Shown: positions 1-64,000 of the stretch, in pieces | Position numbering within the stretch: position 1 is the stretch's first letter | Layout of the letters: the number at the start of each line of letters is the position of its first letter | Source: a virus | Taxonomy: Duplodnaviria; Caudoviricetes | DNA: 64,000 nt | Virus record (IMG/VR): IMGVR_UViG_3300049021_000095 | Coordinates: 3,103-67,102 of that record | Strand: one strand, 5' to 3' | Notes under the pieces: model-generated | What the model saw: only the letters and a program-made list of their open reading frames with translations | Database searches by the model: none | Told to the model about the DNA's origin: nothing | Translations under genes and position numbers: made by a program

Positions 1-84
1 CTTGCCGCCAGGCGATCGCGCCACCGAAGGCCATGCCGGCGAGGGCGACGGCGGTGAGGCCTAGAGCGATCAAAAGGAAATCGG

Positions 85-426
85 TCAATGCTTCGACCTT
101 TCCGCATCCGCTACGATGCGAGCAGCCGGCTCGATCAGGTCGAGCGCCTCGATTAGCTCCTCGTGTTGCTGTCGCGAATGCTCGGACAGCTCCGCGTACA
201 TGCGGTCCCACTCGTCGCACGTGCGGGAAAGAGAACGGATGCACCGACCGCTTACGGCTTGTTCGATATGCAGACCGAGCAGCACGCCGAATACCGCGCA
301 CCAGCCGGGATTACCCGCGAGGTAGTCGCTCACGAGGAACCAGAGCAACATGCCGATCAGGGCGGCTTCTTTGAGCCAACCCGGGACGCGGGCCCATTGT
401 GCGCGGACGAATGACCGGGCGCTCAC
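85..426 (-). CDS. hypothetical protein with hydrophobic N-terminal helices (cro-side early operon)
   Basis: 113 aa ORF with two hydrophobic segments then a coiled coil; GTGA-type overlap with the upstream ORF. Confidence 0.55.
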   Translation of the reverse strand: MSARSFVRAQWARVPGWLKEAALIGMLLWFLVSDYLAGNPGWCAVFGVLLGLHIEQAVSGRCIRSLSRTCDEWDRMYAELSEHSRQQHEELIEALDLIEPAARIVADAERSKH

Positions 427-608
427 GACGCCGTCCCCTTTCGATCCGCTTCACCCGCTGGAGTAGTCCCGCGCCTGGACGCGCGATACACCCCAAGGGT
501 TACGGCCTCGGGCTGTGCAGCGCTGAACGCGCGCGCGCCTGATCGCCGATGCATACGCACGTTCTTGCTGGTGGCCCTGGTGGCCTCCGCACTGAACAAA
601 AGGGCCAT
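423..608 (-). CDS. small hypothetical protein
   Basis: ATG at 608 overlaps the upstream stop (TGATG); fills the gap in the operon. Confidence 0.35.
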   Translation of the reverse strand: MALLFSAEATRATSKNVRMHRRSGARAFSAAQPEAVTLGVYRASRRGTTPAGEADRKGTAS

Positions 609-973
609 CAGCCCGTCCTCCCCAAGACCGGGCCCTCGACCCAGCCAAGCATGTGGCGCAGCAAAACCGGCTGCGCTTCCGCGGGCAAAGCAGCGAACGC
701 CCACGCGGGGATCTGGCTGCTGCGCTGGTCGCCGCGCTCGAGCCAATCGCGCAGTGAGGTGTGGTCGCACGACATCTCACGCGAGATGGCGCGGAGCGAC
801 CAACCCGGGCGGGTGAGGAGGAAGTCGACGGCGGCGACGAAGGCCGCGTGAGCCTTGGAACGATGCGTGCACTTAGGGTCGGCCGATGCTTTCGACAGAC
901 CCGGACGCGCCTCATGCTTGGCCAGCTCGGCGCGGATCTGCGCGATCAGGTCGGGGGGCTGTGAGTGGCTCAC
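608..973 (-). CDS. HTH DNA-binding protein in a CII-like position
   Basis: WSLRAISREMSCDHTSLRDWL helix-turn-helix pattern; downstream of the cro-like gene. Confidence 0.6.
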   Translation of the reverse strand: MSHSQPPDLIAQIRAELAKHEARPGLSKASADPKCTHRSKAHAAFVAAVDFLLTRPGWSLRAISREMSCDHTSLRDWLERGDQRSSQIPAWAFAALPAEAQPVLLRHMLGWVEGPVLGRTG

Positions 974-1166
974 AGGCCAAACCTCGCTTCAACACGAAGC
1001 TGGTTCGCGGCTTCCTGATCGCCTTGCGGGTCGATGATCAGGACTTCGCCGGGGCGCGTGATGAGCTGCTCGGCGGGAACCGGGTGGACACTGCGGCGGA
1101 CCTCGTCGAACGAGAGCCAAGGGCCTTCGGGGTCGGCGAAGGTGCGGCGGGAGGGGGCGTAGGGCC

Positions 1167-1430
1167 TCAAGCGGCCTCGCCCAACGCTTCGATCTGTTCT
1201 TCGGTGGGCGGCACATCCCACCAGCCGACCTCAATCCCGTACCGGTGCAGGCGCAGCGCATCGACGCGGCTCGGCAGCTTCACCAGGTTCACGATTTTCG
1301 ACAGCGATGGCTGGTGAATCCCGCATTCGGCGTGGATCTCGTGTTGGCTCTTCGTCTTCAGCAGGAGCATCAGACTTGCCCAGCCTCGGCTCTTGGCGAC
1401 CTTCGTCGGCCTCGGGTTTGGTTCACTCAC
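1167..1430 (-). CDS. Cro-like XRE-family HTH regulator
   Basis: 87 aa; SQHEIHAECGIHQPSLSKIV HTH; divergent from the repressor gene. Confidence 0.75.
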   Translation of the reverse strand: MSEPNPRPTKVAKSRGWASLMLLLKTKSQHEIHAECGIHQPSLSKIVNLVKLPSRVDALRLHRYGIEVGWWDVPPTEEQIEALGEAA

Positions 1431-1438
1431 GATGCCTA

Positions 1439-1475
1439 GGTGTAATTCCTTTAGGTATCGATAGCAAACAGAATC
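1439..1475 (-). promoter_or_regulatory. leftward promoter with overlapping palindromic operator
   Basis: minus strand TTGCTA-17 nt-TACACC; contains GGTATCGATAGC, a near copy of the 2207-2234 palindrome. Confidence 0.7.
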
Positions 1476-1525
1476 AATCTGGCCGTTTGCGGGAGGAGCC
1501 GGAACCCGCGAGAACTACCGAGGAA

Positions 1526-1972
1526 ATGCCCCTGAGAAAAAAGAGCAAGCGCATTGCTCCGAAGGAGAAGGGGCAGCCTGCGCCGCCGGAGATGGCGGAC
1601 CTGCCGAAGCGCCTCACCGAGGCGATGGGGGCCTGGGAGGCCAGGCACAACAACACGAAGCTGTCGCAGCACGATCTCGCAGAAATGGCCGACCTCTCGC
1701 AGCCTGTGATTCAGAAGCTGCTGAGCGGCACCACATTGAAGGGCGTGGCGGCCGCTACCTTGCTGCGGATAGCGCGAGCTTTGGACGTGGATATTGCCTG
1801 GCTTCTTACTGGCGTCGAGGATCAGCCTCGTCGTCTGCCTCGCTATCGGGTGCCCGACGTCGAATCGCCGACTGCTGATGAAGGCGCTGTGACCGAGCTG
1901 CACGAGCCGTTGACGGGCCCTTCAACAAATCCGCCACGTCCACCGAACCACGAGCAAGCATCGCGTCAGTGA
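1526..1972 (+). CDS. CI-like phage repressor (XRE HTH, no recognisable S24 peptidase domain)
   Basis: LSQHDLAEMADLSQPVIQKLLSG...RIARALDVDIAWLLTG; GAGGAA ribosome-binding site before the ATG at 1526. Confidence 0.85.
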   Translation: MPLRKKSKRIAPKEKGQPAPPEMADLPKRLTEAMGAWEARHNNTKLSQHDLAEMADLSQPVIQKLLSGTTLKGVAAATLLRIARALDVDIAWLLTGVEDQPRRLPRYRVPDVESPTADEGAVTELHEPLTGPSTNPPRPPNHEQASRQ

Positions 1973-2206
1973 GCGTGAGCACGTAGGTCTCCGAGCCCGA
2001 CAAGCGCGCTACCAATCGCCCGCGGTGATCGTAGACACGCGCCGTCCAAACTCGCGACTTGCGCCCAATCTCCCGACTCCAGCCGTTCCCCATGTAGCCA
2101 AGCTCCTCGGTGGTCGATCCTAGACGCCTTTTGTCGGTCACGCATTCCGGTGAGTTTCCGGATATTTGCACCTGACCATCGGGCCGATGTTTTCCGTTTG
2201 GAATTA

Positions 2207-2241
2207 TTCCTCTTGCTATCGATAGCGAAAGGAATCAGATT
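2207..2241 (+). promoter_or_regulatory. rightward promoter with 28-bp palindromic operator
   Basis: TTCCTCTTGCTATCGATAGCGAAAGGAA dyad; TTGCTA-17 nt-CAGATT. Confidence 0.7.
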
Positions 2242-2255
2242 GGGTGGGTAAGCAG

Positions 2256-2369
2256 ATGGCAACCAAGACCCGCCCCGCCCCCTACACCTACCTGACCAGC
2301 GCCATCCGCCTCGCGGTCGTCTGCTGGCCCGTCGCCCTCGGCTTCGCTCTCGCCTGGATGGGTCGCTGA
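2256..2369 (+). CDS. 37 aa hydrophobic peptide
   Basis: first ORF after the promoter; MATKTRPAPYTYLTSAIRLAVVCWPVALGFALAWMGR. Confidence 0.45.
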   Translation: MATKTRPAPYTYLTSAIRLAVVCWPVALGFALAWMGR

Positions 2370-2370
2370 G

Positions 2371-2547
2371 ATGGCAACCACCCAGCCGGCCCCGAACTCC
2401 GCCCGCCCGAGCGGCGTGATCCTCGCCATCAGCCCGCTGGTCTTCGCGGCCATGAGCGCCGGCATGACCGCCGCCGAGGCGCTGGCCATCCAAGCGGCTC
2501 GTCGCGCTGAGCAGGCGCGGGTCGTGAGCTTGGGGGCTTCGCTGTGA
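2371..2547 (+). CDS. 58 aa peptide
   Basis: tightly packed between neighbours; stop overlaps the next GTG start. Confidence 0.45.
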   Translation: MATTQPAPNSARPSGVILAISPLVFAAMSAGMTAAEALAIQAARRAEQARVVSLGASL

Positions 2548-2858
2548 GCGCGCCCCGGATGATCTCGGCGTACGTCGCACTGCCGGATGGCAAGCGTGCC
2601 TGCCTCGTCTGCCTCGACACCTTCTGGGAGACGGAGGGCTCGTTCATCCTCGAGGTCGCGAACGACGAGCACGAGGTGGCGGCCAGGACGGGCGTTTGGC
2701 GCATCAAGTCCTCGGACGAGTGCGGGCGCGCGCTGTCCCTCGAGGATGACGAGACGAGCCCGGACCCGGTCGACGCCGAGATCGTCAATCAGCTGCTGGC
2801 CCTGCTGCTCACCGAGCACGGCGCCGCGTGGCGCTTCCAAGCCGTGGAGACCGTCTAA
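2544..2858 (+). CDS. hypothetical protein
   Basis: coupled starts and stops; high-GC third codon positions. Confidence 0.6.
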   Translation: MSAPRMISAYVALPDGKRACLVCLDTFWETEGSFILEVANDEHEVAARTGVWRIKSSDECGRALSLEDDETSPDPVDAEIVNQLLALLLTEHGAAWRFQAVETV

Positions 2859-3034
2859 TGCGAACAGGATTCGACCTTACCAAGCTGGCATCCCGCGCCT
2901 TCAACGCGCTCCGTCTCCGCCTCGTGCGCGGTCACAACGCCCGCGCGGCCGCCGTAAGCGCTCGTGACATCGATCTGGCCCGGGAGCGCAGCTGGGCTGC
3001 CGAGCGCGCCAAGGTCAGAAAGGCGGCGAAATGA
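2858..3034 (+). CDS. small hypothetical protein
   Basis: TAATG and ATGA overlaps with neighbours. Confidence 0.5.
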   Translation: MRTGFDLTKLASRAFNALRLRLVRGHNARAAAVSARDIDLARERSWAAERAKVRKAAK

Positions 3035-3348
3035 GCCAGCACTGGCTCGGCACCGGCATCGTCACCACCCTGACGACCGCCGCCTACCAGCGCGTGAGCG
3101 CCGTCACGGGCGACAACGTCGGTGAGCCGCTCGCGATCTCGGCGTACGTCATCCAGGACGGCGGCGAGGGCTTCACGTCCGAGACCTGCCTGGTCTGGAC
3201 CGATGAAACGCTCGCGCTGATCGCAGCGCTGAAGCTGGACTGCGAAGAACTCGTCGGCTGCGAGGAGGCTATCGAAGACGCCTTCTTTGCTGCCGAGCGG
3301 GAACACTGCCGCGTTGCTTACGTGAAGCAGCGCACGGAGGCCGCGTAG
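3031..3348 (+). CDS. hypothetical protein
   Basis: coupled ORF, acidic. Confidence 0.6.
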   Translation: MSQHWLGTGIVTTLTTAAYQRVSAVTGDNVGEPLAISAYVIQDGGEGFTSETCLVWTDETLALIAALKLDCEELVGCEEAIEDAFFAAEREHCRVAYVKQRTEAA

Positions 3349-3350
3349 CC

Positions 3351-3620
3351 ATGGCGAGCAACAATCCACACGAGCGCGCCGCGAGGGCCAAGAAAGTTTT
3401 GGCGATGGTCCAGGTCCTCGACGACCAGATGATCCGCCAGAAGCGCAACCCGCACGACCAGGCGGGGCTCGTGGTGCTCGCGTCGCTTGGATGGGTCGAG
3501 GCCGTTTGGCTGATGATTGCCAACAAGGCGGGCGTCAATCCACCGAGCGACGAGACGAAGGAAGGCCTGCGCGACGTGTATCGCGGGCGGGCCACGGCCA
3601 AGTTGCAGAGGGCAAGCTAA
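3351..3620 (+). CDS. hypothetical protein
   Basis: GGAGG upstream; coupled to the next ORF. Confidence 0.6.
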   Translation: MASNNPHERAARAKKVLAMVQVLDDQMIRQKRNPHDQAGLVVLASLGWVEAVWLMIANKAGVNPPSDETKEGLRDVYRGRATAKLQRAS

Positions 3621-4057
3621 TGCCCCGCAGCCCCTACTCCGGCATGAGCCGCCGTGACCGTGAGCTCGACGCCGCTGCGATGGCCCAGCGTGCGGCGGCA
3701 GTGGGGCCGCTGCTGGACGCGGCCGAGGAGGAAAGAACCATGTTCCCGATTCGCACTGGTCTCACCAAGGCCGACCTCGTGTTCCCGACGAACGTGGACG
3801 GCATGATCCCGCCACACCGCGAGATCCCCGAATACCCGCGGCGCCAGCACTTCGAGGACTTGGCGCAAACTTGGTTCTTCAGCGGCCTGAAGAACCTCAA
3901 GTCCAAGCCGCGCCAGGGCGTCAACGAGACGCAGGCGCTGGCGCACATCTCGTACGTGCTGCGCAGCTGGGAGCCGAAGCACGAGCACAAGATCGCGGGC
4001 GTCGCGTTCCTAATCAATGAGTGGTTCGAGGAGTTTAGCGGGGAGGCGGCGAAGTGA
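3620..4057 (+). CDS. conserved phage hypothetical protein
   Basis: WFFSGL...LRSWEPKHEHKIAGVAFLINEWF pattern familiar from phage early regions; TAATG overlap. Confidence 0.65.
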   Translation: MPRSPYSGMSRRDRELDAAAMAQRAAAVGPLLDAAEEERTMFPIRTGLTKADLVFPTNVDGMIPPHREIPEYPRRQHFEDLAQTWFFSGLKNLKSKPRQGVNETQALAHISYVLRSWEPKHEHKIAGVAFLINEWFEEFSGEAAK

Positions 4058-4275
4058 AAATGTGCCGTTGCTGCCAGCGCCAAGCCCGCATCACCGAGTG
4101 CCGGGATATCCGCCCATGGGTGCTCCCGTACCTGTATGGCTTGGTCGCTGAGCACGAGTGTGGAGGCACGCTGGCCTTCCTCTTGTGGGAGCTCAGCGAC
4201 GAGCAGCTGCTCATCGACGACCAGCTGGTTGTCACGTCGAGCGAGCGCGACTCGCGAGCAACAGAAGCCGCCTAA
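4054..4275 (+). CDS. small Cys-containing hypothetical protein
   Basis: GTGA overlap with the upstream stop. Confidence 0.45.
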   Translation: MKMCRCCQRQARITECRDIRPWVLPYLYGLVAEHECGGTLAFLLWELSDEQLLIDDQLVVTSSERDSRATEAA

Positions 4276-4280
4276 GACAA

Positions 4281-4297
4281 CGCCCGCACGCGGGCCG
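4281..4297 (+). promoter_or_regulatory. Ro-binding-like hairpin next to the Ro60 ribosome-binding site
   Basis: C-GCCCG-CACG-CGGGC-C-G, the same stem and bulged C as the modules at 6071-6086 and 6290-6305; GGGAGA follows 3 nt later. Confidence 0.5.
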
Positions 4298-4311
4298 AAT
4301 GGGAGATAGCA

Positions 4312-5946
4312 ATGAAGTACGCGCAGCATTTCAATCCGAACGCGACGCCGCAGACCGAGCAGGCGGACACTCGACAGGTCGAAAACAACCAGGGCGGGTT
4401 CGTGTTCACGGTCGACAAGTGGAAGCGGCTCGAGCGGTTCCTGATACTTGGCAGCGAAGGCGGCAGCTACTACGCAACGGAGCGCAATCTCACCGTCGAG
4501 AACGCCAAGTGTGTTCAGGAGTGCTGCGCCGAGGATGGCGCCCGTGCGGTTCGTGTCATCACGGAGATCTCGGAGGCGGGTCGCGCGCCGAAGAATGACC
4601 CGGCGGTTTTCGCCCTGGCGCTTGCCGCGGCACACACGAACCCGGAGGCCAAGCGGGCGGCCCTGGCGGCGCTACCGCGCGTCTGCCGCATCGGGACCCA
4701 CCTGTTTCAGTTCGCAGAGGCAGTCAACCAGTACCGCGGCTGGGGGCGAGGCCTCCGAAAGGCCGTGGGCGCCTGGTATACGGGCAAGACTCCCGATCAA
4801 GTCGCGTTTCAGGTCGCCAAGTACGGCCAGCGCAACGGCTGGTCTCACCGCGACCTGCTGCGTCTCGCTCACCCGGAGCAGACAGCCGAGCTGGCCAGCG
4901 TGTTTCGCTACATCGTTGCTGGCATTGACGGCGGCGGGGATCGCCACGTGGTCAGCAAAGACAAGCCGTCGCGCGAATACCCGGATCCAGGAGCGCTGCC
5001 CGGGTTCCTTCATGCCTTCGAGGAGCTGAAAGGCGCCGACGAGAAGCGAACGATCGCGCTCATCGCGGAGCACGGCTTCACGCACGAGATGATTCCCTCC
5101 GAGCACAAGAACTCGGCGGCTGTTTGGGAGGCGTTGCTTGAGAAAATGCCACCGGGTGCCCTGATTCGGAACCTCGCGAAGATGACCGCCGTTGGTCTGT
5201 TGAGGCCGATGTCGGGCGCGATCTCGCTCGTAGCCGAGCGCCTGACGAACGAGACGGCGCTCAAGAAGGCGCGCGTCCACCCGATCGCGATGCTGTCGGC
5301 GCTGAAAGTCTACCAGCAAGGCCACGGGGATAAAGGTTCCCTGACATGGTCACCGGTTCCCCAGATCGTCGACGCCTTGGATGCGGGGTTCTACGCGGCG
5401 TTCGGCGCCATTGAGCCGAGCGGAAAACGGATGCTTCTGGCGCTGGACTGCTCGGCTTCGATGACTTGGCCGTCGTCGCAGATCGCCGGGCTGAAGATCA
5501 CAGCTCGGGAGGCATCGGCGTGTATGGCGCTGGTCACGGCACGGAGCGAGAAGAACTGGCACATCATGGGCTTCTCGACGTCGCTCGTCGACATCCCGAT
5601 CACTCCCAGGCAGCGGCTCGACGACGTGATCCAAACCATCGAGCGCGTGCATGCCGGTGGCACCGATTGCTCATTGCCGATGCTGTGGGCGTCTGGCGCC
5701 GACGTTGGCGTGGACATGTTCACCGTCTACACGGACAACGAAACCGCTCACGGTCGCGTGCATCCGTTCCAGGCGCTGAAGGCGTACCGCGCCAAGTCCG
5801 GAATCCAAAACGCGAAGCTCGCCGTCGTCGGCTGCGTCGCGAGCAACTTCACGATTGCAGATCCCACCGACGCCGGAATGCTCGACGTTGTTGGATTCGA
5901 CACGGCAGCACCGCAAGTGCTTGCCTCGTTTGCTGGAGGAGAGTAA
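4312..5946 (+). CDS. rsr: Ro60-related RNA-binding protein (TROVE + vWA domains)
   Basis: N-terminal QVENNQGGFVF..RLERFLILGSEGGSYY and HRDLLRLAH TROVE motifs; MIDAS LALDCSASM, GGTDCSLPM and YTDNET in the vWA domain. Confidence 0.96.
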   Translation: MKYAQHFNPNATPQTEQADTRQVENNQGGFVFTVDKWKRLERFLILGSEGGSYYATERNLTVENAKCVQECCAEDGARAVRVITEISEAGRAPKNDPAVFALALAAAHTNPEAKRAALAALPRVCRIGTHLFQFAEAVNQYRGWGRGLRKAVGAWYTGKTPDQVAFQVAKYGQRNGWSHRDLLRLAHPEQTAELASVFRYIVAGIDGGGDRHVVSKDKPSREYPDPGALPGFLHAFEELKGADEKRTIALIAEHGFTHEMIPSEHKNSAAVWEALLEKMPPGALIRNLAKMTAVGLLRPMSGAISLVAERLTNETALKKARVHPIAMLSALKVYQQGHGDKGSLTWSPVPQIVDALDAGFYAAFGAIEPSGKRMLLALDCSASMTWPSSQIAGLKITAREASACMALVTARSEKNWHIMGFSTSLVDIPITPRQRLDDVIQTIERVHAGGTDCSLPMLWASGADVGVDMFTVYTDNETAHGRVHPFQALKAYRAKSGIQNAKLAVVGCVASNFTIADPTDAGMLDVVGFDTAAPQVLASFAGGE

Positions 5947-5955
5947 GAATGTCGA

Positions 5956-6017
5956 GCGCGAGCCGAAGTCAACGGGTTACCCTTGTAAAGCACCCCGTCG
6001 GCGTTCCTTGTTCGCGC
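5956..6017 (+). ncRNA. minimal Y RNA module 1
   Basis: GCGCGAGC/GTTCGCGC terminal stem, bulged C, GAAG/TT, 5-nt bulge, ACGGG/CCCGT stem, loop starting TTAC; matches the Ro-binding bulged helix of Y RNAs. Confidence 0.8.
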
Positions 6018-6022
6018 GTATG

Positions 6023-6146
6023 TGCTCCGTCGTCTAATGGCAGGACGCTAAAACCCGGTGTAGGTAATTTGCCCGTTCGCGGGCCGCGCTGTGCCGGTTA
6101 CCATCTTCAAGGAAGAAATGCGGGTTCGAGTACCGCCGGAGCCGCC
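6023..6146 (+). ncRNA. tRNA-like Y RNA 1 (Ro-binding helix in place of the anticodon arm)
   Basis: acceptor GCTCCG/CGGAGC, D arm GTCTAATGGCAGGAC, T loop TTCGAGT; about 70 nt insert with TTTGCCCG-TTCG-CGGGC-C-G then CCGG-TTAC. Confidence 0.8.
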
Positions 6147-6217
6147 GAAGTCAGAGCCGAAGTCTACGGGTTATCTTTTTGGAAGAACCCTCCCGTTGAC
6201 ACCACTTGCTCGGCTTC
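6147..6217 (+). ncRNA. minimal Y RNA module 2
   Basis: GAGC-C-GAAGTC...GAC-ACCAC-TT-GCTC; ACGGG/CCCGT stem; loop starting TTAT. Confidence 0.85.
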
Positions 6218-6224
6218 TTGTTAC

Positions 6225-6361
6225 GGAACCAGTAGCTCAGTTGGTAGAGCAAAAGTATTCGCGAAAGCGATATCGGCCGCTCAGTCTTTGCCCGGAAACG
6301 GGCCGCAGAATGGTCGTTACCTGGAACTTTGGGTCGCGGGTTCGAGTCCCGCCTGGTTCCC
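6225..6361 (+). ncRNA. tRNA-like Y RNA 2 (Ro-binding helix inserted in the anticodon loop)
   Basis: 8-bp acceptor GGAACCAG/CTGGTTCC, canonical D arm, anticodon stem AAAGT/ACTTT, V loop GGGTC, perfect T arm; 69-nt insert with TTTGCCCG-GAAA-CGGGC-C-G and GGTCG-TTAC. Confidence 0.85.
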
Positions 6362-6362
6362 T

Positions 6363-6430
6363 GAGGCACGAGCCGAAGTCACGCGCTTATCAGGCTTGAA
6401 GAACGCGCGCGGCAACACTTGCTCGGCCTC
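6363..6430 (+). ncRNA. minimal Y RNA module 3
   Basis: GAGGC/GCCTC outer stem, GAGC-C-GAAGTC...GGC-AACAC-TT-GCTC, CGCGC/GCGCG stem, loop starting TTAT. Confidence 0.85.
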
Positions 6431-6454
6431 AATGTGTGCGACGGGGGCTGCGTA

Positions 6455-6664
6455 ATGGACCAAGCCGACCTCGAATACCTCGCCTCAACGCTCGCGGCGG
6501 AGCTGGACCTGCCGACGCTGCGCGACCGGTTTGCGGCGGCGGCCATGCAGGGCTTGTTGGCGTCGGCCAAAGACTTTGCGGGCACACCTGAGGACTTGGC
6601 GGCGATGGCTTACGAGCAGGCGGACGCGATGGTGGCTGAGCGCGGGCGGAAGGCGGGGAATTGA
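6455..6664 (+). CDS. conserved small phage protein
   Basis: TLRDRFAAAAMQG...AY.QADAM..ER motif, widespread in phage early regions. Confidence 0.75.
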   Translation: MDQADLEYLASTLAAELDLPTLRDRFAAAAMQGLLASAKDFAGTPEDLAAMAYEQADAMVAERGRKAGN

Positions 6665-7320
6665 TGCTGCGCTATTTCAACCAGCAATGGGACACGGTCC
6701 CGCTCGTGGTCATCGATACGGAGACGACCGGAATGCACCGAGGCCGCGATCGCGCTGTGCAGGTGGGTCTCGCTCGTTTTGAGAACGGCGCCATGGTCGC
6801 CGCCCGAGCGAGCTTCATCGACCCTGGCTTCCCGATCCCTGCGGACGCGACGGCGATTCACGGCATCACGGACATCGCTGTCGCTGGCATGCCGACAATC
6901 GAGGCGTTTTTCGACGAACCTGAAACGCAAGCCCTGCTGGTTGATGCGCAGCCGGCGGCCTTCAATGCGGAGTTCGACCGCTACTTCGTGCCACCGTTCC
7001 AGCCAGACACGTCGTGGCCCTGGGTCGACCCGCTCGTCTTGGTGAGGAAGGTTGACCGGTACGTGCGCGGCTCAAAGCGGCACCGGCTGACCGCCGCGTG
7101 CGAGCGCTACGGCATCGACTTGAGCAACGCGCACAGCGCCGATGGTGATGCCAAGGCCGCTGGCGAGCTGTTCTTCAAGCTCGGTCGAGAGAAGTTTCCG
7201 AAGGTCTACACGATGGGCCGACTCCTCAGTTGGCAGAGACAGCAAGAGGCCATTGAGTGGGCACGGTTCTCCGCATACATGGCGAGTTTGCCGCCGCGCG
7301 AGGCAGGGGTGCAGTCGTGA
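6661..7320 (+). CDS. DEDDh 3'-5' exonuclease (DnaQ/RNase T superfamily)
   Basis: VVIDTETTG (ExoI), AFNAEFD (ExoII), AHSADGDA (ExoIII). Confidence 0.92.
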   Translation: MMLRYFNQQWDTVPLVVIDTETTGMHRGRDRAVQVGLARFENGAMVAARASFIDPGFPIPADATAIHGITDIAVAGMPTIEAFFDEPETQALLVDAQPAAFNAEFDRYFVPPFQPDTSWPWVDPLVLVRKVDRYVRGSKRHRLTAACERYGIDLSNAHSADGDAKAAGELFFKLGREKFPKVYTMGRLLSWQRQQEAIEWARFSAYMASLPPREAGVQS

Positions 7321-7706
7321 AAGGGCTGGTTTTGCTCGTCGTCGACGACGTCGCCGCTCGGCTCTCTCGCCCCCGACGCTGGACCAAGCAAATGTGGGGC
7401 GGCATCCGGCCGCGCCATGGCGACGAACCGATCATGACCGGTGCTCTCGACGATGCAGCCAATTGCTGGTGCATCTCGGGCGCAATCAGTCGATCGATCA
7501 GCGATCTCGGCGACCGTGGAAAGCTTGGCGGCGCCTCGCTAGCGGAGCTGCGAGATGAGATCGAAGACTTTTTGTGGGCGGTACTCAATAGCGGCGGTGA
7601 GCCCTGCGTTTCGCTCCCGAGTTGGAACGATGCGCCTGGGCGCAAGCACGAGGACGTTGTCGCGCTCCTGGTGGCGGCGTGGTTCGTGGGATCGGAGGCA
7701 GCGTAG
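7317..7706 (+). CDS. phage hypothetical protein
   Basis: CWCISGAI and WNDAPGRKHEDVVALL motifs; GTGA overlap with the upstream stop. Confidence 0.65.
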   Translation: MKGLVLLVVDDVAARLSRPRRWTKQMWGGIRPRHGDEPIMTGALDDAANCWCISGAISRSISDLGDRGKLGGASLAELRDEIEDFLWAVLNSGGEPCVSLPSWNDAPGRKHEDVVALLVAAWFVGSEAA

Positions 7707-8708
7707 ATGGCGCTCCCGATCGGCCTGCATTTCGACATCGACCCGGATGTCTACCACGGTGATCCGGCGCCACGTCTTTCGCTCTCTGCGAGCATCGCAC
7801 ACACGCTGGTCGGCAAGTCGCCTCTGCATGCCTGGCTCCGTCACCCCAAGCTCGGCGGAAAGGGCAAGAAGCCCACGAAGGCCATGGACCTCGGCGCCGT
7901 CGTGCACGCGCTGCTGCTCGGCAAGGGCAAGCAATTCGCGGTGATCACGAACCCGAACGCGGACAAGCTTGACCCGAAGACCAAGGAGCCCGAGGGCGAG
8001 TTCGAGGACTTCAAGAAAAAGGCTGCCAAGGAAGCCCGCGACGCCGCGCGAGCAGAGGGCAAGGTCCCGCTGCTGCTTCACCAGGTCGAAGAGGCCAAGG
8101 CCGTCGCCGACGCCATCGCGGCGAGACTTTGGTCGGAGTTTCGGATCAAGCTCGACGGCCGCAGCGAGGTAGCGGCGATCTGGGAAGAGGACGGCGTCAT
8201 GTGCCGTGGAGCGCTCGACCACTTCAAGGAATCGGAGGCGCACATCCTCGAACTGAAGATCGTCCGGTCTGCGCACCCGAAGGCCTGCCAATCGCATCTC
8301 GTTGGATTCGGCGGCGACATCCAGGCGGCCGCGTACATGAGCGCGATTGCCAAGCTCCGGCCGGCGCTGACTGGACGGGTCAAGTTCACGTTCCTGTTCT
8401 GCGAGGCTGAAGAGCCTCACGCCATCACTCCGGTCATCGTCAGGGGCAGCATGCGCGAGCTCGGCGAGCGCCGCTGGAACCGTGCAAAGCCACTCTGGGC
8501 GGAGTGCGTGCGCACCAACCGCTGGCCCGGATACGTGACGGAGCCGATCGCTGTGGAGGCGCCGGCGTGGGCCATGTTCGCGGAAGAAGACGCCGCATTT
8601 TCAAACTTTGGAGGGCCGCGCGACGAGCCGGAAGGTCCGAGCGACTCGGCGCCCTCGAATGGAGAACACGATGGGTACGGATCAGAAGGAATCGACGGGA
8701 TCTTCTAG
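7707..8708 (+). CDS. RecE/exonuclease VIII-like PD-(D/E)XK nuclease (DUF3799-like)
   Basis: VYHGDPAPRLSLSAS, MDLGAVVHALLL, CRGALD, ELK, IQAAAY motifs; C-terminal WPGY. Confidence 0.85.
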   Translation: MALPIGLHFDIDPDVYHGDPAPRLSLSASIAHTLVGKSPLHAWLRHPKLGGKGKKPTKAMDLGAVVHALLLGKGKQFAVITNPNADKLDPKTKEPEGEFEDFKKKAAKEARDAARAEGKVPLLLHQVEEAKAVADAIAARLWSEFRIKLDGRSEVAAIWEEDGVMCRGALDHFKESEAHILELKIVRSAHPKACQSHLVGFGGDIQAAAYMSAIAKLRPALTGRVKFTFLFCEAEEPHAITPVIVRGSMRELGERRWNRAKPLWAECVRTNRWPGYVTEPIAVEAPAWAMFAEEDAAFSNFGGPRDEPEGPSDSAPSNGEHDGYGSEGIDGIF

Positions 8709-9795
8709 ACGGTTCACGATCGAGAACGCGGAGCGCACCACGCTGCCGCTGTTTCTCGGGCTAGTTGGACCATCGAACACGGGCAAGACCTACTCGGCGC
8801 TGCGGCTGGCGACGGGTATTCAGAAGGTGACAGGTGGGAAGATCATCGGCATCGACACCGAGTCGAAGCGGATGCGGCACTACGCGCCGCTACCAGGCCA
8901 GAAGCCGGACCCACTCAATGGCAAGTTCGACTTCAAGCACATGGAGTTCCGGGCGCCGTTCGATTCTCTCGACTACCTAGCCGCCATCGAGCAGGCCGTC
9001 GCTGCAGGCGCAAAGGTCGTGATCGTGGACAGCATGAGCCATGAACACGAGGGCCCAGGTGGCGTGCTGGAGCAGCACCAGGCAGAGACGCAGCGCCTCG
9101 CCAAGCTTTGGAAGGTGCCCGAGAGCAAGGCACAGATGTCCGCATGGGGTCCAGCGAAGGCCAAGCGCCGTCGCCTGATCAACACGCTGATGCAGATGCA
9201 GGTTCACGCGATCTTCTGCTTTCGTGCGAAGAAGAAGCTCAAGATCGTCAAGGGCCAGGACCCAGTCGAACGTGGCTTTCAGCCTATCGCCGGCGAGGAA
9301 TTCATCTACGAGATGATGCTCAAGTTCCTGTTGCTGCCAGGCGCGCGCGGCGTTCCGACGTGGGATCCACAGCACGAGGACGAGCGCGACATGGTGAAGA
9401 TTCCGGGACAGTTCGAGTACCTGTTCCGGGATAGCTCGCCGCTCAGCGAGGACATCGGCGAGGCGCTTGCTCAATGGGCAGCTGGCGGCGATGGAGCGGG
9501 ACTCTACGCGCAGATCGCAGCATCGATCTCGGTAGCCAAGACCATCGAGCAACTGCGCGACGTGTGGCCACGTCTCGAGGATGTGAAGAAAAAGAAGTCT
9601 TTACCGCCGTCCTCATACACGGCGCTCAAAGAAGCCCTGGAGACGCGCAAGAAGGCAATCGAGTCAGGCGCGGCGGATGTCACAACTGCAGACGACGGCA
9701 CTGTGCCACCCGACCAAGAGCCACCGATAAGCGAGCGCGAGCGCGAACCCGGCGACGACGACGAGCCGAGCGACGGGGAGGCCGCCGCCCAGTGA
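8671..9795 (+). CDS. Sak4-like AAA ATPase (phage recombinase)
   Basis: Walker A GPSNTGKT, IIGIDTE, Walker B VVIVDSMSHEHEG; GGAGAA before the ATG at 8671. Confidence 0.85.
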   Translation: MGTDQKESTGSSRRFTIENAERTTLPLFLGLVGPSNTGKTYSALRLATGIQKVTGGKIIGIDTESKRMRHYAPLPGQKPDPLNGKFDFKHMEFRAPFDSLDYLAAIEQAVAAGAKVVIVDSMSHEHEGPGGVLEQHQAETQRLAKLWKVPESKAQMSAWGPAKAKRRRLINTLMQMQVHAIFCFRAKKKLKIVKGQDPVERGFQPIAGEEFIYEMMLKFLLLPGARGVPTWDPQHEDERDMVKIPGQFEYLFRDSSPLSEDIGEALAQWAAGGDGAGLYAQIAASISVAKTIEQLRDVWPRLEDVKKKKSLPPSSYTALKEALETRKKAIESGAADVTTADDGTVPPDQEPPISEREREPGDDDEPSDGEAAAQ

Positions 9796-9800
9796 TCCAC

Positions 9801-9937
9801 CACCCCGCCACCACTTCGGAACAGAAGCGGAGAGGTGGCGGGGTGCCAGGACTTCTGGTCCGACCTTTAACGGTCGGGTTCAGAAGAGGGCGAGCGAGCT
9901 GGCGTGTCCCCCGCTGGTTCGCAGGCCCCCTTCTGAA
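9801..9937 (+). other. highly structured intergenic element
   Basis: 12-bp perfect stem 9801-9812/9834-9845, followed by two mutually exclusive hairpins sharing CAGAAG (9881-9886). Confidence 0.45.
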
Positions 9938-9952
9938 TTTCGGAGACCTAGC

Positions 9953-10570
9953 ATGATCATCCACAACCTATTTCTCGGCACCTACCCAGCCAGCGCGACC
10001 GTTCGCGTCGTGCGCGCTGATCTCGGTGCGACTTACGGCAAAGAATGGCAGACCAGGAACGTCACGCGCTGGATCGACAACGACTACCGCTACCATCGCG
10101 AGGATCGGACGCCCTGCTTGGCCATCGACGCCAAGCTCTGGGACTTACTCGATAGCGGTCTCGGCTTTCTGGAGGGGGCATTCCATTGCCGAGATTGCGG
10201 CGCGGTCGAGCGCAACCGTTGGCTTGAGCACGTGCGGGCACACCTGCTTTCGGTGCGCCTGTGTCACGACTGCAACTACTGGCAGGAGCGGCTTGATGGG
10301 CTCGCCGGCGGTCGCGTCGCCATCATTGATGCGCGCGCCTACTTCATCGACGAGGACAAGCCTGCGGGTTACCAGGGCTTTCTCGGCTTCGGGGGCTCGC
10401 GCCACGATATTGCGTTTAAGGACGGGCGCACCGTCACCACCAAAAACCTCTGGTTCAACGGCGACGTGCCCGAGCACTGGCGAGCGCGCCTGCCCGATAA
10501 CGCGCGCTTCGTGAAGCGGGACAAGCAACCGCAGCCTGGACACGATCGCTTCACGGGAGACGGACCATGA
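9953..10570 (+). CDS. conserved phage hypothetical protein with CxxC pairs
   Basis: CRDC and CHDC; GFLGFGG..F.DGRTVTTKNLWFNGDVP motif; GGAGA ribosome-binding site. Confidence 0.75.
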   Translation: MIIHNLFLGTYPASATVRVVRADLGATYGKEWQTRNVTRWIDNDYRYHREDRTPCLAIDAKLWDLLDSGLGFLEGAFHCRDCGAVERNRWLEHVRAHLLSVRLCHDCNYWQERLDGLAGGRVAIIDARAYFIDEDKPAGYQGFLGFGGSRHDIAFKDGRTVTTKNLWFNGDVPEHWRARLPDNARFVKRDKQPQPGHDRFTGDGP

Positions 10571-10911
10571 CCCCCACCACCCGAATCTTCACCACCCTCC
10601 TTGAAACGGTCGCGCGCGCACACGATCTCGACACCGAAGCTCTAACGACGGAGGCGCAGTGGCCACCAGCGCCCATCCGCGAAGCCCGCGCCATCGCTTG
10701 CTTGGTCGCCGTCGACACGCTCGGGCTATCGCTCCGCCAGGTCGCTCGCCTCATGCAGCGAGACCCCAAGGCGATCCAACGCTCCGTGGCCGTGCTTCGG
10801 GAGCGGCTCGCAGCCCAGCCTGTCCTGCAACACGTGGTCAAGCAGGTGTCGGCGGAGATCAAGGCGCAGATCCGTGACTTGGATGTTTTCGAACGAGGAG
10901 CCGCCGAATGA
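10567..10911 (+). CDS. DnaA C-terminal (domain IV)-like HTH protein
   Basis: AR.IAC.VA...LGLSLRQVARLMQRD...I..SV pattern of DnaA domain IV. Confidence 0.65.
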   Translation: MTPTTRIFTTLLETVARAHDLDTEALTTEAQWPPAPIREARAIACLVAVDTLGLSLRQVARLMQRDPKAIQRSVAVLRERLAAQPVLQHVVKQVSAEIKAQIRDLDVFERGAAE

Positions 10912-11243
10912 CGCAAGCCAGCGCCCGCCGTTACCCCACTGACCCCGACCCATCCCAGGTTGAGCGCTCCAACTGGGCCGAGATGTGCCGCGAGCAATTC
11001 GACCTGCCGCCGACTTATCTGGCGATGCTGGTAATGATCGCCGCCTACGAGGACGCGACTGGGCAGCCGATGCCGGTCGCGGAGATGCGCCGCGTTGCTC
11101 CGGGGCTCACGGGCATCTACCGGATCGACTACTGCGACGGGCCGAGCGCGTTGTTTCGGCTCGGGCTGGCTAATCGGGTTGGGCGGCAGATCGAGAGGGC
11201 GTATTCCATGACGGCGAAAGGGCGGAGGAGGTTGGTGAGATAA
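10908..11243 (+). CDS. winged-helix-like hypothetical protein
   Basis: LFRLGLA...YSMTAKGR, a wHTH wing motif. Confidence 0.5.
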   Translation: MTQASARRYPTDPDPSQVERSNWAEMCREQFDLPPTYLAMLVMIAAYEDATGQPMPVAEMRRVAPGLTGIYRIDYCDGPSALFRLGLANRVGRQIERAYSMTAKGRRRLVR

Positions 11244-11776
11244 TGGAGCCGCAACAAAAGCCCGGCAAGTCCAAACAGGACTACGGCACGCCGCCAGAAT
11301 TCCTGGCCGCCATCGCTCGCCAGTTCGGCCCCATCGATCTAGACCTTGCGTGCCGGACCGACAACATGGTCGCGCCCTACGGCATCGCCGAAAATCAAGG
11401 CCTGGATGCGCTCTCCGTGGACTGGGCGAATCCCATGTACTGGTCGAAGTCCGACAACGTCGTCGTCTCCGGCGACCACATCCGTGTCGCCTTCTGTAAC
11501 CCGCCGTTCGGAAACATCCGACCTTGGGCAGCAAAGGTCGAGTCATGCCGCTGGCTATCTCGCTGGACGCTGCTGTTGGTCCCTGCTTCGATGGGCTCGC
11601 AGTGGTGGGCAGACCACGTGCTCGGGAAGACGATGGCTTACGGCGTGCCACGCATGGCCTTCTGTGGCGACGACGGCCATCCGCTCGACTTGTACCCAAA
11701 GGACTTAGCGCTCGTGGCTGCAGGCTACGGCGTTGCGGGTACGGGGTACTGGGACTGGCGAAAGGTGGCAGCGTGA
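11243..11776 (+). CDS. phage DNA N6-adenine methyltransferase (Dam-like)
   Basis: DYGTPPEF, IDLDLAC and catalytic FCNPPF motifs; LLVPAS...WW. Confidence 0.85.
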   Translation: MEPQQKPGKSKQDYGTPPEFLAAIARQFGPIDLDLACRTDNMVAPYGIAENQGLDALSVDWANPMYWSKSDNVVVSGDHIRVAFCNPPFGNIRPWAAKVESCRWLSRWTLLLVPASMGSQWWADHVLGKTMAYGVPRMAFCGDDGHPLDLYPKDLALVAAGYGVAGTGYWDWRKVAA

Positions 11777-12024
11777 AGATCGTCGCCTCCCGTTGCCACG
11801 CATGCGGTGCCACCTGTTTGGGTGCCGCTCGACGCAACCACTGTTACCCCTACCGTCTGCTTGACCGCGTCGATGTCTATCTCGCTGCCAGCGGCACGCT
11901 GCGACGCGCGATCGCCTACAAACCACACAAGTGCCGCACGGAGGGCGAACAAGCGTTGCGCAATCAGTTGTCGGCGAACCTTCGGGAGCTTGCGACTCAG
12001 GTGAAGGAAGGGAGCGGAACATGA
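11773..12024 (+). CDS. small hypothetical protein
   Basis: GTGA and ATGA overlaps; CHAC. Confidence 0.45.
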   Translation: MKIVASRCHACGATCLGAARRNHCYPYRLLDRVDVYLAASGTLRRAIAYKPHKCRTEGEQALRNQLSANLRELATQVKEGSGT

Positions 12025-12236
12025 AGCGCTGTGCCATCTTCTGGGAAGGCCAAGGCTGGTGGCTCTGCGAGCTCCCGGCCGCAGGCAAGCATTCGCAAGG
12101 CCCGCACGACTCACTCGATCGCGTCATCCGTGCGGCGCACGCCGCAGGCTTCGAGATCGACCGCGTGCAAGCGACGCGCGGTCAGCTGCCGGGGCCGGCG
12201 AGAACGGAAGGTGTTGATGGCCACCAAAGCGCGTAA
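12021..12236 (+). CDS. small hypothetical protein
   Basis: GGGAG upstream; ATGA overlap. Confidence 0.45.
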   Translation: MKRCAIFWEGQGWWLCELPAAGKHSQGPHDSLDRVIRAAHAAGFEIDRVQATRGQLPGPARTEGVDGHQSA

Positions 12237-12351
12237 CCCCACCCCCTGGCGCATCCCCCGATGCCGCAAGTGCGGGGTCCACGTTGGCGGGCTGGAGTGG
12301 CTGTGTCGGGTCTGTGAGGCGGAACAGGAGGAGAGCGAAGATGATGAGTGA
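12217..12351 (+). CDS. small zinc-ribbon peptide
   Basis: CRKC...CRVC. Confidence 0.4.
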   Translation: MATKARNPTPWRIPRCRKCGVHVGGLEWLCRVCEAEQEESEDDE

Positions 12352-12841
12352 AGCGAAGTTCAAGGTCGGTGACCGGGTTCGAGTTGTGGGGCTGCCGAGT
12401 TCGGACTGGTCGATGAGGATTGGTCAGGAATTCGTCGTTAGCCTCCTCGACTACCGAGGCGCTCATATGACAGTGACGTACGGGACGCACTTCATCCCGC
12501 TGGACTGCATCGAGCTGGCCGAGCCGGCGACGGAGGCGAAGGCGCCGGAGCCTGTGCGTATGCCCATCGCGCAAAGGATTGCAGCAAGGCGAGCTGAGAA
12601 AACCAAGCCCGCCGTCAAGGTCGACCCATACGAGCAGCACCGGAACGCGCTGAAGGTGAAGTTCCATGTAACTAGCGAAAGCGACGCCTCGCTTGAGGCA
12701 AACATCGCGCGCCGCTCTGCTCACGACGATGCTGTCACCGGCCGCCGCGCCCGCCTCATCGCCGCCCTAGCCCAAGAGCTTCGCCGCCCCGCGCCGGTGA
12801 GGTTCCCGCACCCGGGGCGTAACTTCGAGCTGAAGGACTGA
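12341..12841 (+). CDS. hypothetical protein with N-terminal KOW/SH3-like motif
   Basis: KFKVGDRVRVV; strong GGAGGAG ribosome-binding site. Confidence 0.6.
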   Translation: MMSEAKFKVGDRVRVVGLPSSDWSMRIGQEFVVSLLDYRGAHMTVTYGTHFIPLDCIELAEPATEAKAPEPVRMPIAQRIAARRAEKTKPAVKVDPYEQHRNALKVKFHVTSESDASLEANIARRSAHDDAVTGRRARLIAALAQELRRPAPVRFPHPGRNFELKD

Positions 12842-12845
12842 AGTG

Positions 12846-13673
12846 ATGGCGAACGAAGCGAAACCACGAGAGCTGTGGGTTCTTGAATCGCGCCCATCGA
12901 TGCAACTGCCGCGGTCGATACACGCCACCAAGCGCGCAGCCGAAGAGTGCGCTTACCCCGACGAGGAGCCGGTCCGCTACATCCCAGCTCCGCCCACCAA
13001 GCCCGAGGTGGTCGACGGGGAGGTGACACCCGAGCAGCGCGGCGCGGCGGCGGTCATCATCGACGAGCTGGAGCGAATAGCCGACGCCGGGGCTGTCTGG
13101 AGCCAGGTTCAGGAGCAACTCGCCGAAGCGCTTCGAGATGCCGAAGCCCGCGGTTTCGCAGCTGGCCGCGCATCGGTGACTGCGGTGGATGGTGACGAAT
13201 ACGCGAGCCCTTCCGTGTGGGCCGAGCTTCGCGGACTCTACGAGATTGCCAAGAAAGCTTGGGCTGTCCGCACCTGCGAAAGCCCAGATGCGCCAGGCGA
13301 GCTGGACGAGGCGCTCGACTTCTATGCGAACGTCGCGCACCCTGCGCACCTAGCCCGCATCGTGAAGCCGGTGCCGTACCCGGCTGGCCGCGCATCGGTG
13401 ACGGCGAAGGCTGAGGGGTGGAAGTCGCTTACCGGGCCATGCGGCGTCATCAACGTTGACGAGGCGCAGACGTGCTTGTTTGCCATCCAGGTCAGCACCA
13501 ACGGTGCGCCCTTGCGGTGGGAGTACTTCGTCGATGCTGTGGTCTGGGATGCTGAGACCGACCCGGACTGGAGCGACGGCGACCACGGCTGGAGTCTTGA
13601 CGACGGTATCTGGTTCAAGCCTATCGGAGCCCCTCCCGCCCCAGCCGACACCGAACTGAAGGGGGAGACGTGA
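12846..13673 (+). CDS. mosaic hypothetical protein
   Basis: about 275 aa; internal 20-bp direct repeat encoding AGRASVT twice. Confidence 0.65.
   Translation: MANEAKPRELWVLESRPSMQLPRSIHATKRAAEECAYPDEEPVRYIPAPPTKPEVVDGEVTPEQRGAAAVIIDELERIADAGAVWSQVQEQLAEALRDAEARGFAAGRASVTAVDGDEYASPSVWAELRGLYEIAKKAWAVRTCESPDAPGELDEALDFYANVAHPAHLARIVKPVPYPAGRASVTAKAEGWKSLTGPCGVINVDEAQTCLFAIQVSTNGAPLRWEYFVDAVVWDAETDPDWSDGDHGWSLDDGIWFKPIGAPPAPADTELKGET
13161..13402 (+). repeat. 20-bp exact direct repeat pair
   Basis: GCTGGCCGCGCATCGGTGAC at 13161-13180 and 13383-13402, 222 bp apart and in frame. Confidence 0.9.
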
Positions 13674-13894
13674 GCGACCCGTGCAAGCGCTGCGGTGGCC
13701 TCGACGACCACAGCCACGACCTGACCGACTGCTGCGCGAGGCTAATCGTGCGAGCGCGCGAGGCGGAGCGAGAGCGAGACTGGTTTGCTGGCTGGCTACT
13801 GCGACACAAGTACTCGCTGCCGCAGGGCCACAGGGACGAGGCCTTGCGACGCGCCGAGAGCCGCCTACCCAAGCCCGCAAAGGGCCCACGCTGA
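13670..13894 (+). CDS. small hypothetical protein
   Basis: coupled overlaps; CKRC. Confidence 0.5.
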   Translation: MSDPCKRCGGLDDHSHDLTDCCARLIVRAREAERERDWFAGWLLRHKYSLPQGHRDEALRRAESRLPKPAKGPR

Positions 13895-14217
13895 TGCCGA
13901 CACGTCGGCCCGAAACGCGACGCAAGATTCCGAACTACTTCGGCGACTACCACGAGCTTCGGCTTGATGGCGTCAACGGCTGGTCAGTCGGCTTCTATTG
14001 CCCGCAGTTGAAGCGCTGGGACTGGGAGCGCCTGCAATCTGATTACCGGGTCGGCAAGAAGCTGGAGGCGGCAGTCAAGGTCGCCGCGGTGAAGCTGATG
14101 CGAGAGAGCGCCACGAGGCAGGAGACGGAGCTAGCGAAGGCTCTGCAAAAGGTGCAGCAGCTGCGCCGTCAGGCGGACGGTATCGAGTCCGGGCGACTCG
14201 ACTGGAGCGCGCTCTGA
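13894..14217 (+). CDS. hypothetical protein
   Basis: TGATG overlaps at both ends. Confidence 0.55.
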   Translation: MPTRRPETRRKIPNYFGDYHELRLDGVNGWSVGFYCPQLKRWDWERLQSDYRVGKKLEAAVKVAAVKLMRESATRQETELAKALQKVQQLRRQADGIESGRLDWSAL

Positions 14218-14408
14218 TGCCGACACGGACGCCATTCATTGCCGATGAACGAACGCTGAAGTGGTGCGTTCGGCAGGTGCGCCAGCATGCTCGCGATGAG
14301 GACGGTATGCACTTCTTCGCGCTCCAGCGCGCCGCGGATCAGTTGCTCGACCGGGCACCGCGCCTCACCAAGCAGCCCCGAAAGCCCACCAAGACGAGGA
14401 AGCGATGA
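14217..14408 (+). CDS. small hypothetical protein
   Basis: coupled overlaps. Confidence 0.5.
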   Translation: MPTRTPFIADERTLKWCVRQVRQHARDEDGMHFFALQRAADQLLDRAPRLTKQPRKPTKTRKR

Positions 14409-14674
14409 AAACTCCTTACATCCTAGGTGTGCCAATGCGACGAGTCCGCCCGCTGCGCTTCAACACCTGGACTTGGGCGCCTCGGCCGCGCTGCTCCAGA
14501 CACCTGAGCGTCAACATCTTCCCGATGCTTGGCCAGCTCAAGCTGCGGATCTGGATGCTGGGCGAACCGGTGTGCCTAATCGAGCGCGACGTTGCCTCGG
14601 TTGAGGAAGGCGCGCGCTGGGCCGACAAGAAACTCCGTGGGCTGCTGAAGGCACTGGGGGTCGTGGAGTCATGA
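14405..14674 (+). CDS. hypothetical protein
   Basis: ATGA overlaps. Confidence 0.5.
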   Translation: MKTPYILGVPMRRVRPLRFNTWTWAPRPRCSRHLSVNIFPMLGQLKLRIWMLGEPVCLIERDVASVEEGARWADKKLRGLLKALGVVES

Positions 14675-15420
14675 CCTCAACCAAACCAAGCGAGCCCTCC
14701 GACGAGGGGAAGGGTGGGCCTATCGACTGCCAGCGCGGCAGGCTCCGAGTTCAGCTGCGAAGCGGGTCCTGCTATTGGCCTCACGACGACGCAACGGTTG
14801 CCGACATCATCGGTGCCGGCTTTGTGCCCGTCGATAAGCATGACCGCGTCGCCGAGGAGCTGAAGGGCCAGCTCACCGAAGCGCAAGCCGAGCTCGAACG
14901 GGCACGCCAGCTCGTTTCTGAGTGGGCCGACGTTGCCAACTGGCTCAAGAGTTGCGGCTGGCACCTGCCGAGTTTCGTGCTCTCACGCATCGGAAACTTG
15001 GAAGCTCACATCAAGGGAGAGCCAGCAACCCCACCCTCGCCACCCGCAGCCGTCGAGGCAAAGCCGGAGCCACACATCCAAACCTCACCGTTCCGGCAGG
15101 TGGCGGAGGCGTCGGAGGTGGACCCGTTCGATGGGCGCCACCAGCTCGCCAGGAATTGTGAGTGCATTAAATGCTGGGGCAAGTGCAACTGCGGGCGTGA
15201 AAGGACCTCCGTTCACGAGCCGCCGTGCCCTGTCGCTGGCCCGTGTCCGGGCTCGGAGCCATCATCCCCAGCTCAGGAGCAACCCGCCGGCCCCAACATC
15301 GTCGACACCGTCAACGGCTACCTAAAGCGCGCAGCCCTGGAGCCGCACGAGCCGGCGCTGGACTACGTGATTGATGCCGTGCTGGAACTGGCCGCAGCGG
15401 TGCAGGAGAGGCGCCAGTGA
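14671..15420 (+). CDS. hypothetical protein (coiled coil, Pro linker, Cys cluster)
   Basis: 249 aa; ATGA overlap. Confidence 0.6.
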   Translation: MTSTKPSEPSDEGKGGPIDCQRGRLRVQLRSGSCYWPHDDATVADIIGAGFVPVDKHDRVAEELKGQLTEAQAELERARQLVSEWADVANWLKSCGWHLPSFVLSRIGNLEAHIKGEPATPPSPPAAVEAKPEPHIQTSPFRQVAEASEVDPFDGRHQLARNCECIKCWGKCNCGRERTSVHEPPCPVAGPCPGSEPSSPAQEQPAGPNIVDTVNGYLKRAALEPHEPALDYVIDAVLELAAAVQERRQ

Positions 15421-15608
15421 GCAAGCCCAAGAAGCCAACCAAGGCCCAGCTGCTCTACGCCGCACAGGCTGTCTTTGAGGCCCGCGTCATCGTCGAGCGG
15501 CACCTACAGCAGCCTGAAGGGAGTCTCGATGCCAAGCTTCGGGAATTGGAGATGAGCTACTACAGGCACGCTGATGCGGAAAGGCGAGGCGGCAATGAGC
15601 GAGGGTGA
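15417..15608 (+). CDS. small hypothetical protein
   Basis: GGAGAGG ribosome-binding site; GTGA overlap. Confidence 0.5.
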   Translation: MSKPKKPTKAQLLYAAQAVFEARVIVERHLQQPEGSLDAKLRELEMSYYRHADAERRGGNERG

Positions 15609-15906
15609 GAGATGTCCACCCGGTCTCTGCGCCATGGCCAGCGGCGGCGAATGCCTGAGGCAAACCATCGCCTCCCTCGAATCCGCCCTTGCCGCAGCCC
15701 AGCTCGAGAACGAGGCGCTGAGTCGGGTCATGGCGGCGGCGCAACCCATCGTGAAGTGGATCGCCGACAACTACGGCGAGAGCGTTTGCGATGAGCTGGA
15801 CCACTGGGACTTGGCCATCGCTGGACTCGACGCCCTCCGCTCCGGGAAGCCCCGGGAGGAAGCGGCGGAATCAGAGCCGGAAAAGCCGGCGACTACTTCA
15901 CAGTGA
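15595..15906 (+). CDS. hypothetical coiled-coil protein
   Basis: GAGG ribosome-binding site; operon packing. Confidence 0.5.
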   Translation: MSEGERCPPGLCAMASGGECLRQTIASLESALAAAQLENEALSRVMAAAQPIVKWIADNYGESVCDELDHWDLAIAGLDALRSGKPREEAAESEPEKPATTSQ

Positions 15907-15922
15907 CAGAAGCGAGCGACAT

Positions 15923-16258
15923 ATGAGCCAGCCAAGCCTGCCTAAGAAAGTTGCCGTCGAAGTGCTCGAAGCGCTTGGATGGGATCACGACAGTCCGATC
16001 GCGCGTACTGTGCTTGTGACGGCACTGGACGGACTGTCGCGCGACGCTAAAGACGATCTGATCCGGTTTCTGTCCGCGCGACCCATGTGCGCATGCGGTG
16101 CCGCGAGCGATCCCGACTACACGAACGGCGACCACGATGATGGTTGCCCGGCGAAGATGCCAACTCGGGAAACCCCGGCGCATGTGTGCGTGCGGTGCGA
16201 TAGCTCTTTCGGCGTTTTCAAGGCGAACTATCTCTGTCCAACCTGTTCGAACGATTGA
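15923..16258 (+). CDS. hypothetical Cys-rich protein
   Basis: CAC, CVRC and CPTC motifs. Confidence 0.5.
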   Translation: MSQPSLPKKVAVEVLEALGWDHDSPIARTVLVTALDGLSRDAKDDLIRFLSARPMCACGAASDPDYTNGDHDDGCPAKMPTRETPAHVCVRCDSSFGVFKANYLCPTCSND

Positions 16259-16276
16259 CAACGGAGCAAGTAGGCG

Positions 16277-16570
16277 ATGAGGATCACCAAACGAAAGAAG
16301 CGTAACGAGTACCCGCCGAGCTATGAGATCTGCGTGGACGGTGTCGTTATTGGCCACGCTCACGGCGCGCAAGGCGTTCCCGGCTGGTACGTCGGCAGCG
16401 AGTACTACTCTGTCCCGCGCCTCAATTCGTGGGCGTCGCACCTGAGCTACGACTCGTTGGCGTCGGCACTTGAGGGCGCGTTGAGCTACGTCAAGCGCCA
16501 CGCCAAGGCTCCCGGGAAACCCCAGGCCGAAACGGTCGTTCTGGCCGATGAAACCGAGTACGGACGCTAG
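16277..16570 (+). CDS. hypothetical protein, last of the + strand early operon
   Basis: GGAG upstream; globular composition. Confidence 0.55.
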   Translation: MRITKRKKRNEYPPSYEICVDGVVIGHAHGAQGVPGWYVGSEYYSVPRLNSWASHLSYDSLASALEGALSYVKRHAKAPGKPQAETVVLADETEYGR

Positions 16571-16586
16571 ACCGAGCGTGAAGCAG

Positions 16587-16856
16587 CTAGCCCCTCGGCT
16601 CTGGATCTCGCCCCGTGCCCAGGTACGGGCACCGCGGCGAGTGCTCTAGCCGCCCGGGCGACAGGCCCTCGCGGATGTTCTCACAGCGCCCGCACTCCCA
16701 GGTCGACTCCTGCGGCACCATCCTCCCCGTCGTCAACGTAGCCGCGGGCCCGCTCGGTGGAGGCATCGGCTTTGGCTCCGGGCTCAGCGGCTCGCCCCCG
16801 ATGCCTGGCATCTTCAGGTCCTTGTTCCAGGGTGGCTTCTTGGGGCGGCGGGGCAT
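16587..16856 (-). CDS. small Pro-rich protein with CxxC..HxxxC
   Basis: 89 aa ORF; -10-like TACCCT 7 nt before the ATG. Confidence 0.35.
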   Translation of the reverse strand: MPRRPKKPPWNKDLKMPGIGGEPLSPEPKPMPPPSGPAATLTTGRMVPQESTWECGRCENIREGLSPGRLEHSPRCPYLGTGRDPEPRG

Positions 16857-16889
16857 GGGCGGAAGGGTAGCGCGGAGTAGGATTGGCGC

Positions 16890-17318
16890 ATGCGACTGAA
16901 CCTAGCCAACGGCAACGCTGTCCAGATCGGCGGTGACTACGGAGGCGAGCCGCCATACGCGGGGCTCTCCCGAACATGGTTCAATCGCTCGCTTTGGGAC
17001 GCCTGCGGCAACTCAGCAAAGAAGAAGGAGGCTCTGCTGGATGAAGTGCGCCGCCTTGAGCCACTTCGAGGTCATCCTTTGCTCGGCCGCCGAGTCGAGA
17101 CTCAGGTCGCTGCGCTGCGAGCCGTTGGGCGTAGGCGCATTCCGGCTGGTCAGAACACCCCAAGGCGAGGGCGAGATGTTCGAGACCTTGGTGGCGGAGC
17201 GCTTGTCAATGACCGTCTTCGCCTGCCATGGCGTCGAAAGTTCGCAACTCGGCGCCAGCGCCCGCCGATAGGTAACCGCCGGCCGCACCCGCCTCGAAGC
17301 GCAGACGCAAAGGGGTAG
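16890..17318 (+). CDS. hypothetical protein (reading frame uncertain)
   Basis: -10-like TAGGAT 6 nt before the ATG; a competing frame exists at 16933-17271. Confidence 0.25.
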   Translation: MRLNLANGNAVQIGGDYGGEPPYAGLSRTWFNRSLWDACGNSAKKKEALLDEVRRLEPLRGHPLLGRRVETQVAALRAVGRRRIPAGQNTPRRGRDVRDLGGGALVNDRLRLPWRRKFATRRQRPPIGNRRPHPPRSADAKG

Positions 17319-17349
17319 GGTTGCGTGCCGGCGCGTTGGCCACAAACGC

Positions 17350-17384
17350 AAAAAGCGCCGACCACCCGCGAAGGTGATCGGCGC
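17350..17384 (-). terminator. intrinsic terminator closing the late operon
   Basis: minus strand GCGCCGATCACC-TTCGCG-GGTGGTCGGCGC-TTTTT. Confidence 0.85.
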
Positions 17385-17407
17385 CAGGGGCGGTTAGGTT
17401 GTTAGGG

Positions 17408-17623
17408 CTACTTCTTCGCGCGCAGCCTTCGTTGAAACACCGCGCAGCAGTCCCGACACGTGGCCTGGTTCACGCTGCCGCGATCGTCACGAACTGCCGG
17501 CGGAACCGTGTCGGATGCCGGCTCGCCGCCGCGCTCGCACAGGTCCCACCGGCGGCCACATAGGGCGAGGAATGGCTGTAGCGAATCCTGCACGTGGACG
17601 GCAGGCTTGCGGTGTTCGATCAC
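17408..17623 (-). CDS. small Cys-containing protein, last late gene
   Basis: GTG start overlaps the TGA of the orphaned gene end at 17620. Confidence 0.55.
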   Translation of the reverse strand: MIEHRKPAVHVQDSLQPFLALCGRRWDLCERGGEPASDTVPPAVRDDRGSVNQATCRDCCAVFQRRLRAKK

Positions 17624-17769
17624 GGCGCCTTCCGCAGAATCAGTTGCGGCCCCGGGCAGACCTTGCCGGGCGCGCACAAAGGCGTGTACGGCTCGAGGTC
17701 GTTCGGTTCGGGGTCGCCTTCGACCTTTGGGTATTCGATGCCTTGCAGTCGGTCGAGCTCGCGGCGGTT
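17620..17769 (-). pseudogene. displaced original 3' end of the 18328-19302 gene
   Basis: 49 codons, 34/49 identical without gaps to the last 49 residues of 18328-19302; lies on the other side of the HNH gene. Confidence 0.85.
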
Positions 17770-17770
17770 G

Positions 17771-17852
17771 TGGTAGTCTAGCGACTCCAACGCAGTGACC
17801 TCGCGCAGTGCTACCTGCCGAGGTCGTGGCCCAAAGGAATGAGGTTCCAGTG
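17771..17852 (+). promoter_or_regulatory. HNH leader motif copy 1 (extended -10 plus two hairpins)
   Basis: TGGTAGTCT; AGT-GACCTCG-C-GCAG-TGCTAC-CTGC-CGAGGTC; GGAA/TTCC hairpin before the GTG. Confidence 0.8.
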
Positions 17853-18404
17853 GACGAAAAGACGATCGCACGATTCTGGAGTAGGGTCGACAAAACTGGC
17901 CCCGTGCTGCGACAGGAGCTTGGCCCATGCTGGACGTGGACAAGATGTGTCGATTCGTACGGTTACGGACGTTTCTGGAGTGGTCCCCGATGGACTCGCT
18001 CGCGCATAAAGGCCCATCGTCTCGCGTTCTTCTTGGCGTACGGGCGATGGCCGATGCCGTGCTGTCTTCATCACTGCGACAACCCCAAGTGCGTGAGGGC
18101 CTCACATCTGTTTGAAGGCACGCGCACGGAGAATGCTGCCGACCGTGACCGTAAATGTCGACAAAACAGGGGCGAGCTCAACGGCCACGCGAAGCTGCGT
18201 GAGACGGACGTGGTTGCTATCCGCGTGGCTTTAGCAGCAGGCAGTAGCCAGAGAGATCTCGTTCGACGCTACGGCGTTTCGCCGGCAACAATCAGTCGCG
18301 TTGCAAATGGTGGCGGCTGGAATCACGTCAAAGTGGGCGAGTCAGGATTAGCTGTGGGCCCGGACAAACCTTGCCGGCCGAGCACAATGGCGCGTAGGGC
18401 TTGA
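17850..18404 (+). CDS. free-standing HNH homing endonuclease 1 (HNH_3 plus C-terminal HTH)
   Basis: RFWSRVDK, GPCWTWT..D.YGYG, AHR, LHHCDNPKCVRASHLFEGT; antisense to the late operon. Confidence 0.92.
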   Translation: MDEKTIARFWSRVDKTGPVLRQELGPCWTWTRCVDSYGYGRFWSGPRWTRSRIKAHRLAFFLAYGRWPMPCCLHHCDNPKCVRASHLFEGTRTENAADRDRKCRQNRGELNGHAKLRETDVVAIRVALAAGSSQRDLVRRYGVSPATISRVANGGGWNHVKVGESGLAVGPDKPCRPSTMARRA

Positions 18405-19302
18405 GATCCTCTGGATCTGGATCGCCTTCGCGTTTAGGAATCTCCACACCCTGCAGCCGCATCAGCTCGCGCAAGTTGGAGCGCAGTTGTCGGAACTCAC
18501 GCTCGCTTGTAGCGGCGTCCTTGATCTTGGTCTCGGCCTTCGCCTCGACGGCGTCGGCGCGCGCGTTCGCTTGGGCGGCCTGGGCGGTGGACCGCTCGAT
18601 CTTGGTGGTCAGCGCCTGGATGTAGGCGGTGAGCGGCACGCCGAGCAGAGCCAACAGGGCCGCCAGCCCGAGCAGCAGCTTGGTCAGTGCACTCCGGAGT
18701 GCCTTGGTCGACCCTTCGCCGGCGCCGCTCTCCGGCGCCTTGCTGGGCCGCTCCTGGGCGACGATGACGGGCGACTGGTAGGGGCCGGGGCCCTGAGACT
18801 CCAGTTGCACACGGTGCCGGCGCTCGGCCTCCTGGGCGCGGGCCTCGGCCGCCGCGATCTTGGCCTCCGCGGCTTCCGCGCGCCGCCGCAACGCCTCCCG
18901 GACGGTCTCGTCGGGGTCGCCGCTAACCGGTGGCAAGGAGCCCCCTGGCCGCCCTGCTGCCGCGCCCGGCGCCGGCAAGGTGTCCACGGGCGGCGGCGGG
19001 TCGGTTCGCCTGGCCAAGGCCACGGCAGAGGGCGGCGTGGGCAGGCGCCAGGTCTTCTTGAGCGGCGGATCTGCCGGCGCTGGCAGCGTCGGCGCATATT
19101 CGCCGCTCGGTCGCTGGGCGCCGATGCCTACCAGCGTGCTCTTTCGCGGCACCGGCTGGACGGCCCCATCTACGCCTGGATGGTTGACGGCCCCTCGTTC
19201 CGGCTGGTCCGGCGTGAGAATGCTCGGCAACTCAGGCCGGCTAGGCTGGCGCGGCCGCGCTCCACCGCCGGGCGGCTTTTCCGGCAGGGGCGGAGGTGGC
19301 AT
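18328..19302 (-). CDS. Pro-rich, single-TM coiled-coil protein (possible inner-membrane spanin)
   Basis: disordered Pro-rich N-terminus, TM segment LLLGLAALLALLGVPL, coiled coil, C-terminal C-x5-C; lies in the lysis region. Confidence 0.7.
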   Translation of the reverse strand: MPPPPLPEKPPGGGARPRQPSRPELPSILTPDQPERGAVNHPGVDGAVQPVPRKSTLVGIGAQRPSGEYAPTLPAPADPPLKKTWRLPTPPSAVALARRTDPPPPVDTLPAPGAAAGRPGGSLPPVSGDPDETVREALRRRAEAAEAKIAAAEARAQEAERRHRVQLESQGPGPYQSPVIVAQERPSKAPESGAGEGSTKALRSALTKLLLGLAALLALLGVPLTAYIQALTTKIERSTAQAAQANARADAVEAKAETKIKDAATSEREFRQLRSNLRELMRLQGVEIPKREGDPDPEDLKPYAPLCSAGKVCPGPQLILTRPL

Positions 19303-19311
19303 GGTGCGTGG

Positions 19312-20256
19312 CTAGCTGGTCGCGTCGGCCTGCGCAGCGGCGGCAAGCACGTCGTTGATGGCGATCAGCAGGTCCGAAAACTCGAACGGCTTGAGTAGAG
19401 TGCGCAAGCCCGTGGCCTCGGCCCGACGGGTGCCGACCTCGGACAGGTGCCCGGTCATCAGCAGGCAGCGCGTGCGCGGCATGCCTTGGCTCTCCAGCCA
19501 GGTCACGACGTCGAAGCCGTCGTCGTCACCGAGCTTGATGTCGACGATCGCTAGGTCGGGGGCGCGGCCAGAGGCGGCTACCACCGCTTGAGTCTCCTCG
19601 AGCGAACCAGCGACCAACGTGTTGGCCCCGTGCTCGCGTGCCATCCTGACGATGATCCGCTGCAGGTGCTCGCTGTCCTCGGCGACGAGCATGGTCTTGC
19701 CGTCGAGCAGGCGGCGCTCGGGGGCCGAGTACCCCTGCAAGAGCATGAGCGTGGTGAGTGCGCTGTTGAGGTTGCTCAGCTCGTTGACGATCCGCGAGAG
19801 CTCCCGGTCCTGTTCGTCGTTCCGGGCCTCGACGGTCAGGAGCTTTTCAGCCACGCGCGAGACCCGAGTCGATAGGTCCCGAATGGGCTTCCCTGCAAGG
19901 GTGTCGATCGCGGCCGACAGCTCGGCGACGATCTCCGCCCGCATGCGGTTCGAGCGGGCGTCATGCAGGAGCGCGAGTCGACCGTCTGGGTCGAGCAAGT
20001 CGTGCTCGCGCTCTTGCGCGGCCTGGTACATGCGCAGGAGCTGGTCGATGCTGGCTTCGCGGATCGGCTCGCTGAGCTGCGGGACCTTGCCGGCCCTTGG
20101 GATGATGGGCCCTGGGCTGGCGTTCGGATTGGTAGCGTCCTCGGCAATCGGAGGCGGGGCCACGTCCGTTGGCGTATCGCGGCGGTCGGTTTCGTCCATG
20201 GGTATCAGCTGAAGACGTGGGCGGGTGTGAGTGGCGGTGAGAACTTGCGCGAGCAT
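19312..20256 (-). CDS. response-regulator receiver domain protein with N-terminal coiled coil
   Basis: LVAEDS acid pocket, AIVDIKL phospho-acceptor Asp, LLMTG, LKPF; GGAGG ribosome-binding site. Confidence 0.88.
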   Translation of the reverse strand: MLAQVLTATHTRPRLQLIPMDETDRRDTPTDVAPPPIAEDATNPNASPGPIIPRAGKVPQLSEPIREASIDQLLRMYQAAQEREHDLLDPDGRLALLHDARSNRMRAEIVAELSAAIDTLAGKPIRDLSTRVSRVAEKLLTVEARNDEQDRELSRIVNELSNLNSALTTLMLLQGYSAPERRLLDGKTMLVAEDSEHLQRIIVRMAREHGANTLVAGSLEETQAVVAASGRAPDLAIVDIKLGDDDGFDVVTWLESQGMPRTRCLLMTGHLSEVGTRRAEATGLRTLLKPFEFSDLLIAINDVLAAAAQADATS

Positions 20257-20269
20257 GGACGGGCCTCCG

Positions 20270-21055
20270 TCATGCGGCTGGTGCGGGATCTGTGCCGGGC
20301 TTCGGCTGGGCTAACAGGGCGCGCCAGGAGCGCTCACCGCAGATCCCGTCAGCAACGAGCTTGCTGCTTTGCTGAAAGATCCTGAGTGCATCGAAGCTGC
20401 GTTGACCGAACTGCCCGTCGACCTTCAGCGGTGGAAACGCGCCGTGCTTGTTCAGGGCCTGCTGCATTAGCTCCACAGCGGGACCAGTTGCGCCGCGCTT
20501 CAATGTCGCGTGCACGTTGACCGCAGAGGCTGCGAGGTCGGCAGGCAGCGCCTCATGTAGGGCAATCGCCTGCTGCCGGATCGAGCGCTCCACGGCAACG
20601 TGATGATTGCGGATCCGATCCTCGATGGTCTTGCCGTGGCCTTCGTAGTAGCCGCTCGCATGGAGGCCGCGAGAGAACCCAAGCGTGTCGCCCTTGCCGG
20701 CCGGAATCAGCGCGAGCTTGTCGCGGCCGCGGTTGAGGTACACGACCTTGACGAGATCGATCGCTCCCTCGATTGGCGTCGCGTACTTGCGGAACTTGGT
20801 GACGTACGGCTTGCTCGAGCCGTCGGGCTGCGGAGACGTATCCGTGTAGAGGAATGTTGGCCCGTTCCACCCGGAACCAGCCTGAATTGCGCCGTAGTTG
20901 TTGGAGCCGGCACCGGCAGGCTTCCAGCCGTCGCCGTACGATGACTCGAGCCAAGCCACAGCTTGGAGGCATTGGAGCTCGGGCGTTGAGGCGTCCCGGC
21001 CGAACACGCGCGCGAAGGCATCGCGGAGCAGGAGGCGCATTTCGGCGTGCTTCAT
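20270..21055 (-). CDS. endolysin (glucosaminidase/lysozyme-like domain plus peptidoglycan-binding domain)
   Basis: AVAWLESSYG, NNYGAI, FRKYATP..GA.D, GYY; C-terminal TLKRGATGPAV..MQ..L...VDG.FG. Confidence 0.88.
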   Translation of the reverse strand: MKHAEMRLLLRDAFARVFGRDASTPELQCLQAVAWLESSYGDGWKPAGAGSNNYGAIQAGSGWNGPTFLYTDTSPQPDGSSKPYVTKFRKYATPIEGAIDLVKVVYLNRGRDKLALIPAGKGDTLGFSRGLHASGYYEGHGKTIEDRIRNHHVAVERSIRQQAIALHEALPADLAASAVNVHATLKRGATGPAVELMQQALNKHGAFPPLKVDGQFGQRSFDALRIFQQSSKLVADGICGERSWRALLAQPKPGTDPAPAA

Positions 21056-21144
21056 CGTTTCCCCACGAACGCCCACGCGGCCAGGCTTCCCAGCACCTGC
21101 ACGAGCGCGATACCGGTGCGGATCTTGTCGAGCGTCCAGCGCAT
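21052..21144 (-). CDS. 30 aa hydrophobic peptide
   Basis: MRWTLDKIRTGIALVQVLGSLAAWAFVGKR; start and stop both overlap neighbouring genes. Confidence 0.45.
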   Translation of the reverse strand: MRWTLDKIRTGIALVQVLGSLAAWAFVGKR

Positions 21145-21335
21145 CAGCCGCGGCTCTTCGCGCCAGCCTCGTAGGCCGCGTCGATGGTCTTCTTGGCCGC
21201 AATGGTCTCAGCGGTGACGCGGGCCTCGCGCTCGGCTGCCTCGGCGTCGCCGTTCAGGAGATGCCCCACGAGCCGACCCAGAGAGTCGAAGGCTTCGGCA
21301 GGGACCTTGCTCAAGAGCATGAGTAGCTGGCTCAT
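21144..21335 (-). CDS. small lysis-region protein
   Basis: coupled to neighbours; amphipathic. Confidence 0.5.
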   Translation of the reverse strand: MSQLLMLLSKVPAEAFDSLGRLVGHLLNGDAEAAEREARVTAETIAAKKTIDAAYEAGAKSRG

Positions 21336-21562
21336 CGGCATTGCTCCTTTCGGTCGTCGAGCTTTTGGTTGCAGGCGATCATGGGCGCGCACTGATCCTT
21401 GGGGACACCGGCGGCGCCGCAGCTGTAGGCCTCGACGCTGCACTCGGCGGTGAGCTTGGCGAGCGTAGCGGCGTCGCAGGGCGCTTTGGCTGGAGGGGCG
21501 TTCCCGGGGCAGGCGGCGAGCGCGAGCAGCGCCAGCAGCGCCAAAAGCCCGAGCGCCCTCAC
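21332..21562 (-). CDS. small lipoprotein (possible outer-membrane spanin)
   Basis: signal MRALGLLALLALLALAA-C; Cys-rich mature part. Confidence 0.7.
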   Translation of the reverse strand: MRALGLLALLALLALAACPGNAPPAKAPCDAATLAKLTAECSVEAYSCGAAGVPKDQCAPMIACNQKLDDRKEQCR

Positions 21563-22035
21563 GACACACCTGCCGGCTTTGGCGCCGTTTCCAGGACGCC
21601 CTTGACCTTGGCGCCGATCACGGCTCGGGCCTTCGCCACCTCCGCTTCGAGCTTGGCTCGGAGCAGCGCCTCGAGCTCAGCTTCGTCCTTGAAGCCCAGG
21701 ATCTTCAGAGCGCTAGACTTTCCGTTGGCGCCCAGGTTTTGCTTGAGCTTATTGAGCGCCTGCGCCTGCAGTAGGTCGACGTCTGAACGGTCGAGCTTGC
21801 CATCGGCAGAAAGCTCCCGAAGCTTGGCCACCACCGTCTGCTCGAGCTCGAGCACGACGTCGCTGGCCTGCTCGGATAGACGCAGCAGCATCCCGCGGGC
21901 CTGCTCGCTCTTCACCTTCGAGCGGATGACGGCCAGCAGCCAGCTGGCAGCGAGGCCCAGCAGCGACAAGACGGCGGGGAGGATGATGGCCAGCGCTTGC
22001 TGGAGCGGGGAATCGGGGGCGGTTGCTTCTTGCAT
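21559..22035 (-). CDS. holin-like protein with N-terminal TM helix
   Basis: ALAIILPAVLSLLGLAASWLLAV followed by a charged helical domain; at the head of the lysis cassette. Confidence 0.6.
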   Translation of the reverse strand: MQEATAPDSPLQQALAIILPAVLSLLGLAASWLLAVIRSKVKSEQARGMLLRLSEQASDVVLELEQTVVAKLRELSADGKLDRSDVDLLQAQALNKLKQNLGANGKSSALKILGFKDEAELEALLRAKLEAEVAKARAVIGAKVKGVLETAPKPAGVS

Positions 22036-22107
22036 GAGGCTTCTTTCGGAAAAGTCACCGCGCGCGCAGGCCTCGGCTGGGAGATCCTGGCGAGCGCGGC
22101 GGTGAGG

Positions 22108-22512
22108 TCAGTGGGCGGCGATAAGGACGTAGCCGGACAGATCCCAGGTGCGTCCGCCAACGGTGGTCACCCGCACGCGACTCGTGTACGTGACCCCTTC
22201 AGTCCCGCTCCGCCAGCGCGCGGACACGATACCGTTCTCATGCGCGAACAAGTCGAGCGTCAGAGCGGCATCCGAGCTGTTCTCTAATTCCACGCTATCG
22301 ATCTCGTCGATGGTGTCACCCACGAGCGCGAGCGTCTTAGAGAAGTCAAAGTTGATAAAATCTACCTCGTTCGGGTCCTTCGGAGCGAACGTCCGCGGCG
22401 TCCCCCCGTAGCCATGCACGACCGTGCGACCAACGGGCGCGCGCACGAACACTGCCTCAGGCTCGGGAGTCGGCGTGGCCTCCTCGAAGGCATCGAATAG
22501 CAGAAGGCCCAT
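22108..22512 (-). CDS. virion fibre/adaptor protein
   Basis: KDPNEVDFINFDFS motif and beta-rich C-terminus. Confidence 0.65.
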   Translation of the reverse strand: MGLLLFDAFEEATPTPEPEAVFVRAPVGRTVVHGYGGTPRTFAPKDPNEVDFINFDFSKTLALVGDTIDEIDSVELENSSDAALTLDLFAHENGIVSARWRSGTEGVTYTSRVRVTTVGGRTWDLSGYVLIAAH

Positions 22513-22520
22513 GGCGATCC

Positions 22521-23036
22521 TCAGTCGTCGAGCAGAGCGAACTCGTCGTCAGCGCTGGGCGCCGCCGTGAAGCCGTCGGTGAAGCTCAGCGCTTTCGTGG
22601 TGCCGTTGTAGCCCGTGCACTTTCGCACCTGACCAGCGAGCACACCGCTTTGAAAGCGCACCAGCTTCCCCTTGTGGGCGTCGTTGATCGCCGACGTGAG
22701 CGTCGTGACGAATGACGTCGCGGTTTGCCCAGTCCCGGCGACAGCGAATGTTGCCTGCGGGTCCATCACGCCCGAGGTGACCTGGGGCCGCATGTTGGTC
22801 TTGGTGATCAGCACGGTCAGCCAACTGCACCTGGTTTCCGCAGCCGTGAGGGTGAGCGTGTAGATGCCCGTGCTCCCGAGCTCCGTTGGCGCGTTCGTGG
22901 CGGCCGCAAAGGCGCCTCCGTCTTTGCTGATCTGGACGTCGCTAGCCAGCAGCGAGAGACCGCTACGTAGCGCCCCCGTGCTGACGGTTGAGTCGTACGC
23001 CGGGAAAGTGATGGCTTGCTGTTGTGCTCGTCTCAT
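22521..23036 (-). CDS. virion structural protein
   Basis: DVQISKDGGAFAAATNAPTE.G.TGIY.LTLTAAET motif; Thr/Ala/Gly-rich. Confidence 0.7.
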   Translation of the reverse strand: MRRAQQQAITFPAYDSTVSTGALRSGLSLLASDVQISKDGGAFAAATNAPTELGSTGIYTLTLTAAETRCSWLTVLITKTNMRPQVTSGVMDPQATFAVAGTGQTATSFVTTLTSAINDAHKGKLVRFQSGVLAGQVRKCTGYNGTTKALSFTDGFTAAPSADDEFALLDD

Positions 23037-23194
23037 GGGTCGTTCCTTAGCCACGCCCAAAGCGCAGCGAGCCAACTCCGGCGCCAGGAGTGCCAAAGCC
23101 AGCGGTGCAGATCCCGTAGTTCGCGGCCCGTCAGCGGAGTCGCCTCCGGATCCCGCACCCACAAAGCGTCGATCGTGATGTCTGCAAACTTCAT
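23033..23194 (-). CDS. 53 aa ORF paralogous to an internal segment of the upstream tail protein
   Basis: IDALWVRDPEATPLTGRELRDLH versus IFAIWVRDPAAAPLTEAEGIELH; ATGA overlaps on both sides. Confidence 0.5.
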   Translation of the reverse strand: MKFADITIDALWVRDPEATPLTGRELRDLHRWLWHSWRRSWLAALWAWLRNDP

Positions 23195-25092
23195 AGGGTT
23201 CCGTCCGCTGCCTTGATCGACGTCACGAACCTCGGACCAATGAGCGCCATGGCTGCTGCGGTGGCGTGCAGGTTGTCGCCCTGTACGTACGTGCCGCCTG
23301 TCAGGTCGGACCAGCTCAGCGCGTAGGCGTTCGCGTCGGCCGTATCGTTCGCGTCGATCGCCGCGTTGATGGTGTTTAGATCCGCAAGCACGATACCGCC
23401 GCCCGTTTGTGCCGGGTTGAGCTTCATCATGTGGAACGGAATGTTTGCGGCGGTGAGCCCGAAGGCTTGCGCGGCAAAGCGCCGAATGTACGCCTTGATC
23501 GCGGTTAGGTTCGCCGCGTACTGGCCGGCTACAGTCGACCCCGCAGCTGCGTCGTTCTCGCCCTGCCACCAAGTGCATTGAACGGACGGCGCGCCGCCGA
23601 ACCGTGCCTTAGCCATGAACACGTTGCGGCGTACTTCGCTCGGCAGGTTGGTGGAGTAATAGCCCTGGAGGTTGTTCGTCGGGCCCGCGCCGTTCTGCCC
23701 ACCCCAGCTGGTCCCGGCGTTCGTCGCGCCTTGACCAACGCCGGCCATGTGGTGCGGTTTCGCGAAGCTGCCCCGCTGGATGTAGTGCTGAGCACCATGC
23801 ACAGTGCCGCGAAGTTCGAGCGATTGCAGCCCCACCGGGTCAACGGCGGTGTTATTCACGCTGCGCATCGCCTCTTTGACTTGCGCGTCCGGGAGGCCCG
23901 CGACGGCGCCGGTAGCGATACCGTTCGCTAGCGAGTTGCTCTGGCCGAAGTTGAGCAGCAGCAGATAGTCGACCGACGACGAGTAGAGCGGGGGCGTGTT
24001 GTAGGCGCCCATCACGAAGTTGTGCAGCTCGATGCCTTCGGCTTCCGTGAGCGGCGCCGCGGCTGGGTCGCGAACCCAGATCGCGAAAATCTCGGCGTTC
24101 AAAAAGTTGACGATAGAACCGCCGTTGTCGTGTGCGCCGATCGTCCACGTGTTGATCGCCTGCGTACCGACGTTGGCTTGGAGCGTTCCGTCCGCGTCGA
24201 TCGGGTCCAGCTCTTCGTTGCGGCGGAGAGTCGTGTCGGTGCCCGAACCGTTGTTCTTGACGCACACGCGCACCATCTGCTGGAGAGTGTTGTTCGCGTT
24301 GTGGGCAAAGTTGTTCGGCGTCGACTGGTGCGTGAAAACGTAGGCACCCGCAGCGAAGGATAGGATCTTCCGCGGCGTAGTGCTGCTGGTGCTGCTCCCA
24401 GCCGCAATTGTATTGCTCGCGTTCGTAGTGGCGTTTTTCTTGTACCAGATGACATATTCGAATGCCGAATCGTCGCCAGCTAACATCGTCGCAAGCGCGT
24501 TCAGGCGCATGTATGCGCTCGTGCCGTTGAGCGTGATCGACTTGCGGTTACCCTCCGGAGTCACCCAGCCGCTGGCGTTCAGGGCGCCGTTGACGATCGT
24601 GGGATTGCCCTGCGAAAAAATATCCGCGCGCGGAGCCCACGTGCTGCCGTCAGCGATGTCGTCACCCAGCAAGAAGTAGCCGCACTTTGCGGCGACGGGT
24701 ACCGTCGGCGCGGTGTACGTCGCCGCAGAGCTGTTCGTTACGGCCTGAGCGACCAGCGCAGCCGCGTTGTTCCCCGCGACGTCACGGACCGGATTCACGC
24801 CAGGCGTGTACGAAACAGTGACGGTCTGCCCGACGAGTATCGGCTGGCTGGTGGCCAGCGTGATCACCGCGCCCGAGCGTCCCGCCGAAACGAGCACGGC
24901 CGGCGTGCCGCCCAGCGAGTAGTCATTCTGGCTGGGCGTGCTGGCGCCCAAAGTCTCGTTGTACGTGAGCGCGATCGAGAGTCCGTCCGCGGCGACGACG
25001 GCGCTGGAGAGCGTGGGCGCCGTAACGTCGGGCGCGGCCTCGCTCCCGCGAAAGCCGATGCCGCCACCGAATCCTAATCCTCCGAAACGCAT
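23191..25092 (-). CDS. tail-associated protein: SwmB-like repeat, LamG-like domain and SGNH carbohydrate esterase (SASA-type)
   Basis: APTLSSAVV...RDVAGN repeat; FGQSN, WWQGENDA and DNLH catalytic motifs; alternative upstream ATG at 25149. Confidence 0.8.
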   Translation of the reverse strand: MRFGGLGFGGGIGFRGSEAAPDVTAPTLSSAVVAADGLSIALTYNETLGASTPSQNDYSLGGTPAVLVSAGRSGAVITLATSQPILVGQTVTVSYTPGVNPVRDVAGNNAAALVAQAVTNSSAATYTAPTVPVAAKCGYFLLGDDIADGSTWAPRADIFSQGNPTIVNGALNASGWVTPEGNRKSITLNGTSAYMRLNALATMLAGDDSAFEYVIWYKKNATTNASNTIAAGSSTSSTTPRKILSFAAGAYVFTHQSTPNNFAHNANNTLQQMVRVCVKNNGSGTDTTLRRNEELDPIDADGTLQANVGTQAINTWTIGAHDNGGSIVNFLNAEIFAIWVRDPAAAPLTEAEGIELHNFVMGAYNTPPLYSSSVDYLLLLNFGQSNSLANGIATGAVAGLPDAQVKEAMRSVNNTAVDPVGLQSLELRGTVHGAQHYIQRGSFAKPHHMAGVGQGATNAGTSWGGQNGAGPTNNLQGYYSTNLPSEVRRNVFMAKARFGGAPSVQCTWWQGENDAAAGSTVAGQYAANLTAIKAYIRRFAAQAFGLTAANIPFHMMKLNPAQTGGGIVLADLNTINAAIDANDTADANAYALSWSDLTGGTYVQGDNLHATAAAMALIGPRFVTSIKAADGTL

Positions 25093-25150
25093 GTTGCTTT
25101 CTCCACACGACAAGGTGAGCAAGTAGAGGCAGAGGGCCCGTCGACGCATT

Positions 25151-25948
25151 TCACAGCGGGTGGCCCAGCTTGAGGTAGTGCTCTGCCTCAGCGCGCTCGG
25201 CGCCCGACAGTGCTCCCGCGTAGACCAGTATCCCGCCCAGCACCATGTGCGTTAAGCCGGATAGGCCAATGCGGCGGATGCCGCCCACGGAGAACGTGTC
25301 GAGCGTCGTCGCGCCCACGTCGCTGTCCGCGGCTGGGGTGCTCACGCCGTCGAGGTTTGCGTCCAGTACCCCGTCGATGTGCAGCGCTACGCGCGTGCCC
25401 GTGAATGTTAGCGAGTAGATGTGCCGATTGGTGTCGACCGCCGTCGCAGCGTCTTTGACGCGCGACGTCGATGCGTCGTCGCGCCGCCCGGAGCCGATCA
25501 CGCCCGATACGCTTGCCGGCAACCGTAGGTCATGCAGCGGCGGGTCCACGCCGTTTCGCCCGAATCCCCACAGGCTCCGGATGTCGACCGATGTGCCCAA
25601 CGTCAAGATCTGGGCCGCCATCACGACGGTGAATGGCTGGTCCGTGCCCGTGACAGACGCGGCGAGACCATCGCCCTCGAGGACGTCGGTCGTGCCGTCG
25701 AACGTGAGCCCCGGACGAGTGCCGCCCCAGCTGGTGGCGCTGTACGCCGGCCTGCTCGTCCCGGTTGCTTGGAGGAGCGGGTTCGGGCCTCCGGCAATCC
25801 GGTTGCTCACCTGGCTGCACTCGCTCCCCGAGAGCGTCACGAGATCCGGGCGCACTTCGTACCAACCGATCAGCGTGGCCGAGCTGGCCATGCTCGGTCG
25901 CCAGCCGGCGCCGCTCGACGCCACCGCGGCGATTACCGACGGATGCAT
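25151..25948 (-). CDS. LamG/concanavalin-like virion protein
   Basis: GLTFDGTTD.L, LHIDGV, ILVYAGALS..ER. Confidence 0.7.
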   Translation of the reverse strand: MHPSVIAAVASSGAGWRPSMASSATLIGWYEVRPDLVTLSGSECSQVSNRIAGGPNPLLQATGTSRPAYSATSWGGTRPGLTFDGTTDVLEGDGLAASVTGTDQPFTVVMAAQILTLGTSVDIRSLWGFGRNGVDPPLHDLRLPASVSGVIGSGRRDDASTSRVKDAATAVDTNRHIYSLTFTGTRVALHIDGVLDANLDGVSTPAADSDVGATTLDTFSVGGIRRIGLSGLTHMVLGGILVYAGALSGAERAEAEHYLKLGHPL

Positions 25949-25950
25949 CG

Positions 25951-27255
25951 CTATGCCAACTCCCGCTCACCGAACACGCGCCAGCGGTTCGTAGCGAGCT
26001 TCGTGGCGCCGATGACCGCGTACTGCTTGAGCGTCTTGAGGGTCTCGCTGGTCTCGAGAGTGACTCCAGCGCCAGCTACCAGGGTCACCTGCCCCGCGCC
26101 GCTCTGGGTGAAGAGGATAGTCTTACCAACGCGAATCGCCACGCTTGCATGCGGAGGAATCGTAACTGCGCAGGTTTGCGTGCATTCGATCATGGCTCCG
26201 CCGTCCGAGAGGACACACGTGCGCGTCGTGGTCGACTCGGTGACGACGCGCATGGCGCCATCGGACTCCGCGCCCAGCCGGTAATTCGTGCCGTCGTAGT
26301 AGCCTCCAGCTACGTTCTCAGCGCTGGGCGACAGGTCCCAGTTGGGCTCGACTCCGCCCGCCCACATGACGCTGCCAGGCCATGTCGGCACACGCCCGCC
26401 CGTCGTGTCTTGCACGTGGCGCAGCTGCACCGCCGTGAATGCTGGCGGCGCGAGGAACGTGTAGGTGCAGTTGCCGGTGAGCGTCGACTTGTGCAGCGCC
26501 CCAGCAGACCAGTCGATGGTGTCGGCGGTTGAGCTGTTTCCGTCGTCGATCTCCTGTTCGTAGGAGATGCTCCTGACGTCGTCGATGGCCTGGTTTCCGA
26601 CGTCCCACGCGGCGGAAAGAGGAACTGTGCCGTCTGCGCGCACGTCTCCGCCTGTGGGATCGGCATCGAAGCTCAGGACCAGATCGGAAGCAGTCGTGGG
26701 CGGCAGCGCCGTCCCGAACACGTGAGCGACAGTGAGCTTCTTGTAGCCCGTGGCCGTCGTCCACGCGGACATGGTGAAAACCAGCTTCTTGGTCGGGTCG
26801 CTGATCGACTGAACGGTGATGCGCCCCTTGACGGTGCCGGGTGCGTCGTCGAGGCTGGCCAGCCACCCCGTGATGTCCGTACCTGCGGCGTCCGTGTCGT
26901 CGACGTAGATGCTCGTTATGCTAGCGGGGGTTGCATTGTTGAAGCGCAGCGTGCCCGCGCCCGGATCGCTGTCCGTCGTGGTGGTCGAGAACGTGAACTT
27001 GAAGGCGTCGCCGCCAGCTCCGCCGCCAGCAAAACCAGTGTAGGCACCCCAGCTAGCCCCGCTCCACTGATACCAAAGACCCGTGTCCGCGAGTAGGCAG
27101 AGGTCTTTTGTACGCAGCTGCGTGGCTGCAATGGCGTCGCGGGCCGCGGCGTTGGCCACGACCTTGACGGCGCCCATGATGTATTCGCCGCGCGTGATCG
27201 GCAGCGAGCCGCCGCTCGGCGGGGCGAGCGTTCCCAGGAAGTCGACGTCTGCCAT
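25951..27255 (-). CDS. tail fibre protein
   Basis: modular Thr/Gly-rich domains; C-terminal fibre-tip motif QSGAGQVTLVAGAGVTL..W.VFG. Confidence 0.75.
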   Translation of the reverse strand: MADVDFLGTLAPPSGGSLPITRGEYIMGAVKVVANAAARDAIAATQLRTKDLCLLADTGLWYQWSGASWGAYTGFAGGGAGGDAFKFTFSTTTTDSDPGAGTLRFNNATPASITSIYVDDTDAAGTDITGWLASLDDAPGTVKGRITVQSISDPTKKLVFTMSAWTTATGYKKLTVAHVFGTALPPTTASDLVLSFDADPTGGDVRADGTVPLSAAWDVGNQAIDDVRSISYEQEIDDGNSSTADTIDWSAGALHKSTLTGNCTYTFLAPPAFTAVQLRHVQDTTGGRVPTWPGSVMWAGGVEPNWDLSPSAENVAGGYYDGTNYRLGAESDGAMRVVTESTTTRTCVLSDGGAMIECTQTCAVTIPPHASVAIRVGKTILFTQSGAGQVTLVAGAGVTLETSETLKTLKQYAVIGATKLATNRWRVFGERELA

Positions 27256-27256
27256 G

Positions 27257-28081
27257 TTAGTTCGTCACGTCGAAGGTTTTGGTGCCCACGAACGCGGAGT
27301 CGAGCTCGTAGCGGTCGTAGTTCTCGGAGTAGCCCTGGGCGTTCGTGTACGAGCTCGTGCCGATCAGAGTGATGCCGACGCCGAATCCGGTGTCGTTGTC
27401 TTTCACGGTGGGCACGCCGTAGCGGGTCGGGAAGGCGAAGACCGCCCGCTGGCTACCGCCCGTCGACGTCGTCGTGAAAGAGAAGGTGCCGTTGGTGTCG
27501 AGCGTCGTGTAGGTCGCGGCGGCCACGATGGTGGCGAGGCTCGAGCCTGATGCGGCGACGCCGGCAAAGTTGCGCTGGCCCCAGGTGATCGTCAGCGTCG
27601 CGACATCGGCGTCGAAGCCATCGCTGCCGGTGAGCGTGTAGACATAGGTCTGGTTCGGGGTGTTTCGCTGGACGGCAATCGACGTGCTGAAGTTGGTTGG
27701 CGTGCCGACGACGTTCTTGCTCTCGCCGTTGGCGTTGTTGGTGAGGGTGAGGGTGACCGGCGTGCGGTTATGGGCGGCCGTGAAAGACGGCGTGATCGAC
27801 TGACCGGTCTCGACAAGCGTTGTCGCTGACGTGAACGTCGTGATGTCGTAGTCGGACGCCGGAGCAGCAACCCAAACCCCGCCCACGACTTTCAAGACTG
27901 AGCCGTTGTCGGCAACGGTCACGGCGGGCAGCCCACCGCCGGCCACCGTGATGTCAAACATGCCTGTCGAGCTGTTGTACGCCGCAGAAACTCCGATGAA
28001 ATTCCAGGCGTTGCGCCGGGGACTTTGTTCGGCGCCACCAACGAATAGGCGCTGCCCAGCGATGTAGTCGGTCCAATTCAT
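27257..28081 (-). CDS. tail fibre/structural protein
   Basis: Thr-rich beta composition; position among fibre genes. Confidence 0.7.
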   Translation of the reverse strand: MNWTDYIAGQRLFVGGAEQSPRRNAWNFIGVSAAYNSSTGMFDITVAGGGLPAVTVADNGSVLKVVGGVWVAAPASDYDITTFTSATTLVETGQSITPSFTAAHNRTPVTLTLTNNANGESKNVVGTPTNFSTSIAVQRNTPNQTYVYTLTGSDGFDADVATLTITWGQRNFAGVAASGSSLATIVAAATYTTLDTNGTFSFTTTSTGGSQRAVFAFPTRYGVPTVKDNDTGFGVGITLIGTSSYTNAQGYSENYDRYELDSAFVGTKTFDVTN

Positions 28082-28094
28082 GGGTTTTGCCGAA

Positions 28095-29414
28095 TCAGAG
28101 GAACATCTCGGACCAAGAACCGACGATCACCCAATCGAGCGCGCCGTCTCCATTGCGGTCGACGACGACCGCTTCGAAGCTCCGCCCGGTGTTGTTGTTG
28201 ATGGCGTTCGTGCCGCCGAAGTTCAGACCGATCACCGTGACGCCGGTCCAGTTGCCGCCGCTGCCGTCGTTGAAGATCGAGACTGTCAAACGCTGCCCCG
28301 CGAAGAGCTTCGCCGGCATGGTCAACGTGGGCGCCGTGCCGTTGAACGCCAGCGCGACGTGTCGCGCGCCATTGGGGATCGTGTAGGCGGTCGCAGGCCC
28401 CGGATACGCGGGTAGGTAGTGCTTGAGCTCGAGCGCTGAAGACAGCGCGAGCGCGGCGGAGCTGCCGTATTGCTCCATCGCCGGGTAACTGCCGATGATG
28501 GTCCCGCGCTCCACGATACGCGCACCGGCGTCCCAGCCCAGCATGCTTTTGCTGCCAACGCTGAGGCCGCCAAGCAAACGACAGCCATCCAGGCGCACGT
28601 TGCTGCCGTTGGTGGCGTACACGAAGTTTCCCGTACCGGTCGTGTGCGCCGAGCCATCAAGGCGCACGCCGTCAAGGTCCACGGTTGCTGCGCCGCCCAC
28701 GTAAACCAGGCCGTCGGAGTACGACGCTGGCATGGCGAGCGCGCCGCGCGTGAGCTTGACCGTTCCGTTGAGGATGTCGATGCCCCTCAGGAGCCCCGTC
28801 ACGTTCAGGCGGCAATCGATGAACTCCAGTTCTGAAGCAGCTGAGTTCAATGAAGCGAGCTTGCCTTGCAGGTTGCTGGACGGCGCACCGCCGGACGTGA
28901 ACCCGTTCCACGTGCAACGAACGAACTGCACGCGAGCATCAACGTTGTTGACGATGTGCGTGCCCGTCGTGGCGACGTTGCCCAGAAATCGAAGGTCCTG
29001 GAAGACGACCGGGTTGCTCTCCTGGTAGTCGAGAAACACGAAAGCGTTGGCGGTCGCGTGGTCGTGGAGCAGGAAACTCTTGTCCGGTACGCCGTATATC
29101 GAGACGCCACCCGGCACACTCAGTAGGCCATGGCGAAAGTTCCCCGGTGGTACAAAGACGTGCCCTCCGGCGGCGCCGGCGGCGTTCAGCGCATTCTGAA
29201 TAGCCGTCGTTGACGATCCGACGCCGGTCGGATCGGCCCCATACGCGCGCGTGATGTCGTAGAGCGCGCTCCGGCCGCGATTGTAGAGAAAGCGCGTCCG
29301 CTGCGTGAGCGGGTTGAAGCCCTGCGACAACGAACCCGAGTCCGCCAACTCACCGTTGTTCGGCCGCTGGACGTTCGCTACCCAGCTGTCCGTATCTGTT
29401 GCGTTAGTCGGCAT
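28095..29414 (-). CDS. tail spike with pectate-lyase-like beta-helix
   Basis: YDITRAYGADPTGVGSSTTAIQNALNAA...VFVPPGNF start of a parallel beta-helix. Confidence 0.8.
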   Translation of the reverse strand: MPTNATDTDSWVANVQRPNNGELADSGSLSQGFNPLTQRTRFLYNRGRSALYDITRAYGADPTGVGSSTTAIQNALNAAGAAGGHVFVPPGNFRHGLLSVPGGVSIYGVPDKSFLLHDHATANAFVFLDYQESNPVVFQDLRFLGNVATTGTHIVNNVDARVQFVRCTWNGFTSGGAPSSNLQGKLASLNSAASELEFIDCRLNVTGLLRGIDILNGTVKLTRGALAMPASYSDGLVYVGGAATVDLDGVRLDGSAHTTGTGNFVYATNGSNVRLDGCRLLGGLSVGSKSMLGWDAGARIVERGTIIGSYPAMEQYGSSAALALSSALELKHYLPAYPGPATAYTIPNGARHVALAFNGTAPTLTMPAKLFAGQRLTVSIFNDGSGGNWTGVTVIGLNFGGTNAINNNTGRSFEAVVVDRNGDGALDWVIVGSWSEMFL

Positions 29415-29417
29415 GGA

Positions 29418-30044
29418 TCAGAGTCCGAAGGCGATCTCGACGATCGATGTGTCAGCGAGCTCGAACGTGAATCCGCGGCAAATCCAGCGCGTCGGCTTCC
29501 ACTTGCGGACGATTCCGTGGATGAGCTGGTAGAACGCGATCGTGACGCCGACGCCGTAGATGGTGCCGTCGCCGTAGGTGAAGGAGCCCCATGTCGGACC
29601 GTTGCCGGTCACCGGGTGGCCGCTCGAGAATGGGAAGTGGACCCAAAACTGGGACCAGTAGGGAGCGGGCTCGCCGTTTGGACCGAGAGCGGCAGCGTCG
29701 AAGGTGATCTCGGTGCCCGGGTAACCGGCGTGGGCGAACTGCGCAACGATCGTGCCTTCGGATCCCGCGAACTTGTAGGCGTTCCAAGCGTCTCTGAGCC
29801 GCGACCGGTGCTGCGCAGCGGTCTCGCCCGGGTAGCGGGGCATGCCGCGCTCGCTGGCGATCAGCGGCAGCACGTCGTCGGGGCTGTCGGGTTCGGCGAT
29901 CCATGCCAGCTTGAGCGCGAGGCTCATGCCGTCGGCGATCTGGTCGCCGTGCAGGCTGCAGAGGACGCCGAACCAAACTGACGAGTAGCGCTGCGCGAAC
30001 GGACGCGGCAGGACCGCGTCCACCATGTCCTTGAAATTGCCCAT
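29418..30044 (-). CDS. baseplate wedge / tail protein I-like
   Basis: LPLIASERGMPRYPGET...RSRLR.AW; follows baseplate J. Confidence 0.7.
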   Translation of the reverse strand: MGNFKDMVDAVLPRPFAQRYSSVWFGVLCSLHGDQIADGMSLALKLAWIAEPDSPDDVLPLIASERGMPRYPGETAAQHRSRLRDAWNAYKFAGSEGTIVAQFAHAGYPGTEITFDAAALGPNGEPAPYWSQFWVHFPFSSGHPVTGNGPTWGSFTYGDGTIYGVGVTIAFYQLIHGIVRKWKPTRWICRGFTFELADTSIVEIAFGL

Positions 30045-31228
30045 CAGACGGCCGGCATGTAGTTGATCGAGATCGTGCCGAGCGTGATCTTGCCGAACGC
30101 AACGACACTGATATCGGCTGCCGGCAAGGACAGAGTGACGGTCTTACTGACGGTTTGACCGGCGACGGTTACCTGCCGGATTACGGACTCAATGTCGTTG
30201 AGTGGCACAACGTTGCTGGGGCCTGGGTAGAAGTCGTAGCCCCCGAGAGGGATACCCTTGATGAACTCGATGATTGCGGCTTCGGTTGCTGCCTGGAGAT
30301 CGGCTACCGAATAGGAGCCCTTGAAATAGACGGTGCCTGTGATGTTGAGCGGCGTCGCGGGTGCCGCGTCGACGATTGCCGTCTTGGGCGTGGCGGTCGA
30401 ACCGAAAACCCGAGCGTCAATGGCCGCCTGCGCGAGCGCGATGTCCCCGGCGCTGGCCGTCTCGAGATCGTTCGCCATCCAAACGTCGAACGTGCCGGCA
30501 CCCCGCGGGTTTTGACTGTCAACGGCTACGCCCGTGACAAGCTCGGTCGCGTTCAGGCAGATGTTGATGACCGCGTCGTCGATCAGCTCGTACTCGGTGA
30601 GTAGCGCCCACTTGGTCTTGTTGCGTGTGCGCAGGACCGGGTCGGCCTCTTCGTCTGTGCCGCTGCGCTCTACCAGGTCGCTCGTGACGGTGACCCCTGC
30701 GAGCGTGGTCAAGAGAGCCTTGACCGTGTCGGGCCCCTTGTTGCTGGCCGTCCCAGCGACCTCGGCCTCAAAGATCAGATCCGGTTGGCTGCCGCCGCTC
30801 ACCAGGGTGATCGGGAAGACCACCAATGGATCACCGTTGTCGATCAGCCGATACGTGGGTCCGTCAGGGTGCACGACCACAAGGTCGCTCTCGTCGAACG
30901 TGTGCGGGCCGGAGCCCGCCGCGCAGGTGAGCGTGATGCGTCGCTGGGCTGGTTGTGCGCCGTCTCGCTCGTTGTCGTAGTGGCTCCGCGAGAGCCGCGT
31001 GAGCGCCTCGCCCTTGGCCGTGTCGACGAGAGCTGACTCCTTGATGTAGACGGAAAGCTTGGAGGCCTGGTGCCCCACCTCCGCCGTCAGCTCGACGTGC
31101 GCCAGCGCGGGCTCGCCCTCTTGCCAGGACGTCGCTGTGTAGCCACCCGCATCAAGCTGATCGAGCAGCGATTGCTTGTAGTCGTCGTGCGAGATCTCGA
31201 CGACGTCAGCCCAATTGAGAGTGGCCAT
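30044..31228 (-). CDS. baseplate J-like protein
   Basis: DTAKGEALTRL, FEAEVAGTASN, GTDEEAD..LR.R, PRGAGTFDVW. Confidence 0.88.
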   Translation of the reverse strand: MATLNWADVVEISHDDYKQSLLDQLDAGGYTATSWQEGEPALAHVELTAEVGHQASKLSVYIKESALVDTAKGEALTRLSRSHYDNERDGAQPAQRRITLTCAAGSGPHTFDESDLVVVHPDGPTYRLIDNGDPLVVFPITLVSGGSQPDLIFEAEVAGTASNKGPDTVKALLTTLAGVTVTSDLVERSGTDEEADPVLRTRNKTKWALLTEYELIDDAVINICLNATELVTGVAVDSQNPRGAGTFDVWMANDLETASAGDIALAQAAIDARVFGSTATPKTAIVDAAPATPLNITGTVYFKGSYSVADLQAATEAAIIEFIKGIPLGGYDFYPGPSNVVPLNDIESVIRQVTVAGQTVSKTVTLSLPAADISVVAFGKITLGTISINYMPAV

Positions 31229-31231
31229 GCG

Positions 31232-31621
31232 TTAGGCGGCTTCGAGATCCAGCAGGGCCAGCTTGGCCTGCTCGATCAGTAGGGTTCGCGTAAAGGGGCC
31301 GGCGGCGTCGACAATGAGAAGCGTCAAGCGGATGGCGCGGCCGCCCTGTTCGTAGATGGCGGTCGCCTGCACGTCTTCGACCTGCTCGTCCTTCAGGCAC
31401 TCGGCCTCCGCAGCGGCCGCGATCGTCTCGGGGCGCGCCTTGCTGTTGAGGAATTGCGCCATGTCGGTGCCAAAATTCTGCCACCAGGGAAATCTCCCGC
31501 GCGGGGTCTGCAGTCGCACACAGAGCCTGTGGATCAGAGCCGTGCGCCCAAACACGGTGCGCATCTCGGGCGTGAAATCGCCCAGGCTCCAAAGGCCAAT
31601 GGTGTCGTCGATACCGGCCAT
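31232..31621 (-). CDS. gp25/GPW-like baseplate protein
   Basis: RLQTPRG.F.W..NFG.D, ECLKDEQVED; immediately before baseplate J in operon order. Confidence 0.75.
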   Translation of the reverse strand: MAGIDDTIGLWSLGDFTPEMRTVFGRTALIHRLCVRLQTPRGRFPWWQNFGTDMAQFLNSKARPETIAAAAEAECLKDEQVEDVQATAIYEQGGRAIRLTLLIVDAAGPFTRTLLIEQAKLALLDLEAA

Positions 31622-31623
31622 GG

Positions 31624-31708
31624 TGCTAAACTCAACCCCTGAAACACAGTGACCCGGCGTCGCGCTAACGACCCGGGTCTCGGCTCACCAGGAATGGGGT
31701 TCCCGATG
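31624..31708 (+). promoter_or_regulatory. HNH leader motif copy 2
   Basis: TGCTAAACT; AGT-GACCCGG-C-GTCG-CGCTAA-CGAC-CCGGGTC; GGAA/TTCC hairpin before the ATG. Confidence 0.8.
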
Positions 31709-32257
31709 AACACTAAGACCGTAGCTTGCGCCACGTGCGGTGCCCAATGCCTAAGTTCGGGGCGCTGGAAGTTCTGTTCCCTTGCATGCCGTTTTGCGAG
31801 TCACGTTGACCAGAACGGCGCGATCCCTGCGCATAGGCCTGAATTGGGGAGGTGCGCGGTTTGGACCGGCGCTCGCGACACGAAGGGCTACGGCCAGATC
31901 AACCTCGCTAATCGCGAAAGGCGAGGAACGCACCGCGTAGCCTTCTTCCTGGCACACGGCAGGTGGCCAGAACCGATGGCTCTTCACAAGTGCGACAACC
32001 CCGCATGCGTCCGAGTTGATCACCTGTTTGAAGGGGACGATCTTGACAACGTTCGGGACATGCTCCGCAAAGGTCGCAATGGGCAACCGCACGGCGAGGA
32101 CGCTGGCATGGCTCGGTTGACAGAGGCGCTCGTCACCGAGATACGGTCTGCCGTCGCAAAGGGCGAACCACAGCGCGCCGTGGCCCGACGAATGCAAATC
32201 CCAAGAACAACCGTTGGTTGCGTGGTTAGGCGCCAGACCTGGAAGCACATGGCCTGA
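31706..32257 (+). CDS. free-standing HNH homing endonuclease 2 (N-terminal Zn finger, C-terminal HTH)
   Basis: CATC...KFCSLAC, WTGARD.KGYG, LHKCDNPACVRVDHLFEG. Confidence 0.92.
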   Translation: MNTKTVACATCGAQCLSSGRWKFCSLACRFASHVDQNGAIPAHRPELGRCAVWTGARDTKGYGQINLANRERRGTHRVAFFLAHGRWPEPMALHKCDNPACVRVDHLFEGDDLDNVRDMLRKGRNGQPHGEDAGMARLTEALVTEIRSAVAKGEPQRAVARRMQIPRTTVGCVVRRQTWKHMA

Positions 32258-32282
32258 AAATCGGCCTAGGTTTGGCTCAAGG

Positions 32283-32311
32283 TTGCGCGCGACCGGCCGT
32301 CTGGTTAGCCT
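32283..32311 (+). promoter_or_regulatory. sigma70-type promoter for the lipoprotein pair
   Basis: TTGCGC-17 nt-TAGCCT, 8 nt before the ATG at 32320. Confidence 0.55.
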
Positions 32312-32319
32312 GAGGATTC

Positions 32320-32910
32320 ATGTCGAGACTGGCGTTTGTGGTCGGGGTGCTGGCGATGGCGTGTGGCGGCGAGCCATCGAGTTGGGGTGACGTCACGATC
32401 GTCAAGGGCGGAGCGTCGGGCGCGCCGGCTGCAGCTGCGGGGTCACACGCGGCAATTGCTGGGTCGGGCGACGACGGCGGCGACGACGTCGGCGGAAGCG
32501 CTGGCGAGGCGCCTGCGAGCGCTGGCACGGGCCAGGCGGCGGGCTCGGGTGGCGTAGGTGTGCTGACCGGCGGCACCGGCGGGACTAGCGGTGGTGGCGC
32601 CGGCGGATCCGCATCTGCCGGCACGGCCGGTGAGCAGAGTCAGGGCGGAGAGAGCCAAGGTGGCTCGAGTGCCGGAACTGGGGGCACTGGCGGCAAGTCC
32701 GGCGGCGGCGGTGGCGGCGGCACAGGCGGCAAGCCGGAGCCGCTTGAGTGCGCTTCCGACACCTTGGATTGCACCGACGAGCCTGGTTGCGAGACGTGGA
32801 TTGGTGAGGTCGACAACTGCGGCGAGTGCGGCAAGAAGTGCCACGCGACCCAGGTCTGTAAGCTTCTCGGCGGCCCCGGCACCTGGCACGCGGGATGCGC
32901 GTCGCCATGA
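32320..32910 (+). CDS. lipoprotein with Gly-rich linker and Cys-rich repeat (myxobacterial type)
   Basis: signal ...VLAMA-C; long GGS/GGT linker; DC..EPGCET....DNCGECGKKC...C. Confidence 0.8.
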   Translation: MSRLAFVVGVLAMACGGEPSSWGDVTIVKGGASGAPAAAAGSHAAIAGSGDDGGDDVGGSAGEAPASAGTGQAAGSGGVGVLTGGTGGTSGGGAGGSASAGTAGEQSQGGESQGGSSAGTGGTGGKSGGGGGGGTGGKPEPLECASDTLDCTDEPGCETWIGEVDNCGECGKKCHATQVCKLLGGPGTWHAGCASP

Positions 32911-33302
32911 AGCCCATCTGTTTGCTGCTGCTGGCCCTATCCACGGCGAGCTGCTCGGTCTTCATGGGCCAGCCACAGCACGCCCCGCTTTGCTACCAAG
33001 CTCTGTCCAGTCAGAAACTCTGCTTCGCCACCGAGCGGGAGCTCAGCGAAGACGTTGCGCGCCGTCAGCGTCTCGCAGTGGAGCGAGCAGCCGAGGAGCG
33101 GGCCAAGCAGCTCGCTCTGGCCATCGTGGCCGAGCGTGACGCGAAGGAGGCGGCCGAGCGAGCTCGGTCTACCGTCGAGCGAGCGGATCGAATCCAGGAC
33201 GATGCCTTCGAGATCTTGGTGGAGATTCACGAGGACGCGGTGAGCCGCGCCAGCGCCGCTGAGTCGTCTAGCTCACCAGAATCTGTGCCAGCGCCGCGAT
33301 AG
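32907..33302 (+). CDS. lipoprotein with coiled coil
   Basis: signal MKPICLLLLALSTAS-C; ATGA overlap with the upstream lipoprotein. Confidence 0.65.
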   Translation: MKPICLLLLALSTASCSVFMGQPQHAPLCYQALSSQKLCFATERELSEDVARRQRLAVERAAEERAKQLALAIVAERDAKEAAERARSTVERADRIQDDAFEILVEIHEDAVSRASAAESSSSPESVPAPR

Positions 33303-33798
33303 CTGCCGGCACCGAGCTGGCTAGCACGAAGGCCTCGACATGATCGCCGGGAGCGCCCCCGGCGATGCCTGACGAGGTGTGGGCCGAGACCTCATTGCCG
33401 AAAGCGTCTGCAGTGCCTGAGTAGCGGTACGCGGCCACGCCGCCAGCGGCCAGCAGCTCGCCGATCGACACCGAGAGCGCTAGTCGCGCCTGCAGATCCA
33501 CCAAGGAAGGTTCTAGCTCCGCGGCGGCCGCTAGCACAGCCTGAAGCTGCAGCGTAGGGTCGGGCGCGCTTACCGTGGCCTCGAGGGAGAGAAGCGCCTG
33601 CGCGCCGCCCGCGATGGCCAGTGCCGGGATCTGGGGCACCGTCAGGGCCGCGACGAGGCTCAGCAGCCCCGTGAGCTTCGCTTGCACTTCGCCGATCGCC
33701 ATCGTGGTAGCCACACTGAGCTCCGCCCCGGCCAGACCGAGCATGGGGTTGGCCTGCCCCACGCTCATGGTGCCGAGCTCTGTCAGGTTGCCGGGCAC
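33268..33798 (-). CDS. Ala/Leu-rich baseplate-region protein
   Basis: 176 aa; collinear with baseplate genes. Confidence 0.65.
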   Translation of the reverse strand: MPGNLTELGTMSVGQANPMLGLAGAELSVATTMAIGEVQAKLTGLLSLVAALTVPQIPALAIAGGAQALLSLEATVSAPDPTLQLQAVLAAAAELEPSLVDLQARLALSVSIGELLAAGGVAAYRYSGTADAFGNEVSAHTSSGIAGGAPGDHVEAFVLASSVPAAIAALAQILVS

Positions 33799-33801
33799 TG
33801 C

Positions 33802-35490
33802 TCAGCTCTTGAACTTGGACTTGCCGGTGGTGATGAAGCCGTAGCCGGGCTGCGCGAGAAGCAGCGTTGGGGCAGTGGGTCCGAAACTGACGAGATAGGG
33901 CACGCCGGGCATCAAAGGGCCAACTGGTGGCGGGATTGGAATCGGGGCAAACGTCACAACCGTCCCGACACCGCCAAACTGCACGAGGTCGCCGACCCGT
34001 GCCTGATCCTGCCCGCCGCCAAGCACCGTGATGAGCTCAACCGTCGCCGGATCGTACTCCCAGCTGCATACGAAGGGTCGTGACGGATCGCCAGCAGCGA
34101 AGGCCAAGTGGCACCGCGCGCCAGCCGAGATCAATGCCTTCATGCCCGGCATACCGTACCGGATTGGCACGTGGTCGAGCCCTCTACCGGCGCCGCGCAT
34201 TACCGCATCATCGGGCAGTAGCTGGAGCGTGCCATCCGCGTTTTGCTTGACGACCTTGCAGGGCCATTCGCGCGAATAGTCGACCTCTTGCTTGGCCTGC
34301 GCGCGGATCTTGCCGAGTGCCGTGCTCGCGCTGGTGGTCTCGATCTCGGTTCGAAGCGTCTCGCCGTAGCGGTGCGTGACGCGCTCGATCCGCTGCCCCT
34401 GGTAGACGGTGCCAGGCACCATGTTCGGGGTGTCGGAGGCCAGGATGAGCGAGCCGCTCGACCAGTTTTCACTGACCAGTGTCCCGTCGGGCTCTACTTC
34501 GGGCCAGGTCTCTTCGCCGAACCAGACCGTGCCGTCGCGCAGCACGCGCCAGGCGCTATCGGTGTGCTCGGCCAGCTTGGTGAGCGCCTGCTCGGCGGTG
34601 CCACCGGCGATCTGCCAGCGCGGGAGCTTCTTTTCGAGCGTTTCCTTGTCGGAGAGATCGGAGAGGTCTTCGCCACAATCCTTCAGGATGTCGCGGACGA
34701 CCTGCCCGATCTTCACGCCCGTGCTGCCAGAGTAGCTGTGGGCGCTCACCTGGTGGGAGAGCCGACCATTGCCACCCACGACCTTGCAGCGAGCTCGAAC
34801 GCCCTCGATGCCGCTCTGCTCGGGGATGGCGGTGCCGGTGAACTCGATGTCGTCGAGGACGAACTTGACCTTGCCGGTCTCGATGGTGTCCTGGTCGAGG
34901 TCCAGGTCGCAGTACCAGGCGCCGATCCGCTTCATGCGGAGCTCGGCCGAGATCGGAGACACGGGGCGGCCGGCGGCAGCTGCGTTGGCTTTGCTCTGGC
35001 AGTCTTGCAGCTGGCCGTTCAACCCACGCAGCGAGCGGTTGACCTTGCCCTGGTCGACTCGACGACCCGGCGGCATGACGCCGTTGGTTCCGGCTACGAG
35101 CTGGGCGGAAGCGTTGAATTCGGCCAGGTCGCGCTCGAGCGTTGCGACACCGGAGATCGCCGCGTTCAACCCGACGACCAACTGCGCGCCGAGCGAGGTG
35201 GTAGCCGAGACGCCGATGCCCAGGCTGACACCCAGCCCAATCTGCGCCGCCGCCGACGCCGAAACGCCGACGCCTAGGCTAAGCGCGTCCGTTGCCTGGC
35301 CTGCCGCGGGCTGGAAGGCGTTCCCCGAGGGGCTCGCCAGCTCCATCGTCACGCCGATTGCGGCAACCGAGTCGAGCGAGGCCTGTAGGCTGCTGAGTAG
35401 CGCGCGTGGCGTCCAGTTGTAGGACGCCTGGCGGTCGACCAGCGCCTGCATCTTCGCTTGCAGCGCCGCAAAGGCGGAGATGCTAGCCAT
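33802..35490 (-). CDS. baseplate hub/spike fusion (VgrG-like) with N-terminal Ala/Gly-rich extension
   Basis: WRVLRDGTVWFG hub motif; OB-fold VVKQNADGTLQL..D...G.RCHLAF..GDP.RP. Confidence 0.75.
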   Translation of the reverse strand: MASISAFAALQAKMQALVDRQASYNWTPRALLSSLQASLDSVAAIGVTMELASPSGNAFQPAAGQATDALSLGVGVSASAAAQIGLGVSLGIGVSATTSLGAQLVVGLNAAISGVATLERDLAEFNASAQLVAGTNGVMPPGRRVDQGKVNRSLRGLNGQLQDCQSKANAAAAGRPVSPISAELRMKRIGAWYCDLDLDQDTIETGKVKFVLDDIEFTGTAIPEQSGIEGVRARCKVVGGNGRLSHQVSAHSYSGSTGVKIGQVVRDILKDCGEDLSDLSDKETLEKKLPRWQIAGGTAEQALTKLAEHTDSAWRVLRDGTVWFGEETWPEVEPDGTLVSENWSSGSLILASDTPNMVPGTVYQGQRIERVTHRYGETLRTEIETTSASTALGKIRAQAKQEVDYSREWPCKVVKQNADGTLQLLPDDAVMRGAGRGLDHVPIRYGMPGMKALISAGARCHLAFAAGDPSRPFVCSWEYDPATVELITVLGGGQDQARVGDLVQFGGVGTVVTFAPIPIPPPVGPLMPGVPYLVSFGPTAPTLLLAQPGYGFITTGKSKFKS

Positions 35491-36107
35491 CAGCCACCGC
35501 CAAGAATCCGCATCTCGGTCTCTTGCGCGTCAGTCGTCGGATAGCCGGCGTTGCCCTGCAGGGCCTTGGCGAGCTTGTTAGGGTCGCCGAAGTAGTCGGG
35601 CTTGGTGTACTTCGGAATGATCGGATTCTCGGGCGTCGACTTCTTGGTCGGCCCCTTCGAGTCCTTCTCTTCCTCGAACCACTCGGCCACGCGGATCGTG
35701 ATGACCATGCCCTTGCGCGCGCTCGGCGCTTCGGTCTTGATCTTGTGGATGTAGATGCTGTTGACGCCGTACGTGTTGGGCAGCGGGTGAACGATAGCCA
35801 GCGGCGTGCGGACGGCGCCCTCGCGGCGGGGCTGGATGTGCGGCAGCTTTTTTTGCCACTCGATCCATTGAGACGCGCGCAGCTCGACCTTGATGGTGAA
35901 GGCGCACGGTGCCAGCCCGTTGTCGCGAATTCGGGGCTTCTCCTTCTTGCGGCGCTTTTGGACGTCGATGTCCTGCCCGTACTCGAAGTCTTCGATCGTG
36001 ATGACGCCCGGCAGGTAGATCTCGCCTAGCTGGCAGATGTCCCAGCTCGAGCCCGCGTACTGCCCGTCGATGAACGTCTCGGCGCCGACCCAGGATTCGG
36101 TGGGCAT
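35490..36107 (-). CDS. tail tube initiator-like protein
   Basis: between tape measure and hub; start taken at MPTESW (TGATG overlap). Confidence 0.65.
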   Translation of the reverse strand: MPTESWVGAETFIDGQYAGSSWDICQLGEIYLPGVITIEDFEYGQDIDVQKRRKKEKPRIRDNGLAPCAFTIKVELRASQWIEWQKKLPHIQPRREGAVRTPLAIVHPLPNTYGVNSIYIHKIKTEAPSARKGMVITIRVAEWFEEEKDSKGPTKKSTPENPIIPKYTKPDYFGDPNKLAKALQGNAGYPTTDAQETEMRILGGG

Positions 36108-37978
36108 CAGGACTCCTCGAGCTCCTTTTTGACCGTAGAGCGCACCTTGCTCATCAAGGCGGCCTCGTCGATCCCGGTGCCGACCTGCCAACCGTTCATG
36201 TTGATCGTCTTGCTCGGCCCGTTGGGCGACTGCTGCTCACCCTCGACCGTCACGCTCTCCTGGCCGACGCCGGCGAGCATGGCCGGGAGCCGTGCGCTCG
36301 CCGAAGACTCGGCGGCAGTTGTGATCGCTGCATTGGCGTTAGACGCGGTGCCCGCTGACTGAATCACGCCAGAAAGCAAGGCGCCGCCGGGTAGCGCGCT
36401 GACCGCTGCGGCCGCCACTCCCTGCACGCCCGCCGCCCCGACTCGACCAAGGGTCCTTTGGAGCCGCTGCACAGCTTCGTCGACCCAAACAATCGCGGCA
36501 TAGACCGCGTACGCGGCAAGACCCACGGCGCCGATCAACAAGTACAGCGGCAGCATCAGCGTGAACCCAGCGACCGCCACAACGCCGAGCGTCAGGCCCA
36601 GGAGTGTCATCACGCCAGCCAGCGCCTTGCCTTGCACGGTGCTGGTATCGAACATCGTGACTGCAAGACGGATTGAGTCCGTCATGAGACCGAGGCCCGT
36701 GCTGAATACTTTCGTTATCGTCGGCCAATTCGCCTCCGTCCACAGGACGAAATACTCGAATTGGTTCAGCAGGAAGCTCCCAAAGCGGGCGATCTTCGGG
36801 TCATTCGCCAGCTTATCGACGAATGACGTCCCCAGCTTCATCAGCCGCTGCAGGCCCGGAAGGATTGCGTCGCCGATGTCGACGAAAGCATTCTGAATTC
36901 GCGCCTTGAAGACGCCGGCCATGCCGGTGAGGGTGCTGGACGCAAAGGCCTTGCCGGCGTCTCCAGTGGTCTTGGAGCCCGTCTTCTTACGAACCGCTTC
37001 GAGGATCGACTCGATGACGTCATTGCTGCCCAGCTGACGCTTCTCCTGCATGGAGATGATCTGCTGGGTCGTCTTGCCGAGTCGCTTGCCGAGAGCTTCG
37101 TAAACGAGCTCGGTCGAAACGCCGGCCTCGCGGAGCTGGTTCAGCTCGTCGCCCTGCAGGTAGCCGGTGTTCTTGATCTGGCTGATGGCGACGATCGCTC
37201 GCTTCGTGTGCTCGGCTGAAGCGCCGATCGCCTGAAGGTCCGCGGACATGCGGAGCAGCTCCTTGGCCTTCCCGATGTCGAATTGCGCCGCGAGGAGCTT
37301 CTGAAATCCGGCTTGCGTGTCGTGGACGTCAAGACCGAGCTGTTGGGCTTCCCGGCGGACGTTGTCGAACTCGGCGGATGCAACCGACGCGCTGCCGGTG
37401 AGCAGGGTGAGCGCCAGCCGCGAGCGCTCGCCGAATGCCGCGGCCTCGACCGATGCCTTGCCGAACTGGTAGGCGAGGTAGCCGACCGCGGCGGCGGCGG
37501 CGAGCGCCCCTGCCGCGATTGCGGCCGCGCCCATGCCGAGGCCGCCCGAAGCGAAGTCGACGAGCCCGCCCTGCTTGTCGAGCTTCTGCTGGGCCATGCC
37601 GAGCTTGAAGTCGGCGACGCGCTTGGCCTCTTTCTTCTGCGTATCGGCGAGCTTCTTGGCATCCTTGCTGGCGTTCGCCAGTTGCAGCTTTGCGACCTTG
37701 GCCGCCTCTCGCTGCTGCCTGGTGGCGTCGGCAGCATTGAGGCGACCGATCCGCGCTAGCTGTGCCACCTGGTCGCGGGCCTGCGAGCGGCGCGCCGCCG
37801 CCGTCATCTTGGACCAGTCGGAAACTCCGCCGCGGCGCGGCGCCGGCGCCTCGAGCGCGCTCTTGGTGCTGAGCGCGGACTTCTTGAGGTCGTCGAGGTC
37901 GCGCTTCGCTTTGCGCGATGGGCCGCTGATGTCGTTGATGAGTGAGGCTTTGAAGCTCACTCCGCCGTCAGCAGCCAC
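36107..37978 (-). CDS. tape measure protein
   Basis: 623 aa Ala-rich helical protein; tape-measure motif AISQIKNTGYLQGDELNQLREAG. Confidence 0.9.
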   Translation of the reverse strand: MAADGGVSFKASLINDISGPSRKAKRDLDDLKKSALSTKSALEAPAPRRGGVSDWSKMTAAARRSQARDQVAQLARIGRLNAADATRQQREAAKVAKLQLANASKDAKKLADTQKKEAKRVADFKLGMAQQKLDKQGGLVDFASGGLGMGAAAIAAGALAAAAAVGYLAYQFGKASVEAAAFGERSRLALTLLTGSASVASAEFDNVRREAQQLGLDVHDTQAGFQKLLAAQFDIGKAKELLRMSADLQAIGASAEHTKRAIVAISQIKNTGYLQGDELNQLREAGVSTELVYEALGKRLGKTTQQIISMQEKRQLGSNDVIESILEAVRKKTGSKTTGDAGKAFASSTLTGMAGVFKARIQNAFVDIGDAILPGLQRLMKLGTSFVDKLANDPKIARFGSFLLNQFEYFVLWTEANWPTITKVFSTGLGLMTDSIRLAVTMFDTSTVQGKALAGVMTLLGLTLGVVAVAGFTLMLPLYLLIGAVGLAAYAVYAAIVWVDEAVQRLQRTLGRVGAAGVQGVAAAAVSALPGGALLSGVIQSAGTASNANAAITTAAESSASARLPAMLAGVGQESVTVEGEQQSPNGPSKTINMNGWQVGTGIDEAALMSKVRSTVKKELEES

Positions 37979-37986
37979 GGTTCACC

Positions 37987-38229
37987 TCACCGACGCCGCG
38001 GGCGCCTACCGCGCTGCTTTTGCAGCTTTGCCCAGGCCTCCGCGAACTGGACGAAGTTTTGCTGGAAGTTGAGAGCAACGGCGCGCGCTTCGGCGACGAG
38101 CAGAGCCCCAAGCAGGGCGTTCTCGGATGGCTCGATAGGTTCATCGTCTTCGCGCTCGCCGACCTGAAATGCGAAAAGCGCGCGAGCGGCCATCAAGTGG
38201 TCGCTGCGCGCGCGTTTCAGTCTTTTCCC
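37987..38229 (-). CDS. -1 frameshift extension of the tail assembly chaperone
   Basis: open frame entered at the slippery site GGGAAAA and continuing RLKRARSDHLMAARAL. Confidence 0.65.
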   Translation of the reverse strand, partial: GKRLKRARSDHLMAARALFAFQVGEREDDEPIEPSENALLGALLVAEARAVALNFQQNFVQFAEAWAKLQKQRGRRPRRR

Positions 38230-38600
38230 AACACGTCCGCATCAGCGCCAGATAGCAGCTGCGCGAGATTTGCTACCTTCGTGGGAAGGCCGGGTTTCTT
38301 GTCGAAGTACTGCTTGAGTGTCTCGCGATCGGGGTAGACGGCTGATGCCAGCGCCAGGTTCTCACCGGCGATGTTCCTGCTCACCTTTTCGTTATTGATC
38401 GCGTCCTGAAAAACCCTGAAGTCCTTCTTGGCCGGCGTCGCAACCACGATGATCCCGCAGCCGCGCTGAAATACGACTTCGATCTCGCCGTGCTTTTCGC
38501 GCAGCTTCTCGATCAGGTCTTTGCTGCACTCGAAGGCCTCTGCGGCCGTCTGCTCACTCAAAGGACGCGCTTCCGCGTCCGCGGTTTCGTTCTCGCTCAC
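38217..38600 (-). CDS. tail assembly chaperone
   Basis: between tail tube and tape measure; ends at the slippery site. Confidence 0.75.
   Translation of the reverse strand: MSENETADAEARPLSEQTAAEAFECSKDLIEKLREKHGEIEVVFQRGCGIIVVATPAKKDFRVFQDAINNEKVSRNIAGENLALASAVYPDRETLKQYFDKKPGLPTKVANLAQLLSGADADVLGKD
38223..38229 (-). promoter_or_regulatory. -1 programmed frameshift heptamer G GGA AAA
   Basis: X XXY YYZ one codon before the chaperone stop; canonical position upstream of the tape measure gene. Confidence 0.75.
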
Positions 38601-38664
38601 GTGCTTCTCCCATTACGTTGCGAGACGCCCGGAATTGGGCGCCTATGTCTGCGGCGCGTGGCCG

Positions 38665-39159
38665 CTAGAGCGTGTTGCCGTAAACGTCCACTCCGTCGTA
38701 GTAGATGTTCCCGACGCGCAGCGGCATGCTGACCATGTTGGGGTCGGATCCGCGCGAACCAGAGTTACCGATCTCGTTCAGCTTCACGCCCTTGAGCGTG
38801 TCGACGTGCAGCACCTTGTCGCCCGTGGCGGGGTCGGTGCCGTAGTACGAGAAGGCGATGGTAAGTGTGAGGTCGAAGAGCCCGACGCCGGCTTCACGCG
38901 CCTGCTCGACGAGCCAGTCGAACCAGAAGCGCAGTACCGTGATCGAGCCCTCGAACTCGGCGTCGCCTTCGGTCGGCTCCGACATCGGAAGGCGGCCTGA
39001 GCCGTACATCTCGGTGCGGTTGGCCTTGGCCGTGTAGTCGAACTCATCGAGCCCGCTGACAAGGCCGAGGCTGACGTTGTTCTGGTTGCCGTTGAGGACG
39101 ACCTCGGTTTCGATCGACGCGAAGTCAGTCGGTACCTGGCGAACAAGTGCGGTTGCCAT
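38665..39159 (-). CDS. tail tube protein
   Basis: follows the sheath gene (TAATG overlap); MYGSGR.P...T.G..EFEGSITV. Confidence 0.75.
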   Translation of the reverse strand: MATALVRQVPTDFASIETEVVLNGNQNNVSLGLVSGLDEFDYTAKANRTEMYGSGRLPMSEPTEGDAEFEGSITVLRFWFDWLVEQAREAGVGLFDLTLTIAFSYYGTDPATGDKVLHVDTLKGVKLNEIGNSGSRGSDPNMVSMPLRVGNIYYDGVDVYGNTL

Positions 39160-40622
39160 TAGGCCGCTACCCCGATGCTGCTGGTGAGGCCGATCTCAGT
39201 AGCGATCGACTCGATCGGCGGGAGAGGAACGGCGCGACACACGCTCTTGAGCTGTCGCGTGGTGAGGATGTTGTTGTTGAGGTCGACGACGTACTCGAGC
39301 GCCGAGACGTGCCCGGGTTGCCCTTCGGCGTTGATGGGGGAGAGGATCTCGTCCCTCAGCGCACTGCGAACCATGGTCTCGATTCGGGCGGCGTCGCGCG
39401 GGTCGATGCGGCCCGTTCCGTCCGGAAGGACGCGCACTTTCTTGAGCAGCCACTGCTGCTGCGCCGAGTAGATGACCCGGCAGATCCGGTCGATGACGCG
39501 GCCCCAGTCCCAGTAAAGGAAGTCGGAGCCGGCCGCGCTCTTCAGGTAGCCGTTCGTCGCGTAGATACCGGCTTCGCCGTCGTAGGTGCGGAGCGTGTTG
39601 ATCTTGTGGGACTCGATAAACGCCTGGCTCGAGCCCTCGTCAGCTGTGATCTTGAGCACCCGGAGCGAGCCGGAAGCGACGCGCCCGAGGTTCTCCGACA
39701 GGTCGGCGCCGGCGGCGCGTTCAGAGAGCACGTGCGCGGCAGAGACGCGGGGCACGCCCCAGCCCGCTCGTGGATTCAGCGTCGGGACGTCGGCCTGCCC
39801 AAAGCAGACAGCTACGCGATTGTTCGCGAACGGAACGACCGAGGTGATGACGTTGGCGCTCGTGTCGTTGCCGCAGTCCATCATGGCGCGCGCCCAGCGC
39901 TTCCGCGCCTCGAGGCTCGACATGAGGGTCGCGACGGTCGCCGCCATGGTCGCCGCGGCAGCTGCCGAAGCGCTGCGCCCGGTGAAGTAGGTCTCTTCGA
40001 CGACGTACTGACCGAGCGCCGCCAGCATCGCGGTCCACGCCGTGGAGAGATCCGCGGTCGTGTACTGGGGCGCCGTGCAAGCGGCGACGTGGTAGTCGCC
40101 GGCTTCGAAGATGATGGGGCCGCCGCCGGGGACGAAGGTCGCCGTGATGTTGGTGCCCGGGATGGCGTACGTGCCGCCGCTCGGGATCGTTAGCTCTTCG
40201 CTGTAGGTGGGCGAGTCAGCGAGCTGGTCGAGCGAGTAGTCGAAACGGCCCACGCCGAGCGCGCCCGTCAGCTTGATGCGGATGCGGAGCTGGTAGGCGT
40301 CGTAGGCAGCTCCCGCGAGCGTGATCGTGCCGGTGCTCGTGGACACCGCCGTCTTCGTCACGGCGCCGGCCGCGCCGGCCGTGCTGGCTGGCGTCTTGAG
40401 CACGAGCACGCCGCCGCGCTCCGTGATCATCGGCAACGCGAGCTCGACCGCTGGCCCTTGGCCGAGCGTGTCTTTGAGGCTGTTTTGGTTGGTCGAGAAG
40501 TACAGCGTCGAAGTCGTGCCGCTCGAGGTGACGCCGATCACGACCGGAAAGATCGTGCCGAGTCCGGAGAGACCGATGCCGCCGTCGCGGACGACGAGCG
40601 TTTGGCCAGCAGGATACACCAT
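39159..40622 (-). CDS. contractile tail sheath protein (DUF2586-like)
   Basis: 487 aa; C-terminal TLRTYDG..GIY.TNG...GSDF.....RVIDR sheath motif. Confidence 0.85.
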   Translation of the reverse strand: MVYPAGQTLVVRDGGIGLSGLGTIFPVVIGVTSSGTTSTLYFSTNQNSLKDTLGQGPAVELALPMITERGGVLVLKTPASTAGAAGAVTKTAVSTSTGTITLAGAAYDAYQLRIRIKLTGALGVGRFDYSLDQLADSPTYSEELTIPSGGTYAIPGTNITATFVPGGGPIIFEAGDYHVAACTAPQYTTADLSTAWTAMLAALGQYVVEETYFTGRSASAAAAATMAATVATLMSSLEARKRWARAMMDCGNDTSANVITSVVPFANNRVAVCFGQADVPTLNPRAGWGVPRVSAAHVLSERAAGADLSENLGRVASGSLRVLKITADEGSSQAFIESHKINTLRTYDGEAGIYATNGYLKSAAGSDFLYWDWGRVIDRICRVIYSAQQQWLLKKVRVLPDGTGRIDPRDAARIETMVRSALRDEILSPINAEGQPGHVSALEYVVDLNNNILTTRQLKSVCRAVPLPPIESIATEIGLTSSIGVAA

Positions 40623-40625
40623 GGC

Positions 40626-41123
40626 TTACAGCCCCTTGCCCTTGTGAGGCGACAGAGCCGGCGCGTGCGGCTCGTAATCGGTGATGGTCGGGATGCCCTT
40701 GTTGGCCATCTCGAGTGAATCGACGGGCTCGCCGGTGGGCTTGCCGTCCTTGTCGATGACGCGCGTCACCGGTTCCGACGCGGCTTTGAGCGCGGACTTG
40801 TAGTCGTCTGCGCTCAGCTTGATCGGCTCACCGGCGTGGTGCGCGTGTTCGCGCCAGCCATGCAGGGCTTCGGCGCCAGCGTGGAACTGGTGATAGAGCT
40901 CGAAGCTGGCGGGCTGGTTGCCAATGACGGCAGTGCGCGTGACCGTCTTCACGCCGCCGAGCGCTTTGGCGTGTTCTTCGGGCGATGCGAGGTCTTTCGG
41001 CGCCTCGACCGCCTTGGTTGACGGCTCCGGGTCGACGTGGCCCGCTACCGGGCCCACCCGTTCGGGCTTGTCTGCGGGCGCAGTGGTGCCGCCCTCCGCC
41101 ACTTTGGGGAAGTCTTTCGACAT
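40626..41123 (-). CDS. hypothetical virion-region protein
   Basis: 165 aa; operon packing. Confidence 0.6.
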   Translation of the reverse strand: MSKDFPKVAEGGTTAPADKPERVGPVAGHVDPEPSTKAVEAPKDLASPEEHAKALGGVKTVTRTAVIGNQPASFELYHQFHAGAEALHGWREHAHHAGEPIKLSADDYKSALKAASEPVTRVIDKDGKPTGEPVDSLEMANKGIPTITDYEPHAPALSPHKGKGL

Positions 41124-41141
41124 GATCTGTTTTGCTTCTCG

Positions 41142-41714
41142 CTAGGGTGCTGGCGGACCGGTCACGATGACCGTTTCAAATGCTTCGAAGTTGCCGTCTT
41201 CGTCTGCGACGCCGTTGTCTTCGGTGACCGTCGACTGGTGGGTCTCGATGGTGGCGAGTGTGAGAGGGACGGAGCCCTCAGAAGGAATGGGGACGTTCAG
41301 AATGACATCGAGGACGTAGAGCTCGCCGTGCTGCATGTGGCGGCCCTCCACTTCCGTGGGAACCGTGTAGCTCTGCAACCCCAGGGACCTCCCGTAAGGC
41401 GTCCTCTTGATTGCCGCGATGATGTCGACAAGGAGATTCCAGCCCTCTTCGAGGGAACTGGTCCACATCCACACTAGGAATCGCGCTAGGGCTGCGTCTT
41501 TGGCGGGGCTCTCTTCAGTTCCCGCCAACAACGGAGAACCAAAATTCCCTCCCTGGTGAAGCCATACGACTTTTCCAGGGCCAGCATTCTTTGCGACTTC
41601 CAGATTTCCGAAAGCCGGCAGGCCGTTTTCATCCCGCGGTATCGGTGTCCTGCCACCTGGTAACGCTTCGTAAGCGTCGTAGATGTCAGAGACGATCTGT
41701 TGCAGCACAAACAT
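41142..41714 (-). CDS. tail terminator/completion-like protein
   Basis: position between the neck gene and the sheath; N-terminal codons atypically A/T-ending. Confidence 0.6.
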   Translation of the reverse strand: MFVLQQIVSDIYDAYEALPGGRTPIPRDENGLPAFGNLEVAKNAGPGKVVWLHQGGNFGSPLLAGTEESPAKDAALARFLVWMWTSSLEEGWNLLVDIIAAIKRTPYGRSLGLQSYTVPTEVEGRHMQHGELYVLDVILNVPIPSEGSVPLTLATIETHQSTVTEDNGVADEDGNFEAFETVIVTGPPAP

Positions 41715-41796
41715 GCTAAGTTTCGTGCTCCAACAGAGTGACCCGGCGCAGCGCTAACTGCCCGGGTCTTGACCCACAGGAAGGTTGATTCCCATG
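41714..41796 (+). promoter_or_regulatory. HNH leader motif copy 3
   Basis: TGCTAAGTT; AGT-GACCCGG-C-GCAG-CGCTAA-CTGC-CCGGGTC; GGAA/TTCC hairpin before the ATG. Confidence 0.8.
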
Positions 41797-42396
41797 AGTG
41801 GCAAGATCATACGCAAGTGCGAGACGTGCGGTTCAGGTTTCGAAGTCTGGCCGTCCCAACCGAAGAAGTTCTGCTCGCACAAGTGCAGTTGTAGGCGTGT
41901 TTCTCCGCGAGAACGGTTCGCTCGTCACGTCAACGAGAGCGGCCCTGTCCCCACGCATCGTCCGGAACTGGGACCTTGCGCCGTCTGGACTGGCTCACGA
42001 GATCGCCTCGGATACGGAAGCTTTGGGCTTTCACACCTTCCGAATTCAGCCGAGCTGGCGCACCGAGCAGCTTGGTTCTTGGAGTTCGGAACCATGCCAG
42101 TCGATTGCCTACTGCACGCCTGCGACAACCCGTCTTGCGTCAGAATCTCGCATCTGTTCGAAGGTAGTCGTGCTGATAACTCGGCGGACATGTGGAGCAA
42201 GAACCGTCAGTCTCGCCCGCCGATCATGATCGGCTCTGGCCACGCTCGGGCCAAACTGCACGAGTCTGAAGTTCCAGGCGTGCGCGTCGCGCACGCCAAT
42301 GGCGAAACAATCGCGTCTATCGCTCGGCGGCTCTCTGTCACCGAGACCGCCATTCGATTGATCGTGCAGCGCAAGACTTGGCGTCACGTCGCCTAG
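41794..42396 (+). CDS. free-standing HNH homing endonuclease 3 (N-terminal Zn finger, C-terminal HTH)
   Basis: CETC...KFCSHKC, WTGSRD.LGYG, AHR, LHACDNPSCVRISHLFEG; stop abuts the stop of 42397-42951. Confidence 0.92.
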   Translation: MSGKIIRKCETCGSGFEVWPSQPKKFCSHKCSCRRVSPRERFARHVNESGPVPTHRPELGPCAVWTGSRDRLGYGSFGLSHLPNSAELAHRAAWFLEFGTMPVDCLLHACDNPSCVRISHLFEGSRADNSADMWSKNRQSRPPIMIGSGHARAKLHESEVPGVRVAHANGETIASIARRLSVTETAIRLIVQRKTWRHVA

Positions 42397-42951
42397 TTAC
42401 TTTCGAAACCGGTCGACCAGAAACTTGGTTGCGGCCTGCTTGAGGCCACGCATCCAGATGGGCGAAGGCCTTCCGACCACCGGAACCATCAGGCGTTGCG
42501 GCGAGCCCTTCACGCTGGCGAAGAACTGCGCGCCACTCGTGAACCTGCCGCCGGCGCCGCGGTTGACGGGGCCGGGTATGCGGAGCGCGCGACCGTTCTT
42601 CGGGTAGATGCGGGACTTGCTCGGGCCGAAGATGCCGGTGCCCTGGGTGAACTTGGCGTGCGGCTCGCGGTTGCTCAGCGTGTAGCCGCCGGGGCCCACG
42701 CTGCTCAGGTACCAGCCCGCGTAGAGCTTGCCGGACTTCCGGAGGATCTTGTTTCCGTCCGGGAAGACTTTCTTGGCCCACTTCTTCCCGTACGGGTCGC
42801 GCTCCTCGCGGAAACCGTCTCGGGCCTGAATGATGGCCTCGGCGCCGAGCGCCTTGTTGAGCGCGGTCAGCGCGCGGGATCCGCCGAGGTCGCCGACCTT
42901 CTTGCCGAACCGCTCCAGAGCCGCGAAGTCTCCGGTGAGCGATCCCTTCAT
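42397..42951 (-). CDS. virion morphogenesis (neck, Mu gpG-like) protein
   Basis: F.EERDPYG.KW...G.KIL..SG.L; YA/HAKF.Q.GT; RL/PQRLMVP. Confidence 0.75.
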   Translation of the reverse strand: MKGSLTGDFAALERFGKKVGDLGGSRALTALNKALGAEAIIQARDGFREERDPYGKKWAKKVFPDGNKILRKSGKLYAGWYLSSVGPGGYTLSNREPHAKFTQGTGIFGPSKSRIYPKNGRALRIPGPVNRGAGGRFTSGAQFFASVKGSPQRLMVPVVGRPSPIWMRGLKQAATKFLVDRFRK

Positions 42952-42957
42952 GGTCGG

Positions 42958-43140
42958 CTACTTGATCTTGACGGTGAGCTTGATGCGCCTGGAACCGCAG
43001 AAGCAGGCCAGGTCGGCCTGAACGGTCACGGCCCCAGCCGGGTCAGCGGCGGGCCAGCGCGCGTGGTCAGCGGCCGGCACGTCTCGCTGGGCACCGCATC
43101 GGGCGCACGTGGCGAGGAGGACCGTTGACTGGGAGAACAC
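42958..43140 (-). CDS. small zinc-ribbon protein
   Basis: CARC...CFC. Confidence 0.4.
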   Translation of the reverse strand: MFSQSTVLLATCARCGAQRDVPAADHARWPAADPAGAVTVQADLACFCGSRRIKLTVKIK

Positions 43141-43171
43141 CCTTGAAGGGTAGCTGCTCCAGCGGCGGGGG

Positions 43172-43957
43172 CTAGGTGTCGAGCCCCGTAAGGTCGACTT
43201 CCTCGCCGAACGGGTAGGCGCCGAAGAAGACGCCCGGAGAAAGCTCCGCCACGTCGTAGTCGCCGTCGGAGCTCGAGCTGCTGTCGCCGTCGTCGGAGTC
43301 TTCGATGCCCGGCATGCACGCTTTGCCGTCGCCGATCTCGCGGAGCTGCGCGATGGCGTCGTCGTAGCGCTTCACGATCAGGGCATCAGCGCCCTCAGGC
43401 TGGAAGCCGCGCACACACATTAGGTCGTAGACCGCGATGTGGACGACGAATCGTCGGAGGTCGCTCGGCCATTTCACGAGCGGGAGCGTGAACTCCCGGC
43501 AAAGGTATCGGTCCGAGGTGTCGGACGCAGCGATGAGCGCCTCGACCTTGTCGGAGACGGGGACAGCGGCCAGAGCGGCCTTAGCCATGCCGAGGCGGTC
43601 AATGTCCCGCAGGTTCGCGTAGGTGACGTGGGCGGAGCCGGTCAGCCCAAAGGCTACGCTCGGCGTCGTGCCATCGAGCGCCCAGCGGAAGCGGACGTAG
43701 CGAAGGACGGAGCCGAACGTCTCCTCGACGGTTGTCTCAACGGTGAGTGCCGGCAGCGCACCGACGCGCTTCCAGCCGCTCGTGCCGTTCGGCGACGTCT
43801 CGACCTCGACCGTCAGCTTCGCGCCCGCGCCCACGAAGGCCGAGGCCTCGAGCGTGAGCCGGAGCGCGTTGCGGGGGCCGATGTCCGTCGCAGCCGTCAC
43901 CCCGCTCGCCGTCTCCGCCGCCGTGGCGTGCAGAATCAGGTCGAGCGGGTTTGACAT
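43172..43957 (-). CDS. head-tail adaptor (Mu gp36/DUF1320-like) with N-terminal beta-sandwich extension
   Basis: TYANLRD, AS...DRYL..EF.LPL, IAVYDL, RYDDAI.QL.EI.DGK. Confidence 0.8.
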   Translation of the reverse strand: MSNPLDLILHATAAETASGVTAATDIGPRNALRLTLEASAFVGAGAKLTVEVETSPNGTSGWKRVGALPALTVETTVEETFGSVLRYVRFRWALDGTTPSVAFGLTGSAHVTYANLRDIDRLGMAKAALAAVPVSDKVEALIAASDTSDRYLCREFTLPLVKWPSDLRRFVVHIAVYDLMCVRGFQPEGADALIVKRYDDAIAQLREIGDGKACMPGIEDSDDGDSSSSSDGDYDVAELSPGVFFGAYPFGEEVDLTGLDT

Positions 43958-43966
43958 GGGTGACGA

Positions 43967-44326
43967 TCAGGAGGGGGAATCGATCTCTTCGAGGTACTCG
44001 TCGACGCTGAGGGCTTCGGTGCGAGTGATCTGGAGCTCGGCGCCGGCGGGGTACCAGGCACCGTTGACTTTCACGGAGCCGGGGCCCTTGACGCGGAACC
44101 AAGCGATGCCGACGCCGCGTTCCTTCTCGTCTTCTTTGCTGCCAGGCTTCGCGGTGCTCTTTTTGGGAGCGCCCTCGGCCCGCTTGGCCTCTTCGACGAA
44201 CGCGCCTTGAGGACCCGTGCCGGCGACGGCCGGCGTGGCCGTCGTGGTCTCGCCGATGCCGCGCTCAGGAGACTCGGGCAGGCCTGGTTTGTTCGGTTCG
44301 GTCGCGGTAGATGACTTGTTGGACAT
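43967..44326 (-). CDS. small protein following the capsid gene
   Basis: GGAG ribosome-binding site; V.VNG.WY.AG motif. Confidence 0.65.
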   Translation of the reverse strand: MSNKSSTATEPNKPGLPESPERGIGETTTATPAVAGTGPQGAFVEEAKRAEGAPKKSTAKPGSKEDEKERGVGIAWFRVKGPGSVKVNGAWYPAGAELQITRTEALSVDEYLEEIDSPS

Positions 44327-44337
44327 GTGATGCTCCT

Positions 44338-44378
44338 TTGCTTGGCGGGTTCAAGCGATCCCGAACCCAGCCAAGCAA
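44338..44378 (-). terminator. 15-bp hairpin after the capsid gene (attenuator or mRNA stabiliser)
   Basis: TTGCTTGGC-GGGTTC paired with GAACCC-A-GCCAAGCAA; no long U tract. Confidence 0.45.
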
Positions 44379-44382
44379 GAAT

Positions 44383-45477
44383 TCAGCCGATGGGCGTGGT
44401 GAGGAGCCAGCCCGTATCCGCGGCCACGATGACGGACGAGTCCGACACCTTGGCGCGGGCGTACCAGCCGCCGTCCGTGCCGCGCTCGCTCGAGTAGGTC
44501 GTGTCGACCTCAGCGTTGGCGCGATCCTGGAACGTGACCCCCCAGCTAGCCGAGCGTGAGCCCGGGTTCTGGGCGACGCGGACGACGCCGAAGACGTCGG
44601 GCCAGATGCGGCCATAAGAGGCCGTTTGGCCCTCGTTGGCCGTGTCCTGCCACGCCGAGCCGATGAGCAACTCGTCGACGCCGAACCAATTGGCCAGCAT
44701 CTGCGGCATCGCCAGGCCCGCTTGGTGAGCCTTGAACAGGTCCAGGATCCGCGGGTGCTGACGGAGCACGTTCCAAACCGCAAGCGAGGTGAAGGCCACC
44801 AGCTTGGTCGGGCCGCGACCGCTCCAGATGCCGGGCATCATGGCGATGATGTCGGCCACCGGATCCCCGCCGACGTCCCAGCGGTTGGCCGCTGCGATCG
44901 CCGTGGTGTTGGAGCCGTAGTTGGCCGACGCGCCGATGACGGCCGCGATGCGCTTCTCTTTCAAGAACGCCAGGCCCTCGAGCGCGTTCGCCGAAGCCTC
45001 GATCAGCTCGTTGAGAGGCTGCTCTGGGTTGTTCAGCGTGAGCTCGTCCACGTACTCACGGAGCGCGCGAGGCGTCAGCGAGACGTTGACCAAGCTCTTC
45101 GTGCGGCTCAGCTCGTTGGCGTTCGCACGCTCGGCCATCGAGTCGTCCGGGTACGCCAGCGAGTCTCGCTTGGTGTACGTGTAGTAGCTCGCGGCCAGGC
45201 GCCCGTTCAGGTTGACGGTCGGCATGAGCCGCTCGCCGATGTAGGCGTCGTTCTGGTACGCGACCGACATCGTGTCGATCACGTAGTTGTGGAGGATCGC
45301 GCCCGAGGCAGCCTTGAGGCCGAGGACTTCCTCGTTCATGGCCTTCCACTCCGCGCGCTCGCCCTCGTCCCGCGAGGAGCCGATCGCCTTGATGGCGCGC
45401 AGCACCTGGTCGTACTTGAGCCCGCGTTCTGTGCGAGCGATCGGGGCGCTGGAGTCGGCCCTGAGAATCATATTCAT
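44383..45477 (-). CDS. major capsid protein
   Basis: 364 aa after protease and decoration genes; YQN..YIG..L.PTV, W...GDP..DI, L..WFGVDE..IG. Confidence 0.85.
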   Translation of the reverse strand: MNMILRADSSAPIARTERGLKYDQVLRAIKAIGSSRDEGERAEWKAMNEEVLGLKAASGAILHNYVIDTMSVAYQNDAYIGERLMPTVNLNGRLAASYYTYTKRDSLAYPDDSMAERANANELSRTKSLVNVSLTPRALREYVDELTLNNPEQPLNELIEASANALEGLAFLKEKRIAAVIGASANYGSNTTAIAAANRWDVGGDPVADIIAMMPGIWSGRGPTKLVAFTSLAVWNVLRQHPRILDLFKAHQAGLAMPQMLANWFGVDELLIGSAWQDTANEGQTASYGRIWPDVFGVVRVAQNPGSRSASWGVTFQDRANAEVDTTYSSERGTDGGWYARAKVSDSSVIVAADTGWLLTTPIG

Positions 45478-45503
45478 GGCTGGTTCTTTCCTTAGGCCGA
45501 GGC

Positions 45504-45917
45504 TTAGGAGCCCACGGTGAAGCTGAAGCCGCCGAGGTTGATGCCGACCATGTCACCCACGACACCGGTCTGCGTGAACTGACCAAGGACGACTAGCTTG
45601 GTGGTGGCGCCGCCGACCGTGGCATCGGTGAGGCCGTTGGCCGCGTACTTGGCGGGAGCCCCGCGAGTGGCGCCGCCGGTGCCGACCTTGCACTTTGCAA
45701 TGCCGTTGCCGAACATCGCGACCCGGACCGAGGCCAAAGCTGCTCCCGTGTCGAGCGAGATGCCGATGCAGTTGTCGCTAACGGCCGCCATGTTCTGCAC
45801 CGCGTCGTCAGCGCCCGAGTGCTTGACCGCGAAACCGGCGGTTGCCGCTTGACCGCTCGCCACCGTGAACGGGCGAATCGTCGCGTACTGAAGAACCTCT
45901 TGTGCTCGTGCAGCCAT
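45504..45917 (-). CDS. capsid cement/decoration protein (DUF2190-like)
   Basis: IGIS.D......V.V...G...C..G.GG...GA...Y.ANG pattern. Confidence 0.8.
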   Translation of the reverse strand: MAARAQEVLQYATIRPFTVASGQAATAGFAVKHSGADDAVQNMAAVSDNCIGISLDTGAALASVRVAMFGNGIAKCKVGTGGATRGAPAKYAANGLTDATVGGATTKLVVLGQFTQTGVVGDMVGINLGGFSFTVGS

Positions 45918-45919
45918 GA

Positions 45920-46972
45920 CTAGCTACCCACCTTTTCCAGACGCGCCGCGATTTTCTTGGGCGTCCCGCCGGTCTTGGCGTGGTTTTCGGTGTCTTCTTC
46001 GCCCTTGACGATGGTCTTGAGCGTCGGGAGGTCGCTCATCTTTTCGACGAACGCCGCGAACTTCTTCTCGCCGTAAGCGGCGCGGAGCTCGATGAACTCC
46101 TCGCGCTGCGTCGGCTGAATCTTCTTGCCGACCAGCGCGTCGACTTCGACGGCGATCAGCTTGTGCTGGGCATCCGCGGCGCTCTTCTTGAGCGGCTCCA
46201 CTTCGGCCTTCAGCTTGGTGTGAGCGTCGCGCTCCGTAGAGAGCTCCGTCTCGAGGGTCTTGATCTTCGCTTCGGCGGTACCCGCGCGAGCTTCGGCGTC
46301 TTTCGCCTTCTGCTCGGCGACGGCCTTTGCCTCGAGCGCCTTCTGCAGTTCTTCGTTCATGTTTTTCTCACGTGGGGCGCCGCTCGGCGCGGCAGTTTTG
46401 GCCGCCATGCGGCTGAGTTGTTCACGCTCCGCGGCGTGGAGCGCTTTCGCGACCGCGTCGGGGTTGCTGGGGATCGGAACGACGCTGATCTCGAACAGCT
46501 CGTTGTTGGCGAGCCGATACGTGACCTTGCCGGTGTCGGCGTTCTCGGTGCGCGTCACCTTGCCGGGCTTGAACCCGATGGAGACGGCGTTGAGCGAACC
46601 TTCCTTGAATTGGTGGAAGATTCGCTCGGCAAGCGGGCTCGCCTTCTCGCTCGCAAAGTGAATGCGGGCCTCGAGCTGGCCGCCGGCCACCTTGACGTTT
46701 TCTCCGCGACCAATCGGCAGGAAGTCCTCAGGGCGAGCGCCGTCGAGGAAGCCAAATTGGTTGTGGAGGAAAAGGACTACCGGGTTTTTCTTGTAGCGCT
46801 TGAGGTCGAAGCTTTGCTCGACGATGTCGCCGTGCCCGTCGAGGGTGTCGGTCGATGCGATGACGTCAACCCAGCGTCCCTCTTCGTCGAAAGCTTTGAC
46901 GGAACAATCGAGCGATCGCCGTAGGACACCGTCCCAGCTCGTGGCCGGGTCTTGCTGTTGCGGCTTTGCCAT
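45920..46972 (-). CDS. HK97-type prohead protease with scaffold-like C-terminus
   Basis: LFLHN, LPIGR, AVSIGF (catalytic Ser), LFEISVVPIPSNPDA; coiled-coil tail. Confidence 0.92.
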   Translation of the reverse strand: MAKPQQQDPATSWDGVLRRSLDCSVKAFDEEGRWVDVIASTDTLDGHGDIVEQSFDLKRYKKNPVVLFLHNQFGFLDGARPEDFLPIGRGENVKVAGGQLEARIHFASEKASPLAERIFHQFKEGSLNAVSIGFKPGKVTRTENADTGKVTYRLANNELFEISVVPIPSNPDAVAKALHAAEREQLSRMAAKTAAPSGAPREKNMNEELQKALEAKAVAEQKAKDAEARAGTAEAKIKTLETELSTERDAHTKLKAEVEPLKKSAADAQHKLIAVEVDALVGKKIQPTQREEFIELRAAYGEKKFAAFVEKMSDLPTLKTIVKGEEDTENHAKTGGTPKKIAARLEKVGS

Positions 46973-46984
46973 TCGTCCTTCGCG

Positions 46985-48361
46985 TCACTCGGCGGGCTTG
47001 TCTTCGTCCGCGTCGGCTTCGTCGTCGGCGTCTTCTTCGTCGCCATCGGGCTTCTTTCCAGCGCCGGACTCAGCTAGCGGCTTCCCGTCACCGAGGAGCT
47101 CGTCGTCCGCCTTGGGCTCCGGAATTCCGGCCTTGCCGTAGACGTGCGAGCTCGGGATCTTGAGGCCAGCCTTGCGGAGGTTGACCATCGACTTCGAGAA
47201 CTTCTCGAGGTCTTCGGGGTCTTCGGTGAGGAAGAAGAAGTCGGGGACGGTCGCCGTCTCGCCGAAGTTCATTCGCACCATGGGCTCGAGCAGGCAGCGT
47301 TTCAGCTCGGCGCCGAGCGCCATGGCATCAGCGTCGCGACGGTCGCGCCGGATCTCGTTCCGGACTTCGGAGGCAGCGCGGCTACCGTTCTTCTCCGCCT
47401 CGATGGCGTCAGTGCCACCGAGCACCGCCTTGGACATCTCGCGACCCATGAAGGCCACGAGCTCGGAGTGGTTGCTCCCGTTGGCGCCGCCCGCGAACTC
47501 GGGCCAATTGACGTCAACTTCCCAGGCGTCAGGGAAGATGGCGAGCCCGTTGCGGGTCATCGCCTCGAGGATCCGCTTCATTGCGGCGACCTCGGTTGAG
47601 ACGTTTGCCCCGAGCTTGTTCTTATCGAACTTCGCGGTGCGCCACGGCTTCCACGCCATCTCGGCGAGCTGGAGCCAGTCGGCTACACCCCAGTTCCGGA
47701 ACAGGGCGGCCCAGAGCAGCGAGCGCGCCAGACCTTCGCGGACTGGCACGTCACCGTTTACGCGGCGACGTATTTGAATGAATTTGCCCGGGTACGCCTC
47801 GAGGAGGTCGATGCCGGTCTGCGCCGTTGGGCGCTCGAGAAAGACGAGCCGACCCTCCGACTCCGTGAAGCGAAAGCGCCGGCAGCTGATCTGCTCGGTG
47901 TGGCTGGGGACGATCGCGGCGCCTTGCTTGCGCCACATGATCTCGCTAGTCGCGTGCCCGAACAGCAGCGACTCACCGGACAGGTGAGCGAGCAGCTGCG
48001 GGAAGCCGCGCATCGCAAGGATCCAGTCCTTGCAGAACTTCGCGACCGTCTTGTCTTTCTTCTTGGGCTTCTCGCCCGGCGCGACGATGTCCCACTCGAG
48101 CGCCTGCATGGCGAGCTCGCGGGTCTCGAGCACGCTCTGAAGGTGGCCGTCCTTCTGGCGAGCCTCGTGGACGAGGTCAACCATTCGGGCCGGCGCCCCA
48201 CCATCGGCCTCGGCCAGGATCGCCGTTACGGCTGCAGGTGTGAGGTTGCCGCCGATGCGCCCGAATGACTCCGACAGCCGGAGCGGGCCCACCACGGCCT
48301 CGACTTGCATCGAGACGGTCCGCGGCTTGGCGGAGGGTTGCGCCTTCGCCTTGGCGGGCAT
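46985..48361 (-). CDS. portal protein (Mu gp29/DUF935-like)
   Basis: KDGHLQSVLETR..A, GLARSL.W..LFR.W...DW..LAE, EMSKAVLG, SRAASEV.NEIR.D...ADA. Confidence 0.92.
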   Translation of the reverse strand: MPAKAKAQPSAKPRTVSMQVEAVVGPLRLSESFGRIGGNLTPAAVTAILAEADGGAPARMVDLVHEARQKDGHLQSVLETRELAMQALEWDIVAPGEKPKKKDKTVAKFCKDWILAMRGFPQLLAHLSGESLLFGHATSEIMWRKQGAAIVPSHTEQISCRRFRFTESEGRLVFLERPTAQTGIDLLEAYPGKFIQIRRRVNGDVPVREGLARSLLWAALFRNWGVADWLQLAEMAWKPWRTAKFDKNKLGANVSTEVAAMKRILEAMTRNGLAIFPDAWEVDVNWPEFAGGANGSNHSELVAFMGREMSKAVLGGTDAIEAEKNGSRAASEVRNEIRRDRRDADAMALGAELKRCLLEPMVRMNFGETATVPDFFFLTEDPEDLEKFSKSMVNLRKAGLKIPSSHVYGKAGIPEPKADDELLGDGKPLAESGAGKKPDGDEEDADDEADADEDKPAE

Positions 48362-48373
48362 GAGTCGTCAGGA

Positions 48374-48619
48374 TCAGAAGTAGGCGATGAGCAGCGTGGC
48401 CGTGGTCGCCGCCATGATTCGATCGATGGGTGGCACGTCGATGACTCGGCCTTGCGTGGGCGCCGTGAAAGTCAGCGTCGCCCCGCCATTCACCATGCGC
48501 AGCGCGAGGTTCCCGGCACCGCCCACATAGATGGCCTTGCACCCCGTGAGATCGGTCGCGTCACTCGGGGTGACCGCGACTGCTCGCGAGTAGTAGTTGT
48601 TGCCGAAACCGCGGGCCAT
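48374..48619 (-). CDS. head spike base protein (RcGTA Rcc01079-like)
   Basis: AVAVTPSDATDL...KAIYVGGAGNL.LRM..G...TF. Confidence 0.8.
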   Translation of the reverse strand: MARGFGNNYYSRAVAVTPSDATDLTGCKAIYVGGAGNLALRMVNGGATLTFTAPTQGRVIDVPPIDRIMAATTATLLIAYF

Positions 48620-48627
48620 GGGCTAGC

Positions 48628-48888
48628 TCAGACGGGGATAACAGCTGCGACCCAGCGACCAGCGCCAGCGTCGGGGACGAGGACGGTCGCGGACGCGCCG
48701 GCCGCACTGTCGGCGTCGAAGACCCACAGCGAAGCGGGCTCGACGACCACGAGCATTCCGTTGGCGCGAGCCTTGGCCGGCAACGCTTTGAGGGCTGCGG
48801 TTGTCGCGAAGACGCCGCCGAAGCGCGCGCTGATGTCGCGCTCGACCGTTCCGCCGTAGTTGACTTGGCCTTTGGGGGTAGCTGCCAT
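48628..48888 (-). CDS. small head-decoration/fibre-like protein
   Basis: ATTAALKALP, W.FDADS, V.VPD.G.GRW. Confidence 0.6.
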   Translation of the reverse strand: MAATPKGQVNYGGTVERDISARFGGVFATTAALKALPAKARANGMLVVVEPASLWVFDADSAAGASATVLVPDAGAGRWVAAVIPV

Positions 48889-48903
48889 GTGATGGTTCTT
48901 TCG

Positions 48904-50493
48904 TCAGCCGTAGCCGCGTTGTTCGGGCTCCCAGCGTGTCAGTGAGGTGGCGGATTCAACCCAGGAGTCGTCGACCGCAACGAAGGGCGGCTCGTACTGG
49001 GCGAGCAGCACAGAGTCAGCGCGGTCCGGTGACCGCCCGAGGCGCTTCTTGGTGTCGCGCTTCTTTTCGACCTTGTTCCGCCCTTGAGCGTCCAGCTCGT
49101 AGGTCGGCGCGATGAGCTCGCTCTCGGCCTTGGGGTCCGGATAGAGCGCGCAGTCCTTGAGCGACTTGCGGCCGTTGAACCACAGCTCGTCACGAAGGAC
49201 GGGGTATTTGCTCGAGTCGCTCGAGCTGCCCGCGAAGTTGATCCGCAGGATCTCGACGTGCTCAGGGAGCAGCGTTTGGCCGTCGTCGCCCTTGGTTTGG
49301 CGGAGCCGCTCGAGCTCCGCGCAGAGCGGCTCGCCGAAGCCGCCGGTCACGTCGACCTTGATGCGGATGCGCTCGCCGGGGTTGGCCAGCACACCGACGC
49401 AGCTGCACACCAGCGCACCGAGCTTCACGGCGTCGTAGCCGTTCACGACGGCTTTGATGCCGTGCTCTTTCTCGAAGTAGGCGGGGGTGTAGGTCCGGAG
49501 ACCGCGCCGCCCCGTCACCGCCGAGTCGTCGTCGCCGAAGCGCGCCACGTCGACCCCGAAGTCCACGACCGCGCAGGCGTCCGTGATCTCTTCGTCGTGC
49601 CAACGAGCGAGCGCGCCCTCAACGAGCCCGAGCCCGATCACCGCGTTGGCGACCGTCGACGGGAACTTGCCGGCGACACGGACCGCGTACTGCGGGGACT
49701 CGATCCCGTAGTCGTCGATCACCTCTTGGACGAAGTCACGGTCGGCCAGACCCGGGATGACTTGTCGACCCTCGATGTAATTCGGGGTCTCGGTGCTCGC
49801 GATGTCGAAGTGGGCCCAGCCCTTGCGGCGCCCGTTGAAGGCGTCGAAGAACCAGCCTGAAGTTTGTGTGGGGTTGCCGAGCGCCAGCACCTTGCCGCCA
49901 CCGGCCCGGATGCCTTGCAGGGCTTCCCAGACCTCTCGAAGGACGCCCGGGCCCTCGTCGATGATGACGAGCACCTCGGGGCCGCCGGGGCCTGACACGT
50001 CGTCGGCGTGGGTCGCCGAGAAGCCGAAGAGCTCGCGGCCGTCGTACCACCTACATCCCGTGTCGGGAGCGATGGCCGGCTCGGGCATCAGCCGGCGTAG
50101 CTCTGGCGAGTTCTGCCAGTAGCGCCGGACCTCGTACCAAACGGCCTTCTTGATCTGGCGCGACGTCGGCGCCGTGAGCATGCCGCGCGCTGACCCACGG
50201 GTGCAGGTCCACCAGCAACCCAGGCCGGCAGCGAGCTTGCTCTTGCCGATCTTGTGGCCACTGCGAACCGCCGTGCGCCGGCTCTCGAGCACCGCTTTCG
50301 CGACGTCGAGCTGCTTCGTCCAGAGCTTGGTGTGGAGGATGTCGGCGAAGAATTCCGCCGGGTGGTTCGCGTATTCAGTGAGAACCGTTGCCTGCGACCA
50401 GGCCAAGGGTCCTTCCGGGAGCGGGGCTTGGGGCGGCAGTAGCCGATCCAGCTTCCGGTTGAAGCGGTCGATTCTGTCGAGCGAGTCGAGCAT
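48904..50493 (-). CDS. terL: terminase large subunit
   Basis: Walker A SGHKIGKS, Walker B VIIDEG, LGNP, nuclease FGVDVARFGDD and RSPDRADS. Confidence 0.95.
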   Translation of the reverse strand: MLDSLDRIDRFNRKLDRLLPPQAPLPEGPLAWSQATVLTEYANHPAEFFADILHTKLWTKQLDVAKAVLESRRTAVRSGHKIGKSKLAAGLGCWWTCTRGSARGMLTAPTSRQIKKAVWYEVRRYWQNSPELRRLMPEPAIAPDTGCRWYDGRELFGFSATHADDVSGPGGPEVLVIIDEGPGVLREVWEALQGIRAGGGKVLALGNPTQTSGWFFDAFNGRRKGWAHFDIASTETPNYIEGRQVIPGLADRDFVQEVIDDYGIESPQYAVRVAGKFPSTVANAVIGLGLVEGALARWHDEEITDACAVVDFGVDVARFGDDDSAVTGRRGLRTYTPAYFEKEHGIKAVVNGYDAVKLGALVCSCVGVLANPGERIRIKVDVTGGFGEPLCAELERLRQTKGDDGQTLLPEHVEILRINFAGSSSDSSKYPVLRDELWFNGRKSLKDCALYPDPKAESELIAPTYELDAQGRNKVEKKRDTKKRLGRSPDRADSVLLAQYEPPFVAVDDSWVESATSLTRWEPEQRGYG

Positions 50494-50866
50494 CCAAGAC
50501 CTTCCAGGTCGCGGCTTGCTCGCTCAGGAGCTTGAAGGCGCCGGCCACGCTGTGGACCATCGCCGCGTCCTTGTGGTCGCCATCGGTGGCCGCGCGCCGG
50601 AGAAAGGCGATCGCCTCGCGCATCGCCCCCGGGATCTCGTCGGCCCAGCCGGCCTCTACCTTCGACCTTTTCTCAGCGACAAGTGCCGACAAAACCGGTG
50701 ACCAGGGGAGCGCCTCGCGGTACCGGAACAACGTCCGCTCGTCGATCCCGTGCTTCTTGATTGTCGCCGGGTCGCCGAGCGTGGCGGCCTCCACGATGAT
50801 TTCTGCCGCCTTCTCGCGCCGAGTGGCGCTCCACTTGTCGGGCTGAATCTTCTTCGTGGCAGTCAA
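50375..50866 (-). CDS. terS: terminase small subunit
   Basis: N-terminal HTH (KKHGIDERTLFRYR); directly upstream of and overlapping terL. Confidence 0.7.
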   Translation of the reverse strand: MTATKKIQPDKWSATRREKAAEIIVEAATLGDPATIKKHGIDERTLFRYREALPWSPVLSALVAEKRSKVEAGWADEIPGAMREAIAFLRRAATDGDHKDAAMVHSVAGAFKLLSEQAATWKVLDARLARQNRPLQPEAGSATAAPSPAPGRTLGLVAGNGSH

Positions 50867-50900
50867 CTGGCCCGCCGTTTGCTATTCTGTCCGCCGTGCC

Positions 50901-51092
50901 ATGGACCCCGCACTCGAAACCCCGCGCACTGCGCCTCCCGACTGGGAGGACTTCAGCCGCTGGGCCCCGGTGCGTCCTGTCGCGCCGTTGCGCTTGGTCC
51001 CGGTGACCGAGCTGCCTGGAGAGCCGTCAGGTCGTCGGGTGGCGACCGTCCAGGCTCGCCCGGGCTCGTCGTTCCCACCGGCCGCCGTGTGA
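50901..51092 (+). CDS. 63 aa ORF antisense to the late leader
   Basis: extended -10 TGCTATTCT at 50880-50888, 12 nt before the ATG. Confidence 0.3.
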   Translation: MDPALETPRTAPPDWEDFSRWAPVRPVAPLRLVPVTELPGEPSGRRVATVQARPGSSFPPAAV

Positions 51093-51174
51093 GGGCTCGT
51101 CGGGGGTTGGCCGAGGGGGCTTCGTCGCTCTCTCGTGCTGAAAGAAAGCGCGCCCGCGTCGCGTGCCTTTTACC

Positions 51175-51561
51175 CTAGGCGGGCTGGGGGCGAGATTTGT
51201 CCAACTGGGGGCCACTTTGTCCGACGACTTTCTGACGGCGCCGCCTTGGGCGCTTGGTCGTAAGCTCGCGAAACCGTTTCGCTAACAAGTCCTGTCGCTG
51301 CCTCAAAAGCCCGACCTCTTCTCGTAGCTCTTCGAAGTCCAACTGATCGGGCTCGCGGTCGCCGAAGATGTGCGGGAGCGCGGCGCGCAGGCCCGGTAGT
51401 GTCACGTGGTAGGGGGAGTTTCTCGAGTCACCGAAGCGAACCAGAACGCGGATCCCACACTGGTGAGCGAGCTTCTGCAGCCGCCGCAACAGGGTCTTGG
51501 TCGGCACCCCAACCATCTCGGCGGCATCCGCGAGCGGTATCACTCGTCGAAGACGGGTCAT
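51175..51561 (-). CDS. excisionase/MerR-like HTH protein
   Basis: IPLADAAEMVGVPTKTLLRRL followed by a coiled coil. Confidence 0.7.
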   Translation of the reverse strand: MTRLRRVIPLADAAEMVGVPTKTLLRRLQKLAHQCGIRVLVRFGDSRNSPYHVTLPGLRAALPHIFGDREPDQLDFEELREEVGLLRQRQDLLAKRFRELTTKRPRRRRQKVVGQSGPQLDKSRPQPA

Positions 51562-52055
51562 GTGGGGAACGGTCCCCGGTCAGCGAGGCGCCATCGGCGA
51601 CGAATGCCGCCTCGTGAGAGGTCTGGACGCCGCGCGAGCCAGGCGGGTAGCAATTGCGCTCCCTTGCTCGAATTGCAGGGTTTGCACGCCGGAGCCAGGT
51701 TTTCGACCGCATGGCCACCACCCAACGCCTGCGGGTGGATGTGGTCGATCGTGAGGGGTCGGTCGTCTCGCCCGCAGTAGAGACATCGTCCTCGGTGCCG
51801 TTCGACCAAGCTTTCCCAGTCAACGGCCTGCCGCAGGATATGGCCGTAGTAGGGGATATCCGGCAGCAGTTCGCACTCTGGCTCGTCGGTCACGGTCAGG
51901 AATCCGTCCGGCACGTCGCCCCAATCTCCTGCCACGAGCATCCCAGCCAGGTGTTTGGATCGCGACCGCCCCTTTGTGGCCTCGGCCATCTGGTAGACAG
52001 CCCGGTAGATCTGGCGCTGTGCCAGCTCCGTCCCGCGGATCAGCGTGAGCCCCAA
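51558..52055 (-). CDS. HNH endonuclease (terminase-associated type)
   Basis: CLYC...TIDHIHPQALGG.H..ENL..ACKPCNSSKG; AGGAG before the TTG. Confidence 0.88.
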   Translation of the reverse strand: MGLTLIRGTELAQRQIYRAVYQMAEATKGRSRSKHLAGMLVAGDWGDVPDGFLTVTDEPECELLPDIPYYGHILRQAVDWESLVERHRGRCLYCGRDDRPLTIDHIHPQALGGGHAVENLAPACKPCNSSKGAQLLPAWLARRPDLSRGGIRRRWRLADRGPFPT

Positions 52056-53083
52056 AGCTCCTCCTTGAACGCTTGTAGGTCCCTGGCGCGCGCCGGGGAC
52101 GGTTGCCTGGCCGTCGCGTACCAGGCCCGGTGCAGCGCCCGGACGTCGGCCGTGGCGGCGGCCAGCATGGCCTCCTTGCCCTCGCGCGTGAGCCCGCCGC
52201 GGCACAGCTTCACGAGCGCGATCTCGTCGTCCACGGTGTCACCGGCGGCAGCCAGGGTGGCCTGCTGGGCGCAAAGCGCCGCCTGTTGGTCTCGGAGTGG
52301 CCTGGAGCGAGCAACCAGGCCCGCAATCTTTCGGTCGATGTCGCCGCTTCGTAACCCCGCCAGGAACCGGGCGACGGCTCGGTGCGCCTCGACCGTTCTC
52401 TGCCAAGACCGCATGCGGTCAGCGTGCGCTGCTTGCCAGTCCTCGAAGATGCCGACCATTTTGACAGCTTGGCGCTCCGTTGGCCGGTTCAGATGAGGGA
52501 TAGGCGCTGCGGCGCGACTCAGCTTCCGGAGCTTCCTCAGCTCATCTTCGATTTCGGCCAACTCAGCCCTGACGGGATCGAGCGCAGCCTTTAGCTTAAT
52601 TCCGTCCGCCCCAGCATCGCGTTCGCGCCCCTTGGCCTGCCTCTGCCGCCACTTGTGGAGCACTACGCCGGCCAGCCCGCCTTGCCCCTCCCCGAAGTGG
52701 GCACGGATGGTCGGATCAGCGTGGGAAGTGCCGAGGTACTCCGCCAGCGCGGTTGCCTGGTGTTTGCGGTCCAAAACGCGCCAGCGCAGCTCAAGCTCAC
52801 GGATTTGGCCAACACGTCCATCGATCCCGCGTGTGTCGGTGGCGCCTAGCCTACGGAGCATTCGGAGGTTGGGATCCTCACCACCGCCGCTCGCGCCGCC
52901 GCGTTCGATGCTGGCTACCACCTGCGCGAAGTTGCCTGCCTGCCCGAGCTCCGACGCTGCCCCCATTAGGAGACGCTGCAACCGCGGACAGAACAGCTCG
53001 CGGTCGAGCGCGCCGCGCTGGTGCTGGTGATGTATGCCCGTGTCGTTGACGCTTGGAGTCGTGCTGGTCGTCGTCGCTTCCAT
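52040..53083 (-). CDS. hypothetical protein in a Q-like (late regulator) position
   Basis: 347 aa helical protein; GGGAG ribosome-binding site; function inferred from position only. Confidence 0.65.
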   Translation of the reverse strand: MEATTTSTTPSVNDTGIHHQHQRGALDRELFCPRLQRLLMGAASELGQAGNFAQVVASIERGGASGGGEDPNLRMLRRLGATDTRGIDGRVGQIRELELRWRVLDRKHQATALAEYLGTSHADPTIRAHFGEGQGGLAGVVLHKWRQRQAKGRERDAGADGIKLKAALDPVRAELAEIEDELRKLRKLSRAAAPIPHLNRPTERQAVKMVGIFEDWQAAHADRMRSWQRTVEAHRAVARFLAGLRSGDIDRKIAGLVARSRPLRDQQAALCAQQATLAAAGDTVDDEIALVKLCRGGLTREGKEAMLAAATADVRALHRAWYATARQPSPARARDLQAFKEELWGSR

Positions 53084-53169
53084 CGCTGCTCCCTTGACCG
53101 GCGCCTGTCCGGTCGTTCATGGTTCCGGTGAGGCTGGCGTCTCCCGGAGCCCTGGTTGCAGCGATGCGG

Positions 53170-53643
53170 CTAGGGCTTTCGCGTCTGAGCGATCAGCCTT
53201 CCTTTCAGCGTCGTCCCATCGAGCCCGATCACCTCGTAGCGGGCCGTGGTCCAGTCGACCGACGCCAGTTGGCGCTCAAGGCCCAGGCGCTCAGCAGCGG
53301 CCGGTCCGTCTTGGTGCAACTCGAAGCCGGCGGCTCGGATGGTTGCTCGCCCCTCTTCTGTCAACTCAAAGTCACCACGGCATCCGCAAGTGCAACCCTT
53401 GATCAGGCCGCGGGCTTCTAGTCGACGTGCCTTCGAGAGAATCACCTCCTCGGGAAACATCGGCATCATCGCCTCCAGATTCCACATGAACACCCAGTGC
53501 GGGAGCTGATCGAGCGGGTAGTGGCTAGGCTTCTTGCCGCCGTGCAGAATGTTTGGCGGCTCCGGGTGCATCGAGCACCAATCGACACATCGCAGAAAGA
53601 ACACGTCGTCGATGTCCTTGGCTTGGAAGCGGCCTTTTTTCAT
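53170..53643 (-). CDS. conserved phage protein with winged-helix-like core
   Basis: L.SKARRLEARGLI.GCTCGCRGDFELT motif. Confidence 0.7.
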   Translation of the reverse strand: MKKGRFQAKDIDDVFFLRCVDWCSMHPEPPNILHGGKKPSHYPLDQLPHWVFMWNLEAMMPMFPEEVILSKARRLEARGLIKGCTCGCRGDFELTEEGRATIRAAGFELHQDGPAAAERLGLERQLASVDWTTARYEVIGLDGTTLKGRLIAQTRKP

Positions 53644-53933
53644 CAGAAGTCGAGCTCGTCCTTCCGCGGCTTCAGCCCCAGTGCCTCAAGCGCCGGTGCC
53701 ACCTTCTCAGTGAAGCACTTCGGGCAGCAGTCGTAGATGACCTTCTCGTAGCTGCCGCTGCCCGGATAGTGCTCGTGGTGCCCGCACTCGATCGTCACCT
53801 CGTCGTGCTGGTAGTCGCTGCCGTACCCGCCGTTCCACGCACCATCCTTCGCCGTGGCTTGGCACAGATCGCACGTGATGACCGTCTCGGTGCGCGTCGC
53901 CTCGTACTTGGTTTCAGTCCTGGTGATGCTCAC
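53643..53933 (-). CDS. small Zn-binding protein
   Basis: CDLC...CCPKCF; GTGA overlap. Confidence 0.55.
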   Translation of the reverse strand: MSITRTETKYEATRTETVITCDLCQATAKDGAWNGGYGSDYQHDEVTIECGHHEHYPGSGSYEKVIYDCCPKCFTEKVAPALEALGLKPRKDELDF

Positions 53934-54187
53934 ACCGGCACCATGAGAAAGGTCCGCGTCGCCGCATCCCACCTGAGATCGAACTCGAAGATGCCATGCT
54001 TGTTGAGCACGAGCCGCCACTTCGCGAATTCCTGCTCCGTCGGCTCCGATCCGTCCTTCTTGAGCAGCACCTTCTGGCTGCGCACCTCGGCGTTGGCTGC
54101 CTCAAGGCGTCGGTGAAACTCGGTGTAGCTGAGCGGTTCCGTAGGCCTGATCGGGTAACTCGACATATCGATCACGTGGTCAGCCAT
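53930..54187 (-). CDS. small hypothetical protein
   Basis: coupled overlaps. Confidence 0.5.
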   Translation of the reverse strand: MADHVIDMSSYPIRPTEPLSYTEFHRRLEAANAEVRSQKVLLKKDGSEPTEQEFAKWRLVLNKHGIFEFDLRWDAATRTFLMVPV

Positions 54188-54477
54188 CAGCCCACCATCC
54201 TCTCAAACGCCGCGACCACCTCCGCCGGCTCGTCATAAATTCCGAATGCGAACAGCTCACCCGAGCCAGCATCACAACCCATCGTCCAAACGCCCGGCTT
54301 CACCTCCTCGCCAAGCCAGAAGCGCCAGCCCTCCGCCGTCTTCCACACCAGCGAGCCAGGTGCCTCACGGTTGAACTCGCGCCCGCCGGCCCAGAACTTG
54401 TCGTAGCGGGTGAGCATGTTGGGCGGAGTGAGGGGAGGAATCTCTGCTGGCAGATCTCGAACGGTGATGGTCTTCAT
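54187..54477 (-). CDS. small hypothetical protein
   Basis: coupled overlaps. Confidence 0.5.
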   Translation of the reverse strand: MKTITVRDLPAEIPPLTPPNMLTRYDKFWAGGREFNREAPGSLVWKTAEGWRFWLGEEVKPGVWTMGCDAGSGELFAFGIYDEPAEVVAAFERMVG

Positions 54478-54845
54478 CGCTTACCCTTCCGCGCCTTCTC
54501 GCGCTTCTTCAGAATCTCCGCTGGCACGCCCGGCGTCCTGCTCACCGCGCGCCGCTTCGGCGCTTCCGGCTCCGGCTCCGTCGGCGTCACGAACTCCTGC
54601 GGGCAAGCCATGTAGCCGCAGACTGAGCACTGCCAGCTGGACCGCTCGGCAAACCGGTGACCGTGCGAGCACACGTACTCTGTGACGATGACGTTCGGGT
54701 TGTGGTGGTGCTCGTTGCCGTGCTCGTCCCAGAAGTGGATCTTGTCGAGCGTGCCCGGCGTCGTGCGGACGATGGTCACCGTGGAGGCCTGGCAGGCGTC
54801 GTGCTCGATGCCGTTGCAGTTGGGGTGGCAGCGGGGACAAATCAC
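54474..54845 (-). CDS. Cys/His-rich hypothetical protein
   Basis: CPRC, CSHGH, CSVC. Confidence 0.55.
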   Translation of the reverse strand: MICPRCHPNCNGIEHDACQASTVTIVRTTPGTLDKIHFWDEHGNEHHHNPNVIVTEYVCSHGHRFAERSSWQCSVCGYMACPQEFVTPTEPEPEAPKRRAVSRTPGVPAEILKKREKARKGKR

Positions 54846-55144
54846 GGCCCGCCTCCCGCCTCAACGTAGCAATGTCGACTACAGAAACGACGTTCCTGGA
54901 TCACCCAACACCCGAGCGGATCGACAGGGCTATGGCACCGATCACAGAGACGGTTGCTAATCACAGTATGGATCTGCCAGTCGCGTTTCTCCTCGAGATT
55001 CAGCGCCGCTTTGAACGCGATCTGCTTCAGCTCGCCAGGCGTGAAGCCGTGCTCGCGCGCGATGGCCTCCATGGTGCGGACCGCTGAATAGAACGCGGGG
55101 TCGCGTTGGTAGCGCTCATCGGTATCTCGGTAAACGTCTGTCAT
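54842..55144 (-). CDS. hypothetical protein with C-terminal zinc finger
   Basis: YQRDPAFYSAV; CDRC...FCS..C. Confidence 0.55.
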   Translation of the reverse strand: MTDVYRDTDERYQRDPAFYSAVRTMEAIAREHGFTPGELKQIAFKAALNLEEKRDWQIHTVISNRLCDRCHSPVDPLGCWVIQERRFCSRHCYVEAGGGP

Positions 55145-55302
55145 CGTCCCAATCTCCTTGCAGCCCTAAACTCGTTCTCGATCTCAGCCCGGCTCGGCCA
55201 GACGTAGCCTTCACGCCTCTTCCTCGCCCCACGCTTCCGCGGCGCGTCGAGCCGGCGGAGCAGGGCGATGGCGCGCTCGGTGTCGCTACGCCGCCGGATC
55301 AT
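55141..55302 (-). CDS. small basic protein
   Basis: ATGA overlap with the downstream gene. Confidence 0.35.
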   Translation of the reverse strand: MIRRRSDTERAIALLRRLDAPRKRGARKRREGYVWPSRAEIENEFRAARRLGR

Positions 55303-55561
55303 TAGCCTCCGCGCGCTGGTGACACTCGACGTGGCGGCGCAGGTGCCCGCTGACCCAATCCTGGTAGCGCTCGGCGCCCGGCTCGATGATACGTCCGCAC
55401 TGCTCGCAGTTCTCGGCGATGCCGTTGACCATGCACTCCCAGAAACGTCGCGGAGGCCGAAAGCCCAGGATGAAGTTCTCGGCGTCGCGTTGCGCAAAAC
55501 GCTTCAGCAGCACGAACTGGCCCAGCGATCGCCAAAGGCTGCCGGATGCGAACGTTCTCAT
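55286..55561 (-). CDS. small zinc-finger protein
   Basis: CEQCGR.I.PG..Y....H..C; ATGA overlap. Confidence 0.5.
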   Translation of the reverse strand: MRTFASGSLWRSLGQFVLLKRFAQRDAENFILGFRPPRRFWECMVNGIAENCEQCGRIIEPGAERYQDWVSGHLRRHVECHQRAEANDPAA

Positions 55562-56136
55562 CCCGCCCTCCTGCTCTGCAACAGCGTCACCCGCTCGACG
55601 TAGATGGCCCCGGCGATCGCGTCGGCTTCGTGCTCGCCGAGACGGTGGCCGTCGCGCTCGATGCCGGGGAAGTAGACCCGGCACGCTTGCATGACCTGCT
55701 GCTTCGTCGCTCGCCCGCTGCCCGGTCCGCACACCGCGATCTTGGCCTGCTGGGGCGAGTACAGGAGCACCGGGATGCCGTACGAGAAGGCCACGGCTTT
55801 CGCGATCCCAACGACCTCAAACACGGGGTCGTTGTTGGCGGAGAAGCCGCCGGCCTTCTCGCCCTTGGCCGCTGCCTTGAGGCCCTGCATGCGGGCACCG
55901 ATGGAAGCTGGGGCTTGGTTCTCGACGCCCATCAGTGTCGGACGGACGTCACGGCATACCGTGGCCAAGTCTCGCCAGATCTTCCTCAGGCGGTCGTTCA
56001 GATCCCAGTCCGGCGGCGTCGGGATATGCCCGCTGTCGACGAGATCGAGCTTGGCCCCGTACCGGCCCACGAGGCCGTAGCCGACGTGAGCCAGTCCGGG
56101 ATCGACCGCCATGCAAACGCGGGCGGGATTGGTCAC
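55558..56136 (-). CDS. ruvC: RuvC-like Holliday junction resolvase
   Basis: MAVDPGLAHVGYG, MGVEN, YSPQQAK.AV.G.GSGRATKQQV, HEADAIA. Confidence 0.92.
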   Translation of the reverse strand: MTNPARVCMAVDPGLAHVGYGLVGRYGAKLDLVDSGHIPTPPDWDLNDRLRKIWRDLATVCRDVRPTLMGVENQAPASIGARMQGLKAAAKGEKAGGFSANNDPVFEVVGIAKAVAFSYGIPVLLYSPQQAKIAVCGPGSGRATKQQVMQACRVYFPGIERDGHRLGEHEADAIAGAIYVERVTLLQSRRAG

Positions 56137-56441
56137 AGCGACAGGGACTCCTCGCGGTCATCTTCCGAGTCGTCGTCGATCTCTTCCTCGCGAGCTGGCA
56201 GCTGGTACGGCTGCCACTCTGGCGGGTTAGCTTCTTTGCGCGCCACTTCCTCCGTCGTCGGCGTCACGCAGAATAGCGACGCCCCGCCGTAGAACTGAGT
56301 CGCCTTTGGCTCGGAGCCCGGCTCCTTCCCGGCCACGTCTACGCGCAACATCGCCGCTCCCGCGATCGAGACTTCGGACACGTAACCAGCCAGCCGTCGA
56401 TGGCCCATGATCTCGACTATTGCCCAGCCTTCAAATGCCAT
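56133..56441 (-). CDS. conserved phage hypothetical protein
   Basis: WAIVEIMGHRRLAGYV.E...AG..MLRVDV...TQFYGG.S.FCVTP.TEE.AR. Confidence 0.75.
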   Translation of the reverse strand: MAFEGWAIVEIMGHRRLAGYVSEVSIAGAAMLRVDVAGKEPGSEPKATQFYGGASLFCVTPTTEEVARKEANPPEWQPYQLPAREEEIDDDSEDDREESLSL

Positions 56442-57105
56442 TGGCGCCGTCCTCCTCAGCCGCCTCACGCTTCTTGCTCGCCCGCTTCGCCTTCGCGTCC
56501 TTCGACGAGATCTTGACCACGCGCTCTTCGTCGACCGCGGCCTGCGCGAGCGCTTCCGGTGTGGGCTCGAAGTCGTCGCCCTCACCGACCTCTGGGAACT
56601 CGCCATCGACGATGGCCGGCGGGGGGACTGAGCCTCCGCCGTCGGAGTCGTCGAACAGCTTCCCTTGGGCGCGCTCGGCCGCCTCGTCGCGCTCCTGCTG
56701 GGTCATGGCGCGCTCTTCGACGATTTCGTCGGTGTCGACGCGCCGAACCTCGACCTTCCCGAGCCGGTCGTCGAAGCGCTCGTACACCGCCGTCAGCCGC
56801 TTCTCCGTCCCCTGGTCGAGCGCCTGCAGGATGCTGTCCCGCTCGGCCTGCAGGGGCTTGATCTGGTTCGTGAAGACCTTCGCGGCCGCCTTCTTTTCCT
56901 CCTCGAGCCGAATGATCTCGCGGTCGACGGTCTCGAGGCGCTCACGCTTGTGAGCCTTGTCGTCCTCGGTGAGATCGTGCTCGATCAGCTCTTCGTAGGT
57001 GTCGTCGCGCTCCGGCGGCGCGCCGTCGGTGGGGTCGGCGTGGTTGATGGTTTCGTCTTGGATGGCGTCGGGGAATGCTGCGGTGTCGGTGCTGGTGTTT
57101 TCCAT
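56431..57105 (-). CDS. acidic phage hypothetical protein
   Basis: L.HDLTEDD..., coiled coil, RRVDTDEIVEERAMT..ER..Q..LF. Confidence 0.7.
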   Translation of the reverse strand: MENTSTDTAAFPDAIQDETINHADPTDGAPPERDDTYEELIEHDLTEDDKAHKRERLETVDREIIRLEEEKKAAAKVFTNQIKPLQAERDSILQALDQGTEKRLTAVYERFDDRLGKVEVRRVDTDEIVEERAMTQQERDEAAERAQGKLFDDSDGGGSVPPPAIVDGEFPEVGEGDDFEPTPEALAQAAVDEERVVKISSKDAKAKRASKKREAAEEDGANGI

Positions 57106-57118
57106 GTTCTCTCCCATT

Positions 57119-58162
57119 TCATTGCTGGCGAATCTTGCGAGCTGCTTCCTCTGCGGCGCGCTCCTGGCGTAGCCGCTCGCGATGTTCTTCGAGCTGGTGC
57201 TTCAGTTCATGAAAGTGGTTGTCGTCGTGCACGGCGCTGAAGCTCGCGCTGATGTCGTTCCAGAACATTGGGAACTTGACGCCGCGCGGCCCGTTCTTGC
57301 ACTTGTCGACGAACAAACACTTGGTGCCCGGCTCGATGGGCGGACCCTTCACAGTTGGGATCTCCTTGTCGGGCTCGAATCCGATCACGATCACCTCGCT
57401 GGCGTTCGCGATGTCCTTGCACTCGCGAATGTTGCTGCGGTTGGGGATCTTGGTGTCCTGGCTGAGCGTGAGCTGACTGAACAGGATCGCTGCGATGTTG
57501 GCGTCTTTGGCTACGTGCCTGAGTTGGCTCGCGATCTCCCGGTACTTGACCCGTTCGTCCTGCCAGCGCTTCTTGCTCTGAAATTCCTGGATGTAGTCGA
57601 AGGCGACGATGTCGATCTTCTCTTCCTTGATGATCGTCCGCAGGTGCGGGATCAGGTCCTCGACAGGCCAGCGCCGTGCGTCGATGTAGACGGGCACGGG
57701 CTCTGCCTCGTTGACGGCTTGTTGGATCGCCGAAACCTCCGACCTCACCAATTGGCGGTCGCGCAGACCCTTGGCGCTGATCTGCGCTCGGCGCGCCAAC
57801 AGGCGATCCGCGTACACGTCCGGCATGTCCTCGCTCGAGCAGATCAAGACGCGCTTGCCGCGCCGGATGTTTTCGTCCGCCACCGAGATCAGCCAGCTCG
57901 ATTTGCCGAAGCTGGTGTCGGCCCCGAACAGCCACGTGAAGCCCCGCCGAATCCCTCCCGTGATGTCGTCGAGCCGGTAGTGGCCCGTCATGCATGCGGT
58001 TGATACCTCGCGTGACAGCGAACGAACAGCTGCGCCTGTCAGGAGCTCGCGCACCGTGTGAACGCGCGGGACCGCAAGCGCGACGGGCTTGGTGCCCGCG
58101 CGGGGATCGGTGGGAAGATTGCCGGCCTTGTGTAGCTCGGCCTCGTCAGGAGCAGCACCCAT
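57119..58162 (-). CDS. dnaB: DnaB-like replicative helicase (C-terminal ATPase domain)
   Basis: LDDITGG, GADTSFGKS, SSED, FDYIQ, FSQL, IRECKDI. Confidence 0.88.
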   Translation of the reverse strand: MGAAPDEAELHKAGNLPTDPRAGTKPVALAVPRVHTVRELLTGAAVRSLSREVSTACMTGHYRLDDITGGIRRGFTWLFGADTSFGKSSWLISVADENIRRGKRVLICSSEDMPDVYADRLLARRAQISAKGLRDRQLVRSEVSAIQQAVNEAEPVPVYIDARRWPVEDLIPHLRTIIKEEKIDIVAFDYIQEFQSKKRWQDERVKYREIASQLRHVAKDANIAAILFSQLTLSQDTKIPNRSNIRECKDIANASEVIVIGFEPDKEIPTVKGPPIEPGTKCLFVDKCKNGPRGVKFPMFWNDISASFSAVHDDNHFHELKHQLEEHRERLRQERAAEEAARKIRQQ

Positions 58163-59208
58163 CAGGCAGCCTCGTTTTCGTCAATGGTGAGTCGGTAGAC
58201 TTGCGCGCGATGGCGCACGCTCTCGAGAACCTTCATCGCGTAGCCGTCACCCGCGCGGTCGCGGTGGGTGCGGATCAGGACCTCCGAGCCGTACGGGACT
58301 CGGGCGGCAAAGCCCTCGTGCCAGCTCCCTGATCCGATTCCAATCACGGGGTCGTGTCGGGTCACGAGCGCGCGCACCAGGAAGTCCGGCTCGCCCTCGG
58401 TGATGATCACGCGCCGCGAGCACGGCTCACCTTTGAGCATCGCCTGCGCGGCCTTGTTGGCGAGCACGAGACCGGCAGCCTTGTGGCCGCCAGGAGGCAG
58501 GCGCTTCGGGCTCGTCCCGTCACCGACGCGCCAAGCCCGAATGCTCTGCCAGACACCATCGGCGTCGAAGACCTTGACCATCAGCCGGTGCCCCGTGTCG
58601 CGCCAGGTCTGCCCCCGGTAGCTGGCCCAGGCGGGGATCCGGTCGCGGGCGATGCCGGCGTGGAAGCAGCGCGCGAGCTCCGCGCGGTCGACGGCGCCAG
58701 GGTCGATGCCGCGAGCGGCAAGCATGGCGCTCGCCTGGTCGTCGGCCGCGCAGGGGCCAGCGCCGCGCCACAGCTCGTACAGCTCGATGCCTGGCGGGTA
58801 GGTCCGCGGCGGCTCCGGCGGGGCGTCGGGTAGCGTGCGCGGAGCTGGCCTGGACTCGTCGGTCGCTCCGGTTTCGAGCTCGTGGAGCACGTGATGGAGC
58901 CCAGCGATCTCGGCTCCGACCCGGAGAATTTCTTTGAACTGCGTCTTGAGATCGAGCCCTCGGACGACCGAGATCAGTGTCAAGGCGTCGCCAGTGAAGT
59001 CGCAGCCGAAGCATTTCACGCGGACGGTCCGGCCCTCGCCAAGGGTTACCGAACAGCTCGGGTTGCGCTCGGCGTGGACTGGACAGCGCACGTGGATGCC
59101 GCCCTTGGGCTGGCGCCTCGCGCCCTTGTCGATGCCAAGCCCGCGGCACAGCGCGAGCGGATCTGCGAGGCCGCGCCGGACCTCGGCGGCGTGGTCGGGA
59201 CGGGTCAA
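58162..59208 (-). CDS. DNA primase (CHC2 zinc finger plus TOPRIM-like domain)
   Basis: CPVH.ERNPSC.V...CFGC..GDAL; VIITEGEPDFL; RTHRD.AG..YA. Confidence 0.88.
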   Translation of the reverse strand: MTRPDHAAEVRRGLADPLALCRGLGIDKGARRQPKGGIHVRCPVHAERNPSCSVTLGEGRTVRVKCFGCDFTGDALTLISVVRGLDLKTQFKEILRVGAEIAGLHHVLHELETGATDESRPAPRTLPDAPPEPPRTYPPGIELYELWRGAGPCAADDQASAMLAARGIDPGAVDRAELARCFHAGIARDRIPAWASYRGQTWRDTGHRLMVKVFDADGVWQSIRAWRVGDGTSPKRLPPGGHKAAGLVLANKAAQAMLKGEPCSRRVIITEGEPDFLVRALVTRHDPVIGIGSGSWHEGFAARVPYGSEVLIRTHRDRAGDGYAMKVLESVRHRAQVYRLTIDENEAA

Positions 59209-59966
59209 CCCCAGTCCTCCAACTTGCCATAGCCGCCAGTATCGTCGCTTGAAGCGACTGCAGAAACCCTGGGAAGCTCACCTTTCTGAGCTTTATCGAC
59301 CAGCCATTGGCGCATGCGCCGCGCCCAGTGCGAGCGCTTCGACCCCGCGCCACCGCCGATTGTCCAATATCCCACGAATCGATCGGCTTCGACGCGAAGG
59401 GCTTCGATCGAAACCTTAAGCTTTTCAGCCAGTTCTTTGAACGCACCTGAGGCATCAAGGCGTTGTGCCAAGTCCATCGGGCACGGTGTCTCACGATCTG
59501 AATCGACCACCATCGCCGGCGTCTCGTCGGTTCTGTTCTCGTCTCTTCTCGTCTTAGGTGACGTCTCGGGTGCGTCACTCGTGACGTTATCCGTGACGTC
59601 ACTCGTGACGTCACCCGAGTGACGCTTCTTGTCGCGAAGCTTCTGTTGGCGCTTGGCTCCTGGCGAGCGGGCCTCTTGTGCCTCTTCAAAACGGGGTAGC
59701 CACAGTCGGCGGCCATCCTGCCGTAGGTATCCAACCTTGCGGAGGTCAGCGATCACCTGCTCGACCAGCCCTCGCTCTTTTGGCCGGGCCCGCAGCACGA
59801 CCATCAGGTCTTCGACGGGGCTCTCGCTGTCTTGGAGCAGCGTCCCGTCTTCCTGGGCGAAGCGGAGGAGATAGTCGCGCACTCCGCGGGACGCGAGAGG
59901 CAGCAGTTGGTGCTCTGAGCTCTCCGCCACGTAGAGCTTTCGCCACGATTCTCGGTCAAACCTCAT
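59205..59966 (-). CDS. replication initiator (lambda O-like)
   Basis: N-terminal wHTH, low-complexity repeat linker and small C-terminal domain; directly upstream of primase and helicase. Confidence 0.75.
   Translation of the reverse strand: MRFDRESWRKLYVAESSEHQLLPLASRGVRDYLLRFAQEDGTLLQDSESPVEDLMVVLRARPKERGLVEQVIADLRKVGYLRQDGRRLWLPRFEEAQEARSPGAKRQQKLRDKKRHSGDVTSDVTDNVTSDAPETSPKTRRDENRTDETPAMVVDSDRETPCPMDLAQRLDASGAFKELAEKLKVSIEALRVEADRFVGYWTIGGGAGSKRSHWARRMRQWLVDKAQKGELPRVSAVASSDDTGGYGKLEDWG
59521..59624. repeat. putative replication origin (iterons plus purine-biased tract)
   Basis: 12-bp period GTCACTCGTGAC, GTTATCCGTGAC, GTCACTCGTGAC, GTCACCCGAGTGAC next to a TTCTC/GTCTC run. Confidence 0.7.
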
Positions 59967-60496
59967 TCCGGCTTCCTCCACTGCGTGACGTTTTGAGCTT
60001 CGCGCCAGGCTCGTTGCGGGCTGAACCGCCAGCTGATGCGGCGCCCCTCAGCGCCGCAGCTCCGGCAGTCCCAGCGCCCAGCCTCGGCGCAGATCGTTGG
60101 TTTGCTGCAGGCGTCGCACGAGCCGATCACCGCCCGGTCCCAGCCGAGCTCAGGGTCGTAGAAGGCTCCGATGACGTTACTCTCAGCCGAAACCACGATG
60201 GCGGCGTCGCCAGGCCAGCCCGAGCCGTCGAGCTTTAGCTTGGCGATCTCGAGCGACTCCAAGTCGCCTTTGACTTCGACGAGCAGCGGCCGGCGCGTGA
60301 AGCGCAACTCGAAATCGGGGATGTAGCCGTAAAGGTCACAGGGTTCGTAGTCCCAGCGAATGCCGAGGCCATCGAACAGCGCCGCCCAGCGGGCCTCGTG
60401 TCGGCTCCGAAACATGATGCCGGCGTAGAGGGTGGGGATACCCGTGCGGCGAATGACGGCGCCGAGCGACTCGGGCTCTTGAATCCGCTGGTTCAT
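59963..60496 (-). CDS. PD-(D/E)XK endonuclease-like protein
   Basis: Y.G..FRS.HEARWA..FD.LGI.W.YEP; Y.PDF; LVEVKG. Confidence 0.85.
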   Translation of the reverse strand: MNQRIQEPESLGAVIRRTGIPTLYAGIMFRSRHEARWAALFDGLGIRWDYEPCDLYGYIPDFELRFTRRPLLVEVKGDLESLEIAKLKLDGSGWPGDAAIVVSAESNVIGAFYDPELGWDRAVIGSCDACSKPTICAEAGRWDCRSCGAEGRRISWRFSPQRAWREAQNVTQWRKPE

Positions 60497-61845
60497 GGCA
60501 AACCCTTCACTACCGGCGGCTGATCCCCCGGATACAACTTCTCGCGATCTTGCAGGTCGAAAAGGCCGCGCTGCTGCTCGATGGGCAGGCAGTGCGGGCT
60601 GAACCAGATCCGCTCGAGTTCGCGATTCGCGTTGCCCTCAGCCGCGTAGCCGCGCGCGCCCTTCCAAGCATGCTCGGTCCAGCTCTTGGGCATCTCGTGC
60701 TCGCCCGCGTAGCCGCAGAGGGCGATGCGCAGGTCGGGGTCGTCGCCGTGTTCGATCGCCCAAACCCGGACCTTGTCGCTGACCTTGGCGTCGTCCTCGC
60801 TGTACAGGTACGGGTCGCGAAACTCGTGGCTGTACGGCGGGTCGAGGAACACGGCGCACGGCCGGCGCCCGCCGACGTTCTTGCCCTTCCCGAGCACCGA
60901 GTCGCCGAGTACTCGCTGCCAGTCCCCGCACGCGACGCGCACGCGGCGCAGGCGCTGCTGCAGAGCTCGGAACCAATCCACGCACGGCGCGGCCGCAACA
61001 CCGTTCAGGCCGCGGTCGTTGCCGAGGCTGGGTAGGTGGACGCCACCGCCGGCGGAGCTGAGTGTGGGGCGCCGGCCAGGGGAGTAGGCGTCGACATCGT
61101 AGGCGGAGGGTGCGTTTATGCCGTTACCAGGCGACGCGAGCCACGGCATCATCCCGCTCTTGATGGCTGCCAGCTCCGGGCTAGCACCCTCTGAATGCAC
61201 GCCCCGCCCGAGCGATGTGCCGTCGAGTACTGGTCGCTTGCGCTGGTGCGAGGTGTCACCGTGCACGCCACGCCCGCCGGACCCGACACCACGCCCCTCG
61301 CCGGCATTGGTCCCGCTCATCTTCGGGCGGGTGCGTGCGCGCTCGTTACGGGCCTTGCCGTGGCCGGTGTCGCTGTGGACGCCCTTCCCGATGCCGTCGA
61401 GCTTCGGGGGCTTCTTGCCCTTGGCCTGCGGCTCCACGCACCAGCCGCCGCCGATCCATTGGCACAGCCCCCACACCCACCAGCCCGCGATCTTCACGTC
61501 GTAGAAGTCGGGGTCGGTGTGCATGCGCTCCCGAAACTCGGATTGGTTCACGAGCCATTTGTGCCGCGCGTGCAGGTCGGCTTCGTTGACGGGCCAGTCA
61601 GCCCAGCGGGCTACGGCCTCGGGATCGGCCGAAACGGCACGCCAGAAGTTGGCGAGGTACCGGTCGCGGTCGTTGACTGTTTCGATCTTGCCGGCGCCGC
61701 CCGGACGCGCGAGCAGTACCGCGAGCGAGCCGGCAAAGGGCTCGATGTAGTTCGGGCAGTCAGGACCAAACGCGCGCCAGACGACGTCGGCGACGCGGCG
61801 CTTGCCACCGAACCACGGGAAGGGCGCTCGCACGGCTTCAGCCAC
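60493..61845 (-). CDS. DNA adenine methyltransferase (D12 class) with internal repeats
   Basis: PFPWFGGK, YIEPFAGS, ETVND and catalytic FLDPPY motifs. Confidence 0.9.
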   Translation of the reverse strand: MAEAVRAPFPWFGGKRRVADVVWRAFGPDCPNYIEPFAGSLAVLLARPGGAGKIETVNDRDRYLANFWRAVSADPEAVARWADWPVNEADLHARHKWLVNQSEFRERMHTDPDFYDVKIAGWWVWGLCQWIGGGWCVEPQAKGKKPPKLDGIGKGVHSDTGHGKARNERARTRPKMSGTNAGEGRGVGSGGRGVHGDTSHQRKRPVLDGTSLGRGVHSEGASPELAAIKSGMMPWLASPGNGINAPSAYDVDAYSPGRRPTLSSAGGGVHLPSLGNDRGLNGVAAAPCVDWFRALQQRLRRVRVACGDWQRVLGDSVLGKGKNVGGRRPCAVFLDPPYSHEFRDPYLYSEDDAKVSDKVRVWAIEHGDDPDLRIALCGYAGEHEMPKSWTEHAWKGARGYAAEGNANRELERIWFSPHCLPIEQQRGLFDLQDREKLYPGDQPPVVKGLP

Positions 61846-61974
61846 GTTGCCGCCTCTCCCTTCCCGCCCACCAGCCCGCCAAAGCGAGCGCGGCGAACGC
61901 CGTGAGCCAGATGGGCGCGGTGACGATGATGATCGCGAGGTCGGTGTCGAGGGCGCGTTGGGACGTGGGGTGCA

Positions 61975-62790
61975 TCAGCCGGCCCTCCTGGCCATGGGCG
62001 GCGCTTTGTCCGCGATCAGCAGCTCTTTAGCGAGCGTTGCCTTCTGCTCGCGGATCTGTTTCGCGAACAGCTCGAGCGCGTTAGCTGCGGAATCCATCGC
62101 CCGAGTCGGGTCGCCATTGCCGAACCGCCGCAGTCGCTGAATCTTCGCGACGACGTCGCCGATGATCCCGCCATTCCAACCGTCGATTGTCAGGCCGCTC
62201 GCCAGCTCGAAGGCGGCCAATGATGCGCGAAGCGCTTCGAGATCGCGCTCGGCGTTCGACCGGTCGCGCTCCTGCACCTGCGGAGCGTCGGCCCGACCCT
62301 TCTCACAGCCTTCTGCGAACGCTGCCGCGCGCACCTGGTCTTGCGCCTCGGCGGCGCGCCGGAGCAGAGCCGCGACGAAGCCTCGGTCGAGCGCCTCTGC
62401 CTCGAGCTTCGGTGCCTGCTTGGCGCATCGTAGTTTGGTGCCGTCGAGCACGAGCAGCCCCCAATTGGCGGGCAACTCACCGTCTTTGACGATGGTTTCG
62501 TCGGCGACAGCGAGCCACCAGAAGTCGCAGTACTTGCCGATCGCATCGGCTTTCTCCGGCGACTTCAGCTCAGCAATCCAGTCGGAGCGCGATACCTTGA
62601 TCTCGATTCCCTCGAGGTGGATGCCGCGCGACGGCCAAAGGCCCATGGCGATGCAATCCGCTCGACGACGTCGGCCGCGGTAGCCCGTGGCATCGCCGAC
62701 CTCATCGAAAACAGCGGCGGAGCGCCCAAAACGCTCGCGGACGGCAGCACGCATATCGGCCGAGGTGATGGGTCGCTTGGGGCTAGCCAT
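61975..62790 (-). CDS. MmcB-like PD-(D/E)XK nuclease with coiled-coil C-terminus
   Basis: RRADCIAMGLWPSRG..LEG.EIKVSRSDW..ELK.P.K...I.KYCD.WWL. Confidence 0.8.
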   Translation of the reverse strand: MASPKRPITSADMRAAVRERFGRSAAVFDEVGDATGYRGRRRRADCIAMGLWPSRGIHLEGIEIKVSRSDWIAELKSPEKADAIGKYCDFWWLAVADETIVKDGELPANWGLLVLDGTKLRCAKQAPKLEAEALDRGFVAALLRRAAEAQDQVRAAAFAEGCEKGRADAPQVQERDRSNAERDLEALRASLAAFELASGLTIDGWNGGIIGDVVAKIQRLRRFGNGDPTRAMDSAANALELFAKQIREQKATLAKELLIADKAPPMARRAG

Positions 62791-62977
62791 TCGCTGCCAC
62801 CGCCTTCCGCTCCGCGGCCTTGCCGGCAGCGAAGCGCTTGTCGAAGTGCTTCCTACAAAGCCTCGTGAGCTCGAGCTCGTCGCCCGCCGGCGCCGAGACA
62901 ACGGGGGAACCGTCCGGACACCACTGGCACGGAAACGAGACGTTGGGGGTGTGCTTGCGGCTAGCCACGACGGCCAC
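62783..62977 (-). CDS. small Zn-binding peptide
   Basis: CQWC...LCRKH; start uncertain. Confidence 0.4.
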   Translation of the reverse strand: MAVVASRKHTPNVSFPCQWCPDGSPVVSAPAGDELELTRLCRKHFDKRFAAGKAAERKAVAANG

Positions 62978-63260
62978 CAAATCCTTCAGCGACCGCCGCC
63001 TCTTCGCGTGCCAAGTCGGCGTCCACGACCTCTTGGTTGTCGAGCGCAAAAGCGAGCGCGTCGAAAACCTTGGCTGGGCCAAGCTGCGGGTACCGCTTGA
63101 GGATCCGCTCGATCGACGTGCCGTTCCGGTAGAAGGCCCAGATGCGGCGGACGGGGACGCGAGAGCCGACCACGTGTGGCGCGCCGTTCAGTACGTCGCT
63201 GCTAACCCGCACGTGAGGGTGCGGGACGAGGATGACGGGGAGGCTAGCGGCCACGGCCAC
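62961..63260 (-). CDS. DUF433-family (VapB45-like) antitoxin-domain protein
   Basis: H.RV..DVLNG.P.V.G.RVPV..I......G.SIE.IL..YPQL...V.DAL.FA. Confidence 0.85.
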   Translation of the reverse strand: MAVAASLPVILVPHPHVRVSSDVLNGAPHVVGSRVPVRRIWAFYRNGTSIERILKRYPQLGPAKVFDALAFALDNQEVVDADLAREEAAVAEGFGGRRG

Positions 63261-63507
63261 CGCCTTCCGGGTCGACCAGATGGTCCGCGTCCTTCGTGAG
63301 CTGCTCCGCCGTGTCCGCGAAGAACGCCAGCCGCTCAGCCCACACCCGAGCCTGGCCAGGGGTCAGGGGGATCTCGGTCCCGTCGGTGATCCGGATCACG
63401 ACCTCGCCCGGCGCGCAGGCTAAGTGGCCGATGATGAAGGGGCCGGCGGCCTGCTCGAGGCGGCGCTCGCGGTAGTCGTCGAGGCTGACGACGTGGTCAG
63501 CCGGCAC
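63244..63507 (-). CDS. small hypothetical protein
   Basis: VVSLDDYRERR motif; GAGG ribosome-binding site. Confidence 0.55.
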   Translation of the reverse strand: MPADHVVSLDDYRERRLEQAAGPFIIGHLACAPGEVVIRITDGTEIPLTPGQARVWAERLAFFADTAEQLTKDADHLVDPEGGGRGR

Positions 63508-64000
63508 GACGCACCTCCGGAAAGTTCAGGGCAGCGAATTCACCGAAGTGCAACCGCGCCTCGGCGTCGTACGCGCGAGCCGCCTCTTCAGGGTCTTCGA
63601 ACAGGCCGAGATAGATCTGTTTTCGCTTGCCGTTGGGGCGCGGCTCACCAGAGCAGATCGAGGCCTGCCACTTGCCGGCCTTAGGGTGCCAACTCACGCC
63701 CTTGTAGCCGCCACGGCTCTGATTCTTGGACCGCGTGACATTGGTCGCGTTGCCGCGAGCGTCGGTTACCCGAAGGTTGTCCTTGCGGTTATCGAGCCCG
63801 TTGCCGTTCCGGTGGTCGACAACCTTGCCGTCGCCAGGCACGCAGCCCATCAGGAACCGGTGGAGCGACTCGCCAAGGTTGCGCCCCGCAACGCGGTAGC
63901 TCCGCTGGACGTAGTACTTGCCAGGCGTCGACTTCTTGGACTTGGTCTGCCACTTGAACGCTTGAGCGCGTTCGAGATCCTCAGCGTCGATGAGCGCCAT
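63497..64000 (-). CDS. HNH plus AP2-domain endonuclease (5' end beyond the window)
   Basis: LHRFLMG, VVDHRNGNGLDNRKDNLR, YKGV.W....KWQA.I, YLG.F...EEAARAYD..A..HFGEFA.LNFP. Confidence 0.92.
   Translation of the reverse strand: MALIDAEDLERAQAFKWQTKSKKSTPGKYYVQRSYRVAGRNLGESLHRFLMGCVPGDGKVVDHRNGNGLDNRKDNLRVTDARGNATNVTRSKNQSRGGYKGVSWHPKAGKWQASICSGEPRPNGKRKQIYLGLFEDPEEAARAYDAEARLHFGEFAALNFPEVRRAG

What the first reader, a model, noticed from the sequence alone, without database searches (positions are those of the whole stretch)
6023..6361. Circularly permuted YrlA-like RNAs: free tRNA acceptor ends with the Ro-binding helix as the anticodon arm
Seen: both units keep normal tRNA order (acceptor, D arm, insert, T arm, acceptor). 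The insert holds the 3'-type Ro strand (TTT-GCCC), a stable tetraloop, then the 5'-type strand (GGGC-C-G) and TTAC. Established: in published YrlA the molecule ends form the Ro stem and the acceptor stem is closed by a loop, so this is the opposite permutation. Unit 2 has an eighth acceptor pair equivalent to G-1:C73, the tRNA-His identity element; unit 1 has a 1:72 mismatch. Inference: RNase P and 3' trimming could cut these units out and thereby release the flanking minimal Y RNAs (tRNA punctuation). CCA addition or charging could tether Ro60 to synthetases, EF-Tu or the ribosome.
Basis: partly seen in the sequence, partly recalled or inferred. Interest (0 to 1): 0.85.

Follow-up and report, generated by a model that had tools for sequence, protein, structure and literature searches.

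The report
tRNA-ordered Y RNAs with capped Ro60 handle
Next to a phage's Ro60 gene lie two RNAs built like whole tRNAs with open acceptor ends that carry the Ro60-binding helix as a loop-capped side arm: the exact circular permutation of the known bacterial Y RNA YrlA, and one member of a widespread family that I found in no RNA catalogue or paper I could read.

Summary
Downstream of a TROVE/vWA Ro60 gene (4312-5946) lie five RNAs. Three are ordinary Y-type hairpins. Two are tRNA-ordered units (6023-6146 and 6225-6360) in which a loop-capped Ro-type bulged helix sits where the anticodon arm belongs.

This is not a one-off. A pattern scan and a covariance model found about 90 such units beside Ro60 genes:
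- in five phage contigs;
- in many metagenome contigs;
- in genomes of Sorangium, Chondromyces, Chloroflexales, Longimicrobium, Armatimonadota and Deinococcus.

The acceptor, D, T and handle stems all covary, and so does the tertiary 15:48 pair. The modules and linkers match canonical YrlA (mycobacteriophage ET08) one for one, but in permuted order. Rfam's YrlA model does not detect the units.

Most relatives also keep a full anticodon-like stem-loop, so the handle is really an insertion into the anticodon stem. Window unit 2 lacks that loop.

A genome that is very likely D. radiodurans has three such units between Yrn1 and rsr. They probably include the unexplained Rsr-associated RNAs a and b.

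Not shown: the mature ends, Ro60 binding, CCA addition and His charging.

Verdict: a new variant of a known kind. The scan's earlier AI notes report similar handle-bearing tRNA mimics beside Ro60-like DUF2828 genes on other DNA.

The parts
4312..5946 (+). Ro60 (Rsr) gene, 544 aa, with TROVE and Ro60-type vWA domains. Presumed protein partner of the five RNAs.
   Evidence: Pfam PF05731 (5e-53) and PF25045 (4.9e-62). PHROG 850 'RNA-binding protein'.
5956..6017 (+). Y hairpin 1, canonical topology: the termini form the bulged Ro helix (GAGC-C-GAAG with CUUGUUC) and GGUUAC sits at the loop entrance.
   Evidence: RNAfold z = -2.5. Rfam sbRNA (nematode Y RNA) RF01656 at 23.6 bits. Motif hit at 5960-5980.
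6023..6146 (+). tRNA-ordered unit 1:
- acceptor 6023-6029 with 6137-6143 (1:72 mismatch);
- D arm 6032-6048;
- linker CUAAAA;
- capped handle 6054-6097 (UUUGCCCG, UUCG loop at 6076-6079, CGGGC-C-G);
- UUACC at 6098-6102, followed by an imperfect anticodon-like hairpin with an 8-nt loop;
- T arm 6120-6136 (G53.A61 mismatch);
- tail GCC.
   Evidence: R1 89.8 bits. The MFE fold reproduces all arms. Its counterpart L001:4782-4907 is cleaner and carries compensatory changes.
6147..6217 (+). Y hairpin 2, canonical topology (GAGCCGAAGUC ... ACUUGCUCGGC, with GGGUUAUC).
   Evidence: RF01656 at 31.3 bits, E = 2.4e-4. RNAfold z = -1.96. Motif hit at 6154-6174.
6225..6360 (+). tRNA-ordered unit 2:
- G-1 at 6225 paired with C73 at 6360;
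- acceptor 6226-6232 with 6353-6359;
- D arm 6235-6250;
- anticodon stem 6252-6256 with 6326-6330, which closes a junction;
- in the junction, a GNRA hairpin at 6259-6270 and the capped handle at 6274-6316 (UUUGCCCG, GAAA loop at 6295-6298, CGGGC, bulged C at 6304);
- UUAC at 6317-6320;
- V loop 6331-6335;
- T arm 6336-6352.
   Evidence: Rfam tRNA 52.1 bits with a 66-nt insert. R1 97.6 bits. RNAfold z = -3.44, 0 of 200 shuffles as stable. Compensatory changes against L001:4982-5120 in the acceptor, anticodon stem, GNRA hairpin and T stem.
6362..6431 (+). Y hairpin 3, canonical topology (UGAGGC-ACGAGCCGAAGUC ... ACUUGCUCG-GCCUCA).
   Evidence: RNAfold z = -3.23. Motif hit at 6370-6390.
4282..4299 (+). 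Capped Ro-type hairpin GCCCG-CACG-CGGGC-C-GAA, just before the Shine-Dalgarno sequence GGGAGA of the Ro60 gene. It may be a Ro60 site on the gene's own mRNA. It is associated with the finding but not part of it.
   Evidence: Sequence. Partial R1 match at 4271-4303 of 11.7 bits, E = 0.59, not significant on its own.

Best explanation
The two units are Y RNAs of the YrlA type in a third topology. Each is a complete tRNA body in normal 5'-to-3' order whose 5' and 3' ends form the acceptor stem. The Ro60-binding module is a loop-capped arm at the anticodon position. That module consists of a bulged-C helix (UUUGCCCG with CGGGC-C-G), a covarying lower stem, and GUUAC exactly 10 nt after the helix.

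Proposed mechanism:
1. The Ro60 gene and the five RNAs are transcribed together.
2. The tRNA-shaped units are recognised by RNase P at the 5' side and by the tRNA 3'-end machinery. This frees the units and also sets the ends of the three canonical Y hairpins between them.
3. Ro60 binds the capped handle.
4. The L-shaped body, with an open acceptor end that may receive CCA, is displayed as the effector module, as the tRNA-like domain is in YrlA.

Shown here: the architecture, its conservation and covariation, its exclusive linkage to Ro60 genes, and its module-for-module equivalence to YrlA.

Inferred: co-transcription, the processing sites, Ro60 binding and the downstream partner.
For: Structure:
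- RNAalifold and pair counts on 47 relatives give 94.4% paired cells against 72% in shuffles and 38-48% in slid controls.
- 22 of 28 pairs show compensatory changes. All 8 acceptor pairs and 8 of 9 handle-stem pairs are among them.
- A second alignment of 150 model matches gives 95.7% paired.
- The tertiary 15:48 pair covaries: G:C 29 and A:U 11 of 47, against 21.8 in shuffles, 0 of 5000 shuffles as high. U8 is present in 46 of 47 and A14 in 45 of 47.

Handle:
- GCCCG with CGGGC and the U.G pair are almost invariant in 94 units.
- The three canonical Y hairpins of the same array carry the same motif with the same 10-nt spacing.

Linkage to Ro60:
- About 40 of 54 loci carry a Ro60 gene nearby; the rest are short contigs.
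- In three whole genomes the strong model hits lie only at the Ro60 locus.

Homology to YrlA:
- The D and T arms equal the YrlA consensus.
- ET08 YrlA has the same modules and linkers in permuted order.

Processing:
- Gaps in the window are 0-7 nt.
- In bacteria the units are interleaved with ordinary tRNAs.
- CCA is encoded in 8 of 92 units, where chance would give about 1.4.
- M. smegmatis YrlA is cut by RNase P and receives CCA (PMC4201824).

Expression:
- A genome that is very likely D. radiodurans has three units between Yrn1 and rsr. One has the T loop UGCAAGU, which lacks U55, the peculiarity reported for Rsr-associated RNA a (PMC4201824).
Against: - No mature end has been mapped for any member.
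- Window unit 1 is degenerate: a 1:72 mismatch, a G53.A61 mismatch, no Rfam tRNA hit, and a fold z-score of 0.12.
- CCA is encoded much less often than in neighbouring tRNAs (9% against 34%).
- PMC4201824 says that D. radiodurans RNAs a, b and d bind Rsr less strongly than Yrn1. A capped helix may therefore be a weaker Ro60 site.
- The family was collected with a pattern that fixes the handle, so the invariance of the handle is partly built in. Model hits that do not fit the pattern, such as L122:6375-6508 and L122:6612-6742, lessen this bias.
- No promoter or terminator was detected.
Confidence: 0.65

Rival explanations
1. The real RNAs have ordinary YrlA topology or are two-piece molecules. 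In this reading the capping loop is cleaved, or transcription starts there, so the Ro helix has free ends as in known Y RNAs. The tRNA order in the DNA would then be only a matter of gene layout.
For: M. smegmatis YrlA exists in vivo mainly as two pieces after RNase P cleavage (PMC4201824). In multi-unit loci the handle strands of neighbouring units are similar enough to pair across units (L265).
Against: - In the window the acceptor 3' strand of unit 1 (CGGAGCC) and the acceptor 5' strand of unit 2 (GGAACCAG) are not complementary, and a whole Y hairpin lies between them.
- Many loci hold a single unit.
- Acceptor pairs covary within units.
- The capping loops vary freely in sequence and length (3-7 nt), as a plain cap would.
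Confidence: 0.1
2. The units serve mainly as processing punctuation: tRNA-shaped cutting marks that release the three canonical Y hairpins. In this reading their Ro-like insert has no function of its own.
For: The units alternate tightly with the Y hairpins. In D. radiodurans Yrn2, tRNA-Asp and Yrn1 come from one precursor (PMC4201824).
Against: - An ordinary tRNA would do that job.
- The handle is the most conserved part of the unit across phyla.
- Units occur without any adjacent Y hairpin and inside arrays of ordinary tRNAs.
Confidence: 0.1
3. The units are tRNA genes interrupted by an intron-like insert. The insert is removed to give a decoding tRNA.
For: In most relatives, deleting the handle with its linkers leaves a perfect cloverleaf with a 7-nt loop of the form Y-U-NNN-R-N. 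RtcB ligase genes often accompany Ro60 genes (bioRxiv 10.1101/312249).
Against: - Window unit 2 and its relatives have no anticodon loop at all.
- The triplet changes between orthologous backbones (AAG, CAU, UCC, CAA, CAG, CUC, UUC), which does not fit a fixed amino-acid identity.
- The insert is not a group I intron, and bacteria have no known endonuclease for such inserts.
- No joint that skips the insert appeared in the RNA contigs laid (weak evidence).
Confidence: 0.05
4. The units are decayed tRNA pseudogenes that picked up GC-rich palindromes by chance.
For: Unit 1 has several mismatches. ARAGORN finds no tRNA.
Against: About 90 homologous units in at least six phyla and in phages show compensatory changes in every stem and lie beside Ro60 genes.
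Confidence: 0.02

Closest known systems
YrlA (Rfam RF02553; Salmonella Typhimurium, M. smegmatis, mycobacteriophages; Chen et al. 2014, PMC4201824; structure in Wang et al. 2018, bioRxiv 10.1101/312249)
   Same: - It lies beside Ro60 on the same strand.
- The D arm (GUAGCUCAG-UGGUAGAGC) and T arm (GCGGGUUCGAnUCCCGC) sequences are the same.
- The handle is of the same kind: a GNCGA-type 5' strand, a lower stem, then UUAC (YUAY).
- The linker after the D arm (N26, N27-N28, UAAACG) is the same.
- The short hairpin before AGGUC and the T arm is the same.
   Different: - The order is circularly permuted. Here the acceptor is open and the Ro helix is capped. In YrlA the Ro helix is formed by the termini and the acceptor is capped.
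- The Rfam YrlA model gives only 14-16 bits here.
- My model gives only 25-30 bits on ET08 YrlA.
[quoted passage not shown]
   Same: It has a free tRNA-like acceptor end with a 7-bp stem on a Ro60-bound tRNA mimic. It is the nearest functional precedent.
   Different: That RNA becomes two pieces, with both the acceptor and the Ro stem open. The units here would be a single chain closed at the Ro end.
D. radiodurans Yrn1 (Rfam RF01053) and the unclassified RNAs a, b and d upstream of rsr
   Same: - They belong to the same locus type.
- Three model matches lie between Yrn1 and rsr in the genome that best matches RF01053.
- One of them has the T loop without U55 that is reported for RNA a.
   Different: - In Yrn1 the Ro stem takes the place of the acceptor stem and an anticodon-like arm is closed.
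- RNAs a, b and d were never given a tRNA-ordered structure in the text I could read.
- Their identity with my matches is inferred and not checked against published coordinates.
Canonical Y RNAs and nematode sbRNAs (Rfam RF00019, RF01656)
   Same: They share the bulged-C helix and the UUAUC/UUAC motif. The three flanking hairpins of the window, and their relatives, even match RF01656 (31 bits here; 41-53 bits in L136, L247 and L263).
   Different: They have no tRNA body. The helix is always formed by the termini.
b7a-tRNA (Burroughs and Aravind 2016, as cited in bioRxiv 10.1101/312249)
   Same: It is a predicted tRNA-like ncRNA of RNA-repair loci that is occasionally found beside Rsr.
   Different: It is described as closely resembling an authentic tRNA and as the partner of a Band-7 protein. 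No Ro handle is mentioned in the citing text. The paper itself (PMC5062991) was not available to me, so an overlap cannot be excluded.

Membership tests
YrlA (RF02553) | Encoded within about 4 kb of a Ro60/TROVE gene, on the same strand | tested here: met
   The units start 77 and 279 nt after the Ro60 stop codon, on the same strand.
YrlA (RF02553) | tRNA-like domain with the nearly invariant D and T arm sequences | tested here: met
   Unit 2's D arm GUAGCUCAGUUGGUAGAGC and T arm GCGGGUUCGAGUCCCGC match the Rfam consensus and ET08 YrlA. U8, A14 and the 15:48 pair are conserved.
YrlA (RF02553) | T arm lies 5' of the D arm, with the acceptor-like stem closed by a loop | tested here: not met
   The D arm lies 5' of the T arm. 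The acceptor is formed by the two ends of the unit, and 8 of 8 pairs covary.
YrlA (RF02553) | Ro60-binding stem formed by the 5' and 3' termini, with GNCGAAN0-1G near the 5' end | tested here: not met
   The helix is internal and capped by UUCG or GAAA. The 5'-type strand reads GGGCCGCGC or GGGCCGCAG here. Many relatives have GCCGAAG.
YrlA (RF02553) | Rfam gathering score of 69 bits | tested here: not met
   The best scores are 15.9 and 14.3 bits. There is no YrlA hit at gathering score in 19 related loci.
tRNA (RF00005) | Cloverleaf that passes the model's gathering score of 29 bits | tested here: met
   Unit 2 scores 52.1 bits. Unit 1 does not pass. Many relatives score 37-59 bits.
tRNA (RF00005) | Anticodon arm with a 5-bp stem and a 7-nt loop that can decode | tested here: not met
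   In unit 2 the loop is replaced by a 69-nt insert. Unit 1 has an 8-nt loop on a stem with an A.A mismatch. ARAGORN calls nothing.
Y RNA (Ro60 ligand) | Conserved helix with a bulged C (5' GGNC-C-GA, 3' UU-GNCC) | tested here: met
   The helix is CGGGC-C-G with UUUGCCCG in both units. It is nearly invariant in 94 units, with the U.G pair in 80 of 94.
Y RNA (Ro60 ligand) | Physical binding to Ro60 | not testable with these tools
   The only support is indirect: linkage to Ro60 genes and the report that D. radiodurans RNAs a, b and d bind Rsr weakly (PMC4201824).
tRNA-His identity | G-1:C73 extra base pair | tested here: met
   G6225 pairs with C6360 in unit 2. Across the family, 17 of 47 units have it in the MAFFT alignment and 35 of 92 in the model-fitted alignment, against 5 of 58 neighbouring tRNAs. 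Unit 1 does not have it.
tRNA-His identity | GUG anticodon and actual charging by HisRS | not testable with these tools
   Unit 2 has no anticodon loop. Charging needs a bench assay.

The most novel reading that the evidence does not exclude
A third, so far undescribed topology of bacterial and phage Y RNA. These would be complete tRNA bodies that are matured like tRNAs (RNase P cut, CCA end, often G-1:C73). In most lineages they carry a full anticodon-like loop whose triplet changes freely. A capped Ro60 handle is inserted in the anticodon stem.

Such RNAs would couple Ro60 directly to tRNA-handling machinery. They could act as decoys or sensors for anticodon nucleases, or as adaptors to synthetases or repair enzymes.

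They would explain the D. radiodurans RNAs a and b. They would also be the form from which YrlA arose, by tandem duplication followed by loss of the outer ends.
Probability: 0.45. Interest if true: 0.82.

Novelty: new variant of a known kind. Interest (0 to 1): 0.72.

Why it matters
- Y RNAs are defined by a Ro-binding stem made from their own termini. Here the same handle is internal and capped, and the free ends belong to a tRNA acceptor stem. The RNA can therefore enter tRNA pathways (RNase P, the CCA enzyme, perhaps a synthetase) while carrying Ro60.
- The family is widespread, in at least six bacterial phyla and in phages. The Rfam YrlA model misses it. tRNA finders call it partly and wrongly: ARAGORN makes Met, Asn, Trp, Lys and even 'Stop' calls on the 3' two thirds of some units.
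- It gives a concrete structure for the D. radiodurans Rsr-associated RNAs whose predicted structures PMC4201824 called unlike other Y RNAs.
- It offers a simple route to YrlA. Two tandem copies give T arm, closed acceptor and D arm flanked by the two handle strands, with complementarity built in.
- It makes the open question of what the tRNA-like domain of bacterial Y RNAs does testable in culturable hosts such as Sorangium, Chondromyces and Deinococcus.

Tried and rejected
- A first loose pattern (TTGCCCG-N4-CGGGCCG) in viral contigs gave over 119 mostly chance hits and was dropped.
- L002, a phage contig whose Ro60 is 52% identical, has no such RNA downstream. Its upstream side is missing.
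- RNA-seq. Runs that hold the Sorangium So ce56 locus are kept only as assembled contigs. Three runs of one root-metagenome study and one run of another study were laid on the locus.
  - Two of the root-metagenome runs hold 116-nt contigs at L265:6511-6626, almost exactly the unit (6506-6628).
  - Other contigs overlap both ends, and breaks at conserved tRNA words are expected in such assemblies. I take this as no more than a weak hint.
  - Some contigs there carry the canonical T arm, closed acceptor, D arm order. They come from other organisms.
- blastn of the whole RNA array against cultured phage records gave no match.
- No sigma-70 promoter or intrinsic terminator was found around the array.
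- The weak model hits at window 30186-30302 (19 bits) and 53047-53144 (12 bits); the first, which I read, looks like coding DNA, the second I did not examine. I set both aside.
- Test of whether each unit derives from the local tRNA with the same triplet: rejected. Unit bodies are 80-99% like units of other genomes and only 60-74% like local tRNAs.
- Papers that might already describe this topology could not be opened: Burroughs and Aravind 2016 (PMC5062991), Sim et al. 2020 (PMC10870794) and Chen et al. 2000 (PMC316496).
- The supplements of PMC4201824 are not held. I therefore could not see what that study reported for Sorangium or Chloroflexi.

Full report
**What is in the window**

A 544-aa Ro60 protein with TROVE and Ro60-type vWA domains is encoded at 4312-5946. 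Ten bases after its stop codon begins a 480-nt non-coding stretch. Three segments of it (5956-6017, 6147-6217, 6362-6431) are ordinary Y-type hairpins:
- their termini form a bulged helix, GAGC-C-GAAG paired with CUUGCUC;
- GGUUAY sits at the loop entrance;
- they fold better than shuffles;
- two of them match the nematode Y-RNA family RF01656 below its threshold.

Between them lie the two units of the finding.

Unit 2 (6225-6360) scores 52.1 bits on Rfam's tRNA model. All 71 model positions are matched, and 66 extra bases sit in the anticodon loop. Read directly, it consists of:
- G-1 and a 7-bp acceptor stem;
- U8, A9 and a D arm GCUC-AGUUGGUA-GAGC;
- a 5-bp anticodon stem, AAAGU with ACUUU;
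- V loop GGGUC and T arm GCGGG-UUCGAGU-CCCGC;
- C73.

Inside the anticodon stem lie a small GNRA hairpin, a long arm and UUAC. The tip of the long arm is UUUGCCCG-GAAA-CGGGC-C-G.

Unit 1 (6023-6146) has the same order. Its cap is UUCG. It has a U1.C72 mismatch, a G53.A61 mismatch and a tail GCC.

The strand after the cap (GGGC-C-G) is the type that sits at the 5' end of Y RNAs. The strand before the cap (UUUGCCC) is the 3'-end type.

The motif GRGCCG-N10-STTAY occurs five times in the 64-kb window, all within this array. Shuffles give 0.18. The capped arms thus carry the same module, with the same spacing, as the three canonical hairpins.

ARAGORN calls no tRNA. Rfam's YrlA model reaches only 14-16 bits.

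**It is conserved**

A phage contig whose Ro60 is 58% identical (L001) has the same array. Both of its units show compensatory changes against the window:

| Element | Window | L001 |
|---|---|---|
| Acceptor stem | GGAACCAG / CUGGUUCC | GGAAGCGG / CCGCUUCC |
| Anticodon stem | AAAGU / ACUUU | AAAGA / UCUUU |
| GNRA hairpin | UCGC / GCGA | UCCC / GGGA |
| T stem | GCGGG / CCCGC | GCAGG / CCUGC |

A pattern taken from the shared handle found three more phage contigs, 97 metagenome stretches and 62 stretches in species-representative genomes. About half to two thirds of these are real units.

On 47 non-redundant units:
- RNAalifold predicts an 8-pair acceptor stem, the D stem, a 9-bp lower stem of the handle and the T stem;
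- 94.4% of cells pair, against 72% after shuffling and 38-48% when partners are slid;
- 22 of 28 pairs show changes on both sides.

My selection script did require acceptor complementarity. However, it searched 115 upstream positions, and in all 47 units the strand it found abuts the D arm in the tRNA register. Chance would not give that.

The tertiary 15:48 pair covaries: 40 of 47 units are compatible, against 21.8 in shuffles.

A covariance model (R1) then found about 92 handle-bearing units in 67 sources. Some do not fit the search pattern, for example two further units in phage contig L122. Up to five units occur per locus. On that larger alignment 95.7% of cells pair, and the helix GCCCG/CGGGC varies only by C:G to U:G.

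**Linkage to Ro60**

About 40 of 54 loci carry a Ro60 gene 48-58% identical to the window's. The others are short contigs.

In the whole genomes of Sorangium cellulosum So ce56, Chondromyces apiculatus and a Deinococcus MAG, strong R1 hits lie only at the Ro60 locus. In Deinococcus, 17 of 41 genomes carry one to three clustered units.

**Relation to YrlA**

Chen et al. 2014 (PMC4201824), Wang et al. 2018 (bioRxiv 10.1101/312249) and the Rfam structure line all describe YrlA in this order:
- Ro stem made of the termini;
- YUAY and a V hairpin;
- T arm;
- acceptor-like stem closed by a loop;
- D arm;
- back to the Ro stem.

I read the canonical YrlA of mycobacteriophage ET08:
- GGCAGGCCGAGAG;
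- lower stem;
- UUACC;
- CUC[AUUGAAA]GAG, then AG;
- AGGUC;
- T arm;
- closed acceptor;
- UA and the D arm;
- G, CU, then UAAACG;
- lower stem;
- 3' Ro strand.

The tRNA-ordered units contain the same modules and even the same linkers: N26, N27-N28, UAA(A)CG before the handle, and UUACC after it. The two forms are exact circular permutations of each other. Each model is blind to the other form. R1 gives 25-30 bits on ET08, and RF02553 gives 14-16 bits here.

The papers I could read describe two topologies: YrlA, and Yrn1, in which the Ro stem stands in the acceptor position. They also describe a two-piece M. smegmatis YrlA made by RNase P and CCA addition. None describes a single-chain, tRNA-ordered form with a capped handle. 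Three papers that might do so were not available (see Tried and rejected).

In most relatives UUACC is followed by CCG[CUNNNAA]CGG-GG-AGGUC. The two bases after position 26 pair with the GG, and this pairing covaries: CC/GG, CG/CG, CU/AG, GC/GC, UC/GA.

The RNA therefore has a complete 5-bp anticodon stem and a 7-nt loop with Y32, U33, R37. The handle bulges from the 5' strand of that stem.

The triplet differs between orthologous backbones and between the units of one locus. G36 tends to come with G37.

Three architectures can be told apart:
- Window unit 1 and L001 unit 1 are of the kind just described. The window copy is imperfect.
- In window unit 2, L001 unit 2, L122:6157 and several Longimicrobium units, the anticodon stem instead closes around the handle, and no anticodon-like loop remains.
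- Shorter forms without a D arm also exist (Sorangium, Deinococcus).

Unit bodies resemble units of other genomes (80-99%) far more than local tRNAs (60-74%). They form a lineage of their own.

**Processing and expression**

In the window, gaps between elements are 0-7 nt.

In Polyangiaceae, Chondromyces, Chloroflexaceae and Sorangium, the Ro60 gene sits in arrays of 10-32 tRNA genes, with units interleaved at tRNA-like spacing. Maturation of the neighbours would by itself free the unit ends.

CCA is encoded in 8 of 92 units, which is more than chance but less than in neighbouring tRNAs (20 of 58). G-1:C73 is the commonest state, in 35 of 92 units against 5 of 58 tRNAs (this alignment is fitted to the model).

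The genome with the best Yrn1 match is very likely D. radiodurans: 163 bits, and the family rings only in D. radiodurans among the named controls. It has three R1 matches between Yrn1 and rsr. One of them has the T loop UGCAAGU, which lacks U55. PMC4201824 reports exactly this peculiarity for RNA a, one of the UV-induced, weakly Rsr-bound RNAs whose structure was left open. This suggests that members of the class are expressed as discrete RNAs and touch Rsr. I could not compare coordinates.

RNA contigs from a root metagenome give only a weak hint.

**Verdict**

Excision by the tRNA machinery is plausible but not shown. His charging, and tethering to the translation apparatus, remain speculative.

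The thing is a new variant of a known kind, the Y RNA of YrlA type. It is widespread and absent from Rfam.

It also suggests how YrlA arose. Two tandem copies, trimmed to the stretch from one handle to the next, give YrlA, with the complementarity of the acceptor and of the Ro stem built in.

Earlier AI notes of this scan report handle-bearing tRNA-shaped RNAs beside Ro60-like DUF2828 genes on other DNA. I did not test those.

Noticed in passing
window 4282-4299: A capped Ro-type hairpin (GCCCG-CACG-CGGGC-C-GAA) ends 4 nt before the GGGAGA Shine-Dalgarno sequence of the Ro60 gene. It could let Ro60 bind its own mRNA. R1 gives only a partial match of 11.7 bits.
   Followed up: partly
L136, L142, L132, L187, L245, L259, L244, L280 and others (units listed): In most relatives the unit keeps an anticodon-like 7-nt loop (Y-U-NNN-R-N). 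Its triplet differs between otherwise near-identical backbones (AAG, CAU, UCC, CAA, CAG, CUC, UUC), and G36 goes with G37. This looks like interchangeable anticodon-loop displays and hints at a decoy or sensor role.
   Followed up: partly
L237 2180-7742; L284 573-5013; L259 2903-6543; L265 5250-6775: In Polyangiaceae, Chondromyces, Chloroflexaceae and Sorangium the Ro60 gene is embedded in arrays of 10-32 tRNA genes that cover most amino acids, with handle-bearing units interleaved.
   Followed up: partly
L297 (G081:C1:1270406-1273531), minus strand: 1346-1249, 1121-986, 971-827: There are three handle-bearing units between Yrn1 (1626-1501) and rsr in the genome that is very likely D. radiodurans. 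The middle one has the T loop UGCAAGU, without U55, as reported for 'RNA a'.
   Followed up: partly
L136 2656-2721; L247 3329-3398 and 4162-4233; L263 5455-5520: Bacterial Y hairpins beside these units pass the gathering score of the nematode sbRNA family RF01656 (41-53 bits against 38). This is a cross-kingdom match. It reflects the shared Ro helix and UUAUC motif and could cause wrong automatic annotation.
   Followed up: no
L237 5093-5165; L245 5586-5657; L271 5200-5266; L288 4792-4857; L282 4201-4271; L259 3314-3414: ARAGORN calls the 3' two thirds of some units as tRNAs (Asn, Met, Trp, Lys, and 'Stop' with anticodon tta). Such calls in genome annotations are probably artefacts of this RNA class.
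   Followed up: partly
L265 6784-6889 (minus strand); L249 3091-3196; L248 2253-2358; L255 5963-6068: Shorter relatives of about 105 nt occur in Sorangium. They have a capped handle followed by UUCUCG and a T arm, but no D arm (38-44 bits with R1).
   Followed up: no
L265 6510-6626, RNA contigs of runs X1 and X3 (table 5c): Root-metagenome RNA contigs join a T-arm segment to a D-arm segment through 10-16 other letters. That is the canonical YrlA order and must come from other organisms in the same samples.
   Followed up: no

What the first reader, a model, noticed from the sequence alone, without database searches (positions are those of the whole stretch)
17771..41796. One conserved promoter and covarying 5' RNA motif heads all three antisense HNH genes
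Seen at 17771-17852, 31624-31708 and 41714-41796: TGnTAnnnT, 14-15 nt, AGT, a 7-bp stem starting GACC, a bulged C, a 4-bp stem, a YGCTAM hexaloop, then GRCYC and a GGAA/TTCC hairpin covering the Shine-Dalgarno just before the start. Four base pairs differ between copies, all with compensatory changes. The proteins themselves are well diverged. Inference: a portable expression module for a family of mobile HNH genes, for example an RNA element bound by a phage or host factor, or by the C-terminal HTH, that times nuclease expression. It could also be a partner RNA of the nuclease. I cannot assign it to a named family from memory.
Basis: partly seen in the sequence, partly recalled or inferred. 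Interest (0 to 1): 0.75.

Follow-up and report, generated by a model that had tools for sequence, protein, structure and literature searches.

The report
Antisense-RNA control cassette heading HNH genes
Each of the three backward-facing HNH nuclease genes in this phage starts with the same portable control cassette, found in many mobile elements, and the sequence statistics suggest its conserved hairpins mainly belong to a ~65-70-base RNA read from the opposite strand across the ribosome-binding site, probably holding the gene down.

Summary
The motif occurs exactly three times in the window, with none expected by chance, and four of its stem pairs differ through compensatory changes.

It is not private to this phage. 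The same hairpin (P1: 7 bp, bulged C, 4-6 bp) heads many mobile-element genes:
- HNH genes of several Pfam families
- ArdC-like, transposase, integrase and Rep genes
- hosts and phages from Actinomycetota, Planctomycetota, Myxococcota and Chloroflexota MAGs, plus Propionibacterium phages and a cyanophage

No Rfam family matches.

- An opposite-strand TANNNT -10 box sits just inside the ORF in 33 of 41, against 6 of 253 control ORFs.
- The opposite strand folds better (z -3.5 against -2.0; 37 of 41).
- Non-Watson-Crick pairs in P1 are mostly A.C on the sense strand, which are G.U on the antisense strand (10 against 2).

Best reading: two facing promoters produce an mRNA leader and a ~65-nt cis-antisense RNA. 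That RNA has an anti-SD hairpin and P1' as its 3' hairpin, in the manner of IS10 RNA-IN/RNA-OUT. No RNA data exist. Copy 1 has a weakened antisense box.

Earlier notes of this scan reached the same reading on other phages. I found no published description.

The parts
17771..17779 (+). Copy 1: extended -10-like box TGGTAGTCT of the sense (HNH) promoter
   Evidence: Read directly. Same register in all three copies. No -35, so the simple sigma-70 scan does not list it.
17797..17825 (.). Copy 1: hairpin P1 (GACCTCG, bulged C, GCAG, loop TGCTAC, CTGC, CGAGGTC). On the - strand it is P1', the 3' hairpin of the predicted antisense RNA.
   Evidence: Pattern and covariance-model hits. Folds on both strands.
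17836..17848 (.). Copy 1: hairpin P2 (GGAA TGAGG TTCC) holding the SD. Its complement forms the anti-SD hairpin of the antisense RNA.
17850..18404 (+). HNH gene 1 (184 aa, HNH_3 plus weak HTH_38), GTG start
17862..17867 (-). Copy 1: antisense -10-like hexamer GATCGT (ANNNT kept, first T lost), a weakened box
   Evidence: Same register as copies 2 and 3 (+13 to +18 of the ORF); read. ANNNT is the core mycobacterial -10 (PMC6448022).
17787..17855 (-). Copy 1: predicted cis-antisense RNA (~69 nt; ends inferred)
   Evidence: Folds as two hairpins, -30.7 kcal/mol, z -3.4.
31624..31632 (+). Copy 2: extended -10-like box TGCTAAACT. It lies 2 nt from the start codon (31619-31621) of the divergent baseplate gene 31232-31621.
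31651..31679 (.). Copy 2: hairpin P1 / P1' (GACCCGG, C, GTCG, CGCTAA, CGAC, CCGGGTC)
31691..31703 (.). Copy 2: hairpin P2 (GGAA TGGGG TTCC) with the SD. On the - strand it extends to a 12-bp stem.
31706..32257 (+). HNH gene 2 (183 aa; N-terminal CxxC..C..C zinc ribbon, HNH_3, weak HTH_38)
31718..31723 (-). Copy 2: antisense -10 box TACGGT. It is made by the codons ACC GTA; GTA is a codon I expect to be rare at this G+C content (not measured here).
   Evidence: Read. Family-wide position test.
31640..31711 (-). Copy 2: predicted cis-antisense RNA (~72 nt; ends inferred)
   Evidence: -37.7 kcal/mol, z -4.5. The sense leader gives -27.7, z -2.1.
41714..41722 (+). Copy 3: extended -10-like box TGCTAAGTT. 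It overlaps the start codon (41712-41714) of the divergent gene 41142-41714.
41740..41768 (.). Copy 3: hairpin P1 / P1' (GACCCGG, C, GCAG, CGCTAA, CTGC, CCGGGTC)
41779..41792 (.). Copy 3: hairpin P2 (GGAA GGTTGA TTCC) with the SD
41794..42396 (+). HNH gene 3 (200 aa; zinc ribbon plus HNH_3). Its stop abuts the stop of the - strand gene 42397-42951.
41806..41811 (-). Copy 3: antisense -10 box TATGAT, made by the codons ATC ATA
   Evidence: Read. Family test.
41730..41799 (-). Copy 3: predicted cis-antisense RNA (~70 nt; ends inferred)
   Evidence: -34.7 kcal/mol, z -4.0.

Best explanation
Each HNH gene carries a ~110-bp portable control cassette with two promoters facing each other.

The upstream extended -10 promoter makes the mRNA. 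Its leader is hairpin P1, a short linker (GUGRCC), then hairpin P2 presenting the Shine-Dalgarno sequence.

A second -10 box (TANNNT) lies on the opposite strand within the first 4-6 codons. It makes a ~65-70-nt antisense RNA that starts at or just inside the start codon. That RNA folds into an anti-SD hairpin (P2') and the conserved bulged hairpin (P1'), which is followed by a moderately U-rich tail, and it ends near the mRNA's own start.

The antisense RNA is fully complementary to the mRNA leader. It would therefore pair with the leader, block ribosome binding and/or trigger duplex cleavage. Convergent transcription may add interference. The result would be a low nuclease level and, since P1 and P2 are nearly identical in the three copies, possibly a level that senses copy number.

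Shown here: the motif, its covariation, its spread, the position-specific antisense -10 box, and the better fold of the antisense strand.

Inferred: that both promoters fire, where the RNAs end, and that the effect is repression.
For: - The motif is real and covaries. On 19 copies, 98% of cells pair, 5 of 11 pairs carry double changes, and slid controls give 24-48% paired.
- In 41 non-redundant copies, an opposite-strand TANNNT box starts at +4 to +14 of the ORF in 33 (17 of them exactly at +8). Five equal control windows further into the gene give 0-1 of 41. The sense orientation gives 6 of 41. Control ORFs in the same loci give 6 of 253 (Fisher p = 5e-30).
- CGAC at -4 to -1 is conserved in the +8 class (13-16 of 18). 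This places a G seven nucleotides after the antisense hexamer, the usual start distance (promoter rules from PMC6448022).
- For the stretch from leader to start codon, the antisense strand folds at -32.1 against -27.8 kcal/mol. The z-score is -3.52 against -2.04, lower in 37 of 41 (Wilcoxon 3e-9). P2 alone is more stable on the antisense strand in 33 of 41.
- Non-Watson-Crick pairs inside P1 are A.C on the sense strand, which are G.U on the antisense strand, 10 times, against 2 sense G.U.
- The 8 nt before P1 are 44% A against a 21% background, giving a U-rich tail after P1'.
- In the window, the predicted antisense RNAs fold as two clean hairpins, z -3.4, -4.5 and -4.0. Copies 2 and 3 build the box from the codons GTA and ATA.
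- The downstream proteins are unrelated, so the conserved nucleotides inside the ORF are not explained by protein homology.
Against: - There is no RNA evidence of any kind.
- Copy 1 has GATCGT rather than TANNNT, and its nearest relative (L037) has no box.
- The window copies carry the box at +13, a minority register.
- P1' is not a canonical terminator. The U-tract scan finds nothing at the three sites, so the 3' end of the antisense RNA is uncertain.
- The strict conservation of the GACC..GGUC base of the stem, the bulge and the flanks AGU/GUG is more than an antisense RNA or a terminator needs. It hints at an unknown binding partner.
- The sense strand can add two G.U pairs at the base of P1 (AGU/GUG), so the mRNA hairpin probably matters too.
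- Part of the data set was collected with patterns that fixed the outer stem.
- Only 5 of 33 antisense boxes carry a TGn extension.
Confidence: 0.62

Rival explanations
1. Sense-only reading. P1 is a cis-regulatory 5' UTR element of the mRNA. It is bound by a host or phage protein, or acts as a 5' stabiliser against RNase E/J, and it tunes translation through the SD hairpin P2. The opposite-strand box would be incidental.
For: - All three window copies have a clear extended -10 box 14-15 nt before AGT.
- P1 sits near the predicted 5' end of the mRNA.
- The conserved flanks AGU and GUG can add two G.U pairs on the sense strand only.
- The SD lies in or next to the P2 loop in most copies.
- The base of P1, its bulge and its flanks are conserved like a protein site.
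Against: - The antisense box is position-specific and more conserved than the sense promoter (33 of 41 against 17 of 41).
- The antisense strand folds better.
- A.C exceptions outnumber G.U on the sense strand 10 to 2.
- Autoregulation by the product is excluded as a general rule by the unrelated downstream proteins.
- This rival and the main reading are not exclusive: the mRNA hairpin may serve as the target hairpin.
Confidence: 0.17
2. Promoter-plus-terminator insulation or shuffling cassette, like the PeSLs of T4-type phages. On this reading P1' stops transcription coming through the inserted gene from the other side. The conserved cassette mainly serves as a recombination handle that moves genes between genomes, with no antisense regulation.
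For: - The cassette heads unrelated accessory genes in many elements.
- The window cassettes have a lower G+C (0.595-0.61) than their flanks (0.62-0.70) and are inserted tightly between structural genes.
- There is a U-rich bias after P1'.
- PeSLs are promoter plus stem-loop cassettes that terminate transcription and mediate shuffling (PMC2839356).
Against: - It does not explain a conserved promoter box inside the first codons aimed at P1'.
- It does not explain the conserved P2' fold on the antisense strand.
- P1' lacks a proper U tract in the window. In the window a strong terminator there would cut off the phage's own baseplate and tail genes downstream on the - strand.
- No relatives of the phage without the insertions could be found to show cassette borders.
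Confidence: 0.12
3. DNA-level hairpin or cruciform (for example a single-strand priming or recombination signal), or a Ro60-binding helix used by this phage's own Ro60 protein.
For: - G.T and A.C exceptions occur on both strands, as expected for an inverted repeat selected as DNA.
- The window encodes a Ro60 homologue and Y-RNA-like elements, and Ro60 binds helices with a bulged C (my own knowledge).
Against: - The element has a fixed place between a promoter and an SD, with a fixed orientation relative to the ORF.
- The 10:2 bias in exceptions is not symmetric.
- TROVE is absent from other carriers (G001, G003, G004).
- The Y-RNA stems of this phage (GAGCCGAAGUC...) differ from P1.
Confidence: 0.04

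Closest known systems
IS10/Tn10 RNA-IN / RNA-OUT (cis-antisense control of transposase; PMC5006887)
   Same: - Two facing promoters tens of bases apart at the 5' end of a selfish gene.
- A ~69-nt stem-loop antisense RNA, complementary to the translation initiation region, that blocks ribosome binding.
- Repression that grows with copy number.
- One branch of the present family also heads a DDE transposase (L045, L046, L049).
   Different: - There is no sequence or model similarity: Rfam scans at E up to 10 give nothing.
- Here the antisense RNA has two hairpins and covers the whole leader.
- The cassette is shared by unrelated genes and several phyla.
- The hosts are mostly Hfq-less Actinomycetota (the Hfq point is my own knowledge).
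- Nothing here has been shown experimentally.
Translational control of T4-type homing endonuclease genes by RBS-sequestering hairpins (PMC2988022)
   Same: Homing-endonuclease genes carry their own promoter and an RNA hairpin at the ribosome-binding site that limits translation.
   Different: - In T4 the relieving (late) promoter lies inside the hairpin and no antisense RNA is involved.
- Here the sense promoter lies upstream of both hairpins, and P2 only partly covers the SD.
- Here a reverse promoter sits in the ORF.
Type I toxin-antitoxin pairs with 5' overlap (symE-symR) and reverse promoters of EcoRI/Eco29kI restriction genes (PMC3874152)
   Same: A reverse promoter inside a nuclease or toxin gene makes an antisense RNA under 90 nt that covers the SD of the mRNA. 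The convergent promoters repress each other.
   Different: - The families and hosts are different.
- Those systems are single loci, not a portable cassette heading many unrelated genes.
- No addiction or antitoxin role is implied here.
PeSL (promoter-early stem-loop) cassettes of T4-type phages (PMC2839356)
   Same: Small, repeated promoter plus stem-loop cassettes that flank accessory genes in phage genomes and appear to move them.
   Different: - PeSL stem-loops are effective terminators, and no antisense promoter is described in the abstract I read.
- Here the stem-loop lacks a U tract on the sense strand and lies between the promoter and the SD.

Membership tests
Any Rfam 15 family | Match to a curated covariance model | tested here: not met
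   The gathering scan of the window finds only a tRNA-like hit at 6226-6360. Permissive scans (E up to 10 or 1) of the three sites and of seven related loci give nothing at the motif on either strand.
Cis-antisense control of the IS10 RNA-IN/RNA-OUT type (working principle, not homology) | A promoter on the opposite strand at the 5' end of the gene, facing the sense promoter | tested here: met
   At the sequence level only. TANNNT on the opposite strand occurs at +4 to +14 in 33 of 41 copies, against 6 of 253 control ORFs. In the window the boxes are TACGGT, TATGAT and the weakened GATCGT.
Cis-antisense control of the IS10 RNA-IN/RNA-OUT type (working principle, not homology) | A stable, structured antisense RNA covering the SD and start codon | tested here: met
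   Predicted RNAs of 58-81 nt (median 65). They fold as two hairpins with z -3.4 to -4.5 in the window, and the antisense z is lower in 37 of 41 copies.
Cis-antisense control of the IS10 RNA-IN/RNA-OUT type (working principle, not homology) | The antisense RNA is detected and represses translation | not testable with these tools
   No transcript data are available for any carrier.
RNA-OUT family itself (homology) | Sequence and structure similarity to IS10 RNA-OUT | tested here: not met
   No Rfam hit at E up to 10 on either strand. I assume, but did not check, that RNA-OUT is among the 4227 models.
T4-type RBS-sequestering hairpin control of homing endonuclease genes | The hairpin sequesters the SD, and the relieving promoter starts inside the hairpin | tested here: not met
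   The SD lies in the loop or 3' arm of a short P2 of 4-7 bp, so it is only partly covered. The mean z of the P2 region on the sense strand is -0.8. The sense -10 box lies upstream of both hairpins.
PeSL cassettes | The stem-loop is a terminator on the promoter's strand, within T4-type hyperplastic regions | tested here: not met
   No T run follows P1 on the + strand, and the terminator scan finds nothing at the sites. The phage has a Mu-type portal and is not T4-like.
Free-standing HNH homing endonuclease genes (the cargo) | An HNH catalytic domain, inserted between conserved phage genes | tested here: met
   HNH_3 at 1e-9 to 9e-9 in all three. The genes are inserted between baseplate and tail genes, and at the switch between the genome's arms, with lower G+C than the flanks. 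Homing activity and target sites were not tested. No solved relative was found by sequence.

The most novel reading that the evidence does not exclude
A family of ~65-nt cis-antisense RNAs spans several phyla and has a nearly invariant 3' hairpin (GACCCSG..bulge..CSGGGUC). It forms a universal, portable governor that travels with selfish nuclease genes and other mobile-element genes (ArdC, transposase, integrase, Rep). The invariant base of the hairpin, its bulge and its flanks would be the docking site of a conserved host factor, a role like that of Hfq in bacteria that lack Hfq. Near-identical copies in one genome would cross-repress, giving copy-number control of homing endonucleases.
Probability: 0.3. 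Interest if true: 0.75.

Novelty: new variant of a known kind. Interest (0 to 1): 0.6.

Why it matters
How free-standing homing endonuclease genes keep their nuclease low enough to be tolerated is known in detail only for T4-type phages, where hairpins work with late promoters. A portable antisense-RNA cassette would be a second, quite different solution, used mostly in high-G+C bacteria and their phages.

It would also link homing endonucleases, IS transposases, anti-restriction genes and integrative elements through one shared control module.

In practice it gives:
- a covariance model and a sequence signature for annotating start codons (for example the HNH gene of Propionibacterium phage Anatole) and small RNAs in phage genomes
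- a compact, possibly host-independent repression module for synthetic biology in Actinomycetota

The strongly conserved base of P1 points to a still unknown binding partner.

Tried and rejected
- **Rfam.** Gathering and permissive scans gave no family.
- **Mistyped pattern.** Two collection scans were wasted on a pattern with one N too many.
- **Relatives of the window.** Megablast of site 2 against GenBank phages found none.
- **Empty-site relatives.** I looked for relatives of the phage without the insertions, to define cassette borders. The search for related loci with the baseplate protein, and searches of two other carrier phages with the flanking proteins, found nothing.
- **Simple scans.** The sigma-70 and U-tract terminator scans list neither the promoters nor P1'. 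The promoters are -10-only, and P1' is not a canonical terminator.
- **Ideas rejected.**
  - tRNA or RNase P minihelix mimic: there is no CCA and the loop is not a T-loop.
  - boxA/boxB nut-like site.
  - ssoA CS-6 loop (TAGCG): the loop is not conserved in the wider family.
  - Pseudoknot between the AGU flank and the GCU loop: sterically impossible across an 11-bp helix.
  - Ro60 binding: TROVE is absent from most carriers.
  - Autoregulation by an N-terminal zinc ribbon: it is absent from copy 1, from ArdC and from others.
- **Sampling limits.** Covariance-model searches of 150 genomes each scored only 39 candidates per genome, so they are lower bounds. They gave 12 of 151 Actinomycetia-class genomes, 4 of 151 Planctomycetota and 0 of 151 Cyanobacteria.
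- **Literature.** Four searches for an antisense or structured RNA at HNH or homing endonuclease genes found no description.

Full report
**1. The observation**

The three sites exist as described. A pattern built from them matches at 17794-17825, 31648-31679 and 41737-41768 on the + strand. Shuffles gave 0 matches, and the 67,102-nt IMG/VR record that holds the window (window = bases 3103-67102) has no further match. A covariance model (R1) run without filters scores the three at 64-72 bits; the next best place in the window scores 11 bits.

Each copy reads as follows:
- TGnTAnnnT, then 14-15 nt, then AGT
- hairpin P1: 7 bp beginning GACC, a bulged C, 4 bp, and a loop YGCTAM
- G[GA]C[CT]C
- a GGAA/TTCC hairpin (P2) around the Shine-Dalgarno sequence
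- the start codon

Four stem pairs differ among the copies, all by double changes.

The genes (17850-18404, 31706-32257, 41794-42396) encode HNH_3 proteins with a weak C-terminal HTH_38, and share 45-47% identity. They lie on the + strand. The neighbouring genes on the low-coordinate side of copies 2 and 3, and on the high-coordinate side of all three copies, lie on the - strand. These include baseplate, tail-completion, tape-measure and Mu-type portal genes.

The cassettes have a lower G+C (0.595-0.61) than the window (0.65) and their flanks. Two further HNH-type genes on the - strand (51558-52205 and 63497-64000) either lack the module or have their upstream region cut off by the end of the record.

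**2. The motif is widespread and heads unrelated genes**

Pattern scans of the viral, genome and metagenome collections found many more copies. So did covariance-model searches and blastn against GenBank phages.

Named carriers:
- Propionibacterium freudenreichii phages Anatole, E1 and B3. The module lies at 440-505, in front of the HNH gene next to the terminase, here on the same strand as its neighbours.
- Pseudanabaena phage Pan2.
- Pseudoclavibacter helvolus.
- Many Nocardiopsis, plus Streptomyces, Nocardioides and Terrabacter.
- MAGs of Planctomycetota, Gemmatimonadales, Myxococcota, Chloroflexota, Dormibacterota and Acidimicrobiia.

A diverged form sits in a Mu-like enterobacterial prophage (L008, L026).

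Of 39 downstream proteins, 10 hit HNH_3 and 5 hit HNH (PF01844). Three hit HNH_5, which was not checked for overlap with the PF01844 hits. Two are ArdC-like. Single cases include a DDE transposase, an integrase, a pSAM2-type Rep, an FtsK-gamma protein, RhuM and endonuclease I. Several have no Pfam match.

Two of the transposase and integrase examples (L047, L057) come from a genome flagged as unpublished (G034).

In the wider family the conserved features are the base of P1 (GACCCSG/CSGGGUC), the bulged C, the G-C pair above it, and the flanks A-G-U and G-U-G-R-C-C. The inner stem (4-6 bp) and the loop vary and covary freely. No Rfam family matches on either strand.

**3. Which strand folds**

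Several observations did not fit a pure mRNA element. I wrote the antisense idea down, before consulting earlier notes of this scan.

I built a set of 41 copies that are less than 75% similar over promoter, leader and first codons. In that set:

- **(a) Antisense promoter box.** The opposite strand carries a TANNNT hexamer starting at +4 to +14 of the ORF in 33 of 41 copies, 17 of them exactly at +8. Five equal control windows deeper in the gene give 0-1 of 41. The sense orientation in the same window gives 6 of 41. Other ORFs with an SD in the same loci give 6 of 253 (Fisher p = 5e-30). TANNNT/ANNNT at -6 to -13 is the main -10 motif of mycobacterial promoters (PMC6448022). The three N vary freely and the encoded residues differ between protein families, so this is a nucleotide constraint, not a protein one.
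- **(b) Antisense start.** In the +8 class, CGAC at -4 to -1 is conserved (13-16 of 18). This places a G seven nucleotides after the antisense hexamer.
- **(c) Sense promoter.** A sense-strand TANNNT 8-22 nt before P1 is seen in only 17 of 41 copies.
- **(d) U-rich tail.** The eight bases before P1 are 44% A against a 21% background. P1' is therefore followed by a U-rich tail.
- **(e) Pair exceptions.** Inside P1, exceptions to Watson-Crick pairing are A.C on the sense strand ten times and G.U twice. On the opposite strand the ten become G.U.
- **(f) Folding.** Folding the stretch from 8 nt before P1 to the start codon gives -27.8 kcal/mol (z -2.04) for the sense strand and -32.1 (z -3.52) for the antisense strand. 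The antisense z is lower in 37 of 41 copies (Wilcoxon 3e-9). P2 alone is more stable on the antisense strand in 33 of 41.

**4. The window copies under this reading**

The opposite-strand hexamers sit in one register, +13 to +18:
- copy 1: GATCGT (17867-17862), which keeps ANNNT but has lost the first T
- copy 2: TACGGT (31723-31718)
- copy 3: TATGAT (41811-41806)

Copies 2 and 3 build the TA from the codons GTA and ATA, which I expect to be rare at 65% G+C (codon usage was not measured). Copy 1 uses ATC.

With a 7-nt gap, the antisense RNAs would start at about 17855, 31711 and 41799. They would run leftwards through the start codon, SD, P2' and P1' to about 17787, 31640 and 41730. They fold as two clean hairpins with z -3.4, -4.5 and -4.0. 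The sense leaders give z -2.6, -2.1 and -2.3.

In this phage the antisense strand is also the strand of the surrounding structural operon. Read-through from the upstream tail genes would therefore add long antisense RNA across each HNH gene.

**5. Mechanism proposed**

Two facing promoters about 70-85 bp apart give an mRNA with the leader P1-P2 and a ~65-nt cis-antisense RNA complementary to that whole leader. Pairing would block the ribosome-binding site and expose the duplex to double-strand RNases. Convergent transcription may add interference. Pairing may begin between the complementary P2/P2' loops, which carry the SD and anti-SD.

This is the logic of IS10 RNA-IN/RNA-OUT (PMC5006887). 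It is also the logic of symE-symR and of the reverse promoters in the EcoRI and Eco29kI restriction genes (PMC3874152). It differs from the T4 solution for homing endonuclease genes, where an RBS-sequestering hairpin is relieved by a late promoter inside it (PMC2988022).

P1 and the P2 stems are almost identical in the three window copies, so cross-repression between copies is conceivable.

**6. What does not fit, and rivals**

- No transcript data exist.
- P1' lacks a canonical U tract in the window.
- Copy 1 and its nearest relative (L037) have a weak antisense box or none.
- The near-invariance of the stem base, bulge and flanks exceeds what an antisense RNA or terminator needs.
- The sense strand can add two G.U pairs (AGU/GUG) at the base of P1.

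I therefore keep several rivals. One is a sense-strand role, as target hairpin, 5' stabiliser or protein site. Another is a PeSL-like promoter/terminator shuffling cassette (PMC2839356). Low-probability rivals are a DNA-level hairpin and Ro60 binding. TROVE is missing from three of four other carriers tested, and the fourth has only a sub-threshold match.

**7. Novelty**

Four literature searches found no description of an antisense or structured RNA at HNH or homing endonuclease genes.

Earlier AI notes of this scan report the same kind of antisense cassette in front of homing endonuclease genes in other uncultured phages. One note describes what looks like this very bulged-C hairpin and reads it as PeSL-like. 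These notes agree with my reading, but they are not independent evidence.

I rate the finding as a new variant of a known kind: cis-antisense control, here as a portable cassette for homing endonuclease and other mobile-element genes.

Noticed in passing
window 4312-6430 (+): The phage encodes a Ro60/Rsr homologue (4312-5946; TROVE 5e-53, vWA_Ro60 5e-62). An RNA cluster lies directly after it. Three stems begin GAGCCGAAGUC; the two at about 5955-6017 and 6147-6216 weakly hit the nematode stem-bulge (Y-RNA-like) model, and the third, at about 6370-6430, was identified by eye. They alternate with two tRNA-like elements, one at about 6020-6140 and one at 6226-6360. The latter scores 52 bits on the tRNA model with a 66-nt insert, and ARAGORN does not call it. 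This looks like a phage-borne Ro60 plus Y-RNA (YrlA-type) module.
   Followed up: partly
window 51558-52205 (-) and 63497-64000 (-): Two more HNH-type genes (PF01844, and HNH_3 at the record's end) lie on the same strand as their neighbours. The first has coding sequence, not the module, upstream. The second starts at the last bases of the record.
   Followed up: partly
L050, L056, L059-L063, L132-L134, L139, L142, L146, L158, L161, L162, L179, L194, L195 and others (Nocardiopsis genomes): A multi-copy gene family (~200-aa proline-rich proteins starting VHQFSAAL or VSQFSAAL, with no Pfam match) has at least 7 copies in one genome. Each copy has its own promoter, a P1 hairpin with a conserved A.C mismatch and a hypervariable loop, and the antisense box TAAACT at +8.
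   Followed up: partly
L064 (Propionibacterium phage Anatole, NC_041890) 505-1260: The annotated HNH gene gp2 starts at 772. The module (SD hairpin, GTG at 505) and the open frame suggest the gene really starts at 505, which adds the CxxxGC zinc-finger N-terminus.
   Followed up: partly
L008 1511-1730 and L026 2990-3130 (Mu-like prophages): Two tandem P1-like hairpins are each preceded by ACATAAAG. A further ~100-nt structured stretch follows, in front of a 52-64-aa zinc-ribbon ORF. The whole lies near a com/methyltransferase (mom-like) end of a Mu-like prophage, and the E. coli relative has the loop CGCGAA.
   Followed up: partly
L054 (genome G020), about 38 nt upstream of rpoB: A weak model hit (24 bits) shares the outer stem and flanks of P1 (AUGACCCCGCG...CGGGGUCGUGA). 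It sits in front of the RNA polymerase beta-subunit gene of one actinobacterial genome. It may be chance or a host copy of the hairpin.
   Followed up: no
window 31619-31632 and 41712-41722; 42394-42399: The cassettes are inserted very tightly. The sense -10 box touches or overlaps the start codon of the divergent - strand gene at sites 2 and 3. The stop of HNH gene 3 abuts the stop of the - strand gene 42397-42951.
   Followed up: no
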